This document shows positions 1-64,000 of a DNA stretch of 64,000 nt, one piece after another (the first letter of the stretch is position 1; the number at the start of each line of letters is the position of its first letter). The position numbers and the translations under genes are program-made. This DNA comes from Candidatus Marinacidobacterales bacterium. Lineage in GTDB: Bacteria > Acidobacteriota > Vicinamibacteria > Marinacidobacterales > DATDRI01. A model generated the notes under the pieces. It searched no databases, was not told where the DNA came from, and was given only the letters and a program-made list of their open reading frames with translations. The DNA lies in assembly GCA_965219415.1 (NCBI GenBank), contig CBDCNP010000002.1:5056001-5120000 (forward strand), given 5' to 3'.

Positions 1-1888
1 CGAGGCATTCTGGCGAAAGCGAGACCCCAATCGGGCGACGCCAGAGAACGAGTTCAAGGTAGAGCACTATGAGCGCATAGACCACGCCAATAAATTCCTG
101 GGGCGGGAAACGTCTCGCAAGGGATGGCGAACCGATCGCGGAAGAATGCACATCATTCTGGGAGAGCCGCTAGAAATCCAGACGTTCGACGGCTATCAAA
201 ACCTCGTGAGCCAGCACCTTTGGTTTTACAGCGGCGAGCCGGCCAAGGCATTGCCGCCTTTCTTCTATCTCCTGTTTTACAAACGTCAGGACACTGGCGA
301 GTTCAGGCTCTACAGTCCGCTCGGCGACGGGCCGGCTCGGCTGACCATAGGATTGATTGGCGGTAGCAACGATCCGATTGAAGCCATCTCCCTCCTCCGA
401 GACGCCTCGCCGGAGCTAGCGCGGGCCTCCCTCTCGCTGGACGCGGGCGATACGGTGGACATGCGGAATGGCCGTCCTTCCTTGGGCAGCGAAATCGTGA
501 TGGCGAGGATCTATGAGTCTCCCAAGCGCGCCGTCCGTCCCGACTATGCCGATGCCTGGATGACCTATCGCGATCGGGTCTCCGCCGAATACTCCTTCAA
601 CTACGTACCTAACCGGAGCTATTTCGCCGTGCTCAATGGGCCGGATGAGACGCCTTTCGTGAGCTATGCCGTCGAGCTCGATCCGCAGAACTTCAGCATG
701 GAGACCGATGAGGACGAAACAAAGTTCTACACGACGCTCGACGTCAGTGTAGAGGCTCGGAGCAAGGATGGGGTTGTCGTTCTCGCCAACGACAAGGAGG
801 ACTATCTCGAGTTGAGACCAGGACAGTTTCAGAACGCCCGAGCCACTCCATTGTCCTATCAATCCAATTTCCCTTTGCTCCCGGGCGAGTATGACGTGAG
901 TATCATTCTGAGAAATCGCGTCGGGAAGCGGTACACCGTCGCCGAAACCGAGCTGACCGTGCGTTCGCCTTCCGCCGACGAGCCCGCGCTCAGCGATGCG
1001 ATTCTGGGTTACACGGTCGATGAGCTTCAAAAGACCGGTGCTGCGCCCGGCGAGATTCGCACCTTCCAACTCGGCAACTCCCGAGTGCAGCCCGCCGCGG
1101 ACGGCATCTTTTCGTTAGGTGAAACCATCCACGTGTTCCTCCGGGTCGACGGGGCTAGCAACGACTCTCAGCTTCACTTCGCGCTGATGAACGGAGAGGA
1201 AGTGGTACAGGAGAAAACGACGGCCCTGAGCATCTACCTGGGAGGCCCAGTCATCGAACGGTTTCCGCTTCGGGGTATGGTGGGGGGGCGTTACACCGTG
1301 CGGGTTCGTCTCCTGGATGCATCGGGCGCGGTGCTGGCGGAGCGCAACGCCCGCGCCCAAGTATCTCCTCGGGAGAACATCATCCGACCCTGGGTACGAC
1401 GAATCAGTTTCAACACAACGACCCCCGGGTTACTCGCCGTCGCGCGGGGGCAACAACTCCATGCCTACCGGCGAATCCCCGAAGCGAAAGTCGAGTTCGA
1501 AAAGGCGATCGCGGCCGACGAAAGCGGCGATCTTCCGATGGCGCGTATGCGCTTGGCTTGGATCTCGTTACAGACCGGTGATTCAACGCGCGGGCTCGAG
1601 CTTTTGGCTCCGATGGAGGAGAAGTTTCCCAACCGATACGAGGTGGTCGCGGGGCTGGGCCTTGGCTACGGTCTTCAGGGCGATTGCTCGAAGAGCGTTC
1701 AGTACCTCGAACGTGCCATGACGATTCGCAAGCCCGACACCGCGGTGCTGAACATCGCGGGCGACTGCTATATGCGAATGGGAGACAGGGAAAGAGCCAT
1801 ACAGGCGTTTGAGCGTTCACTGGATTTGAACGCCGAGCAGGCCAAGGTCAAAGAAGTGTTGACTTCCCTTCAAGGCAACGACGACTGA
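1..1888 (+). CDS. GWxTD domain protein with C-terminal TPRs (5'-partial)
   Basis: Frame open from base 2; reads FWRKRDPN..ENEF..EHYERIDHAN..GWRTDRGRMHIILG (GWxTD motif); TPR-like helices at the C-terminus. Confidence 0.85.
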   Translation, partial: EAFWRKRDPNRATPENEFKVEHYERIDHANKFLGRETSRKGWRTDRGRMHIILGEPLEIQTFDGYQNLVSQHLWFYSGEPAKALPPFFYLLFYKRQDTGEFRLYSPLGDGPARLTIGLIGGSNDPIEAISLLRDASPELARASLSLDAGDTVDMRNGRPSLGSEIVMARIYESPKRAVRPDYADAWMTYRDRVSAEYSFNYVPNRSYFAVLNGPDETPFVSYAVELDPQNFSMETDEDETKFYTTLDVSVEARSKDGVVVLANDKEDYLELRPGQFQNARATPLSYQSNFPLLPGEYDVSIILRNRVGKRYTVAETELTVRSPSADEPALSDAILGYTVDELQKTGAAPGEIRTFQLGNSRVQPAADGIFSLGETIHVFLRVDGASNDSQLHFALMNGEEVVQEKTTALSIYLGGPVIERFPLRGMVGGRYTVRVRLLDASGAVLAERNARAQVSPRENIIRPWVRRISFNTTTPGLLAVARGQQLHAYRRIPEAKVEFEKAIAADESGDLPMARMRLAWISLQTGDSTRGLELLAPMEEKFPNRYEVVAGLGLGYGLQGDCSKSVQYLERAMTIRKPDTAVLNIAGDCYMRMGDRERAIQAFERSLDLNAEQAKVKEVLTSLQGNDD

Positions 1889-1927
1889 TCCCGGGTCGCC
1901 CCACGATTCTATCCCGACTTCGAGGCG

Positions 1928-2350
1928 ATGGCCTTTACGAGCGTTCAGAAGATCCGATTCGATGACGTCGACGGCGCCGGCATCGTTTACTACCCACAGT
2001 TTTTTCACATCTGCCACGCCGCCTTCGAGGACTTTTTCGATACCGCAGCTCCCGTTTCCTATCCCGAGCTCGTGCGCCAACGGCGTCTAGGGTTTCCTAC
2101 CGTGGCCATCGAGAGTAGCTTCTCGGCGCCGCTCGTCTACGGTGACGTGGCGGTGGTAGAGCTGAGCGTCGAGCGAATCGGTCAGACCTCGGTCACCTTC
2201 GGCTATGTGATTCGTCGCAAGAGCGACGGAGCGCTGTGCTTTCGAGCCAGCATCACGACGGTGTTGGTGGGCATGGACAGCATGAAGCCCGTTCCGCTGG
2301 GCGACGAATACCGCTCCATCTTCGAACGCCTCCTTTCCTCGAAAGAATAG
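1928..2350 (+). CDS. 4HBT/YbgC-like acyl-CoA thioesterase
   Basis: IRFDDVDGAGIVYYPQFF hotdog-fold motif, 140 aa. Confidence 0.85.
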   Translation: MAFTSVQKIRFDDVDGAGIVYYPQFFHICHAAFEDFFDTAAPVSYPELVRQRRLGFPTVAIESSFSAPLVYGDVAVVELSVERIGQTSVTFGYVIRRKSDGALCFRASITTVLVGMDSMKPVPLGDEYRSIFERLLSSKE

Positions 2351-2563
2351 AGCCGACGTCCGGAGCCACGAAACTATTCGGGCTCCATCCTCGTATATCT
2401 GAGTGAAGACGGCGGGACTCAAACATGAGGGGATACCAGTTAACACCTTTGAATAGCCCAGTTATGGCAGGGATCCTCCCAACACCTGAGTTCCACGCCG
2501 TCGGACCGGGGCTTTTGGGGGGCAGCCCGGCGCAAAGAAAGACTATTCCAATGGAGTTGAACG

Positions 2564-3382
2564 ATGCCCAATGCGCTCATCCTTAGTCTCTCCCTAGCCG
2601 CCGCTCTCGTAGCGGCATCACCCGACCGGCAACCCTTTGGGCTCCCGCTCCAAGGAGAGGCGGCGGAACAATTTCTCGCGACCGCCCGCATTGTCCGTAT
2701 GAAGCCAGTGGGGGTCGGGATCACCAATCCTTACAAGGTGTACCTGACGGACGGAAGCCGGACGATCAAGGCTATCTGGAAGACGGTAGACGAGCACCGC
2801 CAGGAGCTCTCGCGGTCCGAGAAGGGCGGCTTTCAGTTCGGTTTTTGCGATTCTTACAAATACGAGATCGCCGCGTACGAATTGGACAAGCTTCTGGGTC
2901 TCGACCTAGTCCCTCCCACCGTGGAGCGGACCATCGACAACAAGACCGGTTCTCTTCAGCTTTGGGTGGAAGGGGCCTTCACCGAGCTCGACCGTAGAAA
3001 GCAGAAACTGCTTCCCAAGGACGGTGGCCGATGGGGGACCGAGATGTACAAAGTAAATCTTCTGAACCAGCTCATCTACAACACGGATACGAAAAACGCG
3101 CGGAACATTCTCTTCGATCCCGATTTTCGAGTCTACGCTATCGACAACTCCCGGAGCTTCCGTCTCTATAAGGAGCTTCCGGCGGCCGAAGAGCTCCGCC
3201 GCATTTCCCGCTCGGTGATTGCACGACTCCGGGAGCTGGATCAGGAAACAACGGAAAGCCGTCTCGGGCGTTGGCTCCAAGACAGCGAGATATCCGCCCT
3301 GTTGAAGCGGTGCACCTTGGTTTTGGAGCACGCCGATAGTTTGATCGCAGAGCAAGGAGAGGCGGTGGTTCTCTACGAGTGA
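2564..3382 (+). CDS. Secreted protein with atypical kinase-like fold
   Basis: Signal peptide; EIAAYELDKLLG..VPPTVER..GSLQLW..LIYNTD..NIL..AIDNSRSF resembles PI3/4-kinase-like motifs. Confidence 0.55.
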   Translation: MPNALILSLSLAAALVAASPDRQPFGLPLQGEAAEQFLATARIVRMKPVGVGITNPYKVYLTDGSRTIKAIWKTVDEHRQELSRSEKGGFQFGFCDSYKYEIAAYELDKLLGLDLVPPTVERTIDNKTGSLQLWVEGAFTELDRRKQKLLPKDGGRWGTEMYKVNLLNQLIYNTDTKNARNILFDPDFRVYAIDNSRSFRLYKELPAAEELRRISRSVIARLRELDQETTESRLGRWLQDSEISALLKRCTLVLEHADSLIAEQGEAVVLYE

Positions 3383-3387
3383 GGCTT

Positions 3388-4305
3388 CTATTTCCCCAGC
3401 TGGTCGAGAACCCCTTGGGCCTGCTGCGCCTCTTGGCTGCCCGGCGCAACCTCGATGACTTTCCTCAACTGCACAGCCGCCTCGTCTAACTTCCCGAGGT
3501 TCAGGTAGGCGAAACCGATCTTCATGTAGGGCTCCGGCCAATCGGGTTTTACGTCGGCGGCCTTCTGGTAAAACGTGATCGCCTTATCTGTCTGGCCGTT
3601 ATTGAAACACAGCTCGGCCACGTTGTAAGGCAAGGTTTCATCCTCCGGGCTTAGCTCCACTGCCTGCTCGAAGTAAGGGGTGGCTTCATCGAACTTCCCT
3701 TGTTTGGCTAGAGCGTCGCCGGCGTTCACCAAGGACACCACGTGTACCGGGTCTTCGTCCAACACGATCTGATACTCGGCCAACGCTTCTTCGAACTTGT
3801 CCTGACGTTTGTACACGTTTCCGATGTTGGCGTGGATTTGATAGAGGCCCGGGTCCTCCTCCAGAATCTGTAGGTACATCGCTAGGGCCTCGTCGTAGCT
3901 CTCCTGATGATAGAGCTCGTTGGCCTCGGTCAAGAGGTCGCCGGTCTTGTCGCTGCGAGCGGCTCCTCTCCGCATCTTCTCCAGCGTTATCGTGATGGGT
4001 GGGTTCTTGGAAATTCCCTTGACCGACAGCGTGTCGGCCTGTGGCACATACCCTTCGGCGGTCACGGTGAACGTCCACCCTCCGCCACGGAAACCCATCA
4101 TGGCGAATTCACCGTCTTCATCGGCGGTGGCTTCGATTTGATGGCCACTGCCTTTGGTGGTGGCCACGATGAGTGCGCCGGGTATCGGATTGCCATCCAG
4201 GTCCGTGACCATGCCGGTGACTCGGCCGGTACCCATCTGCAAGGCTTCGCTGGTCCCGACGAAGGCCAAGCAAAGACACGCTACGAAGAGAATTCGTTTC
4301 TTCAT
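3388..4305 (-). CDS. Secreted carboxypeptidase-regulatory-like domain plus TPR protein
   Basis: Signal peptide MKKRILFV; GRVTGMVTDLDGNPIPGA domain; multiple TPRs. Confidence 0.8.
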   Translation of the reverse strand: MKKRILFVACLCLAFVGTSEALQMGTGRVTGMVTDLDGNPIPGALIVATTKGSGHQIEATADEDGEFAMMGFRGGGWTFTVTAEGYVPQADTLSVKGISKNPPITITLEKMRRGAARSDKTGDLLTEANELYHQESYDEALAMYLQILEEDPGLYQIHANIGNVYKRQDKFEEALAEYQIVLDEDPVHVVSLVNAGDALAKQGKFDEATPYFEQAVELSPEDETLPYNVAELCFNNGQTDKAITFYQKAADVKPDWPEPYMKIGFAYLNLGKLDEAAVQLRKVIEVAPGSQEAQQAQGVLDQLGK

Positions 4306-4441
4306 TTTGTCATCCCTCGATATTTCCTGGTCCGGCTCGATTATAGACCACAAGGTTTGCTAGGGCCATACCCCACCGCAAGTCCGAGGGGCGCCGGGAG
4401 GGCCTCGGGCTCGGCCGAACCAGGCGGCAGGCCGGAAGGTC

Positions 4442-4471
4442 TTGACAGGCCAGCACTTGCCGTGATAGCGT
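4442..4471 (+). promoter_or_regulatory. Possible sigma70 promoter for the DUF4388 gene
   Basis: TTGACA-18 bp-TAGCGT with an extended -10 TG, in the divergent intergenic region. Confidence 0.3.
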
Positions 4472-4540
4472 CGCCCCGAACGCAAAGTCGGCGCAAGCCC
4501 AACCGAACGGCCGCAACAAACCCGAGAGCGCTATCCGCGG

Positions 4541-5098
4541 ATGGATTTTCAGGGATCCCTGACCGAGTTCCAGCTGCCCGACATCGTCCAGTTCCTCAGC
4601 GGTGCTCGCAAGACCGGCGCCCTTAGGTTGGTGGAGGGCGACGAGACCGGAGAGATATATCTCGACAAGGGACGTATCGTTCACGCTCTACTTGGAGAGC
4701 AGGTGGGTGAGGAAGCGGTCTACGCCTTGGTGCTATGGAAGAGCGGCGAGTTCCTGTTCGAGCCGGGGATCGCGACTGACAAGACCACCGTCAACAAAGG
4801 CAACACCAATTTGTTGATCGAAGCCGCTCGCCGGAGAGACGAATGGGCGGTGATCTCCAAACAGATTCCTTCCGTGGATTGGATTCCCGAGTTCGTCGTT
4901 CCGGACGAGAATGAAACGGGAGGACAGATCAACCTGAACACCAGCGAATGGATCCTCCTTTCCAAGATCGACGGAACGCGTAGTTTGAAGGCGATAGCCG
5001 CGGCAGCGGACCTTTCGATCTTCCACACCGGCCGCTTACTTTACGGTCTCGTCTCTACCAAGCTTATCCGCCTCCGTAAGCCCGAAGAAAAGGCCTGA
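4541..5098 (+). CDS. DUF4388 (PATAN-like) domain protein
   Basis: FQGSLTEFQLPDIVQFL..KTGAL..GEIYLDKGRIVHA..GEEAVY..W..GEF signature. Confidence 0.8.
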   Translation: MDFQGSLTEFQLPDIVQFLSGARKTGALRLVEGDETGEIYLDKGRIVHALLGEQVGEEAVYALVLWKSGEFLFEPGIATDKTTVNKGNTNLLIEAARRRDEWAVISKQIPSVDWIPEFVVPDENETGGQINLNTSEWILLSKIDGTRSLKAIAAAADLSIFHTGRLLYGLVSTKLIRLRKPEEKA

Positions 5099-5163
5099 AT
5101 CCGCTCTCGTTGTGGGGTTTCGGGGAGTGGTGAGGTGCAGGAGATCTTGAATAGAATGGTGCA

Positions 5164-6057
5164 ATGGCCGACCGAAAGAAACGACTCGCGGGAAACGTCG
5201 TCGGCCCTTGGTTTGTCGATTCTTCGTGCATCGACTGCGACGCTTGCCGGCAGTTGGCACCTGAAGTGTTCTCCGACGGACCCGGACATGCCTTAGTCGC
5301 GCGACAGCCCGTCGTCGCCGACGCCCCCAATGCGCCCATCGCGCCCATCCCTCATGACCGGCTCGGTGCCCTCCGCGCGATGATTGCGTGCCCGGTAGGC
5401 GCCATCGGAGGAGACGCATCCAGCCCGATGCCTTCCGGGCTGTTCCCGATGCTCCTCGAAGACGGTGTCTTCTATTGCGGCTACAACTCGGAGGACTCCT
5501 ACGGAGCCAATAGTTTCTTCGTCGAGCGCCCCGAAGGGAACATCCTCGTCGACTCACCGCGATGGGCGAAGCTCCTAGTTCGTGAGATCGAAAAACGAGG
5601 CGGCATCTCAGACATCTTGCTAACCCATCAAGACGACGTGGCAGACGCCGAGCGCTACCACGAGCATTTCGAAGCCCGGGTGTGGATTCACGAGGCGGAG
5701 CGCCGCGCCGCACCTTACGCGACCCACCTACTCGAGGGTGAAGCGCCGAAGGAGATCCGGCCGGGTCTATTTGCAATCCCGGTTCCCGGTCACACGCGGG
5801 GAAGCACCATGTTTCTCTTGGAGGAGAAGTTTCTCTTCAGCGGCGACTCACTCTATTGGAGCAGAAAGCGGGGCGGCTTGGCTGCTTCGAAGAACTACTG
5901 TTGGTATTCGTGGGACAAGCAAGTGGAATCGCTGATCCGGCTGGCAGACTATCGCTTCGAGTGGGTGCTCGCCGGGCACGGAGAACGCATTCGTTTATCG
6001 CCCGATGAGGCGCGCCAGGGCCTGCTGGCCCTAACGAGTCAGTTCTCTCGCGCATGA
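5164..6057 (+). CDS. Ferredoxin-fused metallo-beta-lactamase-fold hydrolase
   Basis: CIDCDAC..CPVGAI Fe-S motif; THQDD, PGHTRG, SGD, GHG MBL motifs. Confidence 0.85.
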   Translation: MADRKKRLAGNVVGPWFVDSSCIDCDACRQLAPEVFSDGPGHALVARQPVVADAPNAPIAPIPHDRLGALRAMIACPVGAIGGDASSPMPSGLFPMLLEDGVFYCGYNSEDSYGANSFFVERPEGNILVDSPRWAKLLVREIEKRGGISDILLTHQDDVADAERYHEHFEARVWIHEAERRAAPYATHLLEGEAPKEIRPGLFAIPVPGHTRGSTMFLLEEKFLFSGDSLYWSRKRGGLAASKNYCWYSWDKQVESLIRLADYRFEWVLAGHGERIRLSPDEARQGLLALTSQFSRA

Positions 6058-7229
6058 ATTTTCGCGCTCTATTCGCTCTTGCCACCGCTCACTTTCTTGG
6101 AGATTCCTACGCCAGTTTCCTGGCCCCTCTGCTCCCGGCGCTGATCATTCGACACGGCCTGGATCTAAGGGGGGCGGGGCTTCTGGTCGCGGTTTTGTCG
6201 ACGGCCGGACATCTGATGCAGCCCGCTTGGGGGGTTCTCGCGGACCGTTGGCCGGGTCGCCGCTTCGCGATCGCGGGGCCGCTCTTGATGGCGATCTGCA
6301 TCAGTACCATTGGCCTGGCTCCGAACTTGACGATTCTCGTTCTGGCGCTGGCCGTTGGTGGTAGTGGGATGGCGGCCTTTCATCCCGAAGCCGCATCCTT
6401 GGCCCGCCAGTCGAGCGGCTCCCGCCCGGCGCTCGGCATGTCGCTCTTTATTTCGGGAGGGAACCTGGGCTTCGCTCTGGGCCCGGTGGTCGTAACCGGT
6501 TTGGTCGCCGCCTTTGGTCTAGGCGGAACCATCTGGGGGATGATACCGGGCGTGGTCGGCGCCCTTGTTTTGCTCAAGCTCGTGCCGGCTCCCAAGAAGG
6601 CCGTGGCGAAACCCATCGCCGACGCGATTCCCGCGACGCCTTCTCCTCTCACGATGAGACCACTCGTGAACCTCGTGAACCTCTGGGCGATTTCCATCTT
6701 GCGCGGCCTCGTTACGGTGAGCTTCCTGACGTTCTTGCCGATTCTCTTTGCGGGTAGGGGATTGAGCCTGACTCTCGGCGGACAGCTGGTCACGCTGTTC
6801 CTCCTTGCGGGAGCGATCGGAGGCGTGCTGGGAGGATTTGCCGCCGAGCGCTTCGGAAGCAAACGCATGATGGGCACGACTCTCGCGCTGGTAACGCCGG
6901 TTCTCCTATATGCGATCTGGACAAGCGGCGTCGTGCAAGGAGCGGCCCTGCTGGTGGGCGGCATTTTGTTGGTCGCTTCCCATCCGGTGAACGTCAGTTT
7001 CGCTCAGTCCCTCGCTCCTCATCGAGCCGGCACGGCGGCGGCGTTCATGATCGGTGTGGCGATGGGGGTTTCAGGCCTTCTCATGCCGGTGGTCGGGGCT
7101 GCCGCAGACGTGTACGGCGTCGAAGAGGCTCTTACGGTTTTGGCGTTCGGTCCGTTTTTCGGCTCCATCCTCGTCCTACCGCTTCCCTCGGCGGTGCTTC
7201 GGAAAACCAGCATATCGGCGCTTCCGTAG
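6054..7229 (+). CDS. MFS transporter (Fsr-like)
   Basis: About 12 hydrophobic segments; QPAWGVLADR, AAFHP, GGNLGFALGP motifs. Confidence 0.85.
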   Translation: MNFRALFALATAHFLGDSYASFLAPLLPALIIRHGLDLRGAGLLVAVLSTAGHLMQPAWGVLADRWPGRRFAIAGPLLMAICISTIGLAPNLTILVLALAVGGSGMAAFHPEAASLARQSSGSRPALGMSLFISGGNLGFALGPVVVTGLVAAFGLGGTIWGMIPGVVGALVLLKLVPAPKKAVAKPIADAIPATPSPLTMRPLVNLVNLWAISILRGLVTVSFLTFLPILFAGRGLSLTLGGQLVTLFLLAGAIGGVLGGFAAERFGSKRMMGTTLALVTPVLLYAIWTSGVVQGAALLVGGILLVASHPVNVSFAQSLAPHRAGTAAAFMIGVAMGVSGLLMPVVGAAADVYGVEEALTVLAFGPFFGSILVLPLPSAVLRKTSISALP

Positions 7230-7263
7230 TTGGCTTGAGATATGATCTGTTTCGGGAGGTAAA

Positions 7264-8301
7264 GTGAATAACCGATTTATCGATGCGTGCCGGCGCCTGC
7301 CGGTGGATGCAACGCCGGTATGGTACATGAGGCAAGCCGGACGCTACATGGCGGAGTACCGGGAACTCCGTACCAAGCACGCGCTTCTCGAAATCTGTCA
7401 CACCCCGGAGCTCGCGGTAACCGTCACGCTGCAGCCCTTGGCCCGCCTGAACGTGGATGCGGCGATCTTGTTCTCCGATCTTCTCATTCCTCTCAAACCA
7501 ATGGGCATCGATTTCGACTTCGTGAAAGGTGAGGGACCTCAGATCGATAATCCGATACGGGGTAGGGAAGACGTGGACAGGCTTCGTGAGTTCGAGCCAC
7601 GAGAGGAGCTCGGGTTTACGATGGACGCGATTCGCATGCTCCGTCAAGAGCTCGACGGAAAAGTCCCACTGATCGGATTCGCCGGCGCTCCCTTTACGCT
7701 GGCCTCCTACTTAATAGAAGGAAGCTCTTCTCGCAATTTCGAGAAGACCAAGTCGCTGATGTACTCCGATCCCGAAAGCTGGCATGCGTTGGCTTCGAAG
7801 TTGGCCTCCATGGTTCAGAACTATCTCCTCGCACAGATCGAGGCGGGGGCCCAAGCCGTGCAAGTATTCGATTCCTGGGCCGGCGCCTTGTCACCCGAGG
7901 ACTATCGCGAGTTCGTGCTTCCCCACAGCAAGGCGGTCATAAACGGTCTAAAAAACGAGGAAGGACCGTCCGTCCCGGTGCTTCACTTCGCAACCGGGAG
8001 CACGGGATTGCTCCGCGTTCTTCGCCAGGCCGGCGGAGACGTCATCGGCCTAGACTGGAGGGTCGATCTCGACATGGGTTGGGACATCGTGGGGAGCGAT
8101 GTTGCGGTGCAAGGCAACCTAGATCCGGCGGTTCTCCTCGGTCCACCCGAGCTCGCCTTTCGGCGAGCCGATGACATCCTAGCCCGCGCTGGCTCACGCC
8201 CCGGCCACATCTTCAATCTCGGCCACGGAATTCTTCCCTCCACACCCGTCGAAACGGCGGCGGCGCTGATTGAACATGTTCATCAGAAGACCGCACGATG
8301 A
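7264..8301 (+). CDS. hemE: Uroporphyrinogen decarboxylase
   Basis: PVWYMRQAGRY, AILFSD, IGFAGAPFTLASY, FNLGHG. Confidence 0.95.
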   Translation: MNNRFIDACRRLPVDATPVWYMRQAGRYMAEYRELRTKHALLEICHTPELAVTVTLQPLARLNVDAAILFSDLLIPLKPMGIDFDFVKGEGPQIDNPIRGREDVDRLREFEPREELGFTMDAIRMLRQELDGKVPLIGFAGAPFTLASYLIEGSSSRNFEKTKSLMYSDPESWHALASKLASMVQNYLLAQIEAGAQAVQVFDSWAGALSPEDYREFVLPHSKAVINGLKNEEGPSVPVLHFATGSTGLLRVLRQAGGDVIGLDWRVDLDMGWDIVGSDVAVQGNLDPAVLLGPPELAFRRADDILARAGSRPGHIFNLGHGILPSTPVETAAALIEHVHQKTAR

Positions 8302-9194
8302 TCGCGGTCCTGATGATGGCGCATGGGACGCCGGAGTCGCTCGATCAGATGGAAGCGTATCTGACGCGTGTTCGAGGTGGCCGTCCACCATCCGCCGAGC
8401 TCTTGGAAGAAATGATCGGCAACTACGCCGCAATCGGGGGTCGGTCTCCGCTGACCGAGCTGACCCAAGCGCAGGCTCGAGCCGTCGAGTCGAAGCTGGG
8501 CGAACCGTTTCGCGTCTTCGTGGGAATGCGCAACTGGCGTCCCTATATTGAGGATGCGGCAAGGGAGATCGCTACCCAAGAGGCGGAGAAGTGCATCGGT
8601 ATACCCATGGCCCCTCAGTACTCGGAGTTGAGTGTCAAGAAGTACTTGGACGAGGCAAGACGGTTCGTCCCCGCCGAGGTTCCTCTGGAGCTGGTTCAGT
8701 CTTGGTACGACCATCCGGGCCTGCTGGACGCGTTCGCCGAGAAAGTGAATGTAGTGCAAGAAAGCTGGGGCGTCTCGGAGGAAGTGATCTTCACCGCGCA
8801 TAGTCTCCCCGAGCGAGTAAGAGATGTCCCGGGACCGGCGAGTCCGTCGTATCCCGTGCAGTTTCAGGAAACGGCCGAAGGGATCGCGCAACGGGTCGGG
8901 CTGAACCGCTTTCGCATCGCCTACCAGAGCGCGGGTCGGACTCCCGAGCCCTGGCTGGATCCGGAGCTATCACAAGTCCTGCAGGAGCTGGCCGAGCAGG
9001 GCACGAAGCGCGTGCTAGTTGTGCCCGTCGGTTTCGTGTGCGATCACACCGAGATCCTTTTCGATATCGATCAACGAGCCAAGGCATCGGCCGAGGAGCT
9101 GGGAATAGAGCTCGCGCGCACCGAGTCACTCAATACCTCCCCGCTTTTCATCGAGGCGGTGGCCGATATCATCCGCTCTCGTGTCGAGACGTGA
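8298..9194 (+). CDS. hemH: Ferrochelatase
   Basis: GGRSPL, FTAHSLP, YQSAG..WL.P, GFVCDHTEILFDID. Confidence 0.93.
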   Translation: MIAVLMMAHGTPESLDQMEAYLTRVRGGRPPSAELLEEMIGNYAAIGGRSPLTELTQAQARAVESKLGEPFRVFVGMRNWRPYIEDAAREIATQEAEKCIGIPMAPQYSELSVKKYLDEARRFVPAEVPLELVQSWYDHPGLLDAFAEKVNVVQESWGVSEEVIFTAHSLPERVRDVPGPASPSYPVQFQETAEGIAQRVGLNRFRIAYQSAGRTPEPWLDPELSQVLQELAEQGTKRVLVVPVGFVCDHTEILFDIDQRAKASAEELGIELARTESLNTSPLFIEAVADIIRSRVET

Positions 9195-10612
9195 AACGCA
9201 CCTCGGTCGCGGTTGTTGGAGGAGGAATCACCGGTCTCGCTGCGGCCCATACCCTCGCCCGCAAGTCGATTGATTTCCTACTCATAGAAAAAGAACAAAG
9301 ACTCGGCGGGACGATCCGTACCGAGCACGAGGCCGGGTTCTTGCTCGATACGGGTCCGGACGCCTTCCTCGCTCAAAAACCCGACGGTGTTGCCCTGTGC
9401 CGTGAGCTCGGCATCGAGAAACGTTTGATTCCAACCAATCCCGCCGAACGAGCGGTCTTCGTGCTACACGGCGGTCGTCTGCACCCGCTTCCCGAAGGAA
9501 TGGTGTTGACGGTGCCCACCCGGATTTTCCCTCTCGCGTCGTCGAGTTTATTTTCCATCACCGGAAAAATGAGGATGGCACTCGAGTTCTTGATACCGGC
9601 GCGGCAAGAACCGGATGAATCCATCGCCTCTTTCGTGAGGCGCAGGCTAGGGAAGGAGGCTCTCGAACGATTGGCCGAGCCTCTTCTCGCAGGAATCCAT
9701 TCCGGCGACGCGGAGCGGCTTTCGATGAGTTTCCTTTTTCCACGTTTCGTGGAGCTCGAAAAGAAGCACGGGAGTCTCATTCGAGGAATGCGCAAGGCGG
9801 TGCCTCGACGACATCCCGACAAGAAAGGTGGCAAGGCACCCTCGATCTTTCTGTCGCTCGAGGGTGGGCTCGGCGAGTTGGTGGATGCGATTTCCGAGAG
9901 ACTACCCGAGGGTACGGTGCTTAGAGGAGAAGGGGTCCGCGCAATTCGGATGGAAGGGAAGCGTTACTGTTTGCGGCTCGATTCAGGCGAGGAAGTCTCT
10001 GCCTCCGCGTGTGTGCTGGCGGTTCCGCTGCGAGCGGCGGAACGGTTGGTCGAAGGCGTCTCCACCGACGTCGCCGACTTGCTCGTCGGCATTCCAGCGG
10101 TTTCCACCGCGGTCTGCTTCTTGGGCTTTCCCCGCGAACAGGTGCGCCACCCCCTCAACGGGTATGGCTTTGTTGTACCGCGCACCGAGGGGCGCCGGAT
10201 CTTGGCCGCAACGTTCGTGTCTTCGAAATTCGCGAACCGCGCCCCAAGCTCCCAGGTGCTTCTGCGGGCCTTTTTGGGTGGAGCGAGAGATCCAGATGTG
10301 CTCGGACTCTCGGACGTGGCACTCTCCGAGCTCGCGAGGCGCGAGCTCGGAGAGATTCTAGGCTTGCTCGGAGAGCCATCTTTCTCGAGAGTGCACCGCT
10401 GGCAAGACGGCACGCCTCAAGTAGAAGTGGGTCATGCGGATCGCCTCGCGGCCATCGAAGCCCGGCTCCGGGAAACGCCGGGATTGGAGTTGGCGGGGAA
10501 CGGCGTCCGTGGTGTTGGTATTCCCGACTGCATTGCGGATGGGCGCCGGAGAGCCGAAGCGGCTGTGGAATTTCTGGAAAGCGGGGCGGCCGAGTCAACG
10601 GCGGGGATTTGA
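9191..10612 (+). CDS. hemY: HemY-type FAD-dependent (copro/proto)porphyrinogen oxidase
   Basis: GTG start overlapping the hemH stop; GGGITGLAAA dinucleotide motif; GPDAFL; GVGIPDCI. Confidence 0.9.
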   Translation: MKRTSVAVVGGGITGLAAAHTLARKSIDFLLIEKEQRLGGTIRTEHEAGFLLDTGPDAFLAQKPDGVALCRELGIEKRLIPTNPAERAVFVLHGGRLHPLPEGMVLTVPTRIFPLASSSLFSITGKMRMALEFLIPARQEPDESIASFVRRRLGKEALERLAEPLLAGIHSGDAERLSMSFLFPRFVELEKKHGSLIRGMRKAVPRRHPDKKGGKAPSIFLSLEGGLGELVDAISERLPEGTVLRGEGVRAIRMEGKRYCLRLDSGEEVSASACVLAVPLRAAERLVEGVSTDVADLLVGIPAVSTAVCFLGFPREQVRHPLNGYGFVVPRTEGRRILAATFVSSKFANRAPSSQVLLRAFLGGARDPDVLGLSDVALSELARRELGEILGLLGEPSFSRVHRWQDGTPQVEVGHADRLAAIEARLRETPGLELAGNGVRGVGIPDCIADGRRRAEAAVEFLESGAAESTAGI

Positions 10613-10626
10613 ATTCAGCCCAAATG

Positions 10627-10700
10627 TGGCTGGGAAGCAGGGATTCGAACCCCGATTCCGTGGTCCAGAGCCACGTGTCCTACCATTGGACGACTTCCCA
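10627..10700 (-). tRNA. tRNA-Gln (CTG)
   Basis: Reverse complement folds as a 74-nt cloverleaf TGGGAAG..CTCTGGA..GGTTCGAATCC..CTTCCCAGCCA with anticodon CTG and encoded CCA. Confidence 0.95.
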
Positions 10701-12110
10701 AACAGCTGAGGCGTGTCCAGCATAGCGGCGGCGAGGCAAATTTGTCAACGGAAGCGTGATCCGGAGCAGCCGCCCGTCAGAAGCTCAAGATGAAGATCTC
10801 AAGGCCATGGGATTTCGTCTAAACGCTTTTTTTATAGGCAATTACAGGAATGTTAATGGCGGATGGTGCAGTTCGGAGCTATCCGGTCTCGGTAAAAGGT
10901 ATTTATAGAGTTTATAGAGTGTTACGTCGCGCTTTCGCCGCGCGCGTGGTGGGGCAATGTAGCGAAAACTCAGAGAAGCCCTGGTGCCCACGTCGTTCTA
11001 TCCTCTTGTCCTGCAGTGATTTAAAGCCATCCGTTACGTGCTGGTCCCCGCACGCCTCATCGACGGGTGGTCGTTCGAGCTTATTTGCGAATTGACATTT
11101 AATTTGATTTTCTATACGGCAATCTCAACCTCCTTGACGCCCGTAAGAGGGTCGTGTTGTAAACCCTCCGACGGAGGCTCCGCTCGTAAATCATTGTAGT
11201 GAAAAGCTATTACGCCTCATCGATGGACGCGTCGTCGACGGGAACACCTTTCCGACTATCGCAGTCGTAAGGTTCAAGTGGGGGCAAGTGGAGCTATTCG
11301 GGTCTTGGCAGCAAACAAGCAGTAACGGTGCAAAACAGGTCATAAAAATGCAATTGGAGGCCATTTCGGGGCCTAATCGAGCGCTAATCGCTCAGCTAAT
11401 GGGAAAACGCCGTCGTGTCCAAAAACACAAACGAACTCAAGACCCGCACGCCGCCGATGTCATCATCAGTAAGGGGCGATGCCGTTCGCCGACTGATGGA
11501 GATCAAGAGCGAGCGTGGCCGCGGCCGCAGGTTGGCTTACAACGTGACCTGCCTCACAGCGTTGCGACGAGGGCACGCTGCTCCTCCCAATCGTCGGGAA
11601 GCGGATGATGGAGGAGGTAGCTCGAGGTCAGCCCAACGGGCTGGCGACCGTCCACAATGGCGCGGACGATGTCGGGGGCCATGAATGCATAACGGATTGC
11701 CTTGCGCACGCGGTCCGTTGGGATGGCGTCTTCGGTGGCAATCTGCTCATAGGTTTTGCCTGCTTTGATTCGGTCGAGCCAGGAGAGGGCGTTGGCGATA
11801 TTGCGCAGGAGTGTGCGGTCGACGGATTTCGTGGGGTTGCCCCAGAACGAGCTTGGTCTCGACGCCGCGTCGACGCAAGCGGAACGGTGCGTGGATGCGG
11901 AGTGCATCCTCGCGAATGCGGTCGGGTCCCATAGACAGGCAATCAGCGAACGTATTGCGATCGAGCAGGATGGACACAGAGCCTGGGCTGATATCGACCC
12001 GCCGGATGAAACGGAGCAGGCTGGCTGCCGAGGCACTATCATTATTGCTACCGGAACACAGCCCGTCTAAAAAGCGACGTGGGCTTGATCCGGTTTCGTA
12101 GACGGTTTAG

Positions 12111-12977
12111 TTAAGCTGGCGAAGTCCTCATCCGTCGTTCAAACTCGGCCGGACTGACCTGGCCGAGGGTCGAGTGTCGTCGTCTCTGGTTGTAGAATAC
12201 CTCGATGAAGTCGAAGAGGGCCATCTTGGCCTCGCCGCAACTGAGGAAATGCTCCCCAAGCTCGTGCTTGACCGTGGAGAACCAGCTCTCGATGACGGCG
12301 TTGTCGTAGCAGTTGCCCCGTCGGCTCATGCTCCCGGTCATGCCATGCGTCTCAAGGAGACGTTGGTAGTCTTTGCTGGCATACGGACTGCCCTGATCGG
12401 AGTGATGCAAGAGCCCCGCGGCCGGTTGGCGACGTTTCAGTGCCATCCGCAACGCCTTGATAACCAGGTGACGGTCGTTAATAGCACTTACGGCCCACCC
12501 AACGAGGAATCGCGAGTAGAGGTCGAGGAGCGCCGCGAGATAAAGCTTCCCGCCGCTGCCGATCACGAACTCGGTCGTGTCCCCGACCCACCGTTGGTTC
12601 GGCGCATCGGCGACGAAGTCTTGCCCGAGCACATTGGCCGCGACGGGCTGGCCATGACCGCTTACCGTCGTGCGCTTGAAGCGTTTGCGTACTCGAGCAA
12701 TGAGGCCTTCTGCCTGTTTCAACCGAATCACCCGCTTCCGACTCACTCGATACCCCTGCTCGTGCAGGTCGTGATAAATCCGCGGACTCCCATAGGTGCG
12801 GCGACTCGCCTCATGGGAGGCACGAATCAACACGCGCAACTGGCGGTCCCGGCGCGCGTGGGCCGACGGCGGCCGACGTACCCAGGCATAAAAGCCACTC
12901 CGAGAGACGTTGAGAATCTGACACAGGTGAACGACCGGTACGGTGGCCTTCTCCGCCTGGATGAACGCGAATCTTAC
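12111..12977 (-). CDS. IS3 transposase OrfB (DDE; start approximate, probably frameshift-coupled)
   Basis: YGSPRI, WVGDTT, HHSDQGSPY, CYDNAVIES. Confidence 0.85.
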   Translation of the reverse strand, partial: VRFAFIQAEKATVPVVHLCQILNVSRSGFYAWVRRPPSAHARRDRQLRVLIRASHEASRRTYGSPRIYHDLHEQGYRVSRKRVIRLKQAEGLIARVRKRFKRTTVSGHGQPVAANVLGQDFVADAPNQRWVGDTTEFVIGSGGKLYLAALLDLYSRFLVGWAVSAINDRHLVIKALRMALKRRQPAAGLLHHSDQGSPYASKDYQRLLETHGMTGSMSRRGNCYDNAVIESWFSTVKHELGEHFLSCGEAKMALFDFIEVFYNQRRRHSTLGQVSPAEFERRMRTSPA

Positions 12978-13291
12978 TCGCTCTCCTTCGCGAAGAAGGC
13001 CGCGGCTTTTTTTAAAACGTCGCGCTCCACCCGCAACCGCCGATTCTCTTTGCGGAGCCGCCGAAGCTCCTCGCGTTCCACGCCCGTCAAGCCCGTCCGG
13101 CCCTTCGTCCGATCGGCCCGGGCCTGACGGACCCAGTTGCGAAACGCCGATTCGGTGAGGTCAAGCTCCCGGGCCACCCGACCCACGCTCTGGCCCTCAT
13201 CAAGCACCAGCCGGACCGCGCCTGCCTTAAACTCGTCATCAAACTCCCGGCGGGGTCGCCGGGGCTGCGTTGTCTTTGCCATTGTGGACAT
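12974..13291 (-). CDS. IS3 transposase OrfA
   Basis: RREFDDEFKAGAVRLV HTH; LKKAAAFF leucine-zipper end. Confidence 0.88.
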   Translation of the reverse strand: MSTMAKTTQPRRPRREFDDEFKAGAVRLVLDEGQSVGRVARELDLTESAFRNWVRQARADRTKGRTGLTGVEREELRRLRKENRRLRVERDVLKKAAAFFAKESE

Positions 13292-14705
13292 CGTATCCGC
13301 CTTTCAGAAAGTGTCCACGAAACTGGATCAAGCCCAACGCACCGAGGCGAGCTCTTGCATCGTCGGAGTGACGAGGCCGAGAAGGTCGTGGCATCCACAT
13401 GCTGTCGGATGAGATGCACGACGGTCTGTTCCAGCATCGGGGCGGGCAGTCGCCAGCCGGAGAGGTCCTTTTGGCCACTGTGCTGGATGAGGCGCCGGGA
13501 GACGTAGTAGCGGAGCCGTTGCCCGTTTTTCTTTTTGGTGTGGCTCGGCGTCAGCCGGTCCCCGGTCTCATCGAAGAGCTTGCCTGCCAGTGGGGAACGG
13601 GTTGCATGGCCCTTCGTCGTGCGTCTCCTTGGTTTGGCAGCCCCTGCCTGCAGCTGCGTTTGGACCGCGTCCCAGAGCTCCGGAGCGATGATCGATGGAT
13701 GCTGGCCCTCGTAGACACGCCTCTGGTGCCGGATGCGGCCGGCGTAGAGAGGATTGGTCAGCAGGCAGTGGAGGTGTCCGCGACGGAACGGCAGCCCGCC
13801 CGTTAGGGTTCCATCCGCGGCGAAGCGTCGCTTGGTGCGCAGTCCCAGACGGTCCGCGTCGGCCTTCACCTGCCGGAGCGTTCCGTGCTGCCGGTACAGC
13901 GCATAGAGCGTCCGGACCGTTTCGGCCTCAGCCTCGTTGATGCGCAGCGTGCGCTCGTCCTTCTCATAGCCGAGCGGTACGCGGCCGCCCATCCATAGTC
14001 CCTTGCGCTTGGAGGCAGCGACCTTATCGCGGATCCGCTCGGCCGTGACTTCTCGCTCGAATTGTGCGAAGGACAGCAGCATATGCAGCGTCAGTCGTCC
14101 CATGCTGGTCGCGGTGTTGAAGGACTGAGTCACCGAGACGAAAACCGCGCCGGGTTGCGGCCGAATGCCCGCCATAGGTCCGGCACTGGCGTTCGTACGC
14201 GAGAACGCGGCACAGGAAAGCGCGTGAGAACGAACTTGGCGGAGCAGCCTCGAAGGTCTGCTCCCAGACCCGCCGCAGGCTAGGAAGGTCCAAACCGTCC
14301 AGAACGACCCTCCGGCCAGCTCTTGTATCCTGCGGCATCACCGGACGTTCGCTCTTTTGCGCCGTAAAGTCCAGTCCAATGGGCGCTTCCGCGGGTGCGC
14401 AGTTCGCGGCCTGCAGCTCGTCCTGCAGCCGATTTGAGCCAGCCAGCCGTGCGTACCCCAGTGGGCCTGTCGCCCGCCACCCGCAGCCCAGGGGTCGGAA
14501 GCCAGCCCTGCGGCTCGAAATACTCTGGATTCTGCACGGATTCCAAGGGCGTCTAAGCTGCTGATTTGTGGTCTATTGCAAAAGGGCCGAGTTTTGGCAC
14601 AGGACGGGAAGGCCGGGTTGGCATCCAGCTCCTCGCCCGACACGACGAGCCGCGCTTGGAGTTGGTAGAGGCCGGTCGCCCTTGGAGCTTCGACGGCGAT
14701 GGGGC

Positions 14706-14882
14706 TGTGCCCTCTATTTATTCATCCGTGCGCGCCGAACTTGATCGGTCTCCGGTCTCCCGGGACCATGCCTGCATGATCTCGTCGTTTGTTCGCGCTC
14801 GGCCTTGGCACGGCCGCAAACACAAACACTAAGTTGCTGATTTATGGGCTATTTCAAAAGGGCCGAGCTTTGGCACAGGACG
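14706..14882. mobile_element. Hybrid-ended MITE (B end TGTGCC(T/C)TCTATTTATTCATCC to A end)
   Basis: Outward-facing B and A termini around the start of an rve transposase (MISSFVRA). Confidence 0.65.
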
Positions 14883-14941
14883 GCGTGGGCCTAGTTGTCC
14901 CCGTCGCCGTGCGCCATCTTGATTGCGAAGGTTGGATTACC

Positions 14942-15259
14942 TCAAGCTTTGCGCAGCCGCTTCACCGCAAGCACCACCAGAACCAGCGCCAGGATCAAAA
15001 GACCGAACATGAGCCCGGGGCTCATCCCGGTCTCCGCTGCCGTCGCCTCATCCGTTTCAGCGGTGGACTCTGCCATTTCTTCTACCGATTCGGCAGCCGA
15101 GTCCGCCATCTCGCCAGCAGCCTCAGCGGCTTCCCCAGCGGCGTCGGTTACCGCTTCCGATTCCTGCACGGCCTCCGATTCCTGCGCGGCGATGGCGTGG
15201 GTGAAACCCACTATCAACATAAGAGTTGCGATCGCAGCGAAACCAAAGATTCTCTTCAT
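14942..15259 (-). CDS. Small acidic exported protein with C-terminal membrane anchor
   Basis: AGGAGG RBS, signal peptide, E/A-rich linker, TM helix followed by KRLRKA. Confidence 0.7.
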   Translation of the reverse strand: MKRIFGFAAIATLMLIVGFTHAIAAQESEAVQESEAVTDAAGEAAEAAGEMADSAAESVEEMAESTAETDEATAAETGMSPGLMFGLLILALVLVVLAVKRLRKA

Positions 15260-16009
15260 CGCTCCCTCCTAATAGAACCCAACAATGCCATATATACAAA
15301 ATGTGAGAACGATGCAAGCGAAAGAAAGCCAGAGACGTTTGCCCCGAAGCCCACCACTCCTTAGGCCCGCCCAGGAGGATGCCGCGGAAGCGCAGGCGGC
15401 CGGTCCTCATGATCGGCGGACGGGTGCGAAGTCCGCTACCCGCAGCTCGCCCGGCAGCCGATTTGAGCCAGCCGTGCGCACGCCCGGTGGGCCTGTCGCT
15501 CGCCACCCGCAGCCCAGGGGGCAGAAGCCAGCCCTGCGGCGCGAAATACCCTCGATTCTGCGCGGATTCCAAGGGCGTCTAAGCTGCTGATTTGTGGTCT
15601 ATTTCTAAAGGGCCGAGTTTTGGCACAGGACGGGGTCGGAGGCGATGTCGGCGATTCGAGTTCCCCGTACGCGCAGGGAAAACACAGTCCAGCAAGGGGA
15701 TGCCACGCTCCCGAGCGGAAACCTGGGTCCAGGCCCGGGCCGCACTTGGACCAGAACGTGCTAGCCCGCTGCGCCGCGGTAGCCCCGGCCTCGATTCTAG
15801 GTCCTCTAGAGACGAGAGCGCGAACAAACGACGAAATCATGCCGGCACGGTCCCGGCAGACCGGAGACTAATCAAGTTCGGTGCGCACGGGTGAATAAAT
15901 AGAAGGCACAGCCGAGTTTTGGCACAGGACGGGCTGGCCGCCAACACTTAATTGCGGAAGCACCGCACAGGACGCGGTCTTGAGTTCGTTTGTGTTTTTG
16001 GACACGACG

Positions 16010-16084
16010 CGTTGGGCCCACGGACCAGGATCTCTCCATCCTTCGCGATCCTGACCTCGACTCCCTCGACGGGCTGTCCTACCG
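16010..16084 (-). pseudogene. 75-bp fragment of an AMP-dependent acyl-CoA ligase between two termini
   Basis: Translates VGQPVEGVEVRIAKDGEILVRGPN, a typical long-chain acyl-CoA ligase segment. Confidence 0.7.
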
Positions 16085-16445
16085 CGTCCTGTGCCAAAAC
16101 TCGGCCCTTTTGAAATAGGCCATAAATCAGCAGCTTAGTGTCTGTGTTTGCGACCGGGCCAAGGGCCGTGGGCTTTACAATCGTCTTGGGCGGGCGGGTC
16201 GTCACCATGCAGATGACCAGGTGCTTCCGCCATAAACTGTTGGCAGCCGAGCTCTAACCCGTGTATGTGGTAGAGTTTGAGCTTGAATTTGAGAGACGCA
16301 GTTCTTTCTGCGATGCCGGCTGGGCTGACCACACGGTGGCTGACGTCCAGGGACATCTTCGTGTTCACGCCGACATTCTTATTTATGGTGTTTGCCGACG
16401 CAGGCAGGCCAACTGACACTAGCATTCAAACGCGGCGTAGCAACA

Positions 16446-17888
16446 TATCTGGACTCCTCTAGTCAAGCCCCTTTCTTTCTAGTCACGCCCCTTTCTTAAT
16501 AAATCTTCCATCGAAGCTGCGCATCCATCGCGTCGTGACGAGTGGGTCAGACTGCAAACGTATCTTCGGCCTCAGTGAGGAGCGTCTTGGGTGCTCCGGG
16601 CCATGATGGAAAATCCGCGCGCGAGGAGCCAATCACTTTGAACGACCTCTTAGGGCCAGTGTTGCTATTGGCTTGACCCCGCGCCGGTCCGACCGGTACG
16701 CCATCAGTTGGATGGGTATCGTCGCAGCCTCTTTTGGAAGGGAAAAAGGAAAACACGAAAGTGGAGCCTCTAAATCTAAGCGGCCACCGGCGACTGGAAT
16801 TCACTCTCGCGGGTGGAGACGGCCCAGACGATCCGGGCGAGTTTGTTGGCGACAGCAATCACGGCCTTGTTGTGTCCCCGCGAGCGGTGGACCTTCCGAG
16901 CCCAGGCGCGGAGCTTGTCGGGCGGGCTCTTGCTGACGTTCGCCGCGCGGAGCACGGCGCGCCCGCCCTGGGTGAGGAGCATACGGAGGTAGGAGTCGCC
17001 ACGCTTGGTGATGCGTCCGAGGCGGCGAATGTCGCCACTGGAGTTTTCCTTGGGAACTAGGCCGAGGTAGCTCGAGAAGCGGCGCCCCGATGGGAAGCGG
17101 CGAAGATCGCCGACGAAGCCCACGATGGCGGTCGCGGCCAGAAGTCCGATGCCGGGAATGGCGAGAAGTCGTTGGACTTCAGGAAGCTGCTTGGTGAGCG
17201 CCTTGAGCTCGTGCTCGATGCTAGCGCACTTGTCCTTGAGTTCTCGAATCTCGGAGCAGGCATCACGGAGATGCGAACGGAGCACGTCGGGCAAATCAGA
17301 ATCAGCGTCTTCGACGAGTTCGAAGAGGGCGGGCACGACGAAGTGAGCGCCCTTTGGGATGATGAATCCGAGTTCGCGCAGGAGCCCGCGTACGGCATTG
17401 ATGCGTGCGGTCCGTGTGGAGAGCCATCCTGAGCGCAGGCGATGGAGCGCAGCGAGGGTGTGCTGGTGCACGGACTTGATGGGTACGGGAAGAAGCTCCT
17501 CGTTCCTGTAGGCCTCGAGCAACGCCTTCGTGTCGGCGCGGTCGTTCTTGCTCCCGCGTCGATACGGCCTCACGAGGTGAGGTGGGAGCAGGACGACGTC
17601 GTGTCCCAACCTTCGGAACGTCCTTGCCCAGAAGTGAGCCGAGCCGCAGGCTTCGAGAAGCACGGTGGCAGCGCTCTGTTTGGCAAAGAACGACACCAAT
17701 TTGGGTCGACTCACACGGAGTTGCTTGGACACCTTCCCCGCTTCTCCCGAGATGGCAATCTCGAAGACGTTCTTTGCAAGATCCACAGCGATTGTCGTAT
17801 CTTTCATTCGGACTCCTCCTTTTCGATGCGTATTCGACTGACTTTGGCACATCGATGCCGTCTATGTCAGTGGAGGAGTCCATTCCAT
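16446..17888 (-). mobile_element. IS110 family (IS1111 type), copy 1
   Basis: 1443 bp; subterminal IR TGGACTCCTC/GAGGAGTCCA; TG core at both junctions. Confidence 0.93.
16776..17807 (-). CDS. IS110 transposase/bridge recombinase
   Basis: AVDLAK, LLEACG, KNDRAD (DEDD); PGIG..ENSSG; AGGAGG RBS. Confidence 0.93.
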   Translation of the reverse strand: MKDTTIAVDLAKNVFEIAISGEAGKVSKQLRVSRPKLVSFFAKQSAATVLLEACGSAHFWARTFRRLGHDVVLLPPHLVRPYRRGSKNDRADTKALLEAYRNEELLPVPIKSVHQHTLAALHRLRSGWLSTRTARINAVRGLLRELGFIIPKGAHFVVPALFELVEDADSDLPDVLRSHLRDACSEIRELKDKCASIEHELKALTKQLPEVQRLLAIPGIGLLAATAIVGFVGDLRRFPSGRRFSSYLGLVPKENSSGDIRRLGRITKRGDSYLRMLLTQGGRAVLRAANVSKSPPDKLRAWARKVHRSRGHNKAVIAVANKLARIVWAVSTRESEFQSPVAA

Positions 17889-18004
17889 CACTTGATGGCG
17901 GAAGCACCCCCGGAGTGTAACGGAACTGCATGCTGGACCGAGATGGCGCGGATCAGGATAGGATAGCGGGCAGGACCGGCAACGGCTTTCAGGAGAGGAC
18001 CGCC

Positions 18005-19423
18005 ATGGCGAGTAAAGAGAAATTGCAGGCGTTTGTTGACGGATTTTGGGACGACGAGATCCTTCCCACCATCCAGGACTACATTCGCGTTCCCAACGTA
18101 TCTCCGGTGTTCGATCCCGACTGGGAACAAAACGGGCACATGGAGAAGGCGCACGAGCTTGCAAAGCGCTGGGTGGAGACGCATAAACCCGAAGGCTCGA
18201 CGCTCCACGTGGGGCGGTTGCCCGGTCGCACCCCGCTGCTGCTGTTAGAAGTGCCCGGAAAGAGCGATCGGACGGTTGTCATGTACGGGCATCTGGATAA
18301 ACAGCCGGAAATGACGGGGTGGCGTGATGGGCTCGGCCCTTGGGAGCCGGTAATGGAGGGCGAGAAACTCTATGGTCGTGGCGGGGCCGATGACGGCTAC
18401 GCAGTTTTCGCCTCGGTCTGTGCCCTACACGCGCTTCGTGCCCAGAATCTGGACCACGCGCGGGTGGTTGCCATCATCGAGTTCTCTGAGGAGAGCGGCT
18501 CTCCGGACCTTCCTGCTTACGTGGATCATTTCGAGGAACTGCTCGGCCAGCCCGAGCTCGTCGTTTGCCTGGATTCGGGAGCCGGCAATTACGATCAGTT
18601 CTGGTCTACGATCTCGCTGCGTGGGCTAGTGGGCGGCAAATTGAAGGTGCAGGTGCTTCAGGAAGGCGTCCATTCCGGCGATGCGAGCGGTATCGTCCCA
18701 TCCTCCTTCCGACTGTTTCGACCGTTGCTGGATCGTTTGGAAGATGCCGCGACGGGCCGGGTTCTGCCCGACGCCCTTCGTGTCGACATCCCCGCGCAGC
18801 GGGTCGAACAAGCGCGCCGGGTCGCCGAAGTTCTGAAAGACGGAGTGTACAGCAAGTTTCCGTGGATGAGTGGGATGAGGCCGGTCGAAGAAGATCCGAC
18901 CGAGCTCATCTTGAATCGCACTTGGCGACCCCAACTCGAGATCACCGGCCAGGACGGAATTCCCCCCGTGCAAAAGGCCGGCAATGTGCTGAGGCCCTAC
19001 ACGACCCTCAATCTGTCGCTACGGCTCCCGCCCACTCTCGCAACCGAGAAGGCGAAAGCCGTGGTGAAGGAACTTCTGGAAAAGGATCCGCCATACGGAG
19101 CCCATGTATCCGTCGAGTTCAACGAGCCGGCACAAGGTTGGAGCGCACCCGAGCTTTCTCCATGGCTCGGTCAGGCGATCGGGGAGGCCTCGGAGACTTT
19201 TTACGGAAAACCCGCCATGCACATGGGCGAGGGAGGCTCGATACCTTTCATGGGGATGTTGGGCGAGAAGTTCCCCAGCGCCCAGTTCGTGATCACCGGT
19301 GTACTGGGCCCCCAAAGCAACGCCCACGGACCCAACGAGTTCTTACACGTCGGGTACGCCAAGAAGCTCACCGCGTGTACGGCGCATATTCTGGGGAAAC
19401 ACCTGGAGAGCTCGGGGCGCTAG
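18005..19423 (+). CDS. M20 family metallo-dipeptidase
   Basis: YGHLDKQP, GRGGADDG, EESGS, HSG, NAHGPNE. Confidence 0.9.
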   Translation: MASKEKLQAFVDGFWDDEILPTIQDYIRVPNVSPVFDPDWEQNGHMEKAHELAKRWVETHKPEGSTLHVGRLPGRTPLLLLEVPGKSDRTVVMYGHLDKQPEMTGWRDGLGPWEPVMEGEKLYGRGGADDGYAVFASVCALHALRAQNLDHARVVAIIEFSEESGSPDLPAYVDHFEELLGQPELVVCLDSGAGNYDQFWSTISLRGLVGGKLKVQVLQEGVHSGDASGIVPSSFRLFRPLLDRLEDAATGRVLPDALRVDIPAQRVEQARRVAEVLKDGVYSKFPWMSGMRPVEEDPTELILNRTWRPQLEITGQDGIPPVQKAGNVLRPYTTLNLSLRLPPTLATEKAKAVVKELLEKDPPYGAHVSVEFNEPAQGWSAPELSPWLGQAIGEASETFYGKPAMHMGEGGSIPFMGMLGEKFPSAQFVITGVLGPQSNAHGPNEFLHVGYAKKLTACTAHILGKHLESSGR

Positions 19424-19602
19424 ACGGACACCCGCCGCGGTAGCCCCAGCCTCGATTCTGGACCCCGTCCTGTGCCAAAACTCAGCCCTTTTGAATAGGC
19501 CGGTGCTTCCGCCATCAAGTGATGGAATGGACTCCTCCACTGACATAGACGGCATCGATGTGCCAAAGTCAGTCGAATACGCATCGAAAAGGAGGAGTCC
19601 GA

Positions 19603-20634
19603 ATGAAAGATACGACAATCGCTGTGGATCTTGCAAAGAACGTCTTCGAGATTGCCATCTCGGGAGAAGCGGGGAAGGTGTCCAAGCAACTCCGTGTGAG
19701 TCGACCCAAATTGGTGTCGTTCTTTGCCAAACAGAGCGCTGCCACCGTGCTTCTCGAAGCCTGCGGCTCGGCTCACTTCTGGGCAAGGACGTTCCGAAGG
19801 TTGGGACACGACGTCGTCCTGCTCCCACCTCACCTCGTGAGGCCGTATCGACGCGGGAGCAAGAACGACCGCGCCGACACGAAGGCGTTGCTCGAGGCCT
19901 ACAGGAACGAGGAGCTTCTTCCCGTACCCATCAAGTCCGTGCACCAGCACACCCTCGCTGCGCTCCATCGCCTGCGCTCAGGATGGCTCTCCACACGGAC
20001 CGCACGCATCAATGCCGTACGCGGGCTCCTGCGCGAACTCGGATTCATCATCCCAAAGGGCGCTCACTTCGTCGTGCCCGCCCTCTTCGAACTCGTCGAA
20101 GACGCTGATTCTGATTTGCCCGACGTGCTCCGTTCGCATCTCCGTGATGCCTGCTCCGAGATTCGAGAACTCAAGGACAAGTGCGCTAGCATCGAGCACG
20201 AGCTCAAGGCGCTCACCAAGCAGCTTCCTGAAGTCCAACGACTTCTCGCCATTCCCGGCATCGGACTTCTGGCCGCGACCGCCATCGTGGGCTTCGTCGG
20301 CGATCTTCGCCGCTTCCCATCGGGGCGCCGCTTCTCGAGCTACCTCGGCCTAGTTCCCAAGGAAAACTCCAGTGGCGACATTCGCCGCCTCGGACGCATC
20401 ACCAAGCGTGGCGACTCCTACCTCCGTATGCTCCTCACCCAGGGCGGGCGCGCCGTGCTCCGCGCGGCGAACGTCAGCAAGAGCCCGCCCGACAAGCTCC
20501 GCGCCTGGGCTCGGAAGGTCCACCGCTCGCGGGGACACAACAAGGCCGTGATTGCTGTCGCCAACAAACTCGCCCGGATCGTCTGGGCCGTCTCCACCCG
20601 CGAGAGTGAATTCCAGTCGCCGGTGGCCGCTTAG
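19603..20634 (+). CDS. IS110 transposase/bridge recombinase
   Basis: Same protein as copy 1 (343 aa from MKDTT). Confidence 0.93.
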   Translation: MKDTTIAVDLAKNVFEIAISGEAGKVSKQLRVSRPKLVSFFAKQSAATVLLEACGSAHFWARTFRRLGHDVVLLPPHLVRPYRRGSKNDRADTKALLEAYRNEELLPVPIKSVHQHTLAALHRLRSGWLSTRTARINAVRGLLRELGFIIPKGAHFVVPALFELVEDADSDLPDVLRSHLRDACSEIRELKDKCASIEHELKALTKQLPEVQRLLAIPGIGLLAATAIVGFVGDLRRFPSGRRFSSYLGLVPKENSSGDIRRLGRITKRGDSYLRMLLTQGGRAVLRAANVSKSPPDKLRAWARKVHRSRGHNKAVIAVANKLARIVWAVSTRESEFQSPVAA

Positions 20635-20689
20635 ATTTAGAGGCTCCACTTTCGTGTTTTCCTTTTTCCCTTCCAAAAGAGGCTGCGAC

Positions 20690-20890
20690 GATACCCATCC
20701 AACTGATGGCGTACCGGTCGGACCGGCGCGGGGTCAAGCCAATAGCAACACTGGCCCTAAGAGGTCGTTCAAAGTGATTGGCTCCTCGCGCGCGGATTTT
20801 CCATCATGGCCCGGAGCACCCAAGACGCTCCTCACTGAGGCCGAAGATACGTTTGCAGTCTGACCCACTCGTCACGACGCGATGGATGCG
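20690..20890 (+). ncRNA. Predicted bridge/seek RNA in the IS110 right non-coding end (boundaries approximate; also 16520-16720 -, 50624-50824 +, 56466-56666 -)
   Basis: Loop 1 (stem AGCCAAT/ATTGGCT) holds AGCAACA and AAGTG, matching the target; loop 2 (stem GCGGA/TTTGC) holds TTCCATCA and AGATAC, matching the circle junction. Confidence 0.8.
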
Positions 20891-20969
20891 CAGCTTCGAT
20901 GGAAGATTTATTAAGAAAGGGGCGTGACTAGAAAGAAAGGGGCTTGACTAGAGGAGTCCAGATATGTTG

Positions 20970-21814
20970 CTACGCGGCTGTGGGCAGTGGTACAGGTGCG
21001 GAAGAGACCGGGTTGCGCGCCCTACTGAGCACGAAAACCTCGATCCGCGACCACAAAGGAATCGTCGTCGCCAAGAAGATGTCTCGAAAGGTGAGCCGTC
21101 GCGTGGTCAGACCAGCCTGCATAGCCGGAGTTCGGATCTCACGTCCGAACTTCAGAGCTCCGTGCGGTCGGACGAAGTTGTAATAGCAACGGAGCAACTC
21201 CAGGTGCTCATCGAGCCTCTCCGTCGAGCGAGTGTGGGAAAGCGTTCGTCTCGAAAGGTATGCCGAGCTTTGCCGGATGGTCAGATTTAACCGCTCGATG
21301 AACGACGTGTTCAATGTCGAAGAGTCCTCGGAGTTATTGAGCGCGTCATCAAATCGCCACGCAGCTCCGTGCAGCGCTCTGCGTTCGACCTTGATGATGC
21401 GATCGTTCCTGCGCGTCTTGAGGACCTGGCCATAAAGACACGCCGGACCGAAGAAGCGACGGATGACTTTCTGGTAGAATTCGAATCCATCCGTGACGAT
21501 CAAGGGAAGACGCTCGAAATTCATCCGTCTCGAAAGGTCGCGAAACAGAGCGTGAGTGTTCCGGTAGCTTCGCCTTCCCGTCGCCGTCGATGGCCAGAGC
21601 CGAGACCAGACTTCGATTGTAACGAAGACCCAACTCGGTGTCTTCTTGTTGCCCGCGAACGTGCGAATCTCGTCGGCTTGAAGCTCTTCGGCGGCGAAGC
21701 CAGCGATCCTTCTGTGATTGAATCGACGACACACTTGGGCTGCCTTCTCGAGCCAGCGGGCGACGGTGTTCCAGGCAATCCCTTTGATCCGGGAAATCGA
21801 GGAAATGCTGACAC
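20970..21814 (-). pseudogene. IS1-family-like DDE transposase, 5'-truncated by the neighbouring rve element
   Basis: ELQADEI, IVTDG, NTSFIERLNLTIRQ, YNFVRPH, TPAMQAGLT. Confidence 0.8.
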
Positions 21815-23098
21815 TGTGCATCGTCAAAACTGCTCCGCCCACGAAATCAAGGACTTACGCTCCGCTTGAATTCCGGGCCGAAGACGGCGAAACTCCGCCG
21901 CTATGCTCAACGTTGTTGTCTTCCTCGTCTCACTTGGGGTCCGTGCCATTCGGGCGATGTGTCGGCGCCGCGCCGACCTGGTGTTGGAGAACGTCGCTTT
22001 GCGGCAGCAAGTGACGGCGCTGAAGAAAGAGCGCCCACGGCCCACCGCTCGACGACACGGAACGGGCTTTCTGGGTTGCCCTTCGAGGTTCGTGGCCCGT
22101 GTGGGCGAGCCGCCTGCTCATCGTCCACGCGGACACCGTAGCCCGTTGGCATCGCGACCGATTCCGACGGTACTGGGCAAAGATCTCGCAGCGCCGCCAT
22201 CCCGGTCGGCCTCGGATTGATGCCGAGATTCGTCGCCTCGTCCGCACGATGGCGCAAGACGGCTGGGGGGCGCCACGCATCCATGCTGAGCTCACCAAGC
22301 TCGGTTTCATCATCTCCGAGAGCACGGTGTCGCGATACCTGCCGCGGCGTCCCGCGGAGCCCGACCAGCTGAAACGATGGATGGCTTTCTTGCGCAACCA
22401 TAAAGACGATATCGCCGCCATGGATCTGTTCACCGTGCCCACCGCGTCGCTCCGGCTGCTGTACGGCTTCTTCGTCATCGAGCACGGTCGCCGGCACATC
22501 GTTCACTTCAACGCCACGTTCCACCCGACGTCTGCTTGGGTTATTCAGCAACTGCGTGAGGCGTTTCCCTACGACACCGCTCCGAGATATCTCATCTTCG
22601 ATCGCGACTTCATCTTTAACGCTGCGGTCATCGAGTTCATCAAGGCAACGGGCACAAAACCCGTTCGCACTTCGTTTCGCAGCCCATGGCAAAACGGAAC
22701 CGCGGAGCGGTGGGTCGGCAGCTGCCGTCGCGAGCTCCTTGAGCACGTCGTGGTTCTCGGCGCATGTCATCTCATCCGGCTCGTGCGAGCTTACATCAGC
22801 TACTATCACGAGGACCGTTGCCACTTGGGGCTGAACAAGGACACACCGAGCTTGAGAACGGTCACGCACCGACCGTCTCCTACGGCGAAAGTAGTCGCAC
22901 TGCCGCGAGTCGGTGGACTGCACCATCGATACGAGTGGCGAGAGGCAGCCTGAGTCAGCTTGGTCGCTCGCGTTACTCGGCTGGTCGCCGAGAAGTTCGT
23001 CCTCAGCACCTTCCCTCGCGCGCTGACCACGCTCTCCAGCATGTGCTCGAGGGCGGTCCGGGCCCTAGAGTCCAGTCCCGGATTAATGATGATGGACA
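21815..23098 (+). mobile_element. rve (integrase-core, IS481-like) element with frameshifted transposase at 21903-22953
   Basis: Left end TGTGCATCGTCAAAAC, right end ..AATGATGATGGACA; ENVALRQQ, WGAPRIHAEL, DLFTV, SPWQNG, GGLHHRY; frameshift near 22046. Confidence 0.75.
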
Positions 23099-23697
23099 GG
23101 CGCGGTTTCAAGTCATGGTGCGAAAACGCTGCTCTCGAGTACCGCTCACACTTGGGATTAAACTGCGACGACCCGCTTGATCCCCGCGACCTTGCTCGTC
23201 ACCTCGGCGTCTTGGTCTGGACTCCGCGCGAGGTGCCCGACGTCTCAGAGCAGAGCATCGAACAGCTGACGGAAGTCGACCCAAGCAGTTGGTCAGCCGT
23301 CACGGTCACCATTGGCGAACAGAACCTCGTCATCTTCAACACCGCACATGCGCAGACCCGCCAACGCAATAGCCTGGCACACGAACTTGCGCACGTAATA
23401 CTGAACCATCATCCTACCGCGACCAGCATCTCTGAGGAAGGGTTTTTATTCAGGGACCGTTTCGACACCGAACAGGAAGAGGAGGCTGACTGGCTCGCCG
23501 GTTCGTTGCTGTTGCCGCGGGACGGGCTACTAAGCGTGTATCAGAGGACTTCATCAACCGCAGGCATTGCCAGGACGTTTGGTGTCAGCACCCAATTGGT
23601 CGAGTGGCGTCTGCGGATGACTGGCATCATCAGGCAGACCGAACGCGCATCCCGAAAATGGCGGCGACCTGCTCCTCGAAAACTGGTTCAAAACTGA
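23086..23697 (+). CDS. ImmA/IrrE (M78) metallopeptidase, CapP-like
   Basis: RQRNSLAHELAH (HExxH) and EEEADWLAGSLLLP. Confidence 0.85.
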   Translation: MMMDRRGFKSWCENAALEYRSHLGLNCDDPLDPRDLARHLGVLVWTPREVPDVSEQSIEQLTEVDPSSWSAVTVTIGEQNLVIFNTAHAQTRQRNSLAHELAHVILNHHPTATSISEEGFLFRDRFDTEQEEEADWLAGSLLLPRDGLLSVYQRTSSTAGIARTFGVSTQLVEWRLRMTGIIRQTERASRKWRRPAPRKLVQN

Positions 23698-24034
23698 GTT
23701 GAACTGGAGGTGAGAGGCGCGGTCACGAAGCGAAAATAGAATAGTTCAATCGCTGGATTCGGACTAGAGACACGTCCGTTAAGAAGCGAATTCTAGAAGA
23801 TAGTGAAGATGACTGTGCTGCCACGGGAAGATGGAGTGAAACTAATTTAGCTTGCGAGCCAATCCCCCAGCGTTCCGTTCGCGTTTTCGGATACGACGGG
23901 GTCAACTCCAATGTAATAGCCGTCTTGAGTTGGATACTTTTAACGGAACTCGGAGTATGATCAGAAGAGCGGGAGGGGTGGTCTACTACGATGGCTGAAG
24001 ATTCCGTCGAAGACTATGAGGGTTGACGTCTGCT

Positions 24035-24784
24035 ATGGGGAAGAAGACTTGGCTCAACCTCTTTGCCTTGAGCGACGAGTACGATCGTTGCGCTCGTCTA
24101 GCGCCCGCGCTCACGTCGCTGTTGCCGCTACTTCCACTGACGATCACACTCGGCGGAAGCCGTGTGGAGTGGGGCGCTGTTCTCGGCGGGACAACGGGGG
24201 TCTTCGCTCTTGGTTGGCTTGCACTCGCCAATCTTGCATCAGTGTTCGGTAACCGTTTGCAGAAGCAGCTGTGGCCCAACTGGCCGTTCGACGCACCGAC
24301 AAATGTCCGCCTCATGCCGGACAATCCCGATACTTCGCCGCAGCAACGATCCAGATGGTACGGGCAGATCAAGAAGATCACGGGCCTCGATTTGCAGGCC
24401 GAAGCGGAGCAAAGAAATACTGTAGTGGTCCGCGCCACGGTCAACGATGCGGTCGAACGACTCCGCAACCATTACAGACGTGGGAAGAGTCGTTCTCGCT
24501 ACGAGCAGGAAAACATCCGATATGGATACGCCCGCAATCTTGTCGGCCTGCGTCCCGTGTGGCTTGCCTTGTCTGCCTTTGGTTGCCTTGGATCTTGGGC
24601 AGCGCATCTTTGGGCCCATGGTGATTTCTCCTGGGCGATGATTTCGACGGTCGCTCTTGTCGTCCTAGCGCTAATTGCGCGTATCTTGCCAGCTTATGTT
24701 CGAACGCGCGCGCGGTACTACACGGAGGTCTTCTTTCAACTCCTAGACGAGGAGGCCTCGCGGCGCGGTGACGATGCGGTTTGA
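24035..24784 (+). CDS. Conserved multi-TM hypothetical protein (possible defence effector)
   Basis: Two hydrophobic helix pairs; YDRCARLAPAL and ENIRYGYARNL motifs; stop overlaps the next gene. Confidence 0.6.
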   Translation: MGKKTWLNLFALSDEYDRCARLAPALTSLLPLLPLTITLGGSRVEWGAVLGGTTGVFALGWLALANLASVFGNRLQKQLWPNWPFDAPTNVRLMPDNPDTSPQQRSRWYGQIKKITGLDLQAEAEQRNTVVVRATVNDAVERLRNHYRRGKSRSRYEQENIRYGYARNLVGLRPVWLALSAFGCLGSWAAHLWAHGDFSWAMISTVALVVLALIARILPAYVRTRARYYTEVFFQLLDEEASRRGDDAV

Positions 24785-25553
24785 AATCCTCAACGTCGAC
24801 CACGGATTCTGTGCTTACGCCCAAGGCTCGGATGGGCGAGTACTTCTGTTTGATTGCGGGCATTCCGACAACATCCGTCCGTCGCAGTATCTTCCAGCCC
24901 GAGGGATTAATGTTGTCCAGCGTTTCTTCGTGATGAACTACGACGAGGACCATATCAGCGATCTGCTTGCAGTGCGTCGCAACCTCGACATTCGCATCCT
25001 TACGCGCAACTCAAGTCTCACATCGTCGCAGATTCGGTCTCTGAAGACACTGCCGATCAGTCCCTCCATGAAAGAACTCCTCGGCATGGTCGACACGTTC
25101 ACCGCTGAAATTGAGGCGTGGGATCTGGAGCCAGCGGGCCTTCAGGTGAGGTTTTTCTACAACAATTACCCCGTGTTCACTGATACCAACAATCTCAGCT
25201 TACTTGTTTTCCTGGACGTTGGAAGCGTTTCGTTTGCTCTGGCCGGTGACCTTGAGCGAGCTGGTTGGCTTGAACTCCTCGAGAATCCGGGTGTACGCAC
25301 TCTACTTGGGTCCGTCAACGTCTTTGTGGCCTCACACCACGGACGCGAAAACGGGTATTGCAAGGAGGTATTCGATTTTTGTTCTCCTTCGCTTATCGTG
25401 ATGTCTGATGGAACCATCCAATACGATACTCAGAAGATGGCTACCACCTACGCGCAACACGCGAGCGGCGAGTATTTCGTCTCCGGGGGGACCCGGGAAT
25501 TCCGCAAGGTCGTCACAACTCGAAAAGACGGGAACATATTCTGGGAAATCTAA
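24774..25553 (+). CDS. ComEC/Rec2-like MBL-fold hydrolase
   Basis: ILNVDHGFC, FDCG, NYDEDHISD, NNLSL, GDLE, ASHHGR. Confidence 0.8.
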   Translation: MRFEILNVDHGFCAYAQGSDGRVLLFDCGHSDNIRPSQYLPARGINVVQRFFVMNYDEDHISDLLAVRRNLDIRILTRNSSLTSSQIRSLKTLPISPSMKELLGMVDTFTAEIEAWDLEPAGLQVRFFYNNYPVFTDTNNLSLLVFLDVGSVSFALAGDLERAGWLELLENPGVRTLLGSVNVFVASHHGRENGYCKEVFDFCSPSLIVMSDGTIQYDTQKMATTYAQHASGEYFVSGGTREFRKVVTTRKDGNIFWEI

Positions 25554-25589
25554 GTGTGGCCAGCAGCCTCGATGAAGGTGACCTGACCC

Positions 25590-25780
25590 CGTCGTGTCCA
25601 AAAACACAAACGAACTCAAGACCGGTGCGCCGGGGCGTTTCGGATGAGAGGTGTCTAGGGTTGGTTGGCAATGGGAGCTAGAATGAGAGGTCTGCTCGGG
25701 AGCGCCTATCGCAGAGCCAATGCCGCGTCGGCTGGTCTCTGCGAATTTCGAGAACGCCGTTCGGGTTTTCGGACACGACG
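25590..25780. mobile_element. MITE bounded by C-type termini
   Basis: CGTCGTGTCCAAAAACAC ... GTTTTCGGACACGACG; the C end recurs at 11411, 16009, 26428, 34778, 45020, 53762, 53848. Confidence 0.7.
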
Positions 25781-25881
25781 CCATTGAGCAGAGCTACCCT
25801 CCTTGGCCCGGTCGCAAACACAGTCACTAAGCTGCTGATTTGATGGTGAAATTCAAGAGGGCCGAGTTTTGGCACAGGACG

Positions 25882-26290
25882 GGGTCGCGGCTGGAACTGA
25901 TTGGCTTGCCGGCGCCGTTTCTTCCCGGACTGCTAGTGCTTCCGCTAGTGCTGTGTCTAGTACTGCATTGGCTGCATCTTGGTCTGCCCATGCTGCGTCC
26001 AGCATCGCATCGGTAGCGGCGGAAAGCGCTGTTTGCACCTCTTCCTTCGTTCTTCCGGCAGCGCGTTGTCGGGCTGCCCAGGCTGTCGCTGACTTTAGCC
26101 AAGTGCTCTGTGGTTCCGTACTTTCTGCGGGGAGTGGATCGATCAAATCCGCGCTTTTAGTTTGCTCTATGCGTTGGTCGGCGCTTTCTGATGCCGCGCT
26201 GGAAGGGGCTGTCTCATTCTCTGGAGCAGGCACCAGCAAGGCGATCAATAGCAGTAGACCAATTCCGATGAGCACTGTCTTCGTCGTCAT
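25882..26290 (-). pseudogene. Membrane-anchored Ala-rich hypothetical protein, 3'-truncated at an A terminus
   Basis: N-terminal TM; ORF runs into the A end at 25881. Confidence 0.5.
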
Positions 26291-26764
26291 CGAGCCGCAC
26301 TCTCAACGAGCGTTCTGCGCCAGCATCCTGGAGCCGCTTCACCGCTGCGTGCCCGGGCGTCACCGAAATTCGGGATGGAGGTCTGTGATGCTAACTGAAC
26401 TAGGAAGACAATTTTCGCATTATACCCATCGTGTCCAAGAACACCAACGGACACAAGACCGGCGCGCCGAGACGTTTCGGATTAAACATGAGCACGTCGG
26501 TCCAGCCCTTCACATGGTTGGTGGTCTCCATCGCTGGTTGGACCAGCGTGACCAACGGACTGCTATCGTCTACTGGCTCGAGGAGAACAGAGTCCTCGTA
26601 TGCCCAGCCGGTGGACGCCACCACGCGGGACGCGCCGGTGATCGAGCCGCTGCGGACCGTAATCGCGGCCAATCCAAAGATGCCGGGAATTTACTGATGG
26701 ACAATCACTTCATCCAGGGAGCAGATTGGTCAAGCAGGTCAATCGTGAGAATATTGGACCGAGC

Positions 26765-27403
26765 ATGAAGAAACGTTCCCTCCGATACGCTGGCGACCAG
26801 GCCGTTCGCACTCTATTGGAACGTTATGCGTGCCCGACGTCATTCCATGTCGTCCGCACACGACTCCTCGGCAACATCGCGACGCCCAAGCTCGACGCAT
26901 CGCCACTCCGAGCTATAGAGAGCTGTTGGGAAGGTGAGTTGCCGGGGTTCGACAATGTCGGCGCAGCCAGTGAGCTATTCGAGTCCCTGATGGGGCTTTG
27001 GAACGAACTGGCAAGGCATCAATCGGCAACCAAGCCGTTCCGTTTGACACGGATGGAGGCCAAGCCGGATACGGATGACATTCGCCGCTTGTGCCGGACC
27101 CGCACCGAGGAGCTTGAAGGCTTCATCGACGGACTGTTCGGTGACGCGGAGTCCATGGAGCTGCCCGAACGGGCCAACGAGGCTCTGGACAACCTCGGCC
27201 AGATCTATGCCATGACCCGCGGTATCATCGATCTCCTGAAGAGAGAGTCGGCATCAGAGGGGGACCTTAGGGGAATTCTCAAGGACATTGGGGAGCTCTC
27301 ACACATCGCAGAGAAAGAACTGCACGCAGTGATGCTTGCCTGCAATCGCGCCCGCCAACAGACCCTTTCCACTATCGCCGTGGGCAAACCCACCGTCCAT
27401 TGA
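26765..27403 (+). CDS. Hypothetical helical protein
   Basis: 212-aa ORF with protein-like composition ending KPTVH; no function recognised. Confidence 0.6.
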   Translation: MKKRSLRYAGDQAVRTLLERYACPTSFHVVRTRLLGNIATPKLDASPLRAIESCWEGELPGFDNVGAASELFESLMGLWNELARHQSATKPFRLTRMEAKPDTDDIRRLCRTRTEELEGFIDGLFGDAESMELPERANEALDNLGQIYAMTRGIIDLLKRESASEGDLRGILKDIGELSHIAEKELHAVMLACNRARQQTLSTIAVGKPTVH

Positions 27404-27525
27404 AGGGAAGTGTCACAAACAGCCGGAAGTAGTTCTCACCAGGGCGATGTCCCGGGAGTGGCGTCGCTCAGATGCCGACTTGTAACGTTGCCAGTGGATC
27501 AAGTTTTGGCACAGGGCGGGGTGAA

Positions 27526-29508
27526 CTAACTTTCCTGCGCGCCATACTGGGGACCGGCAAAGAGAGCAATAAGGAATCCGGCCGCCAAGCGGATCTCTCG
27601 CAGCATATTGAGACCGATACGATCCACTCTGAGCAGCACCCATACCCGTCCATGGCGTAGTCGCTCGTGGAAACTTGCCCAATAATTCTCGAGATCCCGC
27701 CGGGTCTCTCGGAGTCGACTCACACGAAGCACGGAAAGCTTCTCCCGCGCCAGGCTCAGACGCGAAGGGACCTCCAGTGATGGCGTACGGGTACGGGTGC
27801 GAGCGAAGGCCGTCTGGAGCTCCGACACGCGGAGGCTACGCCGGAGCTCGTTGCGCATCCGGCCCAGCTCTTCCACCACTCGATTCTCCGTCTCACTTCG
27901 CCGGCGCGTTTGGAGCCAGAGCTCTTCCATCTCCAAGGTCAGGCGGATGGTGTCGCGACAGTACCGATAGATCTCGGGAGCGCGCCGAAAAGCGTGAGCC
28001 AGCCAACCCTCGCGGGTGTATCCGGGGCGTCTCGTCCTTCGATCCTTGAGACGGAAAAACCCTGCGATCATGGGATGCGTTCCTTCATTCAAGGCCGAGT
28101 TCTTGTACCAATAGAAATTCCGCAGGATGCCCCAGTAGTTCTTGGGATCGGCGTTCGACAAGATCTCCCTCATGTTGTCGAACGAATAGAACGTCCGCCA
28201 TGCTTTCTTGTACGCGCGCGTCCAGGCGCCGTTCTTCATGAGTGGGTGCGGCAAACTTTCGTGGAAAGAATCGTAGGTGTTGAAGTCGGGATCGAGCTTT
28301 GTCCCCGCCTCCACCATCGCCTTATGGTCCCTGGAACCCGGCAGGGGCGTCATCATGAAAAACGAAGCCCGCTGCGGTCGAACTTCCGACATCAGCCCGA
28401 CAACATCCTCATGGATGCTCTCCTCGGTATCCTTCGGGAAACCAATGATGTAGCCGACGTGGGTGCTCACCTTTGCCGCGTGCCAGGCGTCTATCAGCTC
28501 GCGGTACTGTTTCACGTGGTTCTGCGTCTTCCCCACATCTTTGAGATTGCGAGGATTGATACTTTCCATCCCGATGAACACGTTGCTACAACCTGCACAG
28601 GCCGCTTTTTCCACGAATCGTGGAATCTTGTAAGAGAGGGTATCCACCTGGATCATAAACGTGACCGGAACTCCCTCCTCTTCCTTGAGCTTGATCAGAC
28701 GATCGAACACCTCCTCCCACGACGGGTTTCGAGCGAAATCGTCGTCGGTGAAGAAATAGAAATCGATACCATGCTCCAAGTAGTTCTGACGTAGCGTCTC
28801 GGCGATGCATTCGGGAGAGCGGTGACGGCTCTTTCGGCCCTGCACGTTGATGATGGTACAAAAAGAACAATTGAAGGGGCAGCCGCGACTGCAGTCTACA
28901 GTACCAAAATTGGAGGAAAGGAACTTTCGTAGGTAAGCCGTGTTGATGAGAGGCCGCGGGGCCTCGAAGAGATCAGGGAGGTCGTTCAAGAATCGATAGA
29001 TCGGTTGCAACTCGTCGATGAACGCATCTCGCAGCAACTGATCCCAGCGATGTTCCACTTCTCCGGCGACCACGGTGACGCCGGCGTCCAACAGGCGCTG
29101 TATCTCCGGGGAGATTTCTGGGAAAAGAGCCATGACACCGCTCACGTGGAAGCCACCGATGAGCACTTGAACTCCGTCCTTGCGCAACTCCAACGCGATG
29201 TCGGATGCACGGCAGAACTGGTTGCTCTGCACTCCGACCAGACAAACCACCACCTTTTCGTTCTTGCGGCGGTTTATTCGTGCGATCTTACCGAGCGGGA
29301 GCTTGTCCACCGCCTCATCGAAGGTCTGAACGCGTAGATCCACCATCCTCAGGAGGCGCCGGCGCCTCACCTCCTCGGTCAGGCCGTGCAAGCAGGCCAG
29401 CGTATTGCTTGGAAGAACCCCTCGCCAATGCCGCATCACGTAGCCTTGGTCGTCGTACTTGGACGGCTTTATGAGAAAAACACGGAAGATTGACGGCTGG
29501 GAGCTCAT
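27526..29508 (-). CDS. B12-binding-type radical SAM protein
   Basis: SRGCPFNCSFC motif preceded by an IGGFH-type N-terminal domain; FIGMES, YIIGFP, TPLPGS. Confidence 0.85.
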   Translation of the reverse strand: MSSQPSIFRVFLIKPSKYDDQGYVMRHWRGVLPSNTLACLHGLTEEVRRRRLLRMVDLRVQTFDEAVDKLPLGKIARINRRKNEKVVVCLVGVQSNQFCRASDIALELRKDGVQVLIGGFHVSGVMALFPEISPEIQRLLDAGVTVVAGEVEHRWDQLLRDAFIDELQPIYRFLNDLPDLFEAPRPLINTAYLRKFLSSNFGTVDCSRGCPFNCSFCTIINVQGRKSRHRSPECIAETLRQNYLEHGIDFYFFTDDDFARNPSWEEVFDRLIKLKEEEGVPVTFMIQVDTLSYKIPRFVEKAACAGCSNVFIGMESINPRNLKDVGKTQNHVKQYRELIDAWHAAKVSTHVGYIIGFPKDTEESIHEDVVGLMSEVRPQRASFFMMTPLPGSRDHKAMVEAGTKLDPDFNTYDSFHESLPHPLMKNGAWTRAYKKAWRTFYSFDNMREILSNADPKNYWGILRNFYWYKNSALNEGTHPMIAGFFRLKDRRTRRPGYTREGWLAHAFRRAPEIYRYCRDTIRLTLEMEELWLQTRRRSETENRVVEELGRMRNELRRSLRVSELQTAFARTRTRTPSLEVPSRLSLAREKLSVLRVSRLRETRRDLENYWASFHERLRHGRVWVLLRVDRIGLNMLREIRLAAGFLIALFAGPQYGAQES

Positions 29509-30104
29509 CGGGGAACCTCCGCTGCACCATAGACCAGGAGCTTCGCTTCGTCAATAGGTGGGGAGCGTGTCGCGCCCGTCAAGCTGCCCGCACGCGACCC
29601 GGGCCAAGGGTCGTAGGCTTTACAATCGTCTGGCCCGAGGGTGTTATCTTCGAATCCATCATGACGTACCATGTGCAATCCTTCCTGTTCGTTCTGGCTG
29701 GTTGGGTCAACCGACAGCAGCAGGATGTGATTGACTACCTGCGAGAGGAGAACCGTGTGCTCCGAGCCCGGGCTTCGGGGCAAACGTCTCAAGCTCTCGG
29801 ACGACGACCGGCGCAGGCTCGCCGTCAAGGCCCAGACTTTGGGCCGCGAGGTGCTGGCCGAGATTGCGTCCGTTGCCACACCCGCTACGCTTCTGCGCTG
29901 GTACCGCTGCCTCATCGCAGCCAAGTACGATGCACCAAGAAACCGAAGTCCAGGCCGACCTCCGACGGCGAAGGACATCCGTGTGTGTTTGCTACTCTGT
30001 TTTGGCCCATATTGATCGTCTGATTTGGCCCACCCGTATCGAACCGTTAGTCTTCCCGGGGCGAAGTCCCGGGAAGGAGGTGTCGGTTGGAAAGGGGTGC
30101 CAAA

Positions 30105-31641
30105 GTGCGACTGTTCGAGCAGATGAGGCGAGAGTACGAACGCGGAGTTGGAACGATTCAAGGAGTTGCAACGAAGTACGGTGTTCACCGACGAATGGTG
30201 CGACAGGCCCTGGAGAAGGCTGTGCCACGGGAGCGTAAATGTCCAGAACGGGCGTCACCGAAACTGGGTCCAGTGGTCGAGTTCATCGACGGGATTCTGG
30301 AAGGAGACAAGCGAGCCCCGCGCAAACAGCGTCACACGGCTCATCGAATCTGGAGTCGTGTGATTGAGGAGTATCCGGGACATGAGATAGCGGAACCAAC
30401 GATACGTCGCTACGTAGGTCGTCGGAGGCGAGAGCTGGGGTTGAAGGACGCCGAAGTGTTCGTGCCCCAGAGTTACGAGTGGGGCGGTGAAGGCCAAGTG
30501 GACTGGTACGAGGCTCACTCACGGATCGGAGGGCGAGAGCAGAAGGTCTACGTGCTGGTGGTTCGGAGCATGGCAAGCGGAGGGGCGTTGCATCGAGGGT
30601 ATCCGCGTCCGACGCAGCAAGCGTTTTTCGAAGCGCACGAGAAGGCGTTCGAGTTTTTCGGCGGGGTGTTCCACCGGCTGCGTTACGACAACCTATCGCT
30701 GGCGGTGAGGAAGATCCTTCGGGGTCACCAACGTGAGCAAACAGAACGGTTCATCATGTTTCGCTCGCATTGGAGTTTTGAGTCGGAATTTTGCAATCCG
30801 AGCCGTGGAAACGAGAAAGGCGGTGTGGAAAGCGAGGTCGGCTACTTCCGCCGCAATCACTGGACGCCGGTCCCTGAGTTCACGGATTGGGAAGAGCTGA
30901 ACGACTACCTGCTGACGTGTTGCCGCAAGGAGGAGAAACGTCACATCTCCGGCAAAGCACATACGGTTGGTGTTGGGATGGAGTACGAACGCGAGCACCT
31001 GTTGCCACTGGCGACGCAGGGTTTCGAGCTCGAAGAAAGACGAATCGGTCTGGTGGATAAGAAGGGTTGCGTCCGTGCGGGCACGAACTGGTACTCGACG
31101 CCGCTCAAGCGCGGCCAACGTGCGGTGGCCAAGCTGATGCCGCTTGAAGTTGAGGTCTGGCACGAGGGACGCCGGGTGGCGCGTCACGAACGCTGCTACG
31201 ACCGCATGAAACAAGTACTAGATCTTGAACACTACTTGGACGTCCTCGAGCGCAAACCCGGAGCCTTAGCCGGGTCGACGCCTCTGGCGCAGTGGCGCGA
31301 GCAAGGACGGTGGCCAGCGAGCTACGATGAAGTGTGGAAGCGATTGAATCGTCGTCACGGGCAAGCAAGAAGGCACGCGTCAGATGATCGAACTCGTGCA
31401 GCTTGGACGCCGACACGGTTACGACCAGCTAAGAGATACGTTGCGTGTGGCGCTTGAGATCGGCTGTATCGATGCAGACGCGATTCGGCACCTTGTCGAG
31501 TCTCCATCGCTTTCGCGCGCGGCATCGTCAGAGCTAGTCCAATCTCAACTCGGTGAGCTGGCGCGCTACGAACGTCCTCTACCTCACGTGGGTCACTACG
31601 ACCGACTCGTGGATGAGCAGGCACACGAGGTAAGTCGATGA
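30105..31641 (+). pseudogene. istA: IstA transposase (frameshift near 31370)
   Basis: [24 protein letters not shown]; C-terminus continues in another frame. Confidence 0.82.
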
Positions 31642-32409
31642 GACAACCCGTCGAGATTCAGACGATCCAGCAGCATTGCAAGACGCTTCGGATGCCAACG
31701 GTGTCAGCTCAGTTCCACAAGCTCGCAGAACAAGCTAGCCGCGAAAAACAAACCCACGTGGGTTATCTGGAGGTTCTGCTCAGCTCTGAAGTCGAAGAGC
31801 GAGAACACCGAACGGTTCAGAGACGGCTGAAGGAAGCACAGCTGCCGAGAGCGAAGACGCTCGACGAGTTCGACTTCTCGCTGTCACCGAAGCTGTCCGC
31901 TCAGCGAATCCGCCAACTCACTGAGGGTAGATACCTCGAGCGGGCAGAGCCGGTGATTTTTTCTCGGCGATGCCGGCACTGGCAAAACCCATCTCGCCAC
32001 CGCGCTGTGTGTAGAGGCCTGCCAGCAGCGTCGTCGAGTACGGTTCACGACCGCGTCGAGGCTCGTCAACGAACTCGTCGAGGCCAAGGAGGAGCTCCAG
32101 CTTTCTAAGGCTATTCGCAAGCACGCCCGCTTCGAACTGCTGTGCATCGACGAACTCGGCTACGTACCGCTCGCCGAGGTCGGTGCCGAACTGTTGTTTC
32201 AGGTCGTCTCCGAACGATGTGAGCGCGCCGCGACCGTCATCACCACTAACTTGCCGTTCTCGGAATGGACGCAAGTGTTCACAAACGCCCGGCTGTGCAA
32301 AGCGCTACTGGACCGGCTCACCGACCAGGCTCACATCCTCGAAACCGGTACCGAGTCCTATCGCTTCCGTCGCTCGCTCAAAACCCGGAAAAAGACGGCA
32401 ACATCATGA
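31638..32409 (+). pseudogene. istB: IstB ATPase (frameshift near 31963)
   Basis: KTLDEFDF, Walker A GTGKTHLA after the shift, [20 protein letters not shown]. Confidence 0.82.
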
Positions 32410-32765
32410 CAGAACACGCTTTGCTCCGGTTTCACTCGAGGCGGCCTTCACTTAGCTCCGGCCGCAACAGAGGAAAGGGGCACTTATTACTTCTCTTCGT
32501 GTGTAATCAATAACTTAGGGTGGGCCAAATGAAATGATCAAAGTGGGCCAGACCGGGTGGACAAAAACATCCGTGAGCTCATTGTGCGCGTGGCGCGGGA
32601 GAATCCGACGTGGGGATATACGCGCCTGCGAGGCGCACTCAAGAACCTCGGACATGAACTTGGACGCAACACCATCAAGAGGCTCCTCGCCGAGCACGGT
32701 ATCGCGCCTGCCCCAGAGCGGGGCAAGAGCATGCCGTGGAGCACCTTCATCAAGGCTCATTGGGG

Positions 32766-32931
32766 GGTGCTTGCGCTGTTTACTGTTGGTGATGTGTACG
32801 TATCCCGTTGCAAAAAAAGCGCTTACGCTCCATTTAGCGCACGGCGAAGGTCGTGAGCGCTATTTTGGCTGTAATTTAATGCAGCGTAAAGTCTTAGCGT
32901 CATCTCACCAACACTTAATGACGGAAGCACC
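32766..32931. mobile_element. 166-bp IS1-like MITE (family also at 39231-39395 and 53978-54143; partial near 53259)
   Basis: GGTGCTT IRs at both ends, shared AT-rich interior, no TSD. Confidence 0.82.
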
Positions 32932-33003
32932 TGCGGATTCCAAGGGCGTCTAAGCTGCTGATTTGTGGTCTATTTCAAAAGGGCCGAGTTTTGGCACAGG
33001 ACG

Positions 33004-33530
33004 GGGTCTGTCCTACATCGACCTCTACGTGCTGGCCATAGCGAGACTCGGTTCCTTCGACTTGCGTCAGGAGAGCTCGTCTGACACCGCGGGTGCCGAC
33101 TTGGCAACAAGCTATGTCGATCTCTTGGAACAGCAGATGCACGCGCCCGGCTTCCACGCCTTCTACGAATTGTCGCAAGCCTCCGAGACCTTCGACCTGT
33201 TGCTCGCGGTGAACTTTCCGGACGTCCCGAGTGGCTCCTTGCAGGCGCTCGCCAAGAGATATGGGGCAACACTGCAGCGTCAGGTTCCGGTTGGGCGCAT
33301 GTCGGGTGGTGTGAACAAGCGGCTCGTTCGGCAGTTTCGGATGCCCGCGTTCCCGCTCGTACTCGTCACAACCGATGTGCTGCAGGAAGGGGAGGACTTA
33401 CATACGTTCTGCCGCTGTGTCGTGCACTACGGCATCACGTGGACGCCGTCCGCCATGGAGCAGCGTACGGGTAGGGTCGATCGCATCGGGGGACTGATTC
33501 AGCGAAACCTGGACGGCCGCGAGGCGACCC
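33004..33530 (+). pseudogene. SF2 helicase C-terminal domain fragment between two termini
   Basis: TTDVLQEGEDLH and WTPSAMEQRTGRVDR motifs; cut at both ends by termini. Confidence 0.8.
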
Positions 33531-34729
33531 CGTCTGGTCAAAATACTCGAACGCCCAGCGGGTCAGCAGTTTGCACCTTCGCAAAGGCCGCTTGAATCCG
33601 CCATCGCTGTCGGATACGTATTCCAGTTCAGCGGAAGGAGTTGCGATGGATTGGAAGACCATGCTGAGCTACATCTCAGGATCCGTGGATGCGGAGTTGC
33701 TCCTGCGCAACGAGTATCTTGTGGCCGAGAATCGAGTTCTTCGAAATCAGCTCCAGGGTCGCTTGCACCTGACCGATGGCGAACGGCGGTCTCTGGCCGA
33801 GCTCGGAAAGCGTCTGGGTAAGCAAGCCCTTGATGAGATCGCGAGTATCGTGAATCCCGACACGATCCTAGGTTGGCACCGGAGGCTTGTCGCGAAGAAG
33901 TTCGACAGCTCCGAGAACCGTCCGTATCCAGGGCGACCGCGGATCGACGCCGACATCGAAGAGCTGGTGGTGCGTCTCGCCAAGGAGAACAAGTCCTGGG
34001 GTTACGACCGGATTGCAGGGGCGCTAGCCAACGTCGGGCATGAAGTGGCCGACCAAACCGTCGGTAACATTCTGAAACGCCACGGCATTCCGCTCGCACC
34101 AGAGCGTCGGAAGAACACGACGTGGAGGGAGTTCATCCGCTCGCACATGGACGTGCTCGCGGCGACAGATTTCTTCACCACGCAAGTGTGGACTCAGGGC
34201 GGGTTGGTGACGTACTACGTTCTGTTCTTCATGCACCTGGCTACCCGTCGAGTCCACGTCGCCGGCATCACGCCGCATCCGAACGAACAGTGGATGACTC
34301 AAGTGGCTCGCAACGTGACCATGGCAGATGTCGGCTTTCTGTCCTCGAGCCGATACCTCATTCACGACCGGGACTCGAAGTTCTGCGAGTCGTTCCACCG
34401 GACCATCGAGGCGGTTGGCGTCGCGCCCGTCAAGCTGCCCGCACGGAGCCCGGATTTGAACTCGTTCGCGGAGCGCTGGGTGAAGTCCGTCAAAGAGGAA
34501 TGTCTCTCGAAGCTCATCCTGTTCGGCGAGAAGTCGCTCCGTCATGCGCTTAGGGAGTACGTCGTCTACTATCACCACGAGAGGAATCATCAAGGCAAGG
34601 AGAATCTGCTGCTGTTCCCAGCCAGCGACCAGTTACCTCAGTCCGAGCGCAAGGTGCGCTCCCGTGAACGGCTTGGCGGGTTGCTACGTTTCTACCATCG
34701 GGAAGCCGCATGAGTATTTTGACCTCACG
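33531..34729 (+). mobile_element. Complete rve/IS481-like element (D-type ends)
   Basis: IRL CGTCTGGTCAAAATACTC and IRR GAGTATTTTGACCTCACG; intact transposase; no TSD. Confidence 0.85.
33646..34713 (+). CDS. Integrase-core (rve) DDE transposase, intact
   Basis: WGYDRI, ATDFFT, LIHDRD, SPDLNSFAERWV, GGLLRFY. Confidence 0.88.
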   Translation: MDWKTMLSYISGSVDAELLLRNEYLVAENRVLRNQLQGRLHLTDGERRSLAELGKRLGKQALDEIASIVNPDTILGWHRRLVAKKFDSSENRPYPGRPRIDADIEELVVRLAKENKSWGYDRIAGALANVGHEVADQTVGNILKRHGIPLAPERRKNTTWREFIRSHMDVLAATDFFTTQVWTQGGLVTYYVLFFMHLATRRVHVAGITPHPNEQWMTQVARNVTMADVGFLSSSRYLIHDRDSKFCESFHRTIEAVGVAPVKLPARSPDLNSFAERWVKSVKEECLSKLILFGEKSLRHALREYVVYYHHERNHQGKENLLLFPASDQLPQSERKVRSRERLGGLLRFYHREAA

Positions 34730-34984
34730 GCATAACCATCAAGGGCTTGGCAACGCGTTTGTATTTTTGGACACGACGGCGTCTAAGCTGCTGATTTGTG
34801 GTCTATTTCAAAAGGGCCGAGTTTTGGCACAGGACGGGAAGACTTTGTAATGCAATAGGTTACATCAGATTTTAACGTCACCGGACTTCAGCTTGCGCCA
34901 AACTGTGCATAAGTGCCGTCCTCGCACGACGACGTGGATGAGCCGGCAACAGTAAACGGAGCACGCACCCAGACCAGCAACAAA

Positions 34985-36406
34985 TTACACGGGCTCGATG
35001 CGGACGATGCGAAGCACATTGGTGGCGTCAGGTGTGCCAAAAGGCACCCCGGCAGTGATGACCACCGTATCGCCCGGCCCGGCGACTTCCTCAAGCGCAG
35101 CCGCAGCGACCGCCTTGCGCACCATTTCGTCGAAGTCCCGTACGTCCGCCGTATGCACGCTGTGTACGCCGTAGGTTAGCGACAGACGCCGTGCGGTTGC
35201 AAGTTCGGACGTGACGCCCAGAATCGGCTGCTCGGGGCGCTCGCGGGCGGCGCGCAACGTCGTCGACCCGGAGGTCGTGTAGGTTACAATGGCGGCGGCG
35301 CCGATGGTGTCGGCCACTTGATGGGCCGCCACCGAGATCGCATCCGCGGAGGTTGCCAGCGGCCGGCGATGGTCGGCGGCCGCAATGTGACGGTGCAGCG
35401 GGTCGCGCTCCACCCGTTTAATCACCCGGTCCATGATCTGGACCGCCGCAGTCGGATAGGCGCCGACTGCGGTTTCCGCCGACAGCATCACCGCATCCGC
35501 GCCGTCGTACACCGCCGTCGCTATGTCCGAGACCTCGGCGCGCGTCGGCACCGGCGCCTGGACCATGGACTCCAGCATCTGCGTTGCCACGATCACCGGT
35601 TTGCCGGCGTCGCGGCAGGTGCGGATGATGGTCTTCTGCGCGATCGGCACTTCCTCCGGAGGCATTTCCACGCCGAGATCGCCACGAGCCACCATCACGG
35701 CATCGGCGGCGGCGACAATCTCGTCGATACGGTCGAGCGCAGATGGTTTCTCGACTTTGACCAGAACATGGGCGCGGTCGCCGATCAGCCGGCGCGCCTC
35801 GACCACATCCTCCGGGCGCTGCACGAAGGACAGAGCGATCCATTCGCAACCGAGTTCGAGCGCGAATCTCAGATCGACTAGGTCCTTTTCGGTAAGCGGC
35901 GAGATCGGCAGCATCACGCCGGGCAGATTGATGCCCTTGCGGTCGCTGAGCCGGCCGCCGACCAGCACCTGCGTCTCTACTTCTGCATTGGATTTCGAGG
36001 TCACATTCAGCCGGAGCCGCCCGTCGTCGAGCAGCATTTCGTCGCCAGGCCGGACAGCGGCGAAGATCTCCGGATGCGGCACGGAAACCCGAACGGCGGT
36101 GCCGGGCCGGTCCGAACGGTCGAGCATGAAACGCCGTCCCGGCTCAAGCTCGACGCTCCCGCCTTCGAAGACGCCGACGCGAAGCTTGGGTCCCTGCATG
36201 TCGGCCATGACGCCTATGGGCCTGAGCGCATCCCGTTCCAACTCGCGCACGATCCGATGGCGCCGGGCGTGGTTCTCGGGTTCGCCATGGCTGAAATTGA
36301 AGCGGAAGACATCGACCCCTGCCTCGAACAGTGCATTGATGGCTGTTGCACTTGAGGTCGCCGGCCCCAGCGTCGCGACGATCTTGGCCCTACGTTTGCG
36401 GCGCAT
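34985..36406 (-). CDS. pyk: Pyruvate kinase
   Basis: AKIVATLGP, RFNFSHG, DMQGPKLR, MVARGDLGVE, ATQMLESM. Confidence 0.95.
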   Translation of the reverse strand: MRRKRRAKIVATLGPATSSATAINALFEAGVDVFRFNFSHGEPENHARRHRIVRELERDALRPIGVMADMQGPKLRVGVFEGGSVELEPGRRFMLDRSDRPGTAVRVSVPHPEIFAAVRPGDEMLLDDGRLRLNVTSKSNAEVETQVLVGGRLSDRKGINLPGVMLPISPLTEKDLVDLRFALELGCEWIALSFVQRPEDVVEARRLIGDRAHVLVKVEKPSALDRIDEIVAAADAVMVARGDLGVEMPPEEVPIAQKTIIRTCRDAGKPVIVATQMLESMVQAPVPTRAEVSDIATAVYDGADAVMLSAETAVGAYPTAAVQIMDRVIKRVERDPLHRHIAAADHRRPLATSADAISVAAHQVADTIGAAAIVTYTTSGSTTLRAARERPEQPILGVTSELATARRLSLTYGVHSVHTADVRDFDEMVRKAVAAAALEEVAGPGDTVVITAGVPFGTPDATNVLRIVRIEPV

Positions 36407-36742
36407 CGTCTCCGGTGCTCCGCAAAAACTCGATCCGTCGTTGATTCCGCAGTTTAGACCTGCCAGGATTGGCCGTTTCGCGGCAAGTGGTACGTCATCA
36501 TGGATCTGAAGATAACACCATCGGGCCAGACGATTGTAAAGCCCACAGCCCTTGGCCCGGTCGCAAACACAGACACTAAGCTGCTGATTTACGGTCTATT
36601 TCAAAAGGACCGAGTTTTGGCACAGGACGCCCTCGGGCCAGACGATTGTAAAGCCCACGGCCCTTGGCACCATCGCAAAACACAGACGCTAAGCTGCTGA
36701 TTTATCGGCTATTTCAAGAGGGCCGAGTTTTGGCACAGGACG

Positions 36743-37255
36743 ACGTTCTGTTCTTCATGCACCTGGCTACCCGTCGAGTCCACGTCGCCGGCATCACGCC
36801 GCATCCGAACGAACAGTGGATGACTCAAGTGGCTCGCAACGTGACCATGGCAGATGTCGGCTTTCTGTCCTCGAGCCGATACCTCATTCACGACCGGGAC
36901 TCGAAGTTCTGCGAGTCGTTCCACCGGACCATCGAGGCGGTTGGCGTCGCGCCCGTCAAGCTGCCCGCACGGAGCCCGGATTTGAACTCGTTCGCGGAGC
37001 GCTGGGTGAAGTCAGTCAAAGAGGAATGTCTCTCGAAGCTCATCCTGTTCGGCGAGAAGTCGCTCCGTCATGCGCTTAGGGAGTACGTCGTCTACTATCA
37101 TCATGAGAGGAATCATCAAGGCAAGGAGAATCTGCTGCTGTTCCCAGCCAGCGACCCGTTACCTCAGTCCGAGCGCAAGGTGCGCTCCCGTGAACGGCTT
37201 GGCGGGTTGCTACGTTTCTACCATCGGGAAGCCGCATGAGTATTTTGACCAGACG
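36743..37255 (+). pseudogene. 3' half of the D-type rve element fused to an A terminus
   Basis: Near-identical to about 34216-34729; begins exactly at the A end at 36742. Confidence 0.85.
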
Positions 37256-37544
37256 CCCATCGTGTCGCGAGAGCGACTTGGGGGTATTCTCAACTACTAC
37301 TGCCGTGCCGCGTAGATGGTCGCTGGCGACGGTAGCCCCTCGGTGGGCCCGCTCGGCGTAGCGTGAAAACAGCTTCAGGAACACGCTTGGATATTCGCTC
37401 TCGACTAGGTGGTCATCTGCATGGTGACGACCCGCCCGCCCAAGACGATTGTAAAGCCCACGGCCCTTGGCCCGGTCGCAAACACAGACACTAAGTTGCT
37501 GATTTATGGCCTATTTCAAAAGGGCCGAGTTTTGGCACAGGACG

Positions 37545-38268
37545 AGATTCGCACGTTCGCGGGCAACAAGAAGACACCGAGTTGGGTCTTCGTTACAATC
37601 GAAGTCTGGTCTCGGCTCTGGCCATCGACGGTGACGGGAAGGCGAAGCTACCGGAACACTCACGCTCTGTTTCGCGACCTTTCGAGACGGATGAATTTCG
37701 AGCGTCTTCCCTTGATCGTCACGGATGGATTCGAATTCTACCAGAAAGTCATCCGTCGCTTCTTCGGTCCAGCGTGTCTCTACGGCCAGGTCCTAAAAAC
37801 GCGCAGGAACGATCGCATCATCAAGGTCGAACGCAGAGCGCTGCACGGAGCCGCGTGGCGATTCGAAGACGCGCTCAATAACTCCGAGGACTCTTCGACA
37901 TTGAACACGTCGTTCATCGAGCGGTTGAATCTGACCATCCGGCAAAGCTCGGCATACCTTTCGAGACGAACGCTTTCCCACGCTCGCTCGACGGAGAGGC
38001 TCGATGAGCACCTGGAGTTGCTCCGTTGCTATTACAACTTCGTCCGACCGCACGGAGCTCTGAAGTTCGGACGTGAGATCCGAACTCCGGCTATGCAGGC
38101 TGGTCTGACGACGCGACGGCTCACCTTTCGAGACATCTTCTTGGCGACGACGATTCCTTTGTGGTCGCGGATCGAGGTTTTCGTGCTCAGTAGGGTGCGC
38201 AACCCGGTCTCTCCCGCACCTGTACCACTGCCCGCAGCCGCGTAGCAACACTTGATGGCGGAAGCACC
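37545..38268 (+). pseudogene. IS1-like transposase 3' fragment with right IR (IR tandemly repeated to 38298)
   Basis: Inverted paralogue of about 20970-21670; starts at the A end at 37544. Confidence 0.85.
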
Positions 38269-38424
38269 CACGTAGCAATATTTGATAGCGGAAGCACCCA
38301 GCTGCATCAACCGAAACGCAATGGTCGAAGCAGAACTCAAGAGGCGCAAATATGATGGATGGGCTCGCCAGGCGTCAACGCCAGCAAAGGCAAAGGCCCG
38401 GGATCCTTGGAGTATACTGCTGCG

Positions 38425-38721
38425 ATGAATGTCATTGCCGATCTCTGCATCGTTCCGCTCGGTGTCGGGGTCTCCCTGTCGAAGTACGTTGCCGCTTGCG
38501 AGCGCGTCATAGAAGCCGCGGGGCTATCGCACGAGCTGCACGCAAACGGCACCAACATCGAAGGGGATTGGGACGAAGTATTTTGCGTGGTGAAGCGATG
38601 TCACGAAGTCGTCCACGAAATGGGCGCACCGCGCATCCATACGAATATCAAGCTTGGAACGCGGACCGACCGAAGCCAGACGATGAAGAATAAGATCACG
38701 GGCGTGACGAGCAAGAAATAG
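38425..38721 (+). CDS. MTH1187/YkoF-like thiamine-binding protein
   Basis: VPLGVGVSLSKYVA..HANGTNIEG..GAPRIHTNIK..RTDR. Confidence 0.85.
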   Translation: MNVIADLCIVPLGVGVSLSKYVAACERVIEAAGLSHELHANGTNIEGDWDEVFCVVKRCHEVVHEMGAPRIHTNIKLGTRTDRSQTMKNKITGVTSKK

Positions 38722-39230
38722 CTCGATAGTTCGGTGCTTCCGCAGTCAAATGTTGGCGGCCGCTGTGTAACCCTTAGTCCGAGCGCAAGGTGCGCTCCCA
38801 TGAACGGCTTGGCGGGTTGCTACGTTTCTACCATCGGGAAGCCGCATGAGTATTTTGACCTCACGCCTCGGAGTTGGAGCGTCTTGGGCGATGTCATTCA
38901 CCTTCACCGCGATCAAGAAGGCCGTTGATGAAGCGTAGCCGCTCAACTGTGCCCCGCAAAAAAAACGATCCAGCGTTGATTGCGCGGTTTAGAGCTGCCG
39001 CGCTCAGTTCCTTCTTGCCGGTCGACCCGACGACGCGACCGGCGTCTTAGGAACGTGGAGAGGCTTGCTCGTATATCGATCTGCTGGTAAAGGGCAATCA
39101 ACCGCCGCTCCTTTTCCCGACGGCTTAGCCCAGGCGATGCTCGGATGCGATCCCCGTTACGGCGTGCGTCGGCCGCCGCTCCCCGAATGCGGTTGATGGA
39201 TGTCCTGATTCGTTGGGAGGCATGTTGTCC

Positions 39231-39395
39231 GGTGCTTCCGCCATTAAGTGTTGGTGAAATGATACTAAGACTTTACAGTGCATTAAATTACAGCCACAAT
39301 AGCGTTCGTGACCTTCGCATCGCGCTAAATGGAGCATAAGCGCTTTTTTGCAAAGGGATGCGTACACGTCACCAACAGCAAACAGCGCAAGCACC
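39231..39395. mobile_element. 165-bp IS1-like MITE
   Basis: Inverted homologue of 32766-32931. Confidence 0.8.
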
Positions 39396-39420
39396 GCGTC
39401 GCACTGAACGCTAGGTTCCC

Positions 39421-39514
39421 TGTGCTCCGCAAAAAGTCTATCCAGTGTTGATTGCGCGTTTTAGACCCGCCAAGGTCGGCTGCTTCTGGCCGGTTTTCTT
39501 TTTTGCGGATCACA
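39421..39514. mobile_element. 94-bp MITE with F-type ends
   Basis: TGTGCTCCGCAAAAAG ... CTTTTTTGCGGATCACA; related ends at 38948 and 54751. Confidence 0.6.
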
Positions 39515-39701
39515 GCTGTGCTTCGTACTGTCTGTGAGGAGGCCCAGGTGCATCTGGGCCAGAACGTGCAAGCCTGCTTACGTTTCGCGGCACCCCGGCC
39601 TTGATTCGAGAGCGCCGTCCGATCGGAACGCACGACGTACCGCCTGACCGGGCCGCTGATCTTGATAGAATTCTGAAACTCGATAGCTATCGGAGGAAAC
39701 G

Positions 39702-40423
39702 ATGAAGTTCCTAGCAACAAGCGTAGCCATTGCGACTCTCGTGACACTGTCGGTGGAATCGCGAGCCGACGACAAGCTCGAGTCGGCGGTCAAGGCGGAC
39801 TACGATGCTCACCTCGACGCGCTCTTCAAGCACTTTCACGCGAACCCCGAGCTGTCGTTCGTCGAGGTCAAGACCGCGGCGCGACTCGCCAAGGAGTTCC
39901 GCGACGCGGGTTTCGAGGTTACCGAGGGTGTCGGAAGAACGGGCGTGGTGGCCATCATGGAGAATGGCGACGGACCCCTCGTCATGATGCGTGCCGACAT
40001 GGACGGACTTCCCGTGAAGGAGCTCGCCGATCTTCCATACGCCTCGACCGTCACGCAGGTCAATGACGACGGACAGGAATTTCCCGTGATGCATGCTTGC
40101 GGGCACGATGTGCACATTACCTCTCTCGTGGGGACGGCGCGACGGATGGCCGCCGAGCTCGATTCCTGGTCCGGTACGCTGATGCTCATCGGCCAGCCTG
40201 CGGAAGAGTGGAAGATCTCGGGCGCTCAGGCGATGCACCAGGACCGGCTGTGGGAGCGCTTTGGCCAGCCGGACTACGCCCTCGCCTTTCATGTGGCTGC
40301 CGACATCGAAGCTGGAAAGCTCCACGTCGCCGAGAGTGCGGCGTACTCGGGTGTCGACAGCGTGGACATCATCGTGTCCGGCATCGGCGCCCATGGCGCG
40401 AGTCCCCACCGCGGAAAAGACCC
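39702..40423 (+). pseudogene. Secreted M20D amidohydrolase, 3'-truncated at an A terminus
   Basis: HANPELSF, RADMDGLP, MHACGHD, QPAEE; stops at HRGKDP where the terminus begins. Confidence 0.85.
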
Positions 40424-40647
40424 CGTCCTGTGCCAAAACTCGGCCCTTTTGAAATAGACCACAAATCAGCAGCTTAGACGCCCTTGGAATCCGCGCGCCC
40501 CGAACCTGATCGATCTCCGATCTGGCGGGACTATGCCTGCATGATTTCGTCGTTTGTTCGTGCTCGGCCCTGGGCACGGCCGCAAACCAGACTCTAAGTT
40601 GCTGATTTATGGGCTATTTCAAAAGGGCCGAGTTTTGGCACAGGACG
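40424..40647. mobile_element. 224-bp MITE with two A termini
   Basis: Inverted A ends around a mosaic interior; no TSD. Confidence 0.8.
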
Positions 40648-40743
40648 CCGTTCTCACACACCCGAAGACCAAGTCGGCGCTTAGACGCTGGTCGGACTCG
40701 ATCTGCCATTGCTGAAACTTCGCCAGTGTGAAGGTCGCTTTCG

Positions 40744-43593
40744 TCAGGCGCGCGTTTGACCGCGAGGCACTCGTCTTGTTCGGGCCCGGCGCTTGCCCTT
40801 GCCAGCAGCCTTTGCGGCCAGCGGGGCCTGCATGCGCTCGTACAAAGCAAAGAGGTACTCGACGCGCTCGCGCTCGGACGTGAAGCGCGCACGGCGGTAG
40901 AGACGGTCGACGGCGCGGTCCAGCGTGTGATGTGCTCTTCGAAGATTCGGCGGCATCAGGTCGGGGTCGTAGAGATCGGCCAGCGTCGCGTCCGGGTGAG
41001 CAGCGCGGGCGTCGAGCACGGCCTGCGCAAGAGGCTCCAGTGCCGACAAACTAGCGTTCTCGCTCTTGAAGCCGGGCGGTGTCGGGAAAGTGTTATAAAC
41101 GACACCGATGGAGTAGCGGTAATCGCTTTTCAGTCGCCCGCCGATGTGGCGTAGCCATGCCATGTGCATGGCCGAGGTCAGCAGGGCGAAATCAGCCAAG
41201 GTGGCATTCTCAAGTACGAAGACGAGATCACTCGGGATAGTCGGTGGCTCCAGCCAGCCGGTGGGGACATACTCCCGCCGTTCCGAACTGACCTTGGGAA
41301 CGACAAGAAATGGTGTGGTTGGAAGAACCTCGACGTTGTACCGCGTCGGGTAGTCGGCGATTGCCAAAGTGCTCTTGCGCCTGCTCTGCGACCGATAACG
41401 GCGTACCGAGGCCATGCGGTCCTGAACAAGCGGCAGCCGTTTCAGCGTGTTTGGCGATGCCTCCTGCAAGGCAAGTATCCAGCGCTCGCCGCCCTGGAGG
41501 TATCCACGGGCATCAACGTATGGGCGAAGGAATGGCGCAGCCTCCGGTTCAGCTTCCAGGAACGAGACACGCTCCTCCGAATCAAAAGTGTAGAAGCCAT
41601 CGTCGATTGGCTGCGTGCCACTCACGAGTTTTCTCATGCCGTTGATTGGTCCTGCTTCCTTGCGCACCACGAGGTGCGAATCGGCCAGCGCGCCGCCATC
41701 GAACAGGTAGGGTGTGATCACGGCGTGGCGGCTTTCGAGCGGCTCCCCGTTGAGGTTCTCGTAGGCGAACAGCCTCCTGTCTCGTGGTGCATGCTCTGTC
41801 GTGTCCAGTCCGATGATGACCACATGCACGTGGGCCTTGCCGCGGGCGTCAGAACCCCAGGCAAACGTCCGGTGGGCAAAGGCGATCTCCAAACGGTGGT
41901 GGTCAAGTAACACCCGCCAGAGCTGCGCGACCTGCTCGCCTTGGGTAATCGAGTTGGTTGCGACGAAGCCGATCCTCGGTGGCTGACTTCTGTTCTCCCG
42001 TTGCGTGCGCCGCACGTACTCACCGGCACGAATGAACCATGCGGCCACGTAGTCGAGCGTGCCACCGCCACCGCCAAGCGCCGCGATGTGGCGCACCTGC
42101 ACCCGCTGATCTGCCGACTGGAACTTGGCTCCACCAAATGGCGGATTGCCGAAGACATACGAGCACTCATTCGGCGACAACACTTCACTCCAGTCGATCT
42201 CCAGCGCGTCGGCGTGGTGGATGTGCGGCGACTTCTCGATCGGAATCCTCGCGTAGGTCTTGCCGAACTCCAGGCTCAGCCGGTTGTTCATAATGTGGTC
42301 CATCATCCAGAGTGCGGTCGCGGCGATGCGGGCCGGAAATTCGCTGATCTCGATGCCGTGGAACTGATCCACGTCGACCACCGACTGCACCTCGAGCTCC
42401 AATTGGGTGGCGTCCGTGCGCGACGCTATCGCCCGCAGCACTTCGATTTCCAGAGAGCGCAGCTCCCGGTAGGCGATGATGAGGAAGTTGCCGCAACCGC
42501 ACGCCGGATCGAACAGGCGCAGCGTGCCAAGTCTGTCCCGAAACTTCCGCAGATCGGTCATGCTACGGCCGTCCCGGCGTCCTTGAAGCTTCTGGAACTC
42601 CGCTCGCAGATCGTCGAGGAACAATGGCTCGATCACCTTCAGGATGTTCTTCTCGGTGGTGTAGTGCGCACCCTGCGCGCGCCGGTCGGCCGGTTCCATG
42701 ACCGCTTGGAAGAGCGCACCAAAGATGGCTGGTGAAATCGCCGTCCAGTCGAAGCGGCTCGCGTCGAGGAGCGCCTGCCGCATCGCGGCATTGAAATCCG
42801 GAATACGCAGGGTTTCGGCAAACAGCTCGCCGTTCACGTGCGGAAAGCGCGCCAAATCCTCATCGAGCGCCGCTTGACGGCGCTCAATTGGCGTGTTCAG
42901 CACCTGGAAGAGCCGTGCCAGCCACGGACCGAGGTCGGCTCCGTCGACCGATGTGCGCTCCTCAATAAACTGGAGAAAGATGTCGCGCGGCTCGAAGATC
43001 CCTGTGTCGTCGGCAAACAGGCAGAACACGATTCGGACCAGAAACAGCTCCAGGTCGTGGCCGTCGTAGCCGGATGCCTTGAGCGCATCGTGTAGGTGCG
43101 CGATCAGCTCGGACGCCTCGATGTTGACTGGATCATGATCGCGGAACGCCCGGCGTTGCACACCGATGATGAAGCCGAACTTCTCGACTTGCTGGGGCAG
43201 GTCGACAAGCGCGAAGCGGGTCTCCTCGCGTTCCTCCCGGTCAAGCAGCTCGAACATCTGGAAATCGCAAAGCAGCTGGTAGCGGGGACGGTCCCGCTCG
43301 GGAAGCGCATCGAAGTACCCGCCAGCTTGACGGCGCGCAATGGACAGGTCGCGACCAGTGCTCTTCTGCTCGACCAGCAGAACGCCCGGCCAGAACAGGT
43401 CGATGAAGCCGTAGGTGTTGTCCAGTCGCCGGACGTGTTCCTCGTACCGCGCGACGGTACGCCGCCGGACGCCAAAGATCTCGAAGAACTCGTTATAGAA
43501 GCTCTGCGTCTCACCTTTCTCGTATGTAGCGTCCGCCCACTCGCGGGCGAAGACAGAGGCGCGCGCCCGGATCTCGTTCCAGGAAAGCCTCAT
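40744..43593 (-). CDS. MmeI-like Type IIL restriction-modification enzyme
   Basis: LSWNEIRARA..ETQSFY N-terminus, ID..VEQKS nuclease motif, FDPACGCGNF, GNPPF, GRLKSDYRYS. Confidence 0.88.
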   Translation of the reverse strand: MRLSWNEIRARASVFAREWADATYEKGETQSFYNEFFEIFGVRRRTVARYEEHVRRLDNTYGFIDLFWPGVLLVEQKSTGRDLSIARRQAGGYFDALPERDRPRYQLLCDFQMFELLDREEREETRFALVDLPQQVEKFGFIIGVQRRAFRDHDPVNIEASELIAHLHDALKASGYDGHDLELFLVRIVFCLFADDTGIFEPRDIFLQFIEERTSVDGADLGPWLARLFQVLNTPIERRQAALDEDLARFPHVNGELFAETLRIPDFNAAMRQALLDASRFDWTAISPAIFGALFQAVMEPADRRAQGAHYTTEKNILKVIEPLFLDDLRAEFQKLQGRRDGRSMTDLRKFRDRLGTLRLFDPACGCGNFLIIAYRELRSLEIEVLRAIASRTDATQLELEVQSVVDVDQFHGIEISEFPARIAATALWMMDHIMNNRLSLEFGKTYARIPIEKSPHIHHADALEIDWSEVLSPNECSYVFGNPPFGGAKFQSADQRVQVRHIAALGGGGGTLDYVAAWFIRAGEYVRRTQRENRSQPPRIGFVATNSITQGEQVAQLWRVLLDHHRLEIAFAHRTFAWGSDARGKAHVHVVIIGLDTTEHAPRDRRLFAYENLNGEPLESRHAVITPYLFDGGALADSHLVVRKEAGPINGMRKLVSGTQPIDDGFYTFDSEERVSFLEAEPEAAPFLRPYVDARGYLQGGERWILALQEASPNTLKRLPLVQDRMASVRRYRSQSRRKSTLAIADYPTRYNVEVLPTTPFLVVPKVSSERREYVPTGWLEPPTIPSDLVFVLENATLADFALLTSAMHMAWLRHIGGRLKSDYRYSIGVVYNTFPTPPGFKSENASLSALEPLAQAVLDARAAHPDATLADLYDPDLMPPNLRRAHHTLDRAVDRLYRRARFTSERERVEYLFALYERMQAPLAAKAAGKGKRRARTRRVPRGQTRA

Positions 43594-45162
43594 CGCCGCC
43601 CGCCCATCGGGTGGATGAACTCATTGGTGGCACAGCAGATGTCGAGATGGACGGCCAGCATCGCGTCAGTTACCGCTCGACGAGCATGGTCCTTGGCGGT
43701 TGGTGTGTGGGTTGCAAATCTCATATCGGACACCGTGTGCGGGATGTCGAGCACTGGCGAGGCGTGCAGGTGATGTCGCCTCACGCGAGGTGTTGCCGCC
43801 GAGCCGCTTCTTCTCGGCCCCGGAGAAACTCCCAGCTCCAGCGGAGCAACGGCATCGTTCCCTTGAGCGACGAGAGGGATCTTGCTTGTGGCGCAATGTC
43901 TGAACGGCCAAGGTCAAACATTGTACGTGCCCAAGCGGAATCCCGCGAGCGTCTACGGGCATTCAGGACGGTGTGGGCCAGTACCCGCCCGCCCGATCAC
44001 CTCGTAGCCCTATGTCAACCTCTCGCCCGTCACCGGGGGTAGCGTGACGGAGCGGCTCAAGGCCATCGAGAACGAGCCGTGGGGCGACGATGAACGGGAT
44101 ACTCTCAAGCCTTGCTGGACCATGGTTGAGGCCAAATCGGAGGCAAGCGAGGCAAGTAAGGACATAAAGGAGGCCCGGGCCGCAACTGGACCAGAACTTG
44201 CTGGGCCAGCTATGCCACGGTAGGTCCGGCCGCGATTCTGGCCTCTTGGGTGGCCTCTTTTCTGCTGCCGCACGGCCCCGGTCAGCGCCCGTCTCCTATT
44301 TGGCCCGAACTTGGCACTCGAAAATCGCGATTAGAGACGAATACCGAAAATGAGGCCTTTTCAGCCTTTCTAGCGCGTCTCTGGTGCCACCTACCCCTGC
44401 AAAACCCCGCCAACCGCGCGGAAAATCTCACCCGTCTCTGCAGTGCCACAATTGGCCGGACTGTGTGGCGGATGGTGCAGTTCGGAGCTATCCGGTCTCG
44501 GTAAAAGGTATTTATAGAGTTTATAGAGTGTTACGTCGCGCTTTCGCCGCGCGCGTGGTGGGGCAATGTAGCGAAAACTCAGAGAAGCCCTGGTGCCTAC
44601 GTCGTTCTATCCTCTTGTACTACAGTGATTTAAAGCCATCCGTCACGTGCTGGTCCCCGCACGCCTCATCGACGGGGGGTCGTTCGAGTTTATTTGCGAA
44701 TTGACATTAAATCCGATTTTCTAGACGGCAATCTCAACCTCCTTGACGCCTGAAAGAGGGCCGTGTCGTAAACTCTCCGACGGAGGCTCTGCTCGTAAGT
44801 CATTGTAGTGAAAAGCTATTACGCCTCATCGATGGACGCGTCGCCGACGGGAACACCTTTCCGACTATCGCAGTCGTAAGGCTCAAGTGGGGGCAAGTGG
44901 AGCTATTCGGGTCTTGGCAGCAAACAAGCAGTAACGGTGCAAAACAGGTCATCAAAATGCAATTGGAGGCCATTTCGGAGCTGCATCGAGCGCTAATCGC
45001 TCAGTTAATGGGAAAACGCCGTCGTGTCCAAAAACACAAACGAACTCAAGACCCGCACGCCGCCGATGTCATCATTAGTGAGGGGCGATGCCGTTCGCCG
45101 ACTGATGGAGATCAAGAGCGAGCGTGGCTGCGGCCGCAGGTTGGCTTACAACGTGACCTGCC

Positions 45163-46824
45163 TCACAGCGTTGCGACGAGGGCACGCTGCTCCTCCCAAT
45201 CGTCGGGAAGCGGATGATGGAGGAGGTAGCTCGAGGTCAGCCCAACGGGCTGACGGCCTTCGACAATGGCACGGACGATGTCGGGGGCCATGAAGGCATA
45301 ACGGATTGCCTTGCGCACGCGGGCCTTTGGGATGGCGTCTTCGATGGCAATCTCCTCATAGGTTTTGCCCGCTTTGATTCGGTCAAGCCAGGAGAGGGCA
45401 TTGGCGATATTGCGCAGGAGGGTGCGGTCAACGGATTTCGTGGGGTTGCCCAGAACGAGCTTGGTCTCGACGCCGCGTCGACGCAAGCGGAACGGTGCGT
45501 GGATGCGGAGTGCATCCTCGCGAATGCGGTCGGGTCCCATAGACAGGCAATCAGCGAACGTATTGCGGTCGAGCAGGATGGACACAGAGCCTGGGCTGAT
45601 ATCGACCCGCCGGATGAAACGGAGCAGGCTGGCTGCCGAGGCACTATCATCATTATTACCGGAACACAGCCCGTCTAAAAAGCGACGCACCGAGGCGAGC
45701 TCTTGCATCGTCGGAGTGTGGATCAACGAGGCCGAGAAGGTCGTGGTATCCACATGCTGTCGGATGAGATGCACGACGGTCTGTTCCAGCATCGGGGCGG
45801 GCAGTCGCCAGCCGGAGAGGTCCTTTTGGCCACTGTGCTGGATGAGGCGCCGGGAGACGTAGTAGCGGAGCCGTTGCCCGTTTTTCTTTTTGGTGTGGCT
45901 CGGCGTCAGTCGGTCCCCGGTTTCATCGAAGAGCTTGCCTGCCAGTGGGGAACGGGTTGCACGGCCCTTCGTCGTGCGTCTCCTTGGTTTGGCAGCCCCT
46001 GCCTGCAGCTGCGTTTGGACCGCGTCCCAGAGCTCCGGAGCAATGATCGATGGATGCTGGCCCTCGTAGACACGCCTCTGGTGCCGGATGCGGCCGGCGT
46101 AGAGAGGATTGGTCAGCAGGCAGTGGAGGTGTCCGCGACGGAACGGCAGCCCGCCCGTTAGGGTTCCATCCGCGGCGAAGCGTCGCTTGGTGCGCAGTCC
46201 CAGACGGTCCGCGTCGGCCTTCACCTGCCGGAGCGTTCCGTGCTGCCGGTACAGCGCATAGAGCGTCCGGACCGTTTCGGCCTCAGCCTCGTTGATGCGC
46301 AGCGTGCGCTCGTCCTTCTCATAGCCGAGCGGTACGCGGCCGCCCATCCATAGTCCCTTGCGCTTGGAGGCAGCGACCTTATCGCGGATCCGCTCGGCCG
46401 TGACCTCCCGCTCGAATTGTGCGAAGGACAGCAGCATATGCAGCGTCAGTCGTCCCATGCTGGTCGCGGTGTTGAAGGACTGAGTCACCGAGACGAAAAC
46501 CGCGCCGGCCGCCTCGAGCCGCTCGACGAGCTTTGCAAAGTCGGAGAGGGAACGGGTCAGCCGGTCGACCTTGTAGACCACAATCTGCTCGACGAGACCG
46601 GCATCGATGTCGGCGAGCAAGCGCTGTAGGCCCGGGCGCTCCAGGGTTCCTCCCGAGATCCCCGCGTCCTCGTAGACGGTTGGCAGCAGCACCCAGCCCT
46701 CCGCTTTCTGGCTTGCGACATACGCGGCGCAGGCCTCTCGCTGCGCATCGAGGGAGTTGAAATCCTGTTCGAGACCCTCTTCCGCGCTCTTTCGGGTATA
46801 GATGGCGCAGCGGATTTTCGTCAT
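45163..46824 (-). CDS. Large serine recombinase
   Basis: CAIYTRKS, FNSLDAQRE, VYKVDRLTRS, AQFERE, recombinase domain NPLYAG. Confidence 0.92.
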   Translation of the reverse strand: MTKIRCAIYTRKSAEEGLEQDFNSLDAQREACAAYVASQKAEGWVLLPTVYEDAGISGGTLERPGLQRLLADIDAGLVEQIVVYKVDRLTRSLSDFAKLVERLEAAGAVFVSVTQSFNTATSMGRLTLHMLLSFAQFEREVTAERIRDKVAASKRKGLWMGGRVPLGYEKDERTLRINEAEAETVRTLYALYRQHGTLRQVKADADRLGLRTKRRFAADGTLTGGLPFRRGHLHCLLTNPLYAGRIRHQRRVYEGQHPSIIAPELWDAVQTQLQAGAAKPRRRTTKGRATRSPLAGKLFDETGDRLTPSHTKKKNGQRLRYYVSRRLIQHSGQKDLSGWRLPAPMLEQTVVHLIRQHVDTTTFSASLIHTPTMQELASVRRFLDGLCSGNNDDSASAASLLRFIRRVDISPGSVSILLDRNTFADCLSMGPDRIREDALRIHAPFRLRRRGVETKLVLGNPTKSVDRTLLRNIANALSWLDRIKAGKTYEEIAIEDAIPKARVRKAIRYAFMAPDIVRAIVEGRQPVGLTSSYLLHHPLPDDWEEQRALVATL

Positions 46825-46825
46825 G

Positions 46826-47257
46826 TCAGGCCTTGCGCTTGGGCGTCAGACCGAAAAAGCGTGGTCCCGACCAGTGTGTGCCGGTGATTCGCTTTGTGAT
46901 GGTGGTGAGGGACGGGTAGGTTTTGCCATCAAACCGATAGCCGTTGTCGAGTACCTCGACCTGATAGGTCCTGCCATTCCACTTGCGGACGAGATAGGTG
47001 CCGGCAGAAACGGACCCTGCGGGAGCAGAGTGTTTTGGTGTGCCGTTCGCCATGGCGGCCAGAGCGCGTCGGGTTGCGGCCGAATGCCCCCCATGGGTCC
47101 GGCATTGGCGTTCGTACGCAAGAACGCGGCGCAGGAGAGCGCGTGAGAGCGAGCTTGGCGGAGCGGACCCAAAGGTCTGCTCCCAGGCCCGCCGCAGGCT
47201 GGCGAGGTCCAAACCGTCCAGAACGACCCTCCGGCCAACTCTTGTATCCTGCGGCAT
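46826..47257 (-). CDS. DUF2924 domain protein
   Basis: GTYLVRKWNG..Y.SLTTITKRITGTHWSGPRFFGL; the usual partner upstream of this recombinase type. Confidence 0.85.
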   Translation of the reverse strand: MPQDTRVGRRVVLDGLDLASLRRAWEQTFGSAPPSSLSRALLRRVLAYERQCRTHGGHSAATRRALAAMANGTPKHSAPAGSVSAGTYLVRKWNGRTYQVEVLDNGYRFDGKTYPSLTTITKRITGTHWSGPRFFGLTPKRKA

Positions 47258-47525
47258 TACCGGACGTTCGCTCTTTTGCGCCGTAAAGTCCAGTCCAATG
47301 GGCGCTTCCGCGGGTGCGCAGTTCGCGGCCTGCAGCTCGTCCTGCAGCCGATTTGAGCCAGCCAGCCGTGCGTACCCCAGTGGGTCTGTCGCCCGCCACC
47401 CGCAGCCCAGGGGTCGGAAGCACGCCCCGCGGCGCGAAATACCCTGGATTCTGCGCGGATTCCAAGGGCGTCTAAGCTGCTGATTTGTGGTCTATTTCTA
47501 AAGGGCCGAGTTTTGGCACAGGACG

Positions 47526-48557
47526 AGGAGGCGTCGCTTCCACACTTCGAAGCCTTCCGCGAAGAAGACCCGCTTCCAGAGCGAGTGTTGAATCAGATCT
47601 TGGTGGGGGTATCGACCCGAAATTACGAATCGAGTCTGAACAAACCCGCGGCCAAGTTGAAGTCTCGTGGCACGAGTAAGAGTGCCGCCAGCCGTCACCT
47701 CGTGAGCCAGACGACTAAGAAGCTCGAGGAATACCTGTCTCGGCGGCTAGAGGAGTTCGAGCTTGCGGCACTGATGCTGGATGGCCTTGAGGTGGCCGGA
47801 CAGACCGTCGTCGTAACTCTAGGTATCACAATAGATGGAACGAAGGTGCCCCTGGGTATATGGCTGGGCTCGACGGAGAACTCTCGGGTGTGCACCGCGA
47901 TGTTGCAGGACCTTCTCGAGCGAGGCTTGCGCGTCGATGAGTCGATTCTCTGCGTAGTGGACGGAGGCAAAGGCATCCGCAAGGCACTCGTCGACGTTTT
48001 GGGGGACCTCGCGGTCATCCAAAGGTGCCAGATCCATAAACTCCGAAATCTTCGCTCGTACCTTCCCAAGTCTCGTCACGCCTACGTGCTCCAGACGATG
48101 AAGGAAGCCTACAAGTGCAAGAGTGCCGACAAGGCGCGCAAGCGACTTCAGGCATTGGTGTCGTGGCTCGAGCGAAACGGCTACGACGAAGCTGCCGGAA
48201 GCCTTCGTGAAGGGATGGAAGAGACACTCACGGTCGTGAAGCTCGCGCTGCCCGCCTTACTTCGCCAGTCTCTTGCCACGACGAACGCCATTGAGAATCT
48301 CAACGGAACCATTCGCAGAGTATCGAGAAACCTCAAGCGTTGGAAGAGTCCTTCCATGGTTCGCCGATGGACCGCTCTTGGCGTCGTCACCGCGCAGAAA
48401 AAGTTCCGGCGTATCAAAGGCTATCGCCATATGGGCGCTCTCGTTCACGCGCTTAGAAGCAAACAGAAATCTCTTGACAGCGATGAGTTTGCTGCCTAAG
48501 AGTATTCACAGGTGCCGTCGCTACCCGACCAAATTCAACAGCGGCCGGGACATCCCC
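47526..48557 (+). mobile_element. IS256-family element, 5'-truncated at an A terminus
   Basis: GVSTRNY, LMLDG, VDGGKG, QRCQIHK, TTNAIE; right end TTCAACAGCGGCCGGGACATCCC. Confidence 0.82.
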
Positions 48558-48756
48558 CCCAGGATTGAGGCTACTGCCGTGGTAACTGCGGTTCCACAAC
48601 TAGATCGAGACGTGGGCGGCGAGTGCGCCAGCCCCGGATGGACGCCATTGCCTCTTCGGTCCTCTCATTGGCTCCTCCTTTGTAGGCTCTCCGCCGTGGG
48701 ACTACAGCCCCTCAGTGACGCTGTCAACTAGCTTAATTCCCTGGGTATTAGTGTTT

Positions 48757-49047
48757 TCAGTACTTAGACGGCGGCTCGGCTCTCTCGGCTGTCTCGGTAG
48801 GTGGGGTATATATCGCGACGCGGCGCTTTGCGGCGGCCTCGGGAGTCTCTTTGCGTCTCTGGATCGCTTCGTCGGCTATTTGGTAGGCGAGATCGGTCAT
48901 GCGCTCGACCATCATCCCACCGTATCGGCCGACCAGGCCCTCGAGGGCTTGTCCAGCAAACCAGTCGCGCAGACTCATCCCGCGATTAGCTGAGTTCGGA
49001 TCGTACCCAGGAAAAGCTGGACCGCCGTTTTTGATTGAATCTGCCAT
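48757..49047 (-). CDS. Small phage-like hypothetical protein
   Basis: GGPAFP..GMSLRDWFAGQAL..AYQIAD pattern, familiar from small phage proteins; GGAGA RBS. Confidence 0.6.
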   Translation of the reverse strand: MADSIKNGGPAFPGYDPNSANRGMSLRDWFAGQALEGLVGRYGGMMVERMTDLAYQIADEAIQRRKETPEAAAKRRVAIYTPPTETAERAEPPSKY

Positions 49048-49455
49048 GGTTCTATCTCTCCTTTTTCTGGCGGGTGCGCCGGGCGGAGGCCAGGAAGGCA
49101 GGCAGGATTGTCGCCCCCCCGAGGTTCGTGACCCAGCGCACCCATCATCTATTCGACGTTTTTACGAAACCCTAGCGTAAGCACGGCGATCATGAGCATT
49201 CGTCTTAGCATTTGTTCGGTACTTCCGCAATTAAGTGTTGGCGGCCAGCCCCTAACCGGTCTGCGTGCTAGAGTTTGAACCAGAATTCCGAAGACACAGT
49301 TCTCTCATCGTCAGAGCCGAGCCGAAGTGAAGAATCGCAGATGTCTCAATCTCACATGTCCGTTGCGAGGCAAAGTCAGTTCCAGAAACATCGTTCGCCA
49401 CGGATTCCACCGAACCAGGTCCGGGAAGCGCCGTCGGTGCTTCCGCCATCAAGTG

Positions 49456-50898
49456 ATGGAATGGACTCCTCCACTGACATAGACGGCATCGATGTGCCAA
49501 AGTCAGTCGAATACGCATCGAAAAGGAGGAGTCCGAATGAAAGATACGACAATCGCTGTGGATCTTGCAAAGAACGTCTTCGAGATTGCCATCTCGGGAG
49601 AAGCGGGGAAGGTGTCCAAGCAACTCCGTGTGAGTCGACCCAAATTGGTGTCGTTCTTTGCCAAACAGAGCGCTGCCACCGTGCTTCTCGAAGCCTGCGG
49701 CTCGGCTCACTTCTGGGCAAGGACGTTCCGAAGGTTGGGACACGACGTCGTCCTGCTCCCACCTCACCTCGTGAGGCCGTATCGACGCGGGAGCAAGAAC
49801 GACCGCGCCGACACGAAGGCGTTGCTCGAGGCCTACAGGAACGAGGAGCTTCTTCCCGTACCCATCAAGTCCGTGCACCAGCACACCCTCGCTGCGCTCC
49901 ATCGCCTGCGCTCAGGATGGCTCTCCACACGGACCGCACGCATCAATGCCGTACGCGGGCTCCTGCGCGAACTCGGATTCATCATCCCAAAGGGCGCTCA
50001 CTTCGTCGTGCCCGCCCTCTTCGAACTCGTCGAAGACGCTGATTCTGATTTGCCCGACGTGCTCCGTTCGCATCTCCGTGATGCCTGCTCCGAGATTCGA
50101 GAACTCAAGGACAAGTGCGCTAGCATCGAGCACGAGCTCAAGGCGCTCACCAAGCAGCTTCCTGAAGTCCAACGACTTCTCGCCATTCCCGGCATCGGAC
50201 TTCTGGCCGCGACCGCCATCGTGGGCTTCGTCGGCGATCTTCGCCGCTTCCCATCGGGGCGCCGCTTCTCGAGCTACCTCGGCCTAGTTCCCAAGGAAAA
50301 CTCCAGTGGCGACATTCGCCGCCTCGGACGCATCACCAAGCGTGGCGACTCCTACCTCCGTATGCTCCTCACCCAGGGCGGGCGCGCCGTGCTCCGCGCG
50401 GCGAACGTCAGCAAGAGCCCGCCCGACAAGCTCCGCGCCTGGGCTCGGAAGGTCCACCGCTCGCGGGGACACAACAAGGCCGTGATTGCTGTCGCCAACA
50501 AACTCGCCCGGATCGTCTGGGCCGTCTCCACCCGCGAGAGTGAATTCCAGTCGCCGGTGGCCGCTTAGATTTAGAGGCTCCACTTTCGTGTTTTCCTTTT
50601 TCCCTTCCAAAAGAGGCTGCGACGATACCCATCCAACTGATGGCGTACCGGTCGGACCGGCGCGGGGTCAAGCCAATAGCAACACTGGCCCTAAGAGGTC
50701 GTTCAAAGTGATTGGCTCCTCGCGCGCGGATTTTCCATCATGGCCCGGAGCACCCAAGACGCTCCTCACTGAGGCCGAAGATACGTTTGCAGTCTGACCC
50801 ACTCGTCACGACGCGATGGATGCGCAGCTTCGATGGAAGATTTATTAAGAAAGGGGCGTGACTAGAAAGAAAGGGGCTTGACTAGAGGAGTCCAGATA
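49456..50898 (+). mobile_element. IS110 family (IS1111 type), copy 3
   Basis: Same 1443-bp element, inserted at the TG core of an IS1-like left IR. Confidence 0.93.
49537..50568 (+). CDS. IS110 transposase/bridge recombinase
   Basis: Same protein as the other copies. Confidence 0.93.
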   Translation: MKDTTIAVDLAKNVFEIAISGEAGKVSKQLRVSRPKLVSFFAKQSAATVLLEACGSAHFWARTFRRLGHDVVLLPPHLVRPYRRGSKNDRADTKALLEAYRNEELLPVPIKSVHQHTLAALHRLRSGWLSTRTARINAVRGLLRELGFIIPKGAHFVVPALFELVEDADSDLPDVLRSHLRDACSEIRELKDKCASIEHELKALTKQLPEVQRLLAIPGIGLLAATAIVGFVGDLRRFPSGRRFSSYLGLVPKENSSGDIRRLGRITKRGDSYLRMLLTQGGRAVLRAANVSKSPPDKLRAWARKVHRSRGHNKAVIAVANKLARIVWAVSTRESEFQSPVAA

Positions 50899-51366
50899 TG
50901 TTGGCGGCCGCCGCGTAACCTGTTCGCGTGCTAGAGTCTTAGCCTGATTTCGAGAGGCGCAGTTCTTTCGTCGATGCCGGCTGGGCCGAGTTTTGGCACA
51001 GGACGCGATCCCGTATGGTGCAAATAGTACGTCGAGCTCGCGTCGGCCTGTGGAGGGTTGATGACCGGATCTGCGCAAAGCGAGGATTCGATGGGCCGCG
51101 AGCCGAGGTCAATGCCACGACGATACGAAACCCACGGGGCGGCTCGGACGGCACTCGACGCTGGGCCCATCCGCGTCCTGGTCCTGGGGAAAATCGTCTA
51201 GCAAACGGTTGCCGAGACCCTGGTGATTTCTCCTGCACAGGCCTGGATCCGATGGCATCGTCAGACATATCGCCCCTTATCCAAGCACATTTGCCACGTC
51301 GGCTCGCTTGACCGGCGCATAGGCGCCCCGTAGGATACCGTAGGCCTCACCGAAAAGGAGCTTCCG

Positions 51367-53025
51367 ATGAGTATTCTTTCGATCCTTCCACTCGCCATCT
51401 TTCTGTCCGGTTCGGCAACACCTCGGATCGAGCCGGAGCTGCTGGGAGGCTGCATTTTGACCGCACCCCTGGGCGAAGTTCCTGATGATCTGTATCAAGA
51501 AAGCGGCGTTGTCGCGACCGACGCCTACGGCCCCTTCACGAAAAAGCTCACCGTGTACGGCATCACTTTGATCGCGCGCGGCGATGCCTCGGACGCCTTC
51601 CTGAAGAGAGTGGCCGAGACCATCAAGGAAACTTTCCCACAGGACGAGAGAATGGGCCTCGCGCTCCAAGAAGAGCTCATCAAAAACCTGTACCGGTACA
51701 AAACAACCATTCCCGTTCCCAAGGGTCGGGACATGAGCTTCATCGAGCCAGACGAGACGACATGGCAACGCGTCGAAAGCAAAAACTCTATCTGCGACAT
51801 CATTATGGAATTGGGGAGCGTGCCCGGTCAGGTGATGGAGGTCGTGGAGCACATTCTGCATTTCGTGAGCGACATTGGCCTTCACTACACGTTCCCGAAG
51901 GAGTGGGGAATCTCGAAGGAATCGAAGCTCTGGCAGGCGATGCAAGAAGCGGTGGAGAAAGGTTACTACGACATCTCGTCCTACGCCGACATCGACGACG
52001 AGAAGGTTCGCGACCGGGTAACGCTCCAAGAGTTTGCCTACTGGTTCATCTCCACAGCATGGAACCTGCAGGAGCCCTATGGACCGAAGGGCGAGGAGGA
52101 ATGGACCATCAAGGATGCCTCCGACCTGCAAGCCAAGCTGCCCGACTTCTACGAAGTCTATGAGCAAACGGCGCGAAAGGTCATGGTGGCGCCGAGCCTC
52201 GCGACGCTCGAGAAATTCGGTCCCAAGACGTCGGACGTGGAAACACTAGGCTACAACATCGTCCTTGCGGGCAAAGTGAAAGACGCCACCGAGCTCATCG
52301 GATTCAACACTTCCGACAACAGGAGCGAGCAGCTGACTTCCTCGGTGGGTTTCGCGGGTTTTCCGGTGTGGTCCCCCCAGGGCAACCGAATCGCCTTTCT
52401 CGCCAAGAAGGAGGGCGGCCTGGATCTAGTCGTGATGGACACCGACACCAAGAACATTTCCGTGCTCGTTCCCGACATCCGTGACCCGGCAGACTGGGGC
52501 CCGCAGGGCAGGCGCATGCTCGTCACCAAGCCTCTCGACGGCGGTGAGCGCGGCCTTTTCATCGTCAATCTAGCCGACGGGGCAGAAAAACGCGTTGAGA
52601 CCGGCAGCTCGTCGGACGCCTATGCCAGATGGTCGAGATCGGGTGACGCCATCACGTACGAGTCGAGCCGCGACGGAAACCCGGAGATCTACCGCACCGA
52701 GCTCGAGTCCGGAAAAACGACCCGCCTTACCAAGAATCCCAGCCTCGACGAATGGCCCTCACCGTCACCCAGCGGCAGGCGCATCGCCTGGGCCTCGGGA
52801 AGCGAGGAGGAAAAGGACCTTTGGATCATGCAGGCCGACGGCTCGGACAAGAAGCAGCTCACCCAGGGAATGTTGTTCGGAGACGGGTTTCCCGCGTGGT
52901 CGCCCAATGACAAGCAGATCATGTTGACGGTGCAAGAAAACGACGCATCCGTCCTGAAGCTCATCAACGTCGAGACCGGACAAGCAACCCACATCGCCGA
53001 GGGCTCCCAACCTTCCTGGCGTTGA
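51367..53025 (+). CDS. Secreted protein with C-terminal TolB-like (PD40) beta-propeller
   Basis: Signal peptide; repeated P.WSP.G motifs; EHILH possible metal-binding site in the N-terminal domain. Confidence 0.75.
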   Translation: MSILSILPLAIFLSGSATPRIEPELLGGCILTAPLGEVPDDLYQESGVVATDAYGPFTKKLTVYGITLIARGDASDAFLKRVAETIKETFPQDERMGLALQEELIKNLYRYKTTIPVPKGRDMSFIEPDETTWQRVESKNSICDIIMELGSVPGQVMEVVEHILHFVSDIGLHYTFPKEWGISKESKLWQAMQEAVEKGYYDISSYADIDDEKVRDRVTLQEFAYWFISTAWNLQEPYGPKGEEEWTIKDASDLQAKLPDFYEVYEQTARKVMVAPSLATLEKFGPKTSDVETLGYNIVLAGKVKDATELIGFNTSDNRSEQLTSSVGFAGFPVWSPQGNRIAFLAKKEGGLDLVVMDTDTKNISVLVPDIRDPADWGPQGRRMLVTKPLDGGERGLFIVNLADGAEKRVETGSSSDAYARWSRSGDAITYESSRDGNPEIYRTELESGKTTRLTKNPSLDEWPSPSPSGRRIAWASGSEEEKDLWIMQADGSDKKQLTQGMLFGDGFPAWSPNDKQIMLTVQENDASVLKLINVETGQATHIAEGSQPSWR

Positions 53026-53416
53026 GCGAGCCGATCGTGACTGCGTCCTGTGCCAAAACTCGGCCCTCTTGAAATAGCCGATAAATCAGCAGCTTAGCGT
53101 CTATGTTTTGCGATGGTGCCAAGGGCCGTGGGCTTTACAATCGTCTGGCCCGAGGGTGTTATCTTCGGATCCATCATGACGTACCATGTGCAATTCCTAC
53201 TGTTGGTCAGGCAGCCGTTGTTCGATCGGGCAGCCCTGCTGCTCACACAGACCTCAAGGGTGCTTCCGCCATTAAGTGTTGGTAAAATGACACTAAGACT
53301 TTACGGTGCATTAAATTACAGCCATGGTCTTTCAAAAGGGCCGAGTTTTGGCACAGGACGGGTTCCGATTGTACTTAGCCTTTCCCCTCGTGTCCAAAAG
53401 GATGCGTCCCTAAGGC

Positions 53417-53726
53417 TGTCCTGTACCAAAACTCGGCCCTTTTGAAATAGACCATAAATCAGCAGCTTAGCGACTGGGCCAAGGGCCCCCTAGGCTTTAC
53501 AGTTACCCAAACCCGCGGTCGACCTTCGAGAGCCGCGGCCGTTTCACCGGACGGCAGAGGACGGCGAACTGCTGCCGAAGAGCGACATTGTCGAGAGCCA
53601 GCTCGCGATGAGCCTTGAAGGCGAAGATGAGAGCGGGAACCAACGACGAAATCATGCCGACATGGTGCCGACAGACCGGAGACTAATCAAGTTCGGGGCA
53701 CCCGGATGAAATAAATAGAAGGCACA
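53417..53726 (-). mobile_element. Hybrid B/A-ended MITE (inverted copy of 62067-62373)
   Basis: Colinear with 62067-62373 from end to end. Confidence 0.85.
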
Positions 53727-53977
53727 CCACGTTGTCCCTTCCATTTAATCGATACGAATGGCGTCGTGTCCAAAAACACAAACGAACTCAAGACCCACGC
53801 GCCGGGACGTTTCGGAATCATAGGTAGGTCCTGGGGTTCCCGGCTCCCGTCCTGTCCAAAAACACAAACGAACTTGAGATCCGCGTGCCGGGCCGTTTCG
53901 GATTAGAGGTGTCTAGGCTTGGTTGGCCATGGAAGCTAGAATCCTCGGTCATGAGGATGCCTATTGGTCGTCGCCCT

Positions 53978-54143
53978 GGTGCTTCCGTCATCAAGTGTTG
54001 GTGAGATGACGCTAAGACTTTAAGGTGCATTAAGTTACAGCCAAAATAGTGCTCGTGACCTTCGCTGCGCGCTAAATGGAGCGTAAGCGCCTATTTTGCA
54101 AGGGGATACATACATATTACCAACACTTAATGGCGGAAGCACC
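53978..54143. mobile_element. 166-bp IS1-like MITE
   Basis: Near-perfect IRs; homologous to the copies at 32766 and 39231. Confidence 0.82.
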
Positions 54144-54585
54144 GGGCTTTGCTGACCACGGCTTGGTTGGTGGTCGATTCGATAATCGGCGACACATCGC
54201 CACCGTGGGTTCGAGCCCGGTACTCCGCTTCGATACGCAGCCCGTCAAAGGCATAGCCGACGCTCAGACCGCCTGTGAATCCGTAGCCCGGCGAGAAGCC
54301 GTTCGAGGAGAGTGCACGCGGCGTCGTGTCCATGCATTCTGGATCACTACTTGGTGCTAGGGCCGGACTGGCATAGAGCAGCTTGTCGCACTTCGTCGGG
54401 TTCGTTACCGCAGAGACGGACGAGTCCAGCCGCGCGGAGTTCGTGAGACCGACGTTGAGGCCGACATAGACACCGCGCCGGCTCTCCTGAGCGCTGGCCG
54501 TGCCGACGAACAGGTACGTGAGCATCGCTGCGACGGCAACCGTGCGGTGTGCGTGACGATTCCCCGTTTGAGAGAAGTTGTGCAT
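54144..54585 (-). pseudogene. Outer-membrane beta-barrel protein, 3'-truncated by a MITE
   Basis: Signal peptide, GVYVGLNVG, SVGYAFDGLRIEAEY; ORF runs into the IR at 54143. Confidence 0.65.
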
Positions 54586-54856
54586 GAGAGGAATTCTATA
54601 TCCGAGGGTGGGTGGTTGTGCAACGCACGCGGATGAATAAATAGAATGCACAGGACTTTCCTCTCATCCGAAACCGTTCGGCGCGACGGGACGTTTCGGA
54701 TGCCTGCGATGGTCGGCCGCTTCTGGCCGGGTTTCTTTTTTGCGGATCACAGCCAACTATAATTAATGATGAAGGACACGCAACCGACCTCGCATCGCCC
54801 AACAGGGACTGCAACCTGCTGACCCGCCGGGCCTTTGAGTATTTTGACCAGACGCC

Positions 54857-55207
54857 ATGCGCGCCTCGCGGCTGCCGGCCGTGAAGACGCTGGCGCAGTT
54901 CGACTTCACCTTCCAGCCCAGTATCAAGCGGGAGCAGATCGAGAGCCTGCACGAGCTCGGTTTCCTCGAGCGTGCCGAGAACGTCATCCTGCTAGGGCCG
55001 CCCGGCGTGGGCAAGACGCACCTGGCCATCAGCCTGGCCGTTGCGGCCGCCGAGGTGGGCCGCCGCGTCTACTACGGCACGTTAGCCAGGTTGATCGACT
55101 CGCTCACCGAAGCCAAGGCTGCGGGCAACCTCTCCCGGCGCCTGCGAGTGCTGACACATCCGGCGCTGCTCGTGGTGGACGAGATCGGCTACCTCCCGGT
55201 CAGGTAG
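54857..55207 (+). pseudogene. IstB fragment of a second IS21
   Basis: KTLAQFDF, GPPGVGKTHLA, VDEIGY; starts at the D terminus at 54854. Confidence 0.8.
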
Positions 55208-55563
55208 AGAGACAATCATGGAAATCCTGAAGCTGGAGAACGAAATTAAGAACATCACTCCACATTTTCAACCAGCCACACTGCCTTCTGATTTGACTGA
55301 AACCTAGTTCCGCCCTATAGTCCAACCTGCCAAACGAACCAGCGTGTGCCCATCTACGTCGGGTCGCCCGCTGAATAAAACACCCTCTCCATGGGGAATA
55401 GGTGGGAAACCTGCAAGTACGCATGCTGGTTTGTTTGGCGACTGGCCCGATGACCAATTTAGGGCGTCGGGAAGAAGCCAAAAGGAGCACCCAATGCCCA
55501 TGCCCGCCGAAAGTGACAACCGATACACATATACGCCGAAGAACAAGTGGTGAGGGCCAATCC

Positions 55564-55785
55564 ATGGGGACGAATACTCAAAACGCAGAACCCAAAGAGC
55601 CCACCTGGACGGAGAAGCTCGGTATCAAGAACAAGAGGACACGGAAGCTCATGGAGGCCGGCGGTGAGGGCCTAAGCCTTATCCTCCTGTTATACCTAGC
55701 TGGCTATGCGTTCGTTATTCTTTTCTCCATTGCGCTCCTGGGCGGCTGTATGGTTCTTTTCCTAACGATGGCTCTATCAATATAG
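55564..55785 (+). CDS. Small membrane protein
   Basis: EPTWTEKLGIK followed by a hydrophobic C-terminus; paralogue immediately downstream. Confidence 0.55.
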   Translation: MGTNTQNAEPKEPTWTEKLGIKNKRTRKLMEAGGEGLSLILLLYLAGYAFVILFSIALLGGCMVLFLTMALSI

Positions 55786-55811
55786 CTCTATGAGCTAACA
55801 GGGAGGGGCAG

Positions 55812-56064
55812 ATGACAGACAAACAAGAGAACGCTGGGCAGCATGTTGCAGACCCACAGCCGGAGCCGTCACACAGAGAACCGACGTTGCTGGAGAAGCT
55901 CGGCGTCAAAGAAGGCAGTACAGCACAGGGTCTTGTGGAAATTGTTGGCGAGAGCCTTCGGTGTTGGTATCTTGGTAGCCCTCGGGCTCATGGCGATCTT
56001 TGTTCTCATCGCTCTCGGCTTCATTGGAGGCTGTGTGGTCTTTCTGTCCAAGGCGGGTTCATAG
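55812..56064 (+). pseudogene. Paralogous small membrane protein, frameshifted
   Basis: EPTLLEKLGVK in one frame; the IAL..IGGC TM tail in the next frame. Confidence 0.5.
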
Positions 56065-56391
56065 CGATCACTGCCAACCCGTATGGTGCAAATGGTACGT
56101 CGAACTCGACGTCGGCCCGTGGAGGGTCGATGACGGAATCTGCGCGAAGCGAGGATTCTATGGGCGGTGCTTCCGCAATCAAGTGTTGGTGGCTGCCGCG
56201 TAACCCGCTCGTGTGCTAGAGTTTGAGCCTGATTTCGAGAGACGCAGTTCTTTCGGCGATGCGGATTGGGCTGACCACACGGTGCCTGACGTTCAGGGAC
56301 ACCTTCGTGTGCACGCCGACATCATTGTTAATGGCGTTCGCCGACACAGGCAGGCCAGCTGACACTAGCATTCAAACACGGCGTAGCAACA

Positions 56392-57834
56392 TATCTGGAC
56401 TCCTCTAGTCAAGCCCCTTTCTTTCTAGTCACGCCCCTTTCTTAATAAATCTTCCATCGAAGCTGCGCATCCATCGCGTCGTGACGAGTGGGTCAGACTG
56501 CAAACGTATCTTCGGCCTCAGTGAGGAGCGTCTTGGGTGCTCCGGGCCATGATGGAAAATCCGCGCGCGAGGAGCCAATCACTTTGAACGACCTCTTAGG
56601 GCCAGTGTTGCTATTGGCTTGACCCCGCGCCGGTCCGACCGGTACGCCATCAGTTGGATGGGTATCGTCGCAGCCTCTTTTGGAAGGGAAAAAGGAAAAC
56701 ACGAAAGTGGAGCCTCTAAATCTAAGCGGCCACCGGCGACTGGAATTCACTCTCGCGGGTGGAGACGGCCCAGACGATCCGGGCGAGTTTGTTGGCGACA
56801 GCAATCACGGCCTTGTTGTGTCCCCGCGAGCGGTGGACCTTCCGAGCCCAGGCGCGGAGCTTGTCGGGCGGGCTCTTGCTGACGTTCGCCGCGCGGAGCA
56901 CGGCGCGCCCGCCCTGGGTGAGGAGCATACGGAGGTAGGAGTCGCCACGCTTGGTGATGCGTCCGAGGCGGCGAATGTCGCCACTGGAGTTTTCCTTGGG
57001 AACTAGGCCGAGGTAGCTCGAGAAGCGGCGCCCCGATGGGAAGCGGCGAAGATCGCCGACGAAGCCCACGATGGCGGTCGCGGCCAGAAGTCCGATGCCG
57101 GGAATGGCGAGAAGTCGTTGGACTTCAGGAAGCTGCTTGGTGAGCGCCTTGAGCTCGTGCTCGATGCTAGCGCACTTGTCCTTGAGTTCTCGAATCTCGG
57201 AGCAGGCATCACGGAGATGCGAACGGAGCACGTCGGGCAAATCAGAATCAGCGTCTTCGACGAGTTCGAAGAGGGCGGGCACGACGAAGTGAGCGCCCTT
57301 TGGGATGATGAATCCGAGTTCGCGCAGGAGCCCGCGTACGGCATTGATGCGTGCGGTCCGTGTGGAGAGCCATCCTGAGCGCAGGCGATGGAGCGCAGCG
57401 AGGGTGTGCTGGTGCACGGACTTGATGGGTACGGGAAGAAGCTCCTCGTTCCTGTAGGCCTCGAGCAACGCCTTCGTGTCGGCGCGGTCGTTCTTGCTCC
57501 CGCGTCGATACGGCCTCACGAGGTGAGGTGGGAGCAGGACGACGTCGTGTCCCAACCTTCGGAACGTCCTTGCCCAGAAGTGAGCCGAGCCGCAGGCTTC
57601 GAGAAGCACGGTGGCAGCGCTCTGTTTGGCAAAGAACGACACCAATTTGGGTCGACTCACACGGAGTTGCTTGGACACCTTCCCCGCTTCTCCCGAGATG
57701 GCAATCTCGAAGACGTTCTTTGCAAGATCCACAGCGATTGTCGTATCTTTCATTTGGACTCCTCCTTTTCGATGCGTATTCGACTGACTTTGGCACATCG
57801 ATGCCGTCTATGTCAGTGGAGGAGTCCATTCCAT
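56392..57834 (-). mobile_element. IS110 family (IS1111 type), copy 4
   Basis: 1443 bp; one substitution noticed just upstream of the ATG. Confidence 0.93.
56722..57753 (-). CDS. IS110 transposase/bridge recombinase
   Basis: Same protein as the other copies. Confidence 0.93.
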   Translation of the reverse strand: MKDTTIAVDLAKNVFEIAISGEAGKVSKQLRVSRPKLVSFFAKQSAATVLLEACGSAHFWARTFRRLGHDVVLLPPHLVRPYRRGSKNDRADTKALLEAYRNEELLPVPIKSVHQHTLAALHRLRSGWLSTRTARINAVRGLLRELGFIIPKGAHFVVPALFELVEDADSDLPDVLRSHLRDACSEIRELKDKCASIEHELKALTKQLPEVQRLLAIPGIGLLAATAIVGFVGDLRRFPSGRRFSSYLGLVPKENSSGDIRRLGRITKRGDSYLRMLLTQGGRAVLRAANVSKSPPDKLRAWARKVHRSRGHNKAVIAVANKLARIVWAVSTRESEFQSPVAA

Positions 57835-58010
57835 CACTTGATGGCGGAAGCACCGGTCTATTTCAAAAGGGCCGAGTTTTGGCACAGGACGGGGTCGTCA
57901 CCATGCAGATTGACCACCTAGTCGAGAGCGAATATCCAAGCGTGTTCCTGAAGCTGTTTTCACGCTACGCCGAGCGGGCCCACCGAGGGGCTACCGTCGC
58001 CAGCGACCAT

Positions 58011-59077
58011 CTACGCGGCACGGCAGTAGTAGTTGAGAATGCCCCCAAGTCGCTCTCGCGACACGATGGGGACAGCGCTATTCGCGCTTGCCGGCAGAGG
58101 TGTGAGGAGCTCGTTGCCGAGACCTTGGTGGTTCCGTTCTGTGTGATAGTGCACTACGTATTCGGTTACCGCTGTGCGCAGGTGTCGCTCACTGAGAGGT
58201 ACGAAGCGGTCGAGACACTCTCGACGTATGGAGAGAACGAATCTTTCCGCGTATGCGTTCAGATTCGGACTGTTCGCTGGAAGGCGGAGGGGCTTCACAC
58301 CTGAATCTCTCAAGAGCCCACGTACCGCCTCGGTGAATAGCGGGTCCCGGTCGTGGATGAGGTACCGCTTGCCAAGGAGGAAACCATCCCACAGGTCCGT
58401 GAGGTTTCTTGCCGCCTGCTTCATCCACTCCCCCGTTTGGGTCCGAGGTCATCCCACCGATGCACACGCAGCGAGTGGCGATATCGATGACAAACAGGAC
58501 ATGGTAGCGGACGAGCCCGAACGGGTTCACCACCTCGACGGTGAACAGGTCTGTCGCAGCGATAGCGCCCCAATGAGCCTTAAGTGCTCCACGACATGCT
58601 CTTGCCCCGCTCCGGAGCCGGCGCGATACCGTGCTCGGCGAGGAGCCTCTTGATGGTGTTGCGTCCGAGTTCATGTCCGAGGTTCTTGAGTGCACCCCGC
58701 AGGCGCGTATATCCCCACGTCGGGTTCTCCTGCGCCACGCGCACAATGAGCTCACGGATGTCCTTCGCCGTCGGAGGTCGGCCTGGGCTCCGGTTCTTGC
58801 TGCCATCGTACTTGGCTGCGATGAGGCAGCGGTACCAGCGCAGGAGCGTAGCGGGTGTGGCAACCGACGCAATCTGGGCCAGCGCCTCGCGGCCTAAAGC
58901 TTGGGCCTTGACGGCGAGCCTGCGCCGCTCGTCGTCCGAGAGACTGAGACGCTTGCCCCGAAGCCCGGCTCGGAGCACACGGTTCTCCTCTTGCTGGTAG
59001 TCGATCACATCCTGCTGCTGGCGGTTGACCCAGCCAGCTAGAACGAGCAGTAGGAATTGCACGTGGTACGTCATCAT
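58011..59077 (-). pseudogene. rve transposase of the A-end element, frameshifted (element about 57892-59205)
   Basis: [51 protein letters not shown] spread over three frames; A terminus upstream. Confidence 0.82.
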
Positions 59078-59279
59078 GGAGCTGAAGATAACACCCTCAG
59101 GCCAGACGATTGTAAAGCCTACGGCCCTTGGCCCCGGCGCAAACACAGACACTAAGCTGCTGATTTATGGCCTATTTCAAAAGGGCCGAGTTTTGGCACA
59201 GGACGGGGACACATCTATTGAATCTGTCATGTGCTACTCGTGACACTTCCCTGATCGGAAGCACCCGGCTTCCCATGGC

Positions 59280-61808
59280 TCATGCCTTCACAGTATACGG
59301 ATCGGCTTCGCCCCACACTCGCCCGACGGCCGCGCCGGTCTTCTTCTCGAAACGCTCGATCAACTCGTGATTGCTCTCGACAAGGGCTTGCTCGGCTTTG
59401 ATCTCCGCCACTATTTTTTTCTGCGTTTTGAGGGACGGTAGAGGCAACTTTGCCTCATTCAGACTGCGAATGGGCAATTGCGGCTGTGCTGCACCTGATG
59501 TTATTGCGCCGAGCTGGTCCTTAAAATTCTGAGATTGAAAGAATTGAAAAAGATATTCTCCAGACAGCTCATCCTCTGCAGGTCTGAAAATGAGCATCCC
59601 AGAATTGATCCTCATAGAGTCAAACGGAACAGAGTAATTGTAAAAGCCTGTGTTCCCAATAGTTCCACGTGTCGTAAGGACGGTATCTTCACGACGGAGC
59701 TTGCCCTTTTTCAAAGCCGCGTCTTTTTCTCTCGTTATAAATTCCACCTTCTCGAAGTTGAAGCCATTTGGTCGGACATTTTTTGTGTTCAGAAAGACAC
59801 AGTAACCATCTGCTGAAAAGTCCTCCTTCTTCGGATAGTTCACTCCTCTGTCTCCGTCGATGATCTCGAAAGGAGCTTCTGCAAAGGTCGGCATCGGCCA
59901 AGCGGGTTCGATGGGAATATGCGGCCTATAATTGTCGACGACGGCGCGGGCGCCGTCGATGACCTTCTGGTAACCCTCGATCTCGGCGACGATCTCCTTC
60001 TGCACCTCCAGCGGCGGCAGGGGAATTTCCAAGTTAGTGAAAGACTTCCAACCGATTCGCGGAAGTTGAGCACCCGTGAGCAGACTCAGAACGGCTTTGT
60101 TGAAGCGAGCGCTTCTGAACATGTGAGCATACAACACTGGCAAGACTCGGCCATCTGACGGACGAACAACGAATATATCGGTCGAGCAAATGCCTTCTTG
60201 ATCTGCGAACCAGACTTTATTTAGGTTTGGGCGTAGCTTACCATAGAGAATGTCACCAAGTTGAAATCTGTTCTTCAGGCTCTTGATCTCAGCAGGGTCT
60301 TCAGCCACTACGTTTCCTATTAATTTACCACTTGTCTGGGTGATGTTTTGAAGGCTGACGTAAGTAACAGGCCCAGGCAATGATTTCGGGAGAACCGTCT
60401 CATCCGACTTCTTGAACACATCCCTGATCGGAACCATCGGCCAAACGCTGCTCGTCGTCTGACTTTCCCGATACCGCTCCCCACTTAGGTTGTATTCACC
60501 GTTCGCCGCAATCTTCCCCTTTGCGACGATCAATCCCAGCTTCGGCTGGAAGTCGTCCACCGGTTCCTGCGCTCGTAGCCGTTGCAAGTAACCGACGATC
60601 TCTTCACGCGCCAGCGGCAGGTCGTTCTTGTCGATCGGTCGCCGCTGAGCGCCTAGGTCGAAGCCGTCGTTTTCGACCTTCAAGAAGGCGATGCGATCCG
60701 TCTTCTTCGCAAGCGACTTGTCGAGGATGAGAATCGATGTCTTGACGCCCGAATAGGGGTTGAACACGCCTGCCGGCAGAGAAATGACGGCGACCAGGTA
60801 CTCCTCTACCAGCATCTTACGAAGCCGTTTGTAGGCGTTCTGGCTCTGGAAGATGATCCCCTCGGGCACGATGATGCCGGCCCGGCCGGAAGGCATCAGA
60901 TGTTCGGCCATATAGTCCACGAACAGCACCTCACTCCGCTTGGACTGCACTGAGAAGCGGTTGTGGGGCCGGATGCCACCCTTCGGCGACATGAACGGCG
61001 GATTGGCGAGAATCACGTCGGCATACTCATCCCAACGCTCCTCGCTGGTCAGCGTGTCGTATTCGAAGATATGCGGGTCGGCAAAGCCGTGCAGGTACAT
61101 GTTCACGAGCGACAGGCGCACCATATCGGGCGAAATGTCGTAGCCCTTGCAGTTTGCCGCTAGCTGCCCTTTGTCATCCGGCGTTAGCGTGATGTCGCCT
61201 TGAGCGTCAGTGTTAGCTGCAAGAATGTACTTGTAGGATGAAATCAGAAACCCCGCAGTGCCGCATGCAGGGTCTATCACCGTCTCGCCTTTTTTCGGCG
61301 CGATGATGGCGACAATGAAGTCAATGATGTGGCGTGGCGTGCGGAACTGCCCGGCGTCTCCCTGTGAGCCGAGGACGGAAAGCAGATACTCAAAGGCGTC
61401 GCCTAGACGCTCGGAGTGATCGTAGGTGAACTCGTCGACGACCTTGAGGAAAGCGCGTAGGGTCTCGGGGTCGCGATAAGGCAGGTAGGCGTTGTTGAAG
61501 ATATCGCGAAATAAAGGTGGAATGCCAGGATTCTCAGGCATCTTGGTGATGGCCTCGGCGTAGAGGTTCAAGGTCTCATGGCCGCCGAGGCCGGCGCGCA
61601 TCAGTTTGGCCCATCCATAGCGGGCGAACTCGTCGGCGAAGAAGCTGCGCTTCCCGCCGAGCTCCTCGCTCTCGGCGTCCATGTCGTCCATGAACTTGTA
61701 AATGAGCGCGATAGTGATCTGCTCGACTTGGCTCTTGGGGTCTGGAACCTTACCGACCAGGATGTCGCGGGCTGTGTCGATGCGGCGCTTGGTGTTGGAA
61801 TCCAGCAT
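59280..61808 (-). CDS. N6-adenine methyltransferase fused to two specificity domains (HsdM-HsdS fusion)
   Basis: GQFRTPRH, DPACGTAGF, ANPPF, then two TRD repeats ending IPLPPLEVQKEIV and LPLPSLKTQKKIV. Confidence 0.88.
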   Translation of the reverse strand: MLDSNTKRRIDTARDILVGKVPDPKSQVEQITIALIYKFMDDMDAESEELGGKRSFFADEFARYGWAKLMRAGLGGHETLNLYAEAITKMPENPGIPPLFRDIFNNAYLPYRDPETLRAFLKVVDEFTYDHSERLGDAFEYLLSVLGSQGDAGQFRTPRHIIDFIVAIIAPKKGETVIDPACGTAGFLISSYKYILAANTDAQGDITLTPDDKGQLAANCKGYDISPDMVRLSLVNMYLHGFADPHIFEYDTLTSEERWDEYADVILANPPFMSPKGGIRPHNRFSVQSKRSEVLFVDYMAEHLMPSGRAGIIVPEGIIFQSQNAYKRLRKMLVEEYLVAVISLPAGVFNPYSGVKTSILILDKSLAKKTDRIAFLKVENDGFDLGAQRRPIDKNDLPLAREEIVGYLQRLRAQEPVDDFQPKLGLIVAKGKIAANGEYNLSGERYRESQTTSSVWPMVPIRDVFKKSDETVLPKSLPGPVTYVSLQNITQTSGKLIGNVVAEDPAEIKSLKNRFQLGDILYGKLRPNLNKVWFADQEGICSTDIFVVRPSDGRVLPVLYAHMFRSARFNKAVLSLLTGAQLPRIGWKSFTNLEIPLPPLEVQKEIVAEIEGYQKVIDGARAVVDNYRPHIPIEPAWPMPTFAEAPFEIIDGDRGVNYPKKEDFSADGYCVFLNTKNVRPNGFNFEKVEFITREKDAALKKGKLRREDTVLTTRGTIGNTGFYNYSVPFDSMRINSGMLIFRPAEDELSGEYLFQFFQSQNFKDQLGAITSGAAQPQLPIRSLNEAKLPLPSLKTQKKIVAEIKAEQALVESNHELIERFEKKTGAAVGRVWGEADPYTVKA

Positions 61809-61816
61809 GGCAGAGT

Positions 61817-62066
61817 CTACGGTACGAACTGGTTCAAGGAAACGTAGTCCTTGACGTATTCTGGAATGAGATTGCGGTATTTGTCCGGCACGGCACGGAA
61901 GTCGCCGGTGGAAAAGGACGGGTTGGTAGCGAGCTCGGCGAAACGTTTACCATCGATGATGTCGCGTACTTGGTTACTGGTGGCATAGGCTTTGAAATAG
62001 TTCTTGATCGCCAGGATGACATCCGCTTCGTCGGGTTTGCAATCGGCTACGAACTTCGCAAACTCC
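61817..62066 (-). pseudogene. C-terminal remnant of the upstream, probably HsdR-like, gene
   Basis: Open frame ending YVKDYVSLNQFVP* 8 bp before the MTase ATG; cut exactly at the B terminus at 62067; HsdR identity inferred from position. Confidence 0.6.
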
Positions 62067-62373
62067 TGTGCCTTCTATTTATTCATCCGGGCGCCCCGAA
62101 CTTGATTAGTCTCCGGTCTGTCGGCACCATACCTGCTTGATTTCGTCGTTTGTTCGCGCTCTCATCTCCGCCTTCAAGGCTCATCGCGAGCTGGCTCTCG
62201 ACAATGTCGCTCTTCGGCAGCAGTTCGCCGTCCTCTGCCGTCCGGTGAAACGGCCGCGGCTCTCGAAGGTCGACCGCGGGTTGGGTAACTGTAAAGCTTG
62301 GGGGCCCTTGGCCCAGTCGCTAAGTTGCTGATTTATGGCCTATTTCAAAAGGGCCGAGTTTTGGCACAGGACG
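62067..62373 (+). mobile_element. Hybrid B/A-ended MITE
   Basis: B end, decayed rve N-terminus (ISSFVRALISAFKAHRELAL), then A end. Confidence 0.85.
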
Positions 62374-62604
62374 GGCGACGCTCGTACGGAGTACGGGACT
62401 GACTCGCTCACTCTCGCTCTGAGCGAACGCAACTGCAACACAGAGTAGAGAGGGGATGCCGGATAAAACGAAGGTTCTCAAGCGTCACCAAGCGTTTAGC
62501 ATTTGCTCGAAGCCTCGCCGCTGGACTTGCCGACGATGGTCGTTCCCCAAGAGAAAGACCATCATCGACTTGGCGGCGTCCGCCGCGAGTTCGAAGCCGA
62601 TATC

Positions 62605-63084
62605 TCAGTCGTATCGATGCCGTCCCGTCATGGCCCTGCCAACCAGACTCCAGTTCGCGATCGCCGATTCTCCAGCAGACGAACCAGTATGTGGGAATTC
62701 CGCGTGTCTGTTAAGCAACAGCACGTCAATCAGGTACGAAATCAACCGCGCGTCCCTGTCGTCATCCGTTCCCTCGTACTGCCGACGGTCTCGATTCACG
62801 TCCGCCTGAATCATCCTCCAGGTGCCCCCGTCTGCGGCGAAACGTACGACGTAAATGCAGAATCCGGTCCAACTCCGATGGAAGAACAACGCGTCATCCT
62901 TCCAGTAGATGAACCACTTGTCTTCCATGACCTCGGGTATCACTCCCTGGCGGATATGGTCCATTTCCTCCCGGGAGAACACTCGATCGAGCGTGACGGA
63001 CGCTCTACGCGCAGGCAGATCTATGGTCTTCCATGCGTTCGGGACCGCTGTTCTGACGTGCGTCCTCTTTTCGCTCCTTTCCAT
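62605..63084 (-). CDS. Conserved hypothetical protein
   Basis: 159-aa ORF with GVIPEVMEDKWFIY..FFHRSWTG motif. Confidence 0.65.
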   Translation of the reverse strand: MERSEKRTHVRTAVPNAWKTIDLPARRASVTLDRVFSREEMDHIRQGVIPEVMEDKWFIYWKDDALFFHRSWTGFCIYVVRFAADGGTWRMIQADVNRDRRQYEGTDDDRDARLISYLIDVLLLNRHAEFPHTGSSAGESAIANWSLVGRAMTGRHRYD

Positions 63085-63141
63085 CCCGTGTCGAGTTTAC
63101 CCGTCCCGGGACGTTCCGGTCCAGAGCCGCTACACCTACGC

Positions 63142-63478
63142 TGGGCTTGATCCGGTTTCGTGGACGGTTTAGTTAAGCTGGCGAAGTCATCATCCGTCGT
63201 TCAAACTCGGCCGGACTGACCTGGCCGAGGGTCGAGTGTCGTCGTCTCTGGTTGTAGAATACCTCGATGAAGTCGAAGAGGGCCATCTTGGCCTCGCCGC
63301 AACTGAGGAAGTGCTCCCCAAGCTCGTGCTTGACCGTGGAGAACCAGCTCTCGATGACGGCGTTGTCGTAGCAGTGCCGCGGCTTTTTTTAACACATCGC
63401 GCTCCACCCGCAACCGCCGGTTCTCTTTGCGGAGCCGCCGCAGCTCCTCGCGTTCCTCGCTCGTCAAGCTCGTCCGGC
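63142..63478 (-). mobile_element. Internally deleted copy of the IS3 element
   Basis: Matches about 12080-12310, then jumps into orfA; cut at the B terminus at 63479. Confidence 0.8.
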
Positions 63479-63680
63479 TGTGCCTTCTATTTATTCATCC
63501 GGGCGCCGGAAACGATTTGGTTGAAACCGGCTCCACTACGCCGGCTTCAACCAGCTCTTGTCAGCACCGAATGACTGAGATACAACGTGGTACTAACCTG
63601 GGGTCAGGTCAAACTCTAGCACGCGGCGAGTTACGCGGCGGCCGCCGACACTTGATTGCGGAAGCAACCCGAGCGCCAGC

Positions 63681-64000
63681 TTACTTGGGTTCGGCTGCGT
63701 ACAACTCCTTGTTATCTGCGCAGTGCTTCCGGACTTCATTCATCCATCGATCGTACCAGTACCAGGTGCGAGCGACTAGCACGCCATAGCCTTTGCCAGG
63801 GTTCTTTCCGTCCAGTTCCTTCCAAAGCTGGGTGTGGTGATGCATGCTAAAGTAAGAGTACCCTTCTTCACGCATCAAGGTGACGATTTCGCCCGGCAGG
63901 TGCTTCGGGCGCTCGACCTCCTTCAACAGCACTTGCTGGTACTTGTCGTTGATTGCCTTTCCTAGATCGGAGTTGAGCGGCACAAACTGGATTACCTCAT
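63681..64000 (-). CDS. DUF3644-like protein C-terminus (5'-partial)
   Basis: VLLKEVERPKHLP..FSMHHHTQLWK..KNPGKGYG..WYWY. Confidence 0.55.
   Translation of the reverse strand, partial: EVIQFVPLNSDLGKAINDKYQQVLLKEVERPKHLPGEIVTLMREEGYSYFSMHHHTQLWKELDGKNPGKGYGVLVARTWYWYDRWMNEVRKHCADNKELYAAEPK

What the first reader, a model, noticed from the sequence alone, without database searches (positions are those of the whole stretch)
14585..63500. Island built from transposon termini: a possible rve/IS481-like end-driven gene capture and trimming platform
Seen: about 50 termini of at least seven related types, all starting CGT or TGT: A CGTCCTGTGCCAAAAC, B TGTGCCTTCTATTTATTC, C CGTCGTGTCCAAAAAC, D CGTCTGGTCAAAATAC, E CGTATGGTGCAAAT, F TGTGCTCCGCAAAAA, G TGTGCATCGTCAAAAC. 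Only one intact cognate transposase is present (33646-34713). Unrelated cargo alternates with these ends and is repeatedly cut exactly at the terminal base (amidohydrolase 40423, helicase 33004/33530, IS256 47526, istB 54855, hsdR-like 62066). None of the apparently complete elements has a TSD, whereas IS3 and IS21 in the same island do. About 19 of 24 A ends point the same way. Inference: this family moves ends singly or in any pairing (one-ended transposition or repeated adjacent deletion) and so assembles an integron-like cargo array without an integrase. I know no named system with this architecture.
Basis: partly seen in the sequence, partly recalled or inferred. Interest (0 to 1): 0.85.

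Follow-up and report, generated by a model that had tools for sequence, protein, structure and literature searches.

The report
Transposon-end islands without target duplications
About a quarter of this bacterium's genome consists of islands built from the tips of one family of jumping genes that leave none of the usual insertion footprints and seem to cut, trim and stack neighbouring genes one tip at a time.

Summary
The window has 50 termini of the named types. The genome has 1,508. With the seven original patterns, all 1,313 lie in about 25 islands totalling 1.89 of 8.05 Mb. Each end type belongs to its own subfamily of a single-ORF rve transposase, below the NCBIfam cut-offs for IS481 and IS3. 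None of 394 paired elements has a direct repeat of 2-40 bp, while other IS families nested in the same DNA do. Termini follow a short half-site (ACCC|). They abut truncated genes and elements, and the reciprocal halves are not kept. This fits joints made one end at a time with loss of adjacent DNA. Islands also hold recent copies of core genes, some flush with termini. The 'integron-like' analogy is weak, and known IS30/IS911/IS26 behaviours come close. The mechanism is inferred; no empty sites or long reads were available. First readers noted the same pattern in three other windows of this genome.

The parts
10627..10700 (-). tRNA-Gln(CTG) at the left edge of the island. Synteny with two same-genus genomes stops at about 10750-10848.
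10857..14606 (-). Copy of a 3,058-bp unit with C and A termini that carries a large serine recombinase, here interrupted by another IS. It is the first element of the island.
12080..13337 (+). 1,258-bp IS of an unrelated family with a 3-bp TSD. It serves as a control showing that TSDs survive in this DNA.
14706..14882 (-). A-B miniature element (177 bp), no TSD.
15808..16044 (-). Stack of same-direction partial termini: C(1-35), A(1-10), A(1-21), then a B end.
16441..17908 (-). IS110-family element, one of four near-identical copies in the window.
17910..19440 (+). M20 peptidase segment, a 98.8% copy of core DNA at C3:1448050-1449578. An A terminus lies 26 nt to its right.
19466..19501 (+). 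A terminus (nt 1-36) interrupted by the IS110-family copy at 19501-20969.
21815..23098 (+). IS-G copy (G left end, different right end); transposase frame split.
25588..25881 (.). C-type end fragments and an A terminus (25881, -).
27526..29508 (-). Radical SAM cargo gene; a variant A terminus at 27503-27518 lies just downstream.
29594..32765 (+). Fragment of an IS-A-type transposase gene split by an IS21-family element (29984-32568) with a 7-bp TSD.
32933..33003 (-). A terminus (71 nt kept) abutting the helicase fragment.
33004..33530 (+). Helicase C-terminal fragment bounded on both sides by termini.
33531..34729 (+). Intact IS-D (1,199 bp) with transposase at 33646-34713; flanks unrelated, no TSD.
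34730..34836 (-). Stack of a 49-nt C end and a 57-nt A end directly outside the IS-D right end.
34985..36406 (-). Pyruvate kinase cargo gene.
36483..36742 (-). Two stacked A ends (146 nt and 113 nt) pointing the same way.
36740..37250 (+). IS-D fragment (nt 684-1194) cut at the A terminus 36742; its other half is absent.
39702..40423 (+). N-terminal half of an M20 peptidase gene cut at the A terminus 40424.
40744..43593 (-). MmeI-type restriction-modification cargo gene.
44466..47525 (-). Second, uninterrupted serine-recombinase unit (recombinase at 45163-46824) ending in an A terminus.
47526..48306 (-). IS256-type element truncated at nt 783 of 1,209 by the A terminus.
50983..51027 (.). A terminus (-) and E terminus (+) back to back with a 6-bp spacer.
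53044..53360 (+). A-A miniature element (317 bp), no TSD.
54810..55207 (.). D terminus (54854, -) abutting an IstB fragment (54857-55207).
56387..57891 (-). IS110-family copy sitting inside an A terminus (57855-57891).
57892..59205 (-). IS-A copy lacking its last ~110 nt; broken transposase.
59280..61808 (-). Type I R-M methylase/specificity fusion cargo gene.
62066..62373 (+). B..A element of 307 bp.

Best explanation
The region is the left half of a 100-kb island (C3:5,067,411-5,167,552). The island begins beside a tRNA-Gln gene and is one of about 25 islands made of whole, miniature and broken copies of one superfamily of insertion sequences. Each end type (A-G) is the terminal repeat of its own subfamily of a single-ORF rve (DDE) transposase that is related to IS481 and IS3 but scores below their thresholds. 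SHOWN: (1) these elements carry no target-site duplication; (2) every terminus directly follows a short half-site, ACCC| for CGT-type ends and [G/C]C| for TGT-type ends; (3) termini commonly abut the truncated interior of another element or gene, and the reciprocal half is not kept; (4) the family is confined to islands while other IS families are spread everywhere. INFERRED: the transposase joins ends to nearby DNA one end at a time, by single-end strand transfer 5' of GGGT on the attacked strand. Processing of that joint removes the DNA between the end and its target (adjacent deletion). This piles up ends in one direction, trims cargo exactly at terminal bases and, together with a preference for sites inside other ends, keeps the family trapped in islands. 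Cargo includes defence genes, a tRNA-linked serine-recombinase element and recent copies of core genes. It enters by other or related routes and is then trimmed.
For: Counts and confinement:
- 1,313 ends of seven types lie only in islands totalling 1.89 Mb; 3 are on the 2.07-Mb contig C1.
- Other IS families have dozens of 99% copies in the core and on C1.
- Cognate transposases: 310 tblastn HSPs, 73 full-length, none on C1.

No TSD:
- k=2-9 at offsets -8..+8 in 310 pairs.
- k=4-40 in the same pairs.
- k=8-40 at offsets 0-10: 0 of 394 pairs, against about 3 in shuffled partners.
- The same holds in the Gammaproteobacteria, Phycisphaerae and Planctomycetota homologues that I read.
- Control: unrelated ISs nested in the same elements show 3-9 bp TSDs.

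Half-site: information only at positions -4..-1 and none out to -40, which excludes any fixed-length duplication with a symmetric target.

One-sided joints:
- 336 breakpoints in 18 reference elements have 0 reciprocal partners at delta -6..+7.
- At the A-end hot spot after nt 21 there are 20 same-direction stacks. None of the 15 5'-truncated A cores has a terminus at nt 21/22.
- Window fragments nearly all keep an outer terminus.

Precedent: deletions starting at an IR edge and single-strand-transfer IR-targeting in IS30/IS911 (PMC9333248, passages read).
Against: - No empty site, circle or polymorphic junction was seen, so every mechanistic step is inferred.
- Pure deletion cannot create new copies, yet 394 intact paired elements of uniform size exist. 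How they multiply without leaving paired target halves is unexplained.
- The three two-sided events found lost about 0-1, 7 and 21 bp of target. This fits neither a clean blunt model nor a simple deletion model.
- The reciprocal-half test misses retained fragments shorter than about 35 nt.
- The ORF-restoration test was at control level but has low power.
- The flank logo is symmetric, as expected for concerted blunt insertion.
- Short-read contigs could not confirm the junctions.
Confidence: 0.5

Rival explanations
1. Concerted, blunt (zero-stagger) two-ended insertion into a palindromic ACCC|GGGT-like site, as in eukaryotic Spy elements. Later decay by recombination and deletion would erase one flank of most copies.
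For: Flank logos are mirror-symmetric (ACCC| on the left, |GGGT on the right) and no duplication exists. The Spy precedent is a DDE transposon without TSD between AAA and TTT (PMC4122938, abstract read). One two-sided event differs from its paralogue by about 0-1 bp.
Against: At the recurrent A21 site the other half of the target is not retained: 20 stacks on one side, none of 15 truncated cores on the other. There are 0 reciprocal halves among 336 breakpoints. Even 97-100% identical IS-D copies have unrelated flanks. Joined flanks do not restore reading frames above the shuffled control. No paralogous empty site was found among 873-1,113 candidate pairs.
Confidence: 0.15
2. Ordinary replicative (Shapiro-type) transposition that is almost always intramolecular. 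Both ends act together, each event gives a deletion or an inversion, and the duplicated target copies end up on different element copies.
For: Intramolecular replicative transposition gives deletions or inversions and loss of flanking repeats, and can assemble gene clusters (PMC7986276, passages read). It explains local confinement, unrelated flanks of young copies and copy gain through inversions.
Against: A fixed stagger requires the duplicated bases to sit next to both end types. With ACCC| at all ends, that needs GGGT at a fixed upstream position, and none is seen out to -40. Inversions should keep both target halves within the island, and none was found within 100 kb.
Confidence: 0.15
3. 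An ordinary tRNA-linked genomic island (or integrated plasmid DNA) that serves as a tolerated dumping ground for ISs and MITEs. Homologous recombination among hundreds of similar copies scrambles flanks and removes TSDs.
For: A tRNA-Gln and a serine-recombinase unit lie at the edge. The island locus is conserved in the genus. The cargo is typical of islands (R-M systems). Recombination and adjacent deletion are documented causes of missing TSDs (PMC11708052, abstract read).
Against: Other IS families insert all over the core and keep their TSDs even inside these islands. Tolerance and recombination therefore do not explain why this family alone is confined and never has a TSD. Recombination between copies would not create termini abutting non-homologous interiors at a preferred half-site. 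TSDs are also absent from low-copy homologues in other phyla.
Confidence: 0.1
4. Assembly artefact: repeats collapsed or mis-joined in a metagenome-assembled genome.
For: No long reads were available to me, and short-read contigs break at every repeat.
Against: The genome is in 3 contigs with no N. Most repeats are 20-320 nt. The same termini occur in hundreds of copies in 9 of 40 relatives, including single-contig genomes. The unique cargo is present at about 100% identity in contigs of four runs from three studies.
Confidence: 0.03

Closest known systems
IS481 family (NCBIfam NF033577)
   Same: Single ORF of about 355 aa with an HTH plus an rve-type DDE core; elements of 1.2-1.4 kb; TGT termini in three of the subfamilies.
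   Different: Scores 105 bits against a cut-off of 224. Four subfamilies start with CGT. No TSD, whereas IS481 members make 2-15 bp, mostly 6 bp (PMC10045372, passages read).
IS3/IS911 and IS30 copy-out-paste-in elements: IR-targeting and IR-junction-driven rearrangements
   Same: An N-terminal ENxxLRxQL zipper-like motif, as I recall for IS3 OrfA (the resemblance is recalled, not tested). Single strand transfer next to an IR, and deletions that start at the edge of an IR (PMC9333248, passages read).
   Different: Those ISs give 2-4 bp TSDs in normal insertion and are not known to build islands. Abutted IR-IR junctions are rare here: 3 with a spacer of 6 bp or less. The IS3 model scores 70 against a cut-off of 160.
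IS26/IS6 arrays (pseudo-compound transposons, translocatable units)
   Same: Cargo alternates with element copies that lack flanking repeats. Intramolecular events give deletions and assemble gene clusters (PMC7986276, passages read).
   Different: A different transposase family. IS26 arrays use whole IS copies in direct orientation and an 8-bp TSD around the array. Here most units are 20-150-nt partial ends in either orientation.
Spy transposons of invertebrates
   Same: DDE transposase, terminal inverted repeats, no TSD, mirror-symmetric flanks (PMC4122938, abstract read).
   Different: Eukaryotic and related to IS5/PIF-Harbinger. Spy empty sites were verified; here none was found, and the hot-spot data argue against concerted insertion.
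Integron cassette arrays
   Same: Unrelated single genes separated by short repeats.
   Different: The repeats are transposon termini with cognate transposases. Orientation is mixed. Genes are truncated rather than delivered as intact cassettes.

Membership tests
IS481 family | rve-type DDE catalytic core | tested here: met
   Pfam rve_3 at E=4.6e-7 and HTH_32. D175, D243 and E276 are invariant in five subfamilies.
IS481 family | NCBIfam NF033577 score at or above its cut-off (224 bits) | tested here: not met
   105.1 bits.
IS481 family | TGT...ACA termini | tested here: inconclusive
   B, F and G ends start with TGT; A, C, D and E start with CGT.
IS481 family | Target-site duplication (2-15 bp, mostly 6 bp) | tested here: not met
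   0 of 394 pairs with any direct repeat of 8-40 bp. No excess for 2-9 bp.
IS3 family | NCBIfam NF033516 score at or above its cut-off (160 bits) | tested here: not met
   70.3 bits.
IS3 family | Two overlapping ORFs joined by a frameshift | tested here: not met
   One continuous ORF of 355-380 aa in the window; 339-371 aa in the intact subfamily representatives.
IS3 family | 3-5 bp TSD | tested here: not met
IS6/IS26 family arrays | IS6-type transposase and whole IS copies in direct repeat | tested here: not met
   The transposase is rve_3/HTH_32. Most units are partial ends.
IS6/IS26 family arrays | Element copies inside arrays lack flanking repeats | tested here: met
Spy-like blunt insertion | No TSD, with symmetric flanking half-sites | tested here: met
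Spy-like blunt insertion | Empty sites show the two flanks contiguous and unmodified | tested here: inconclusive
   No paralogous empty site was found. The reciprocal half is missing at the A21 hot spot.
Integron | Uniformly oriented attC-bounded intact cassettes | tested here: not met
   Neighbouring A ends are 258 same against 229 different. Cargo is truncated.
Integron | intI integrase with attI at the array head | not tested
   29 window ORFs or frames were scanned against Pfam and none was a tyrosine recombinase. The window was not scanned exhaustively.
MITE (miniature inverted-repeat element) | Short, non-coding, terminal inverted repeats shared with an autonomous element, many copies of uniform size | tested here: met
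   A-B elements of 147/178 bp, A-A of 317, F-F of 94, C-C of 129.
MITE (miniature inverted-repeat element) | Flanked by TSDs | tested here: not met

The most novel reading that the evidence does not exclude
This is a widespread DDE (rve) transposon superfamily whose normal reaction is a one-ended strand transfer without duplication. The family thereby builds and stays inside self-confined islands, here a quarter of the genome. These islands copy in pieces of the core genome at their termini and then trim them. That would be a new mode of bacterial genome compartmentalisation and gene-fragment capture, without an integrase.
Probability: 0.3. Interest if true: 0.85.

Novelty: new variant of a known kind. 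Interest (0 to 1): 0.72.

Why it matters
DDE transposases are expected to leave target-site duplications, and annotation tools and textbooks rely on that. This family has at least 7,997 relatives at E<=1e-20 among the 8,000 candidates scored. It leaves none in 394 paired copies, and it is confined to islands that make up 24% of an 8-Mb genome. If its ends really act singly, that would give a testable mechanism for three things: how bacterial 'scrapyard' or defence islands are built and eroded, how gene fragments are duplicated into them, and why a mobile element can reach more than 1,500 termini without invading the core genome. It also matters in practice: IS and MITE finders that require TSDs will miss this family.

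Tried and rejected
1. CG as a 2-bp TSD for CGT-type ends. Rejected: where a terminus abuts a known element, the reference does not read CG at the joint, and TGT-type ends have no equal dinucleotides.

2. Long IS481/IS1202-like TSDs (15-29 bp). None found.

3. Paralogous empty sites. Flank BLAST, 11-mer anchors and joined-flank BLAST gave only self-hits or three complex cases.

4. Joined-flank ORF restoration. At T=120 codons the counts were 7 (remove 0 nt), 17-18 (remove 1) and 7 (remove 2), against 12-15 in shuffled controls, n=393. No usable signal.

5. Reciprocal target halves. None found. The test is blind to fragments shorter than about 35 nt.

6. Stable IR-IR junctions. Only 3 back-to-back pairs have spacers of 6 bp or less.

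7. Orthologous empty site for the C1 mini-island. Its flanks are 0.8 Mb apart in G001.

8. Reads. Four runs, kept only as short-read contigs, break at repeats. Their joints are explained by other repeat copies, for example IS21-free copies of the IS-A gene. There is no evidence on junction polymorphism.

9. attC-like reading of the repeats. Rejected from recalled attC consensus only, because cognate transposases flank the same ends.

10. Literature. Searches for the terminus sequence, the order name, TSD-less ISs and one-ended capture found no description of this family or architecture. ISfinder could not be consulted. Supplementary files were not opened.

11. G007 (unpublished) enters only the tally, with one 1-mismatch hit.

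Full report
OBSERVATION. The terminus A 16-mer occurs 24 times in the window at up to 2 mismatches, against 0.04 expected, with 18 copies on the - strand. Aligning the copies shows a common module of about 54-58 nt, followed by several different interiors. With ten patterns the window holds 50 termini. Twenty are in convergent pairs under 1.6 kb and 30 are not. A BLAST map against a library of elements taken from the genome shows that almost every fragment in the window keeps an outer terminus and has lost its interior. Examples are IS-A 1-37, 1-80, 1-146 and 1139-1428; IS-D 684-1194 and 1106-1199; and A-A 1-113. Four of the five truncated-cargo claims were verified by Pfam. These are an M20 half at 40424, a Helicase_C fragment at 33004-33530, an IS256-type gene at 47526 and an IstB fragment at 54857. 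The hsdR-like claim was not verified. The IS21 copy has a 7-bp TSD and the 1,258-bp IS a 3-bp TSD.

GENOME SCALE. The window lies at C3:5,056,001-5,120,000 of an 8.05-Mb genome in three contigs. At up to 1 mismatch the seven types occur 526, 243, 191, 90, 14, 173 and 76 times, 1,313 in all. The distribution is bimodal. About 25 islands of 3-534 kb total 1.89 Mb and carry 0.4-1 end per kb. The remaining roughly 6.1 Mb has none, and the 2.07-Mb contig C1 has three. This is not general intolerance of the core to insertions. Other IS families (about 1,385, 1,373 and 1,258 bp, among others) have dozens of 99% identical copies in the non-island DNA, including C1.

WHAT THE ENDS ARE. A tblastn search with the window transposase gave 310 HSPs, 73 of them full-length and none on C1. 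They fall into subfamilies at about 97-100%, 75%, 48-52% and 31-34% identity. Each subfamily is flanked by its own end type: IS-D is 1,199 bp, IS-A about 1,428 bp, IS-G 1,286 bp and IS-B about 1,255 bp. Miniature derivatives are abundant: A-B elements of 147/178 bp, A-A of 317, F-F of 94/56 and C-C of 129. The protein has HTH_32 and rve_3 domains. It scores 105 bits on the IS481 model (cut-off 224) and 70 bits on the IS3 model (cut-off 160). D175, D243 and E276 are invariant across five subfamilies. The family is very large: 7,997 of the 8,000 scored candidates had E<=1e-20, and sources name them only 'putative transposase' or 'InsO family'.

NO TARGET DUPLICATION.
- Among 310 adjacent convergent pairs, no k of 2-9 at any offset from -8 to +8 exceeded shuffled partners meaningfully.
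- None of k=4-40 did either.
- With ten patterns, 0 of 394 pairs had any direct repeat of 8-40 nt at offsets 0-10, against about 3 in shuffled controls.
- Nine IS-D copies that are 96.7-100% identical have unrelated flanks.
- Homologues at 50-67% identity in Gammaproteobacteria, Phycisphaerae and Planctomycetota MAGs have the same CGT...ACG ends, cc|...|gg flanks and no repeats.

The flank logo carries information only at positions -4 to -1: A-C/T-C-C for CGT types and [G/C]-C for TGT types. Nothing appears out to -40. Both ends show the same inward-reading motif. Any fixed stagger k>0 would therefore need GGGT at position -k, and that is absent.

ONE-SIDED JOINTS. Half of all ends (642 of 1,313) abut DNA whose 16-mer occurs more than once in the genome. 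Even so, clean two-sided nested insertions of this family are almost absent. I found one D-in-D case with 7 bp of target missing and two complex cases with about 0-1 and 21 bp missing. Unrelated ISs gave about 20 clean nested insertions with TSDs in the same queries.

I found 336 breakpoints where a terminus abuts a truncated copy of one of 18 reference elements. No reciprocal half lay at delta -6..+7 within 100 kb, and distant pairs showed no peak either. The sharpest case is the A end cut after nt 21 by a TGT-type terminus (B, G, the IS-G right end or another type) pointing the same way. There are 20 such cases. The reciprocal product, a terminus followed by A nt 22 onward, is found in none of the 15 5'-truncated A cores. 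The retained side has the preferred ...GGC| flank, and the missing side would have a disfavoured one. This asymmetry is what single-end attack predicts, with loss of the DNA between the attacking end and its target. Concerted insertion does not predict it.

CARGO AND CAPTURE. The island starts about 150 bp from a tRNA-Gln gene. Its first element is a 3,058-bp unit with C and A termini that carries a 553-aa large serine recombinase. That unit is itself multi-copy. Synteny with two same-genus genomes (83-87% identity) stops at window positions 10,750-10,848. In G001, a single 6.34-Mb contig, 28 of 31 A ends lie in one island at this orthologous locus.

Islands also contain recent copies of single-copy core DNA, with 41 matches of at least 300 nt. 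The window's M20 gene (17910-19440) is a 98.8% copy of C3:1448050-1449578, and its orthologue in G001 sits in end-free DNA. I inspected 15 segments, and 12 looked like true captures. Six of these have a terminus of this family flush at one or both boundaries, often at a GGGT in the source. Four have IS110-like ends. Some captures are collinear multi-piece remnants of regions of at least 9 kb. Larger pieces therefore seem to enter first and are then eroded.

RELATIVES AND LITERATURE. The exact A 16-mer occurs 31-502 times in 9 of 40 relatives, from two of three families of the order. It occurs 0-2 times in the other 31, and the reversed-pattern control gives 0-2. Record titles of related loci name Candidatus Marinacidobacterales MAGs. 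No paper held the terminus sequence or the order name. The closest described processes are:
- IS30/IS911 IR-targeting through a single strand transfer, and deletions that begin at an IR edge (PMC9333248, passages).
- Intramolecular replicative transposition and TSD loss in IS26 (PMC7986276, passages).
- TSD-less IS movements that accompany rearrangements (PMC11708052, abstract).
- Spy, a DDE transposon without TSD (PMC4122938, abstract).

LIMITS. No empty alleles, circles or long reads were available. Contigs of four runs confirm the unique cargo but break at repeats. Orientation coherence is local only: this island has 8 A ends on + and 26 on -, while genome-wide neighbouring ends are 258 same against 229 different. 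How intact copies multiply without leaving paired target halves remains unexplained.

VERDICT. It rests on anatomy, and it resembles known IS30/IS911/IS26 side reactions carried to an extreme. I rate it a new variant of a known kind, with interest 0.72.

Noticed in passing
window 16441-17908, 19501-20969, 49435-50903, 56387-57855: Four near-identical copies of a 1,469-bp IS110-family (RNA-guided transposase model, 302 bits) element. Two sit inside A termini after about nt 36, and the same joint recurs genome-wide. A second mobile element therefore seems to use the first family's end as its target.
   Followed up: partly
window 44466-47525 and 10857-14606; G000 C1:1119131-1122188: A 3,058-bp unit with C and A termini carries a 553-aa large serine recombinase. 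It is multi-copy in this genome and in three relatives, and it is the only DNA of this family on contig C1.
   Followed up: partly
G000 contig C1 (2.07 Mb): C1 carries 3 of the 1,313 ends but shares other IS families with C3 at 99% identity. Its one mini-island lies at a rearrangement breakpoint relative to G001.
   Followed up: partly
window 21815-23098: This IS-G copy has its transposase split into two ORFs (21903-22220 and 22099-22953). Contigs from four runs show a 1-nt difference at 22039 at about half depth. This could be a frameshifted copy or a programmed frameshift.
   Followed up: no
window 32766-32931, 39231-39396, 53978-54144: A repeat of about 166 nt carries IS110-like end sequences without a transposase. 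It is possibly a miniature derivative of the IS110-family element.
   Followed up: no
window 22960-23697, 40744-43593, 59280-61808: The cargo includes a Peptidase_M78 (IrrE-like) gene, a complete MmeI-type R-M gene and a type I methylase/specificity fusion, so the content is defence-island-like.
   Followed up: no
G000 C1:866041-867686: One core locus has been copied into two different islands (C3:3549612-3550936 and C3:4613010-4614571) with different boundaries. Each copy is flush with termini.
   Followed up: partly

What the first reader, a model, noticed from the sequence alone, without database searches (positions are those of the whole stretch)
20690..20964. IS110/IS1111 bridge RNA with readable guides programmed against another transposon's inverted repeat
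Seen: all four copies are inserted at GGTGCTTCCGCCATCAAG-TG-TTG, the IR of the IS1-like element. Target read on the other strand: CGTAGCAA-CA-CTTGATGG. Predicted circle junction: CATTCCAT-CA-TATCTGG. In the 3' non-coding end, stem AGCCAAT/ATTGGCT (20737-20783) encloses TAGCAACACT (20743-20752, 10/10 to the target) and AAGTG (20772-20776, reverse complement of CACTT). Stem GCGGA/TTTGC (20792-20856) encloses TTCCATCAT (20799-20807, 9/9 to the junction) and AGATACG (20845-20851, 6/7 to AGATATG). Established: IS110/IS1111 recombinases use two-loop bridge/seek RNAs, and some IS1111 members target Tn21 IRs or attC sites. Inference: an active, reprogrammable RNA-guided recombinase with a target class (IS1-like IR) I do not recognise as described.
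Basis: partly seen in the sequence, partly recalled or inferred. Interest (0 to 1): 0.85.

Follow-up and report, generated by a model that had tools for sequence, protein, structure and literature searches.

The report
RNA-guided IS1111 element targeting IS1-like ends
A 1.4-kb mobile element of the IS110/IS1111 kind carries a guide RNA whose loops match one end of a second, IS1-like mobile element, where it has inserted about 30 times in this genome; the mechanism is known, and this is a new and clear natural example.

Summary
The window holds four near-identical 1445-bp IS1111-type elements. Each has a 343-aa DEDD/Ser recombinase, 10-bp subterminal inverted repeats and a 332-nt 3' non-coding end. 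The genome holds 26 full copies plus fragments. All 33 left junctions lie 20 bp inside the terminal repeat of a 1.2-kb IS1-like element.

A 163-nt stretch (20703-20865) is a conserved structured RNA in relatives with 54-98% protein identity: 29 pairs, 95.6% paired, 11 compensatory. Its two target-loop strands are the most variable columns. They covary with each relative's own flanks (19 independent units, 0 of 100,000 permutations reach the observed score). In this genome, 25 of 104 guide-matched repeat ends are occupied, against 1 of 371 near-miss ends.

The RNA-guided reading is therefore well supported for the target loop. The donor loop rests on a 9/9 and a 6/7 match at conserved positions, with little covariation available.

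The kind is known (seekRNA/bridge RNA, 2024). Targeting another transposon's inverted repeat has precedent (IS1383/IS1384; IS4321/Tn21). This is a new member, not a new class. Transcription was not shown. Earlier first-reader notes on other windows of this genome reached the same reading.

The parts
19502..19521 (+). Outer 20 bp of the targeted terminal inverted repeat of the IS1-like host element. This is the left target arm, ending in the TG at 19520-21.
   Evidence: identical or near-identical at all 33 left junctions in the genome. Sequence further out is unrelated between copies.
19522..20966 (+). IS1111-type insertion sequence, 1445 bp. One TG is ambiguous between element and target.
   Evidence: A contig in run X16 joins 19521 to 20966, which is an empty site.
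19528..19537 (+). Left subterminal inverted repeat, TGGACTCCTC.
   Evidence: found within one mismatch at both ends in 25 of the 29 elements examined.
19603..20634 (+). Recombinase gene (343 aa plus stop), with an AGGAGG ribosome-binding site upstream.
   Evidence: One search gives the translation. NF033542 'IS110 family RNA-guided transposase' scores 302.9 bits against a cutoff of 140; PF01548 and PF02371 also match. D9, E52, D89, D92 and G249-L-x-P-x4-S257-G258 are conserved. The C-terminal domain aligns to IS621 (8wt6) and ISCro4 (9t56).
20703..20865 (+). Conserved bridge/seek RNA scaffold, 163 nt.
- H1: 20719-23 with 20858-62
- H2: 20724-33 with 20784-94
- H3: 20738-41 with 20779-82
- H4: 20752-56 with 20763-67
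- H5: 20807-11 with 20839-43
- Inner hairpin: GGAGC 20813-17 with GCTCC 20827-31
   Evidence: The inner hairpin was read by eye and not counted.
20743..20752 (+). Target guide 1, on the 5' strand of the target loop: TAGCAACACT. It is the reverse complement of AG-TG-TTGCTA, that is the core plus the right arm.
   Evidence: The homologous columns covary with right flanks. Mean column entropy is 1.34 bits.
20769..20776 (+). Target guide 2, on the 3' strand of the target loop: TCAAAGTG. It reads as the left arm plus core, TCAAG-TG, with one extra A. AAGTG is the contiguous part.
   Evidence: Entropy is 1.42 bits. The one-base bulge is read by eye.
20799..20807 (+). Candidate left donor guide TTCCATCAT. 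It is the reverse complement of A-TG-ATGGAA, the abutted ends.
   Evidence: It is nearly invariant in relatives (0.36 bits). It also pairs with the 5' lead TGATGG at 20704-09.
20845..20851 (+). Candidate right donor guide AGATACG. It matches 6 of 7 bases of the right end AGATA-TG.
   Evidence: AGATACG occurs in 20 of 21 aligned relatives. It is AGATATG in L041 (and in L044).
20913..20952 (+). 20-bp tandem duplication in the right end, containing the -35-like TTGACT at 20944-49.
   Evidence: The 98% relative L032 has one unit. The role of the -35 box in a junction promoter is inferred.
20951..20960 (+). Right subterminal inverted repeat, GAGGAGTCCA.
20967..21842 (-). Remainder of the split IS1-like host element: the right target arm TTGCTACG and the transposase frame 20970-21842. 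Another repeat begins near 21814.
   Evidence: The intact 1201-bp reference copy is in L111.
16444..17888 (-). Second copy of the element. By offset from the 19522 copy, its RNA scaffold lies at 16545-16707.
49456..50900 (+). Third copy (scaffold at 50637-50799 by offset). Its right flank is TTGGCGGCC and does not match guide 1.
56390..57834 (-). Fourth copy (scaffold at 56491-56653 by offset). It has one substitution at element position 80.

Best explanation
Positions 20703-20865 encode the bridge/seek RNA of a 1445-bp IS1111-type insertion sequence.

The RNA folds into an outer helix that encloses two modules.

1. Target module. A long stem leads to an internal loop. [quoted passage not shown] Together they read about 16 bp spanning the insertion point, 18-20 bp inside one terminal inverted repeat of a 1.2-kb IS1-like element.

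2. Donor module. UUCCAUCAU and AGAUACG flank a conserved hairpin. They match the element's abutted ends (AGATA-TG-ATGGAA).

The DEDD/serine recombinase, loaded with this RNA, would bring the excised circle together with the target and insert it in one orientation without a duplication.

Shown here: the anatomy, the conserved structure, covariation of the target guides with flanks, and the selectivity among repeat-end variants in this genome.

Inferred by homology to ISEc11/ISPa11 seekRNAs and the IS621 bridge RNA: RNA expression, binding to the recombinase, the circular intermediate and the chemistry.
For: Family: NF033542 at 302.9 bits, PF01548 plus PF02371, 343 aa. The 10-bp subterminal repeats were found in 25 of 29 elements examined. 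The long non-coding end lies 3' of the gene: 332 nt, against 81 nt 5'.

Structure: on 21 relatives with 54-98% protein identity, 29 pairs are 95.6% paired. Eleven pairs show compensatory changes. 0 of 500 shuffles reach this, and slid controls give 30-39% paired.

The guide columns are the most variable in the RNA, at 1.34 and 1.42 bits. The paired scaffold blocks are at 0-0.64 bits.

Covariation across 19 independent guide/flank units:
- Guide 1 against the right junction: summed longest match 117. The maximum in 100,000 permutations is 103.
- Guide 2 against the left junction: 85 against a maximum of 80.
- Three further elements looked at afterwards fit by eye: L054 on both arms, L051 and L098 on the left arm only.

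Own genome: 33 of 33 left junctions are at the same site and in the same orientation. 28 of 29 right flanks begin TTGCTA.
- 25 of 104 ends reading TCAAGTG|TTGCTA are occupied, against 1 of 371 other repeat-like ends (Fisher 6e-17).
- With the left arm fixed: 25 of 104 against 1 of 114 (4e-8).
- The element's other end (..AATTAAGTG|TTGGCGG) is never hit.

The guide order, top-strand complement 5' of bottom-strand complement, is the order reported for IS1111 seekRNAs (Siddiquee 2024, Introduction and Results sections read).

Donor-binding bases in a multiloop are reported for many IS1111 orthologues (Durrant 2024, passage read).

Recent activity: 16 of 26 full copies are identical and 8 differ by one base.
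Against: No direct evidence of transcription or processing. Contigs from four RNA-labelled libraries cover only fragments and may come from contaminating DNA or from relatives. No sigma-70-like promoter was found inside the element.

The donor half is weakly tested. The donor segments and the element ends are both nearly invariant. Where the left end varies (ATGAGA, ATGGTA, ATGGGA), the candidate left donor guide often does not follow. AGATACG has a C where this element's end has a T.

CCAUCA also pairs with a conserved 5' lead UGAUGG, with compensatory changes. It may therefore be partly structural.

One full copy (49456) sits at a right arm with three mismatches to guide 1.

The repeat-end classes in the occupancy test are different host subfamilies, so they may differ in other ways too.

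No Rfam family matches.
Confidence: 0.9

Rival explanations
1. Only the target half is RNA-guided. The element's ends are recognised by the protein, for example through the invariant subterminal repeats. UUCCAUCAU is mainly a structural strand paired to the 5' lead UGAUGG.
For: The lead/CCAUCA helix is 92.1% paired in 21 sequences. Column pair 7-104 reads GC 15, AU 5, GU 1. The left donor guide fails to follow left-end variants in several relatives. The short 82-nt ISEc11 seekRNA sufficed for movement in Siddiquee 2024 (section read).
Against: The 9/9 match extends beyond the 6-nt helix. All 7 aligned representatives with left end ATGGAA carry TTCCATCA. AGATATG in L041/L044 matches their TG end. 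Durrant 2024 reports donor-complementary bases in IS1111 multiloops.
Confidence: 0.2
2. The shared insertion site reflects one or a few ancestral insertions, later spread by transposition or recombination of the host IS1-like element, and not repeated RNA-guided targeting.
For: Three copies share the outer flank GAAATAGACC and two share CGATGCAGAG. The genome is dense in repeats, so recombination is likely. The copy at 49456 looks rearranged.
Against: Right flanks fall into at least four host subtypes, and about 28 outer left flanks are distinct. Related genomes carry close relatives at the same site. Occupancy follows exactly the bases read by the guides. Relatives with other guides sit at other sites. 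The host repeat is split by the insertion, which should hinder the host's own movement (inference).
Confidence: 0.05
3. Site choice is made by the protein alone, and the matches in the non-coding end are incidental.
For: Taken alone, this element's matches are only moderately unlikely (14 of 2000 and 50 of 2000 shuffles).
Against: Covariation of both guide strands with flanks across 19 units. The guide columns are hypervariable within an otherwise conserved RNA. Reprogramming has been demonstrated experimentally in this family (Siddiquee 2024).
Confidence: 0.03

Closest known systems
IS1111-family seekRNA elements ISEc11, ISPa11, ISKpn4/ISPst6 (Siddiquee et al. 2024, PMC11187229; sections 4, 6, 8, 9, 10 and 13 read)
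   Same: The RNA lies in the 3' non-coding region. Subterminal inverted repeats are present. The transposase falls in the 330-350 aa range and has the GL-P----SG motif. The top-strand complement lies 5' of the bottom-strand complement. Natural retargeting occurs by replacing loop bases while the stems stay conserved.
   Different: The host phylum differs (relatives are labelled Acidobacteriota/Marinacidobacterales). The target differs. The terminal extensions are 8+4 (or 6+6), not 7+3. No experimental data exist for this element.
IS621 bridge RNA (Durrant et al. 2024, PMC11208160, passages read; Hiraizumi et al. 2026, PMC13626964, abstract and Main read)
   Same: The logic is two-module: left and right guides pair with opposite strands and overlap at a core dinucleotide. 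The recombinase has a DEDD RuvC-like domain and a serine Tnp domain. The C-terminal domain aligns at E 9e-8.
   Different: In IS621 the RNA is in the 5' end and the guide order is reversed. Here the donor bases lie in a multiloop, not an internal loop. In most relatives of this clade the donor and target cores differ.
IS1383, which targets the inverted repeats of IS1384 (Muller, Lauf, Herrmann 2001; only the title was seen, in a reference list)
   Same: An IS110/IS1111-type element whose specific target is the inverted repeat of another insertion sequence.
   Different: The host element family is different. The paper is not held, so its details could not be compared.
IS4321/IS5075, which target Tn21-family terminal inverted repeats (Partridge and Hall 2003; title seen in reference lists; paper not held)
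   Same: IS1111 members with subterminal repeats that insert at a fixed position and orientation inside another transposon's terminal repeat.
   Different: There the target is a 38-bp Tn3-family repeat (length recalled). Here it is one end of a 1.2-kb IS1-like element.

Membership tests
IS1111 group of the IS110 family | DEDD (RuvC-like) N-terminal domain plus a PF02371 C-terminal domain; protein of 330-350 aa | tested here: met
   PF01548 at E 6.9e-12, PF02371 at E 3.2e-24, NF033542 at 302.9 bits (cutoff 140); 343 aa. D9, E52, D89 and D92 are conserved.
IS1111 group of the IS110 family | Subterminal inverted repeats (7-17 bp per Durrant; usually 11-13 bp per Siddiquee) | tested here: met
   TGGACTCCTC at 19528-37 and GAGGAGTCCA at 20951-60: 10 bp perfect, and the same repeat in relatives.
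IS1111 group of the IS110 family | The longer non-coding region lies downstream of the transposase gene | tested here: met
   332 nt downstream against 81 nt upstream.
IS1111 group of the IS110 family | Terminal extensions of 7 bp on the left and 3 bp on the right (occasionally 6 and 3) | tested here: not met
   There are 6 bases left and 4 right of the repeats, plus one shared TG. That gives 8+4 or 6+6. Empty sites of relative family F6 favour 8+4. This is a variation in length, not in plan.
IS1111 group of the IS110 family | GL-P----S(t)G motif in the C-terminal domain | tested here: met
   G249-L-V-P-K-E-N-S-S257-G258. L248, G249, P252, E254, S256, S257 and G258 are invariant in 23 sequences. 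The motif aligns with the SG of IS621.
IS1111 group of the IS110 family | Site- and orientation-specific insertion without a target duplication | tested here: met
   33 of 33 left junctions are at the same site and orientation. Only the TG is shared. An empty-site contig joins 19521 to 20966.
seekRNA / bridge RNA | A conserved structured RNA in the long non-coding end | tested here: met
   29 pairs, 95.6% paired, 11 compensatory, 0 of 500 shuffles.
seekRNA / bridge RNA | Two loop segments complementary to opposite strands of the target, overlapping at the insertion point and covarying with the target | tested here: met
seekRNA / bridge RNA | Loop segments complementary to the abutted donor ends, covarying with them | tested here: inconclusive
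   There are 9/9 and 6/7 matches. Both the ends and the loop bases are nearly invariant, and tracking is imperfect where they vary.
seekRNA / bridge RNA | [quoted passage not shown] | not testable with these tools
   Only contigs of public RNA-labelled libraries were available. They cannot show transcription.
IS1 family (the host element that is targeted) | Transposase related to IS1 InsAB (zinc finger, helix-turn-helix, DDE domain) | tested here: inconclusive
   NF033558 scores 81.7 bits, E 6.3e-23, below the cutoff of 100. PF03400 scores 22.1 bits, below 24.1. Among the 12 plasmid tblastn hits listed, those with a named product are called IS1 (family) transposase, at 27-32% identity.
IS1 family (the host element that is targeted) | Terminal inverted repeats and a flanking target duplication (about 8-9 bp in IS1; recalled) | tested here: not met
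   Inverted repeats of about 23 bp are present. None of 28 intact 1.2-kb copies has a direct repeat of 4 bp or more at its ends. 'IS1-like' is therefore the best available label, not a proven membership.

The most novel reading that the evidence does not exclude
This clade may operate with different donor and target cores, and with a masked donor guide.

In the relative family F6, empty sites read ..CCA-CG-GGC.. or -CA-. TG occurs in 1 of 102 matches. Occupied sites read ..CCA-TG-[element]-GATA-CG-GGC.. So the left TG travels with the element and the right dinucleotide stays with the target.

The 3' target guide carries the target's core: CG in most relatives, TG here. The right donor segment carries CG in 20 of 21 relatives, which is the target's core and not the donor's.

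Both junctions follow the pattern 'left arm plus its own core' on one strand, as expected if the strand exchanged first fixes the outcome.

A conserved 5' lead UGAUGG mimics the element's left end and pairs with the left donor guide. It could act as a built-in anti-guide.

I did not see either feature described for IS621 or ISEc11 in the sections I read. No literature search was made for them.
Probability: 0.3. Interest if true: 0.6.

Novelty: new member of a known kind. Interest (0 to 1): 0.35.

Why it matters
This is a clean natural case of an RNA-guided insertion sequence that lives inside another insertion sequence. One genome offers 104 perfect sites and 371 near-miss sites, which makes a natural specificity experiment. 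The element discriminates between the two ends of its host using bases just beyond the shared repeat.

The relatives gathered here have the same scaffold but different guides and different repeated targets. They are a ready comparative set for working out the guide rules of IS1111-type bridge RNAs. These are less studied than IS621, and the set includes the behaviour of unequal cores. It also adds orthologues from Acidobacteriota to the pool of candidate programmable recombinases.

It does not change the known picture of how these elements work.

Tried and rejected
Rfam. Neither the gathering search of the whole window nor the permissive search of 20600-21000 gave a relevant family. The two weak hits (CRISPR-DR47, HOTTIP_3) are noise.

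Rejected after comparison with relatives. Only the G-C, C-G and G-U pairs are constant, and they overlap helix H2.

RNA evidence. One run search and one laying of four RNA-labelled runs, X16, X17, X18 and X20. All are contigs. They cover pieces of the gene, 20713-20733 and 20825-20863. Two contigs skip the guide-bearing part (20733 to 20825 or 20837), presumably from relatives with other guides. This is no proof of transcription. The parts without cover mean nothing.

Internal promoter scan. 0 sites in 19400-21100. The consensus may not apply to this phylum.

Do the distant relatives also sit in IS1-like elements? A tblastn of the host transposase hit only 4 of 80 loci, all from the closest (Marinacidobacterales) group. 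The largest open frames downstream of 14 relatives did not look IS1-like by eye and were not scanned against family libraries. Family F6 targets a 16-bp repeat present 2 to 51 times per genome. The idea that the whole clade targets IS ends was dropped.

Empty sites for relative families F3 and F4. One search gave only one-mismatch hits at about control level. One search gave none. The unequal-core observation therefore rests on F6 alone.

Target duplication of the host element. None in 28 of 28 copies.

Literature for an IS1-family repeat as an IS110/IS1111 target. One search used the terms 'IS1111 family', 'terminal inverted repeats', 'target' and 'IS1 family'. 55 papers held at least 3 of the 4 terms and 15 were listed. 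One search searched IS1383/IS1384. Neither listing shows such a case. ISfinder and TnPedia could not be consulted. Supplements are closed. The supplementary target tables of Durrant 2024 and the source data of Siddiquee 2024 cover more than 300 elements and may hold one.

Rows left out. The structure alignment A2 used 21 of the 23 aligned non-coding ends. L032 and L044 were dropped as near-duplicates. The permutation test used 19 units. L032, L041 and L044 were dropped because they have the same guides and target as the window. L074 was merged with L105. L051, L052, L098 and L106 lacked a detectable repeat at one or both ends. L071 and L076 had truncated flanks. The remaining loci entered only through family consensus flanks or not at all.

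Full report
**What is there**

The window holds four copies of a 1445-bp element: 16444-17888(-), 19522-20966(+), 49456-50900(+) and 56390-57834(-). Three are identical and one has a single substitution.

Each copy carries a 343-aa open frame (19603-20634 in the copy under study). The protein matches NCBIfam NF033542, 'IS110 family RNA-guided transposase', at 302.9 bits against a cutoff of 140. It also matches Pfam PF01548 and PF02371.

The element has 10-bp subterminal inverted repeats (19528-37 and 20951-60). It has an 81-nt 5' end and a 332-nt 3' non-coding end. That is the IS1111 layout described by Siddiquee et al. 2024 and Durrant et al. 2024.

**Insertion site**

The window lies in an 8.05-Mb, three-contig genome. 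That genome has 26 full-length copies, 16 identical and 8 with one difference, plus fragments.

All 33 left junctions read GGTGCTTC(C/T)GC(C/T)ATCAAG-TG|. Beyond that 20-mer the outer flanks are unrelated. 28 of 29 right junctions continue TG|TTGCTA.

The 20-mer is the tip of the terminal inverted repeat of a 1201-bp element. That element has about 23-bp inverted repeats and one long transposase frame.

Its two ends differ:
- ..CCATCAAGTG-TTGCTACG lies next to the transposase C-terminus.
- ..CAATTAAGTG-TTGGCGGCC is the other end.

Only the first end is ever occupied.

The host transposase is most like the IS1 family. NF033558 gives E 6e-23 but scores below its cutoff. Annotated plasmid homologues at 27-32% identity are called IS1 family transposase. 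None of 28 intact copies shows a target duplication. 'IS1-like' is therefore a label of best resemblance.

**The RNA**

I located relatives of the recombinase in 80 public loci. They run from 98% down to 54% protein identity. The nearest are labelled Candidatus Marinacidobacterales. The rest are other Acidobacteriota and a few other phyla.

All share the subterminal repeat. This let me place both ends of 25 of the 29 elements examined.

Aligning their 3' ends shows a 163-nt scaffold, 20703-20865 in the window. RNAalifold and a pair count on 21 sequences give five helices and 29 pairs. 95.6% of cells are paired and 11 pairs have compensatory changes. 0 of 500 shuffles reach this on any of the five measures. 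Slid controls give 30-39% paired.

The fold has these parts:
- An outer helix: 20719-23 with 20858-62.
- A donor module: an invariant 5-bp stem over a covarying hairpin, flanked by single-stranded UUCCAUCAU and AGAUACG.

**Do the loops read the DNA?**

The two strands of the internal loop are the most variable columns of the RNA, at 1.34 and 1.42 bits. The paired scaffold blocks are at 0-0.64 bits.

In each relative, the 5' strand is the reverse complement of that element's own right flank, over 7-9 nt. The 3' strand repeats its own left flank, over 5-6 nt plus a core. Some show a one-base bulge, read by eye, as here: TCAA[A]GTG against TCAAGTG.

I tested this on 19 independent guide/flank units, using consensus flanks for multi-copy families:
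- 5' strand: summed longest match of cognate pairs 117. The maximum in 100,000 permutations is 103.
- 3' strand: 85 against a maximum of 80.

The flanks are host DNA and are not inherited with the element. The association therefore indicates that the guides direct the choice of site.

Within this genome the same rule holds. Of 475 repeat-like ends classified, 25 of the 104 reading TCAAGTG|TTGCTA are occupied, against 1 of 371 others (Fisher 6e-17). With the left arm held fixed the figures are 25 of 104 against 1 of 114 (4e-8).

Taken alone, the window's own matches are only moderately unlikely: 14 and 50 of 2000 shuffles, and both together once.

The order of the guides, with the top-strand complement first, is the order reported for IS1111 seekRNAs.

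**Donor side**

UUCCAUCAU matches the abutted ends 9/9. AGAUACG matches 6/7.

Both segments, and the ends themselves, are almost invariant in the clade (0.36 and 0.04 bits). Where the left end varies, the RNA follows only partly. AGATATG in L041/L044 matches their TG end, while the window and L032 keep AGATACG.

CCAUCA also pairs with a conserved 5' lead UGAUGG (20704-09). That helix is 92% paired, and five sequences carry a G-C to A-U change.

So the donor assignment is plausible. It also fits Durrant's remark that IS1111 donor bases often sit in a multiloop. It is not established here.

**Cores**

In relative family F6, the uninterrupted target is a repeat reading YCACCA-NN-GGCTGCTA.
- NN is CG in 23 of 29 matches in one genome and 12 of 20 in another.
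- NN is mostly CA in a third genome.
- NN is TG in only 1 of 102 matches overall.

Occupied sites read ..CCA-TG-ATGAGA..GATA-CG-GGC.. in 18 of the 20 F6 copies whose right junction was read. One has TG there and one has GG.

So the left TG travels with the element and the right dinucleotide stays with the target. Donor and target cores are unequal in that family. In the window both are TG.

This explains the C in AGATACG as the state typical of the family, not a defect. It rests on one family. Attempts on two other families gave nothing.

**Expression**

This could not be tested. RNA-labelled public libraries hold only contig fragments of this element or its relatives. No internal promoter-like site was found.

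A -35-like TTGACT (20944-49) lies 17-18 bp from the left end once the ends are abutted. It could form a junction promoter, as in other family members. This is inference.

**Comparison and novelty**

This is an IS1111-type seekRNA/bridge-RNA element. The kind has been known since 2024. Durrant et al. predicted bridge RNAs in 93% of catalogued IS1111 elements.

Targeting the inverted repeat of another transposable element has precedent. IS1383 targets IS1384 (title seen in a reference list). IS4321/IS5075 target Tn21-family repeats.

My two searches found no report of an IS1-family end as target. Supplementary target tables and ISfinder were out of reach.

Verdict: a new, well-documented member of a known kind. 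The natural specificity data and two mechanistic oddities are worth a follow-up. Four earlier first-reader notes on other windows of this genome gave the same reading. They are not independent evidence.

Noticed in passing
window 20704-20709 with 20801-20806: A conserved 5' lead UGAUGG has the same sequence as the element's left end (TG-ATGG). It pairs with CCAUCA of the candidate left donor guide. The helix is 92% paired in 21 relatives, with 5 compensatory G-C to A-U changes. It crosses the outer helix, so it would form a pseudoknot or an alternative fold. It may act as an anti-guide.
   Followed up: partly
L077-L100 and L109 (family F6); genomes G001-G004: The donor core (TG, element-borne) and the target core (CG or CA) are unequal. 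The left junction is TG in all 22 copies where it was read. The right junction is CG in 18 of 20, TG in one and GG in one. Most relatives carry CG in the 3' target guide and in the right donor segment.
   Followed up: partly
window 49456-50900 and right flank 50901-50940: This copy has the usual left arm, but its right flank resembles the interior of the host element's other end (TTGGCGGCC..GCGTGCTAGAGT). No empty site of this chimeric type exists in the genome. It is either an off-target insertion or a rearrangement between copies.
   Followed up: partly
window 20913-20952: A 20-bp tandem duplication in the right end duplicates the -35-like box (GTGACT, then TTGACT). The 98% relative L032 has one unit. 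This accounts for the 1445 against 1425 bp length difference.
   Followed up: partly
window, 17 sites (e.g. 15945, 16220, 32912, 38249-38298, 53259-54143, 63649): The window is very dense in IS1-like terminal repeats: 17 matches to the 20-mer within 3 mismatches. The genome has 481. Another repeat family starts at about 21814, inside the host element next to the studied copy.
   Followed up: partly
L111 (G000:C2:26141-27541), element 101-1301: The host element's 354-codon open frame has no ATG, GTG or TTG start before codon ~100. A zinc-finger-like N-terminal piece lies in another frame. This may be a programmed frameshift as in IS1, or an assembly error.
   Followed up: no
window 57755 (element position 80; equivalent to 19601 in the studied copy): The only difference in the fourth copy is G to A, two bases before the recombinase start codon. 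Seven other genomic copies also differ from the consensus by one base. Whether at the same position was not checked.
   Followed up: no
window 10630-10700 (-): A tRNA gene (Rfam RF00005, 62.5 bits) is the only Rfam family at gathering score in the window.
   Followed up: no
same genome, other windows (earlier notes): Earlier first-reader notes report other IS110-type elements in this genome inserted in the A-tract frameshift site of an IS3-like element. If so, more than one RNA-guided IS here lives inside other IS elements.
   Followed up: no
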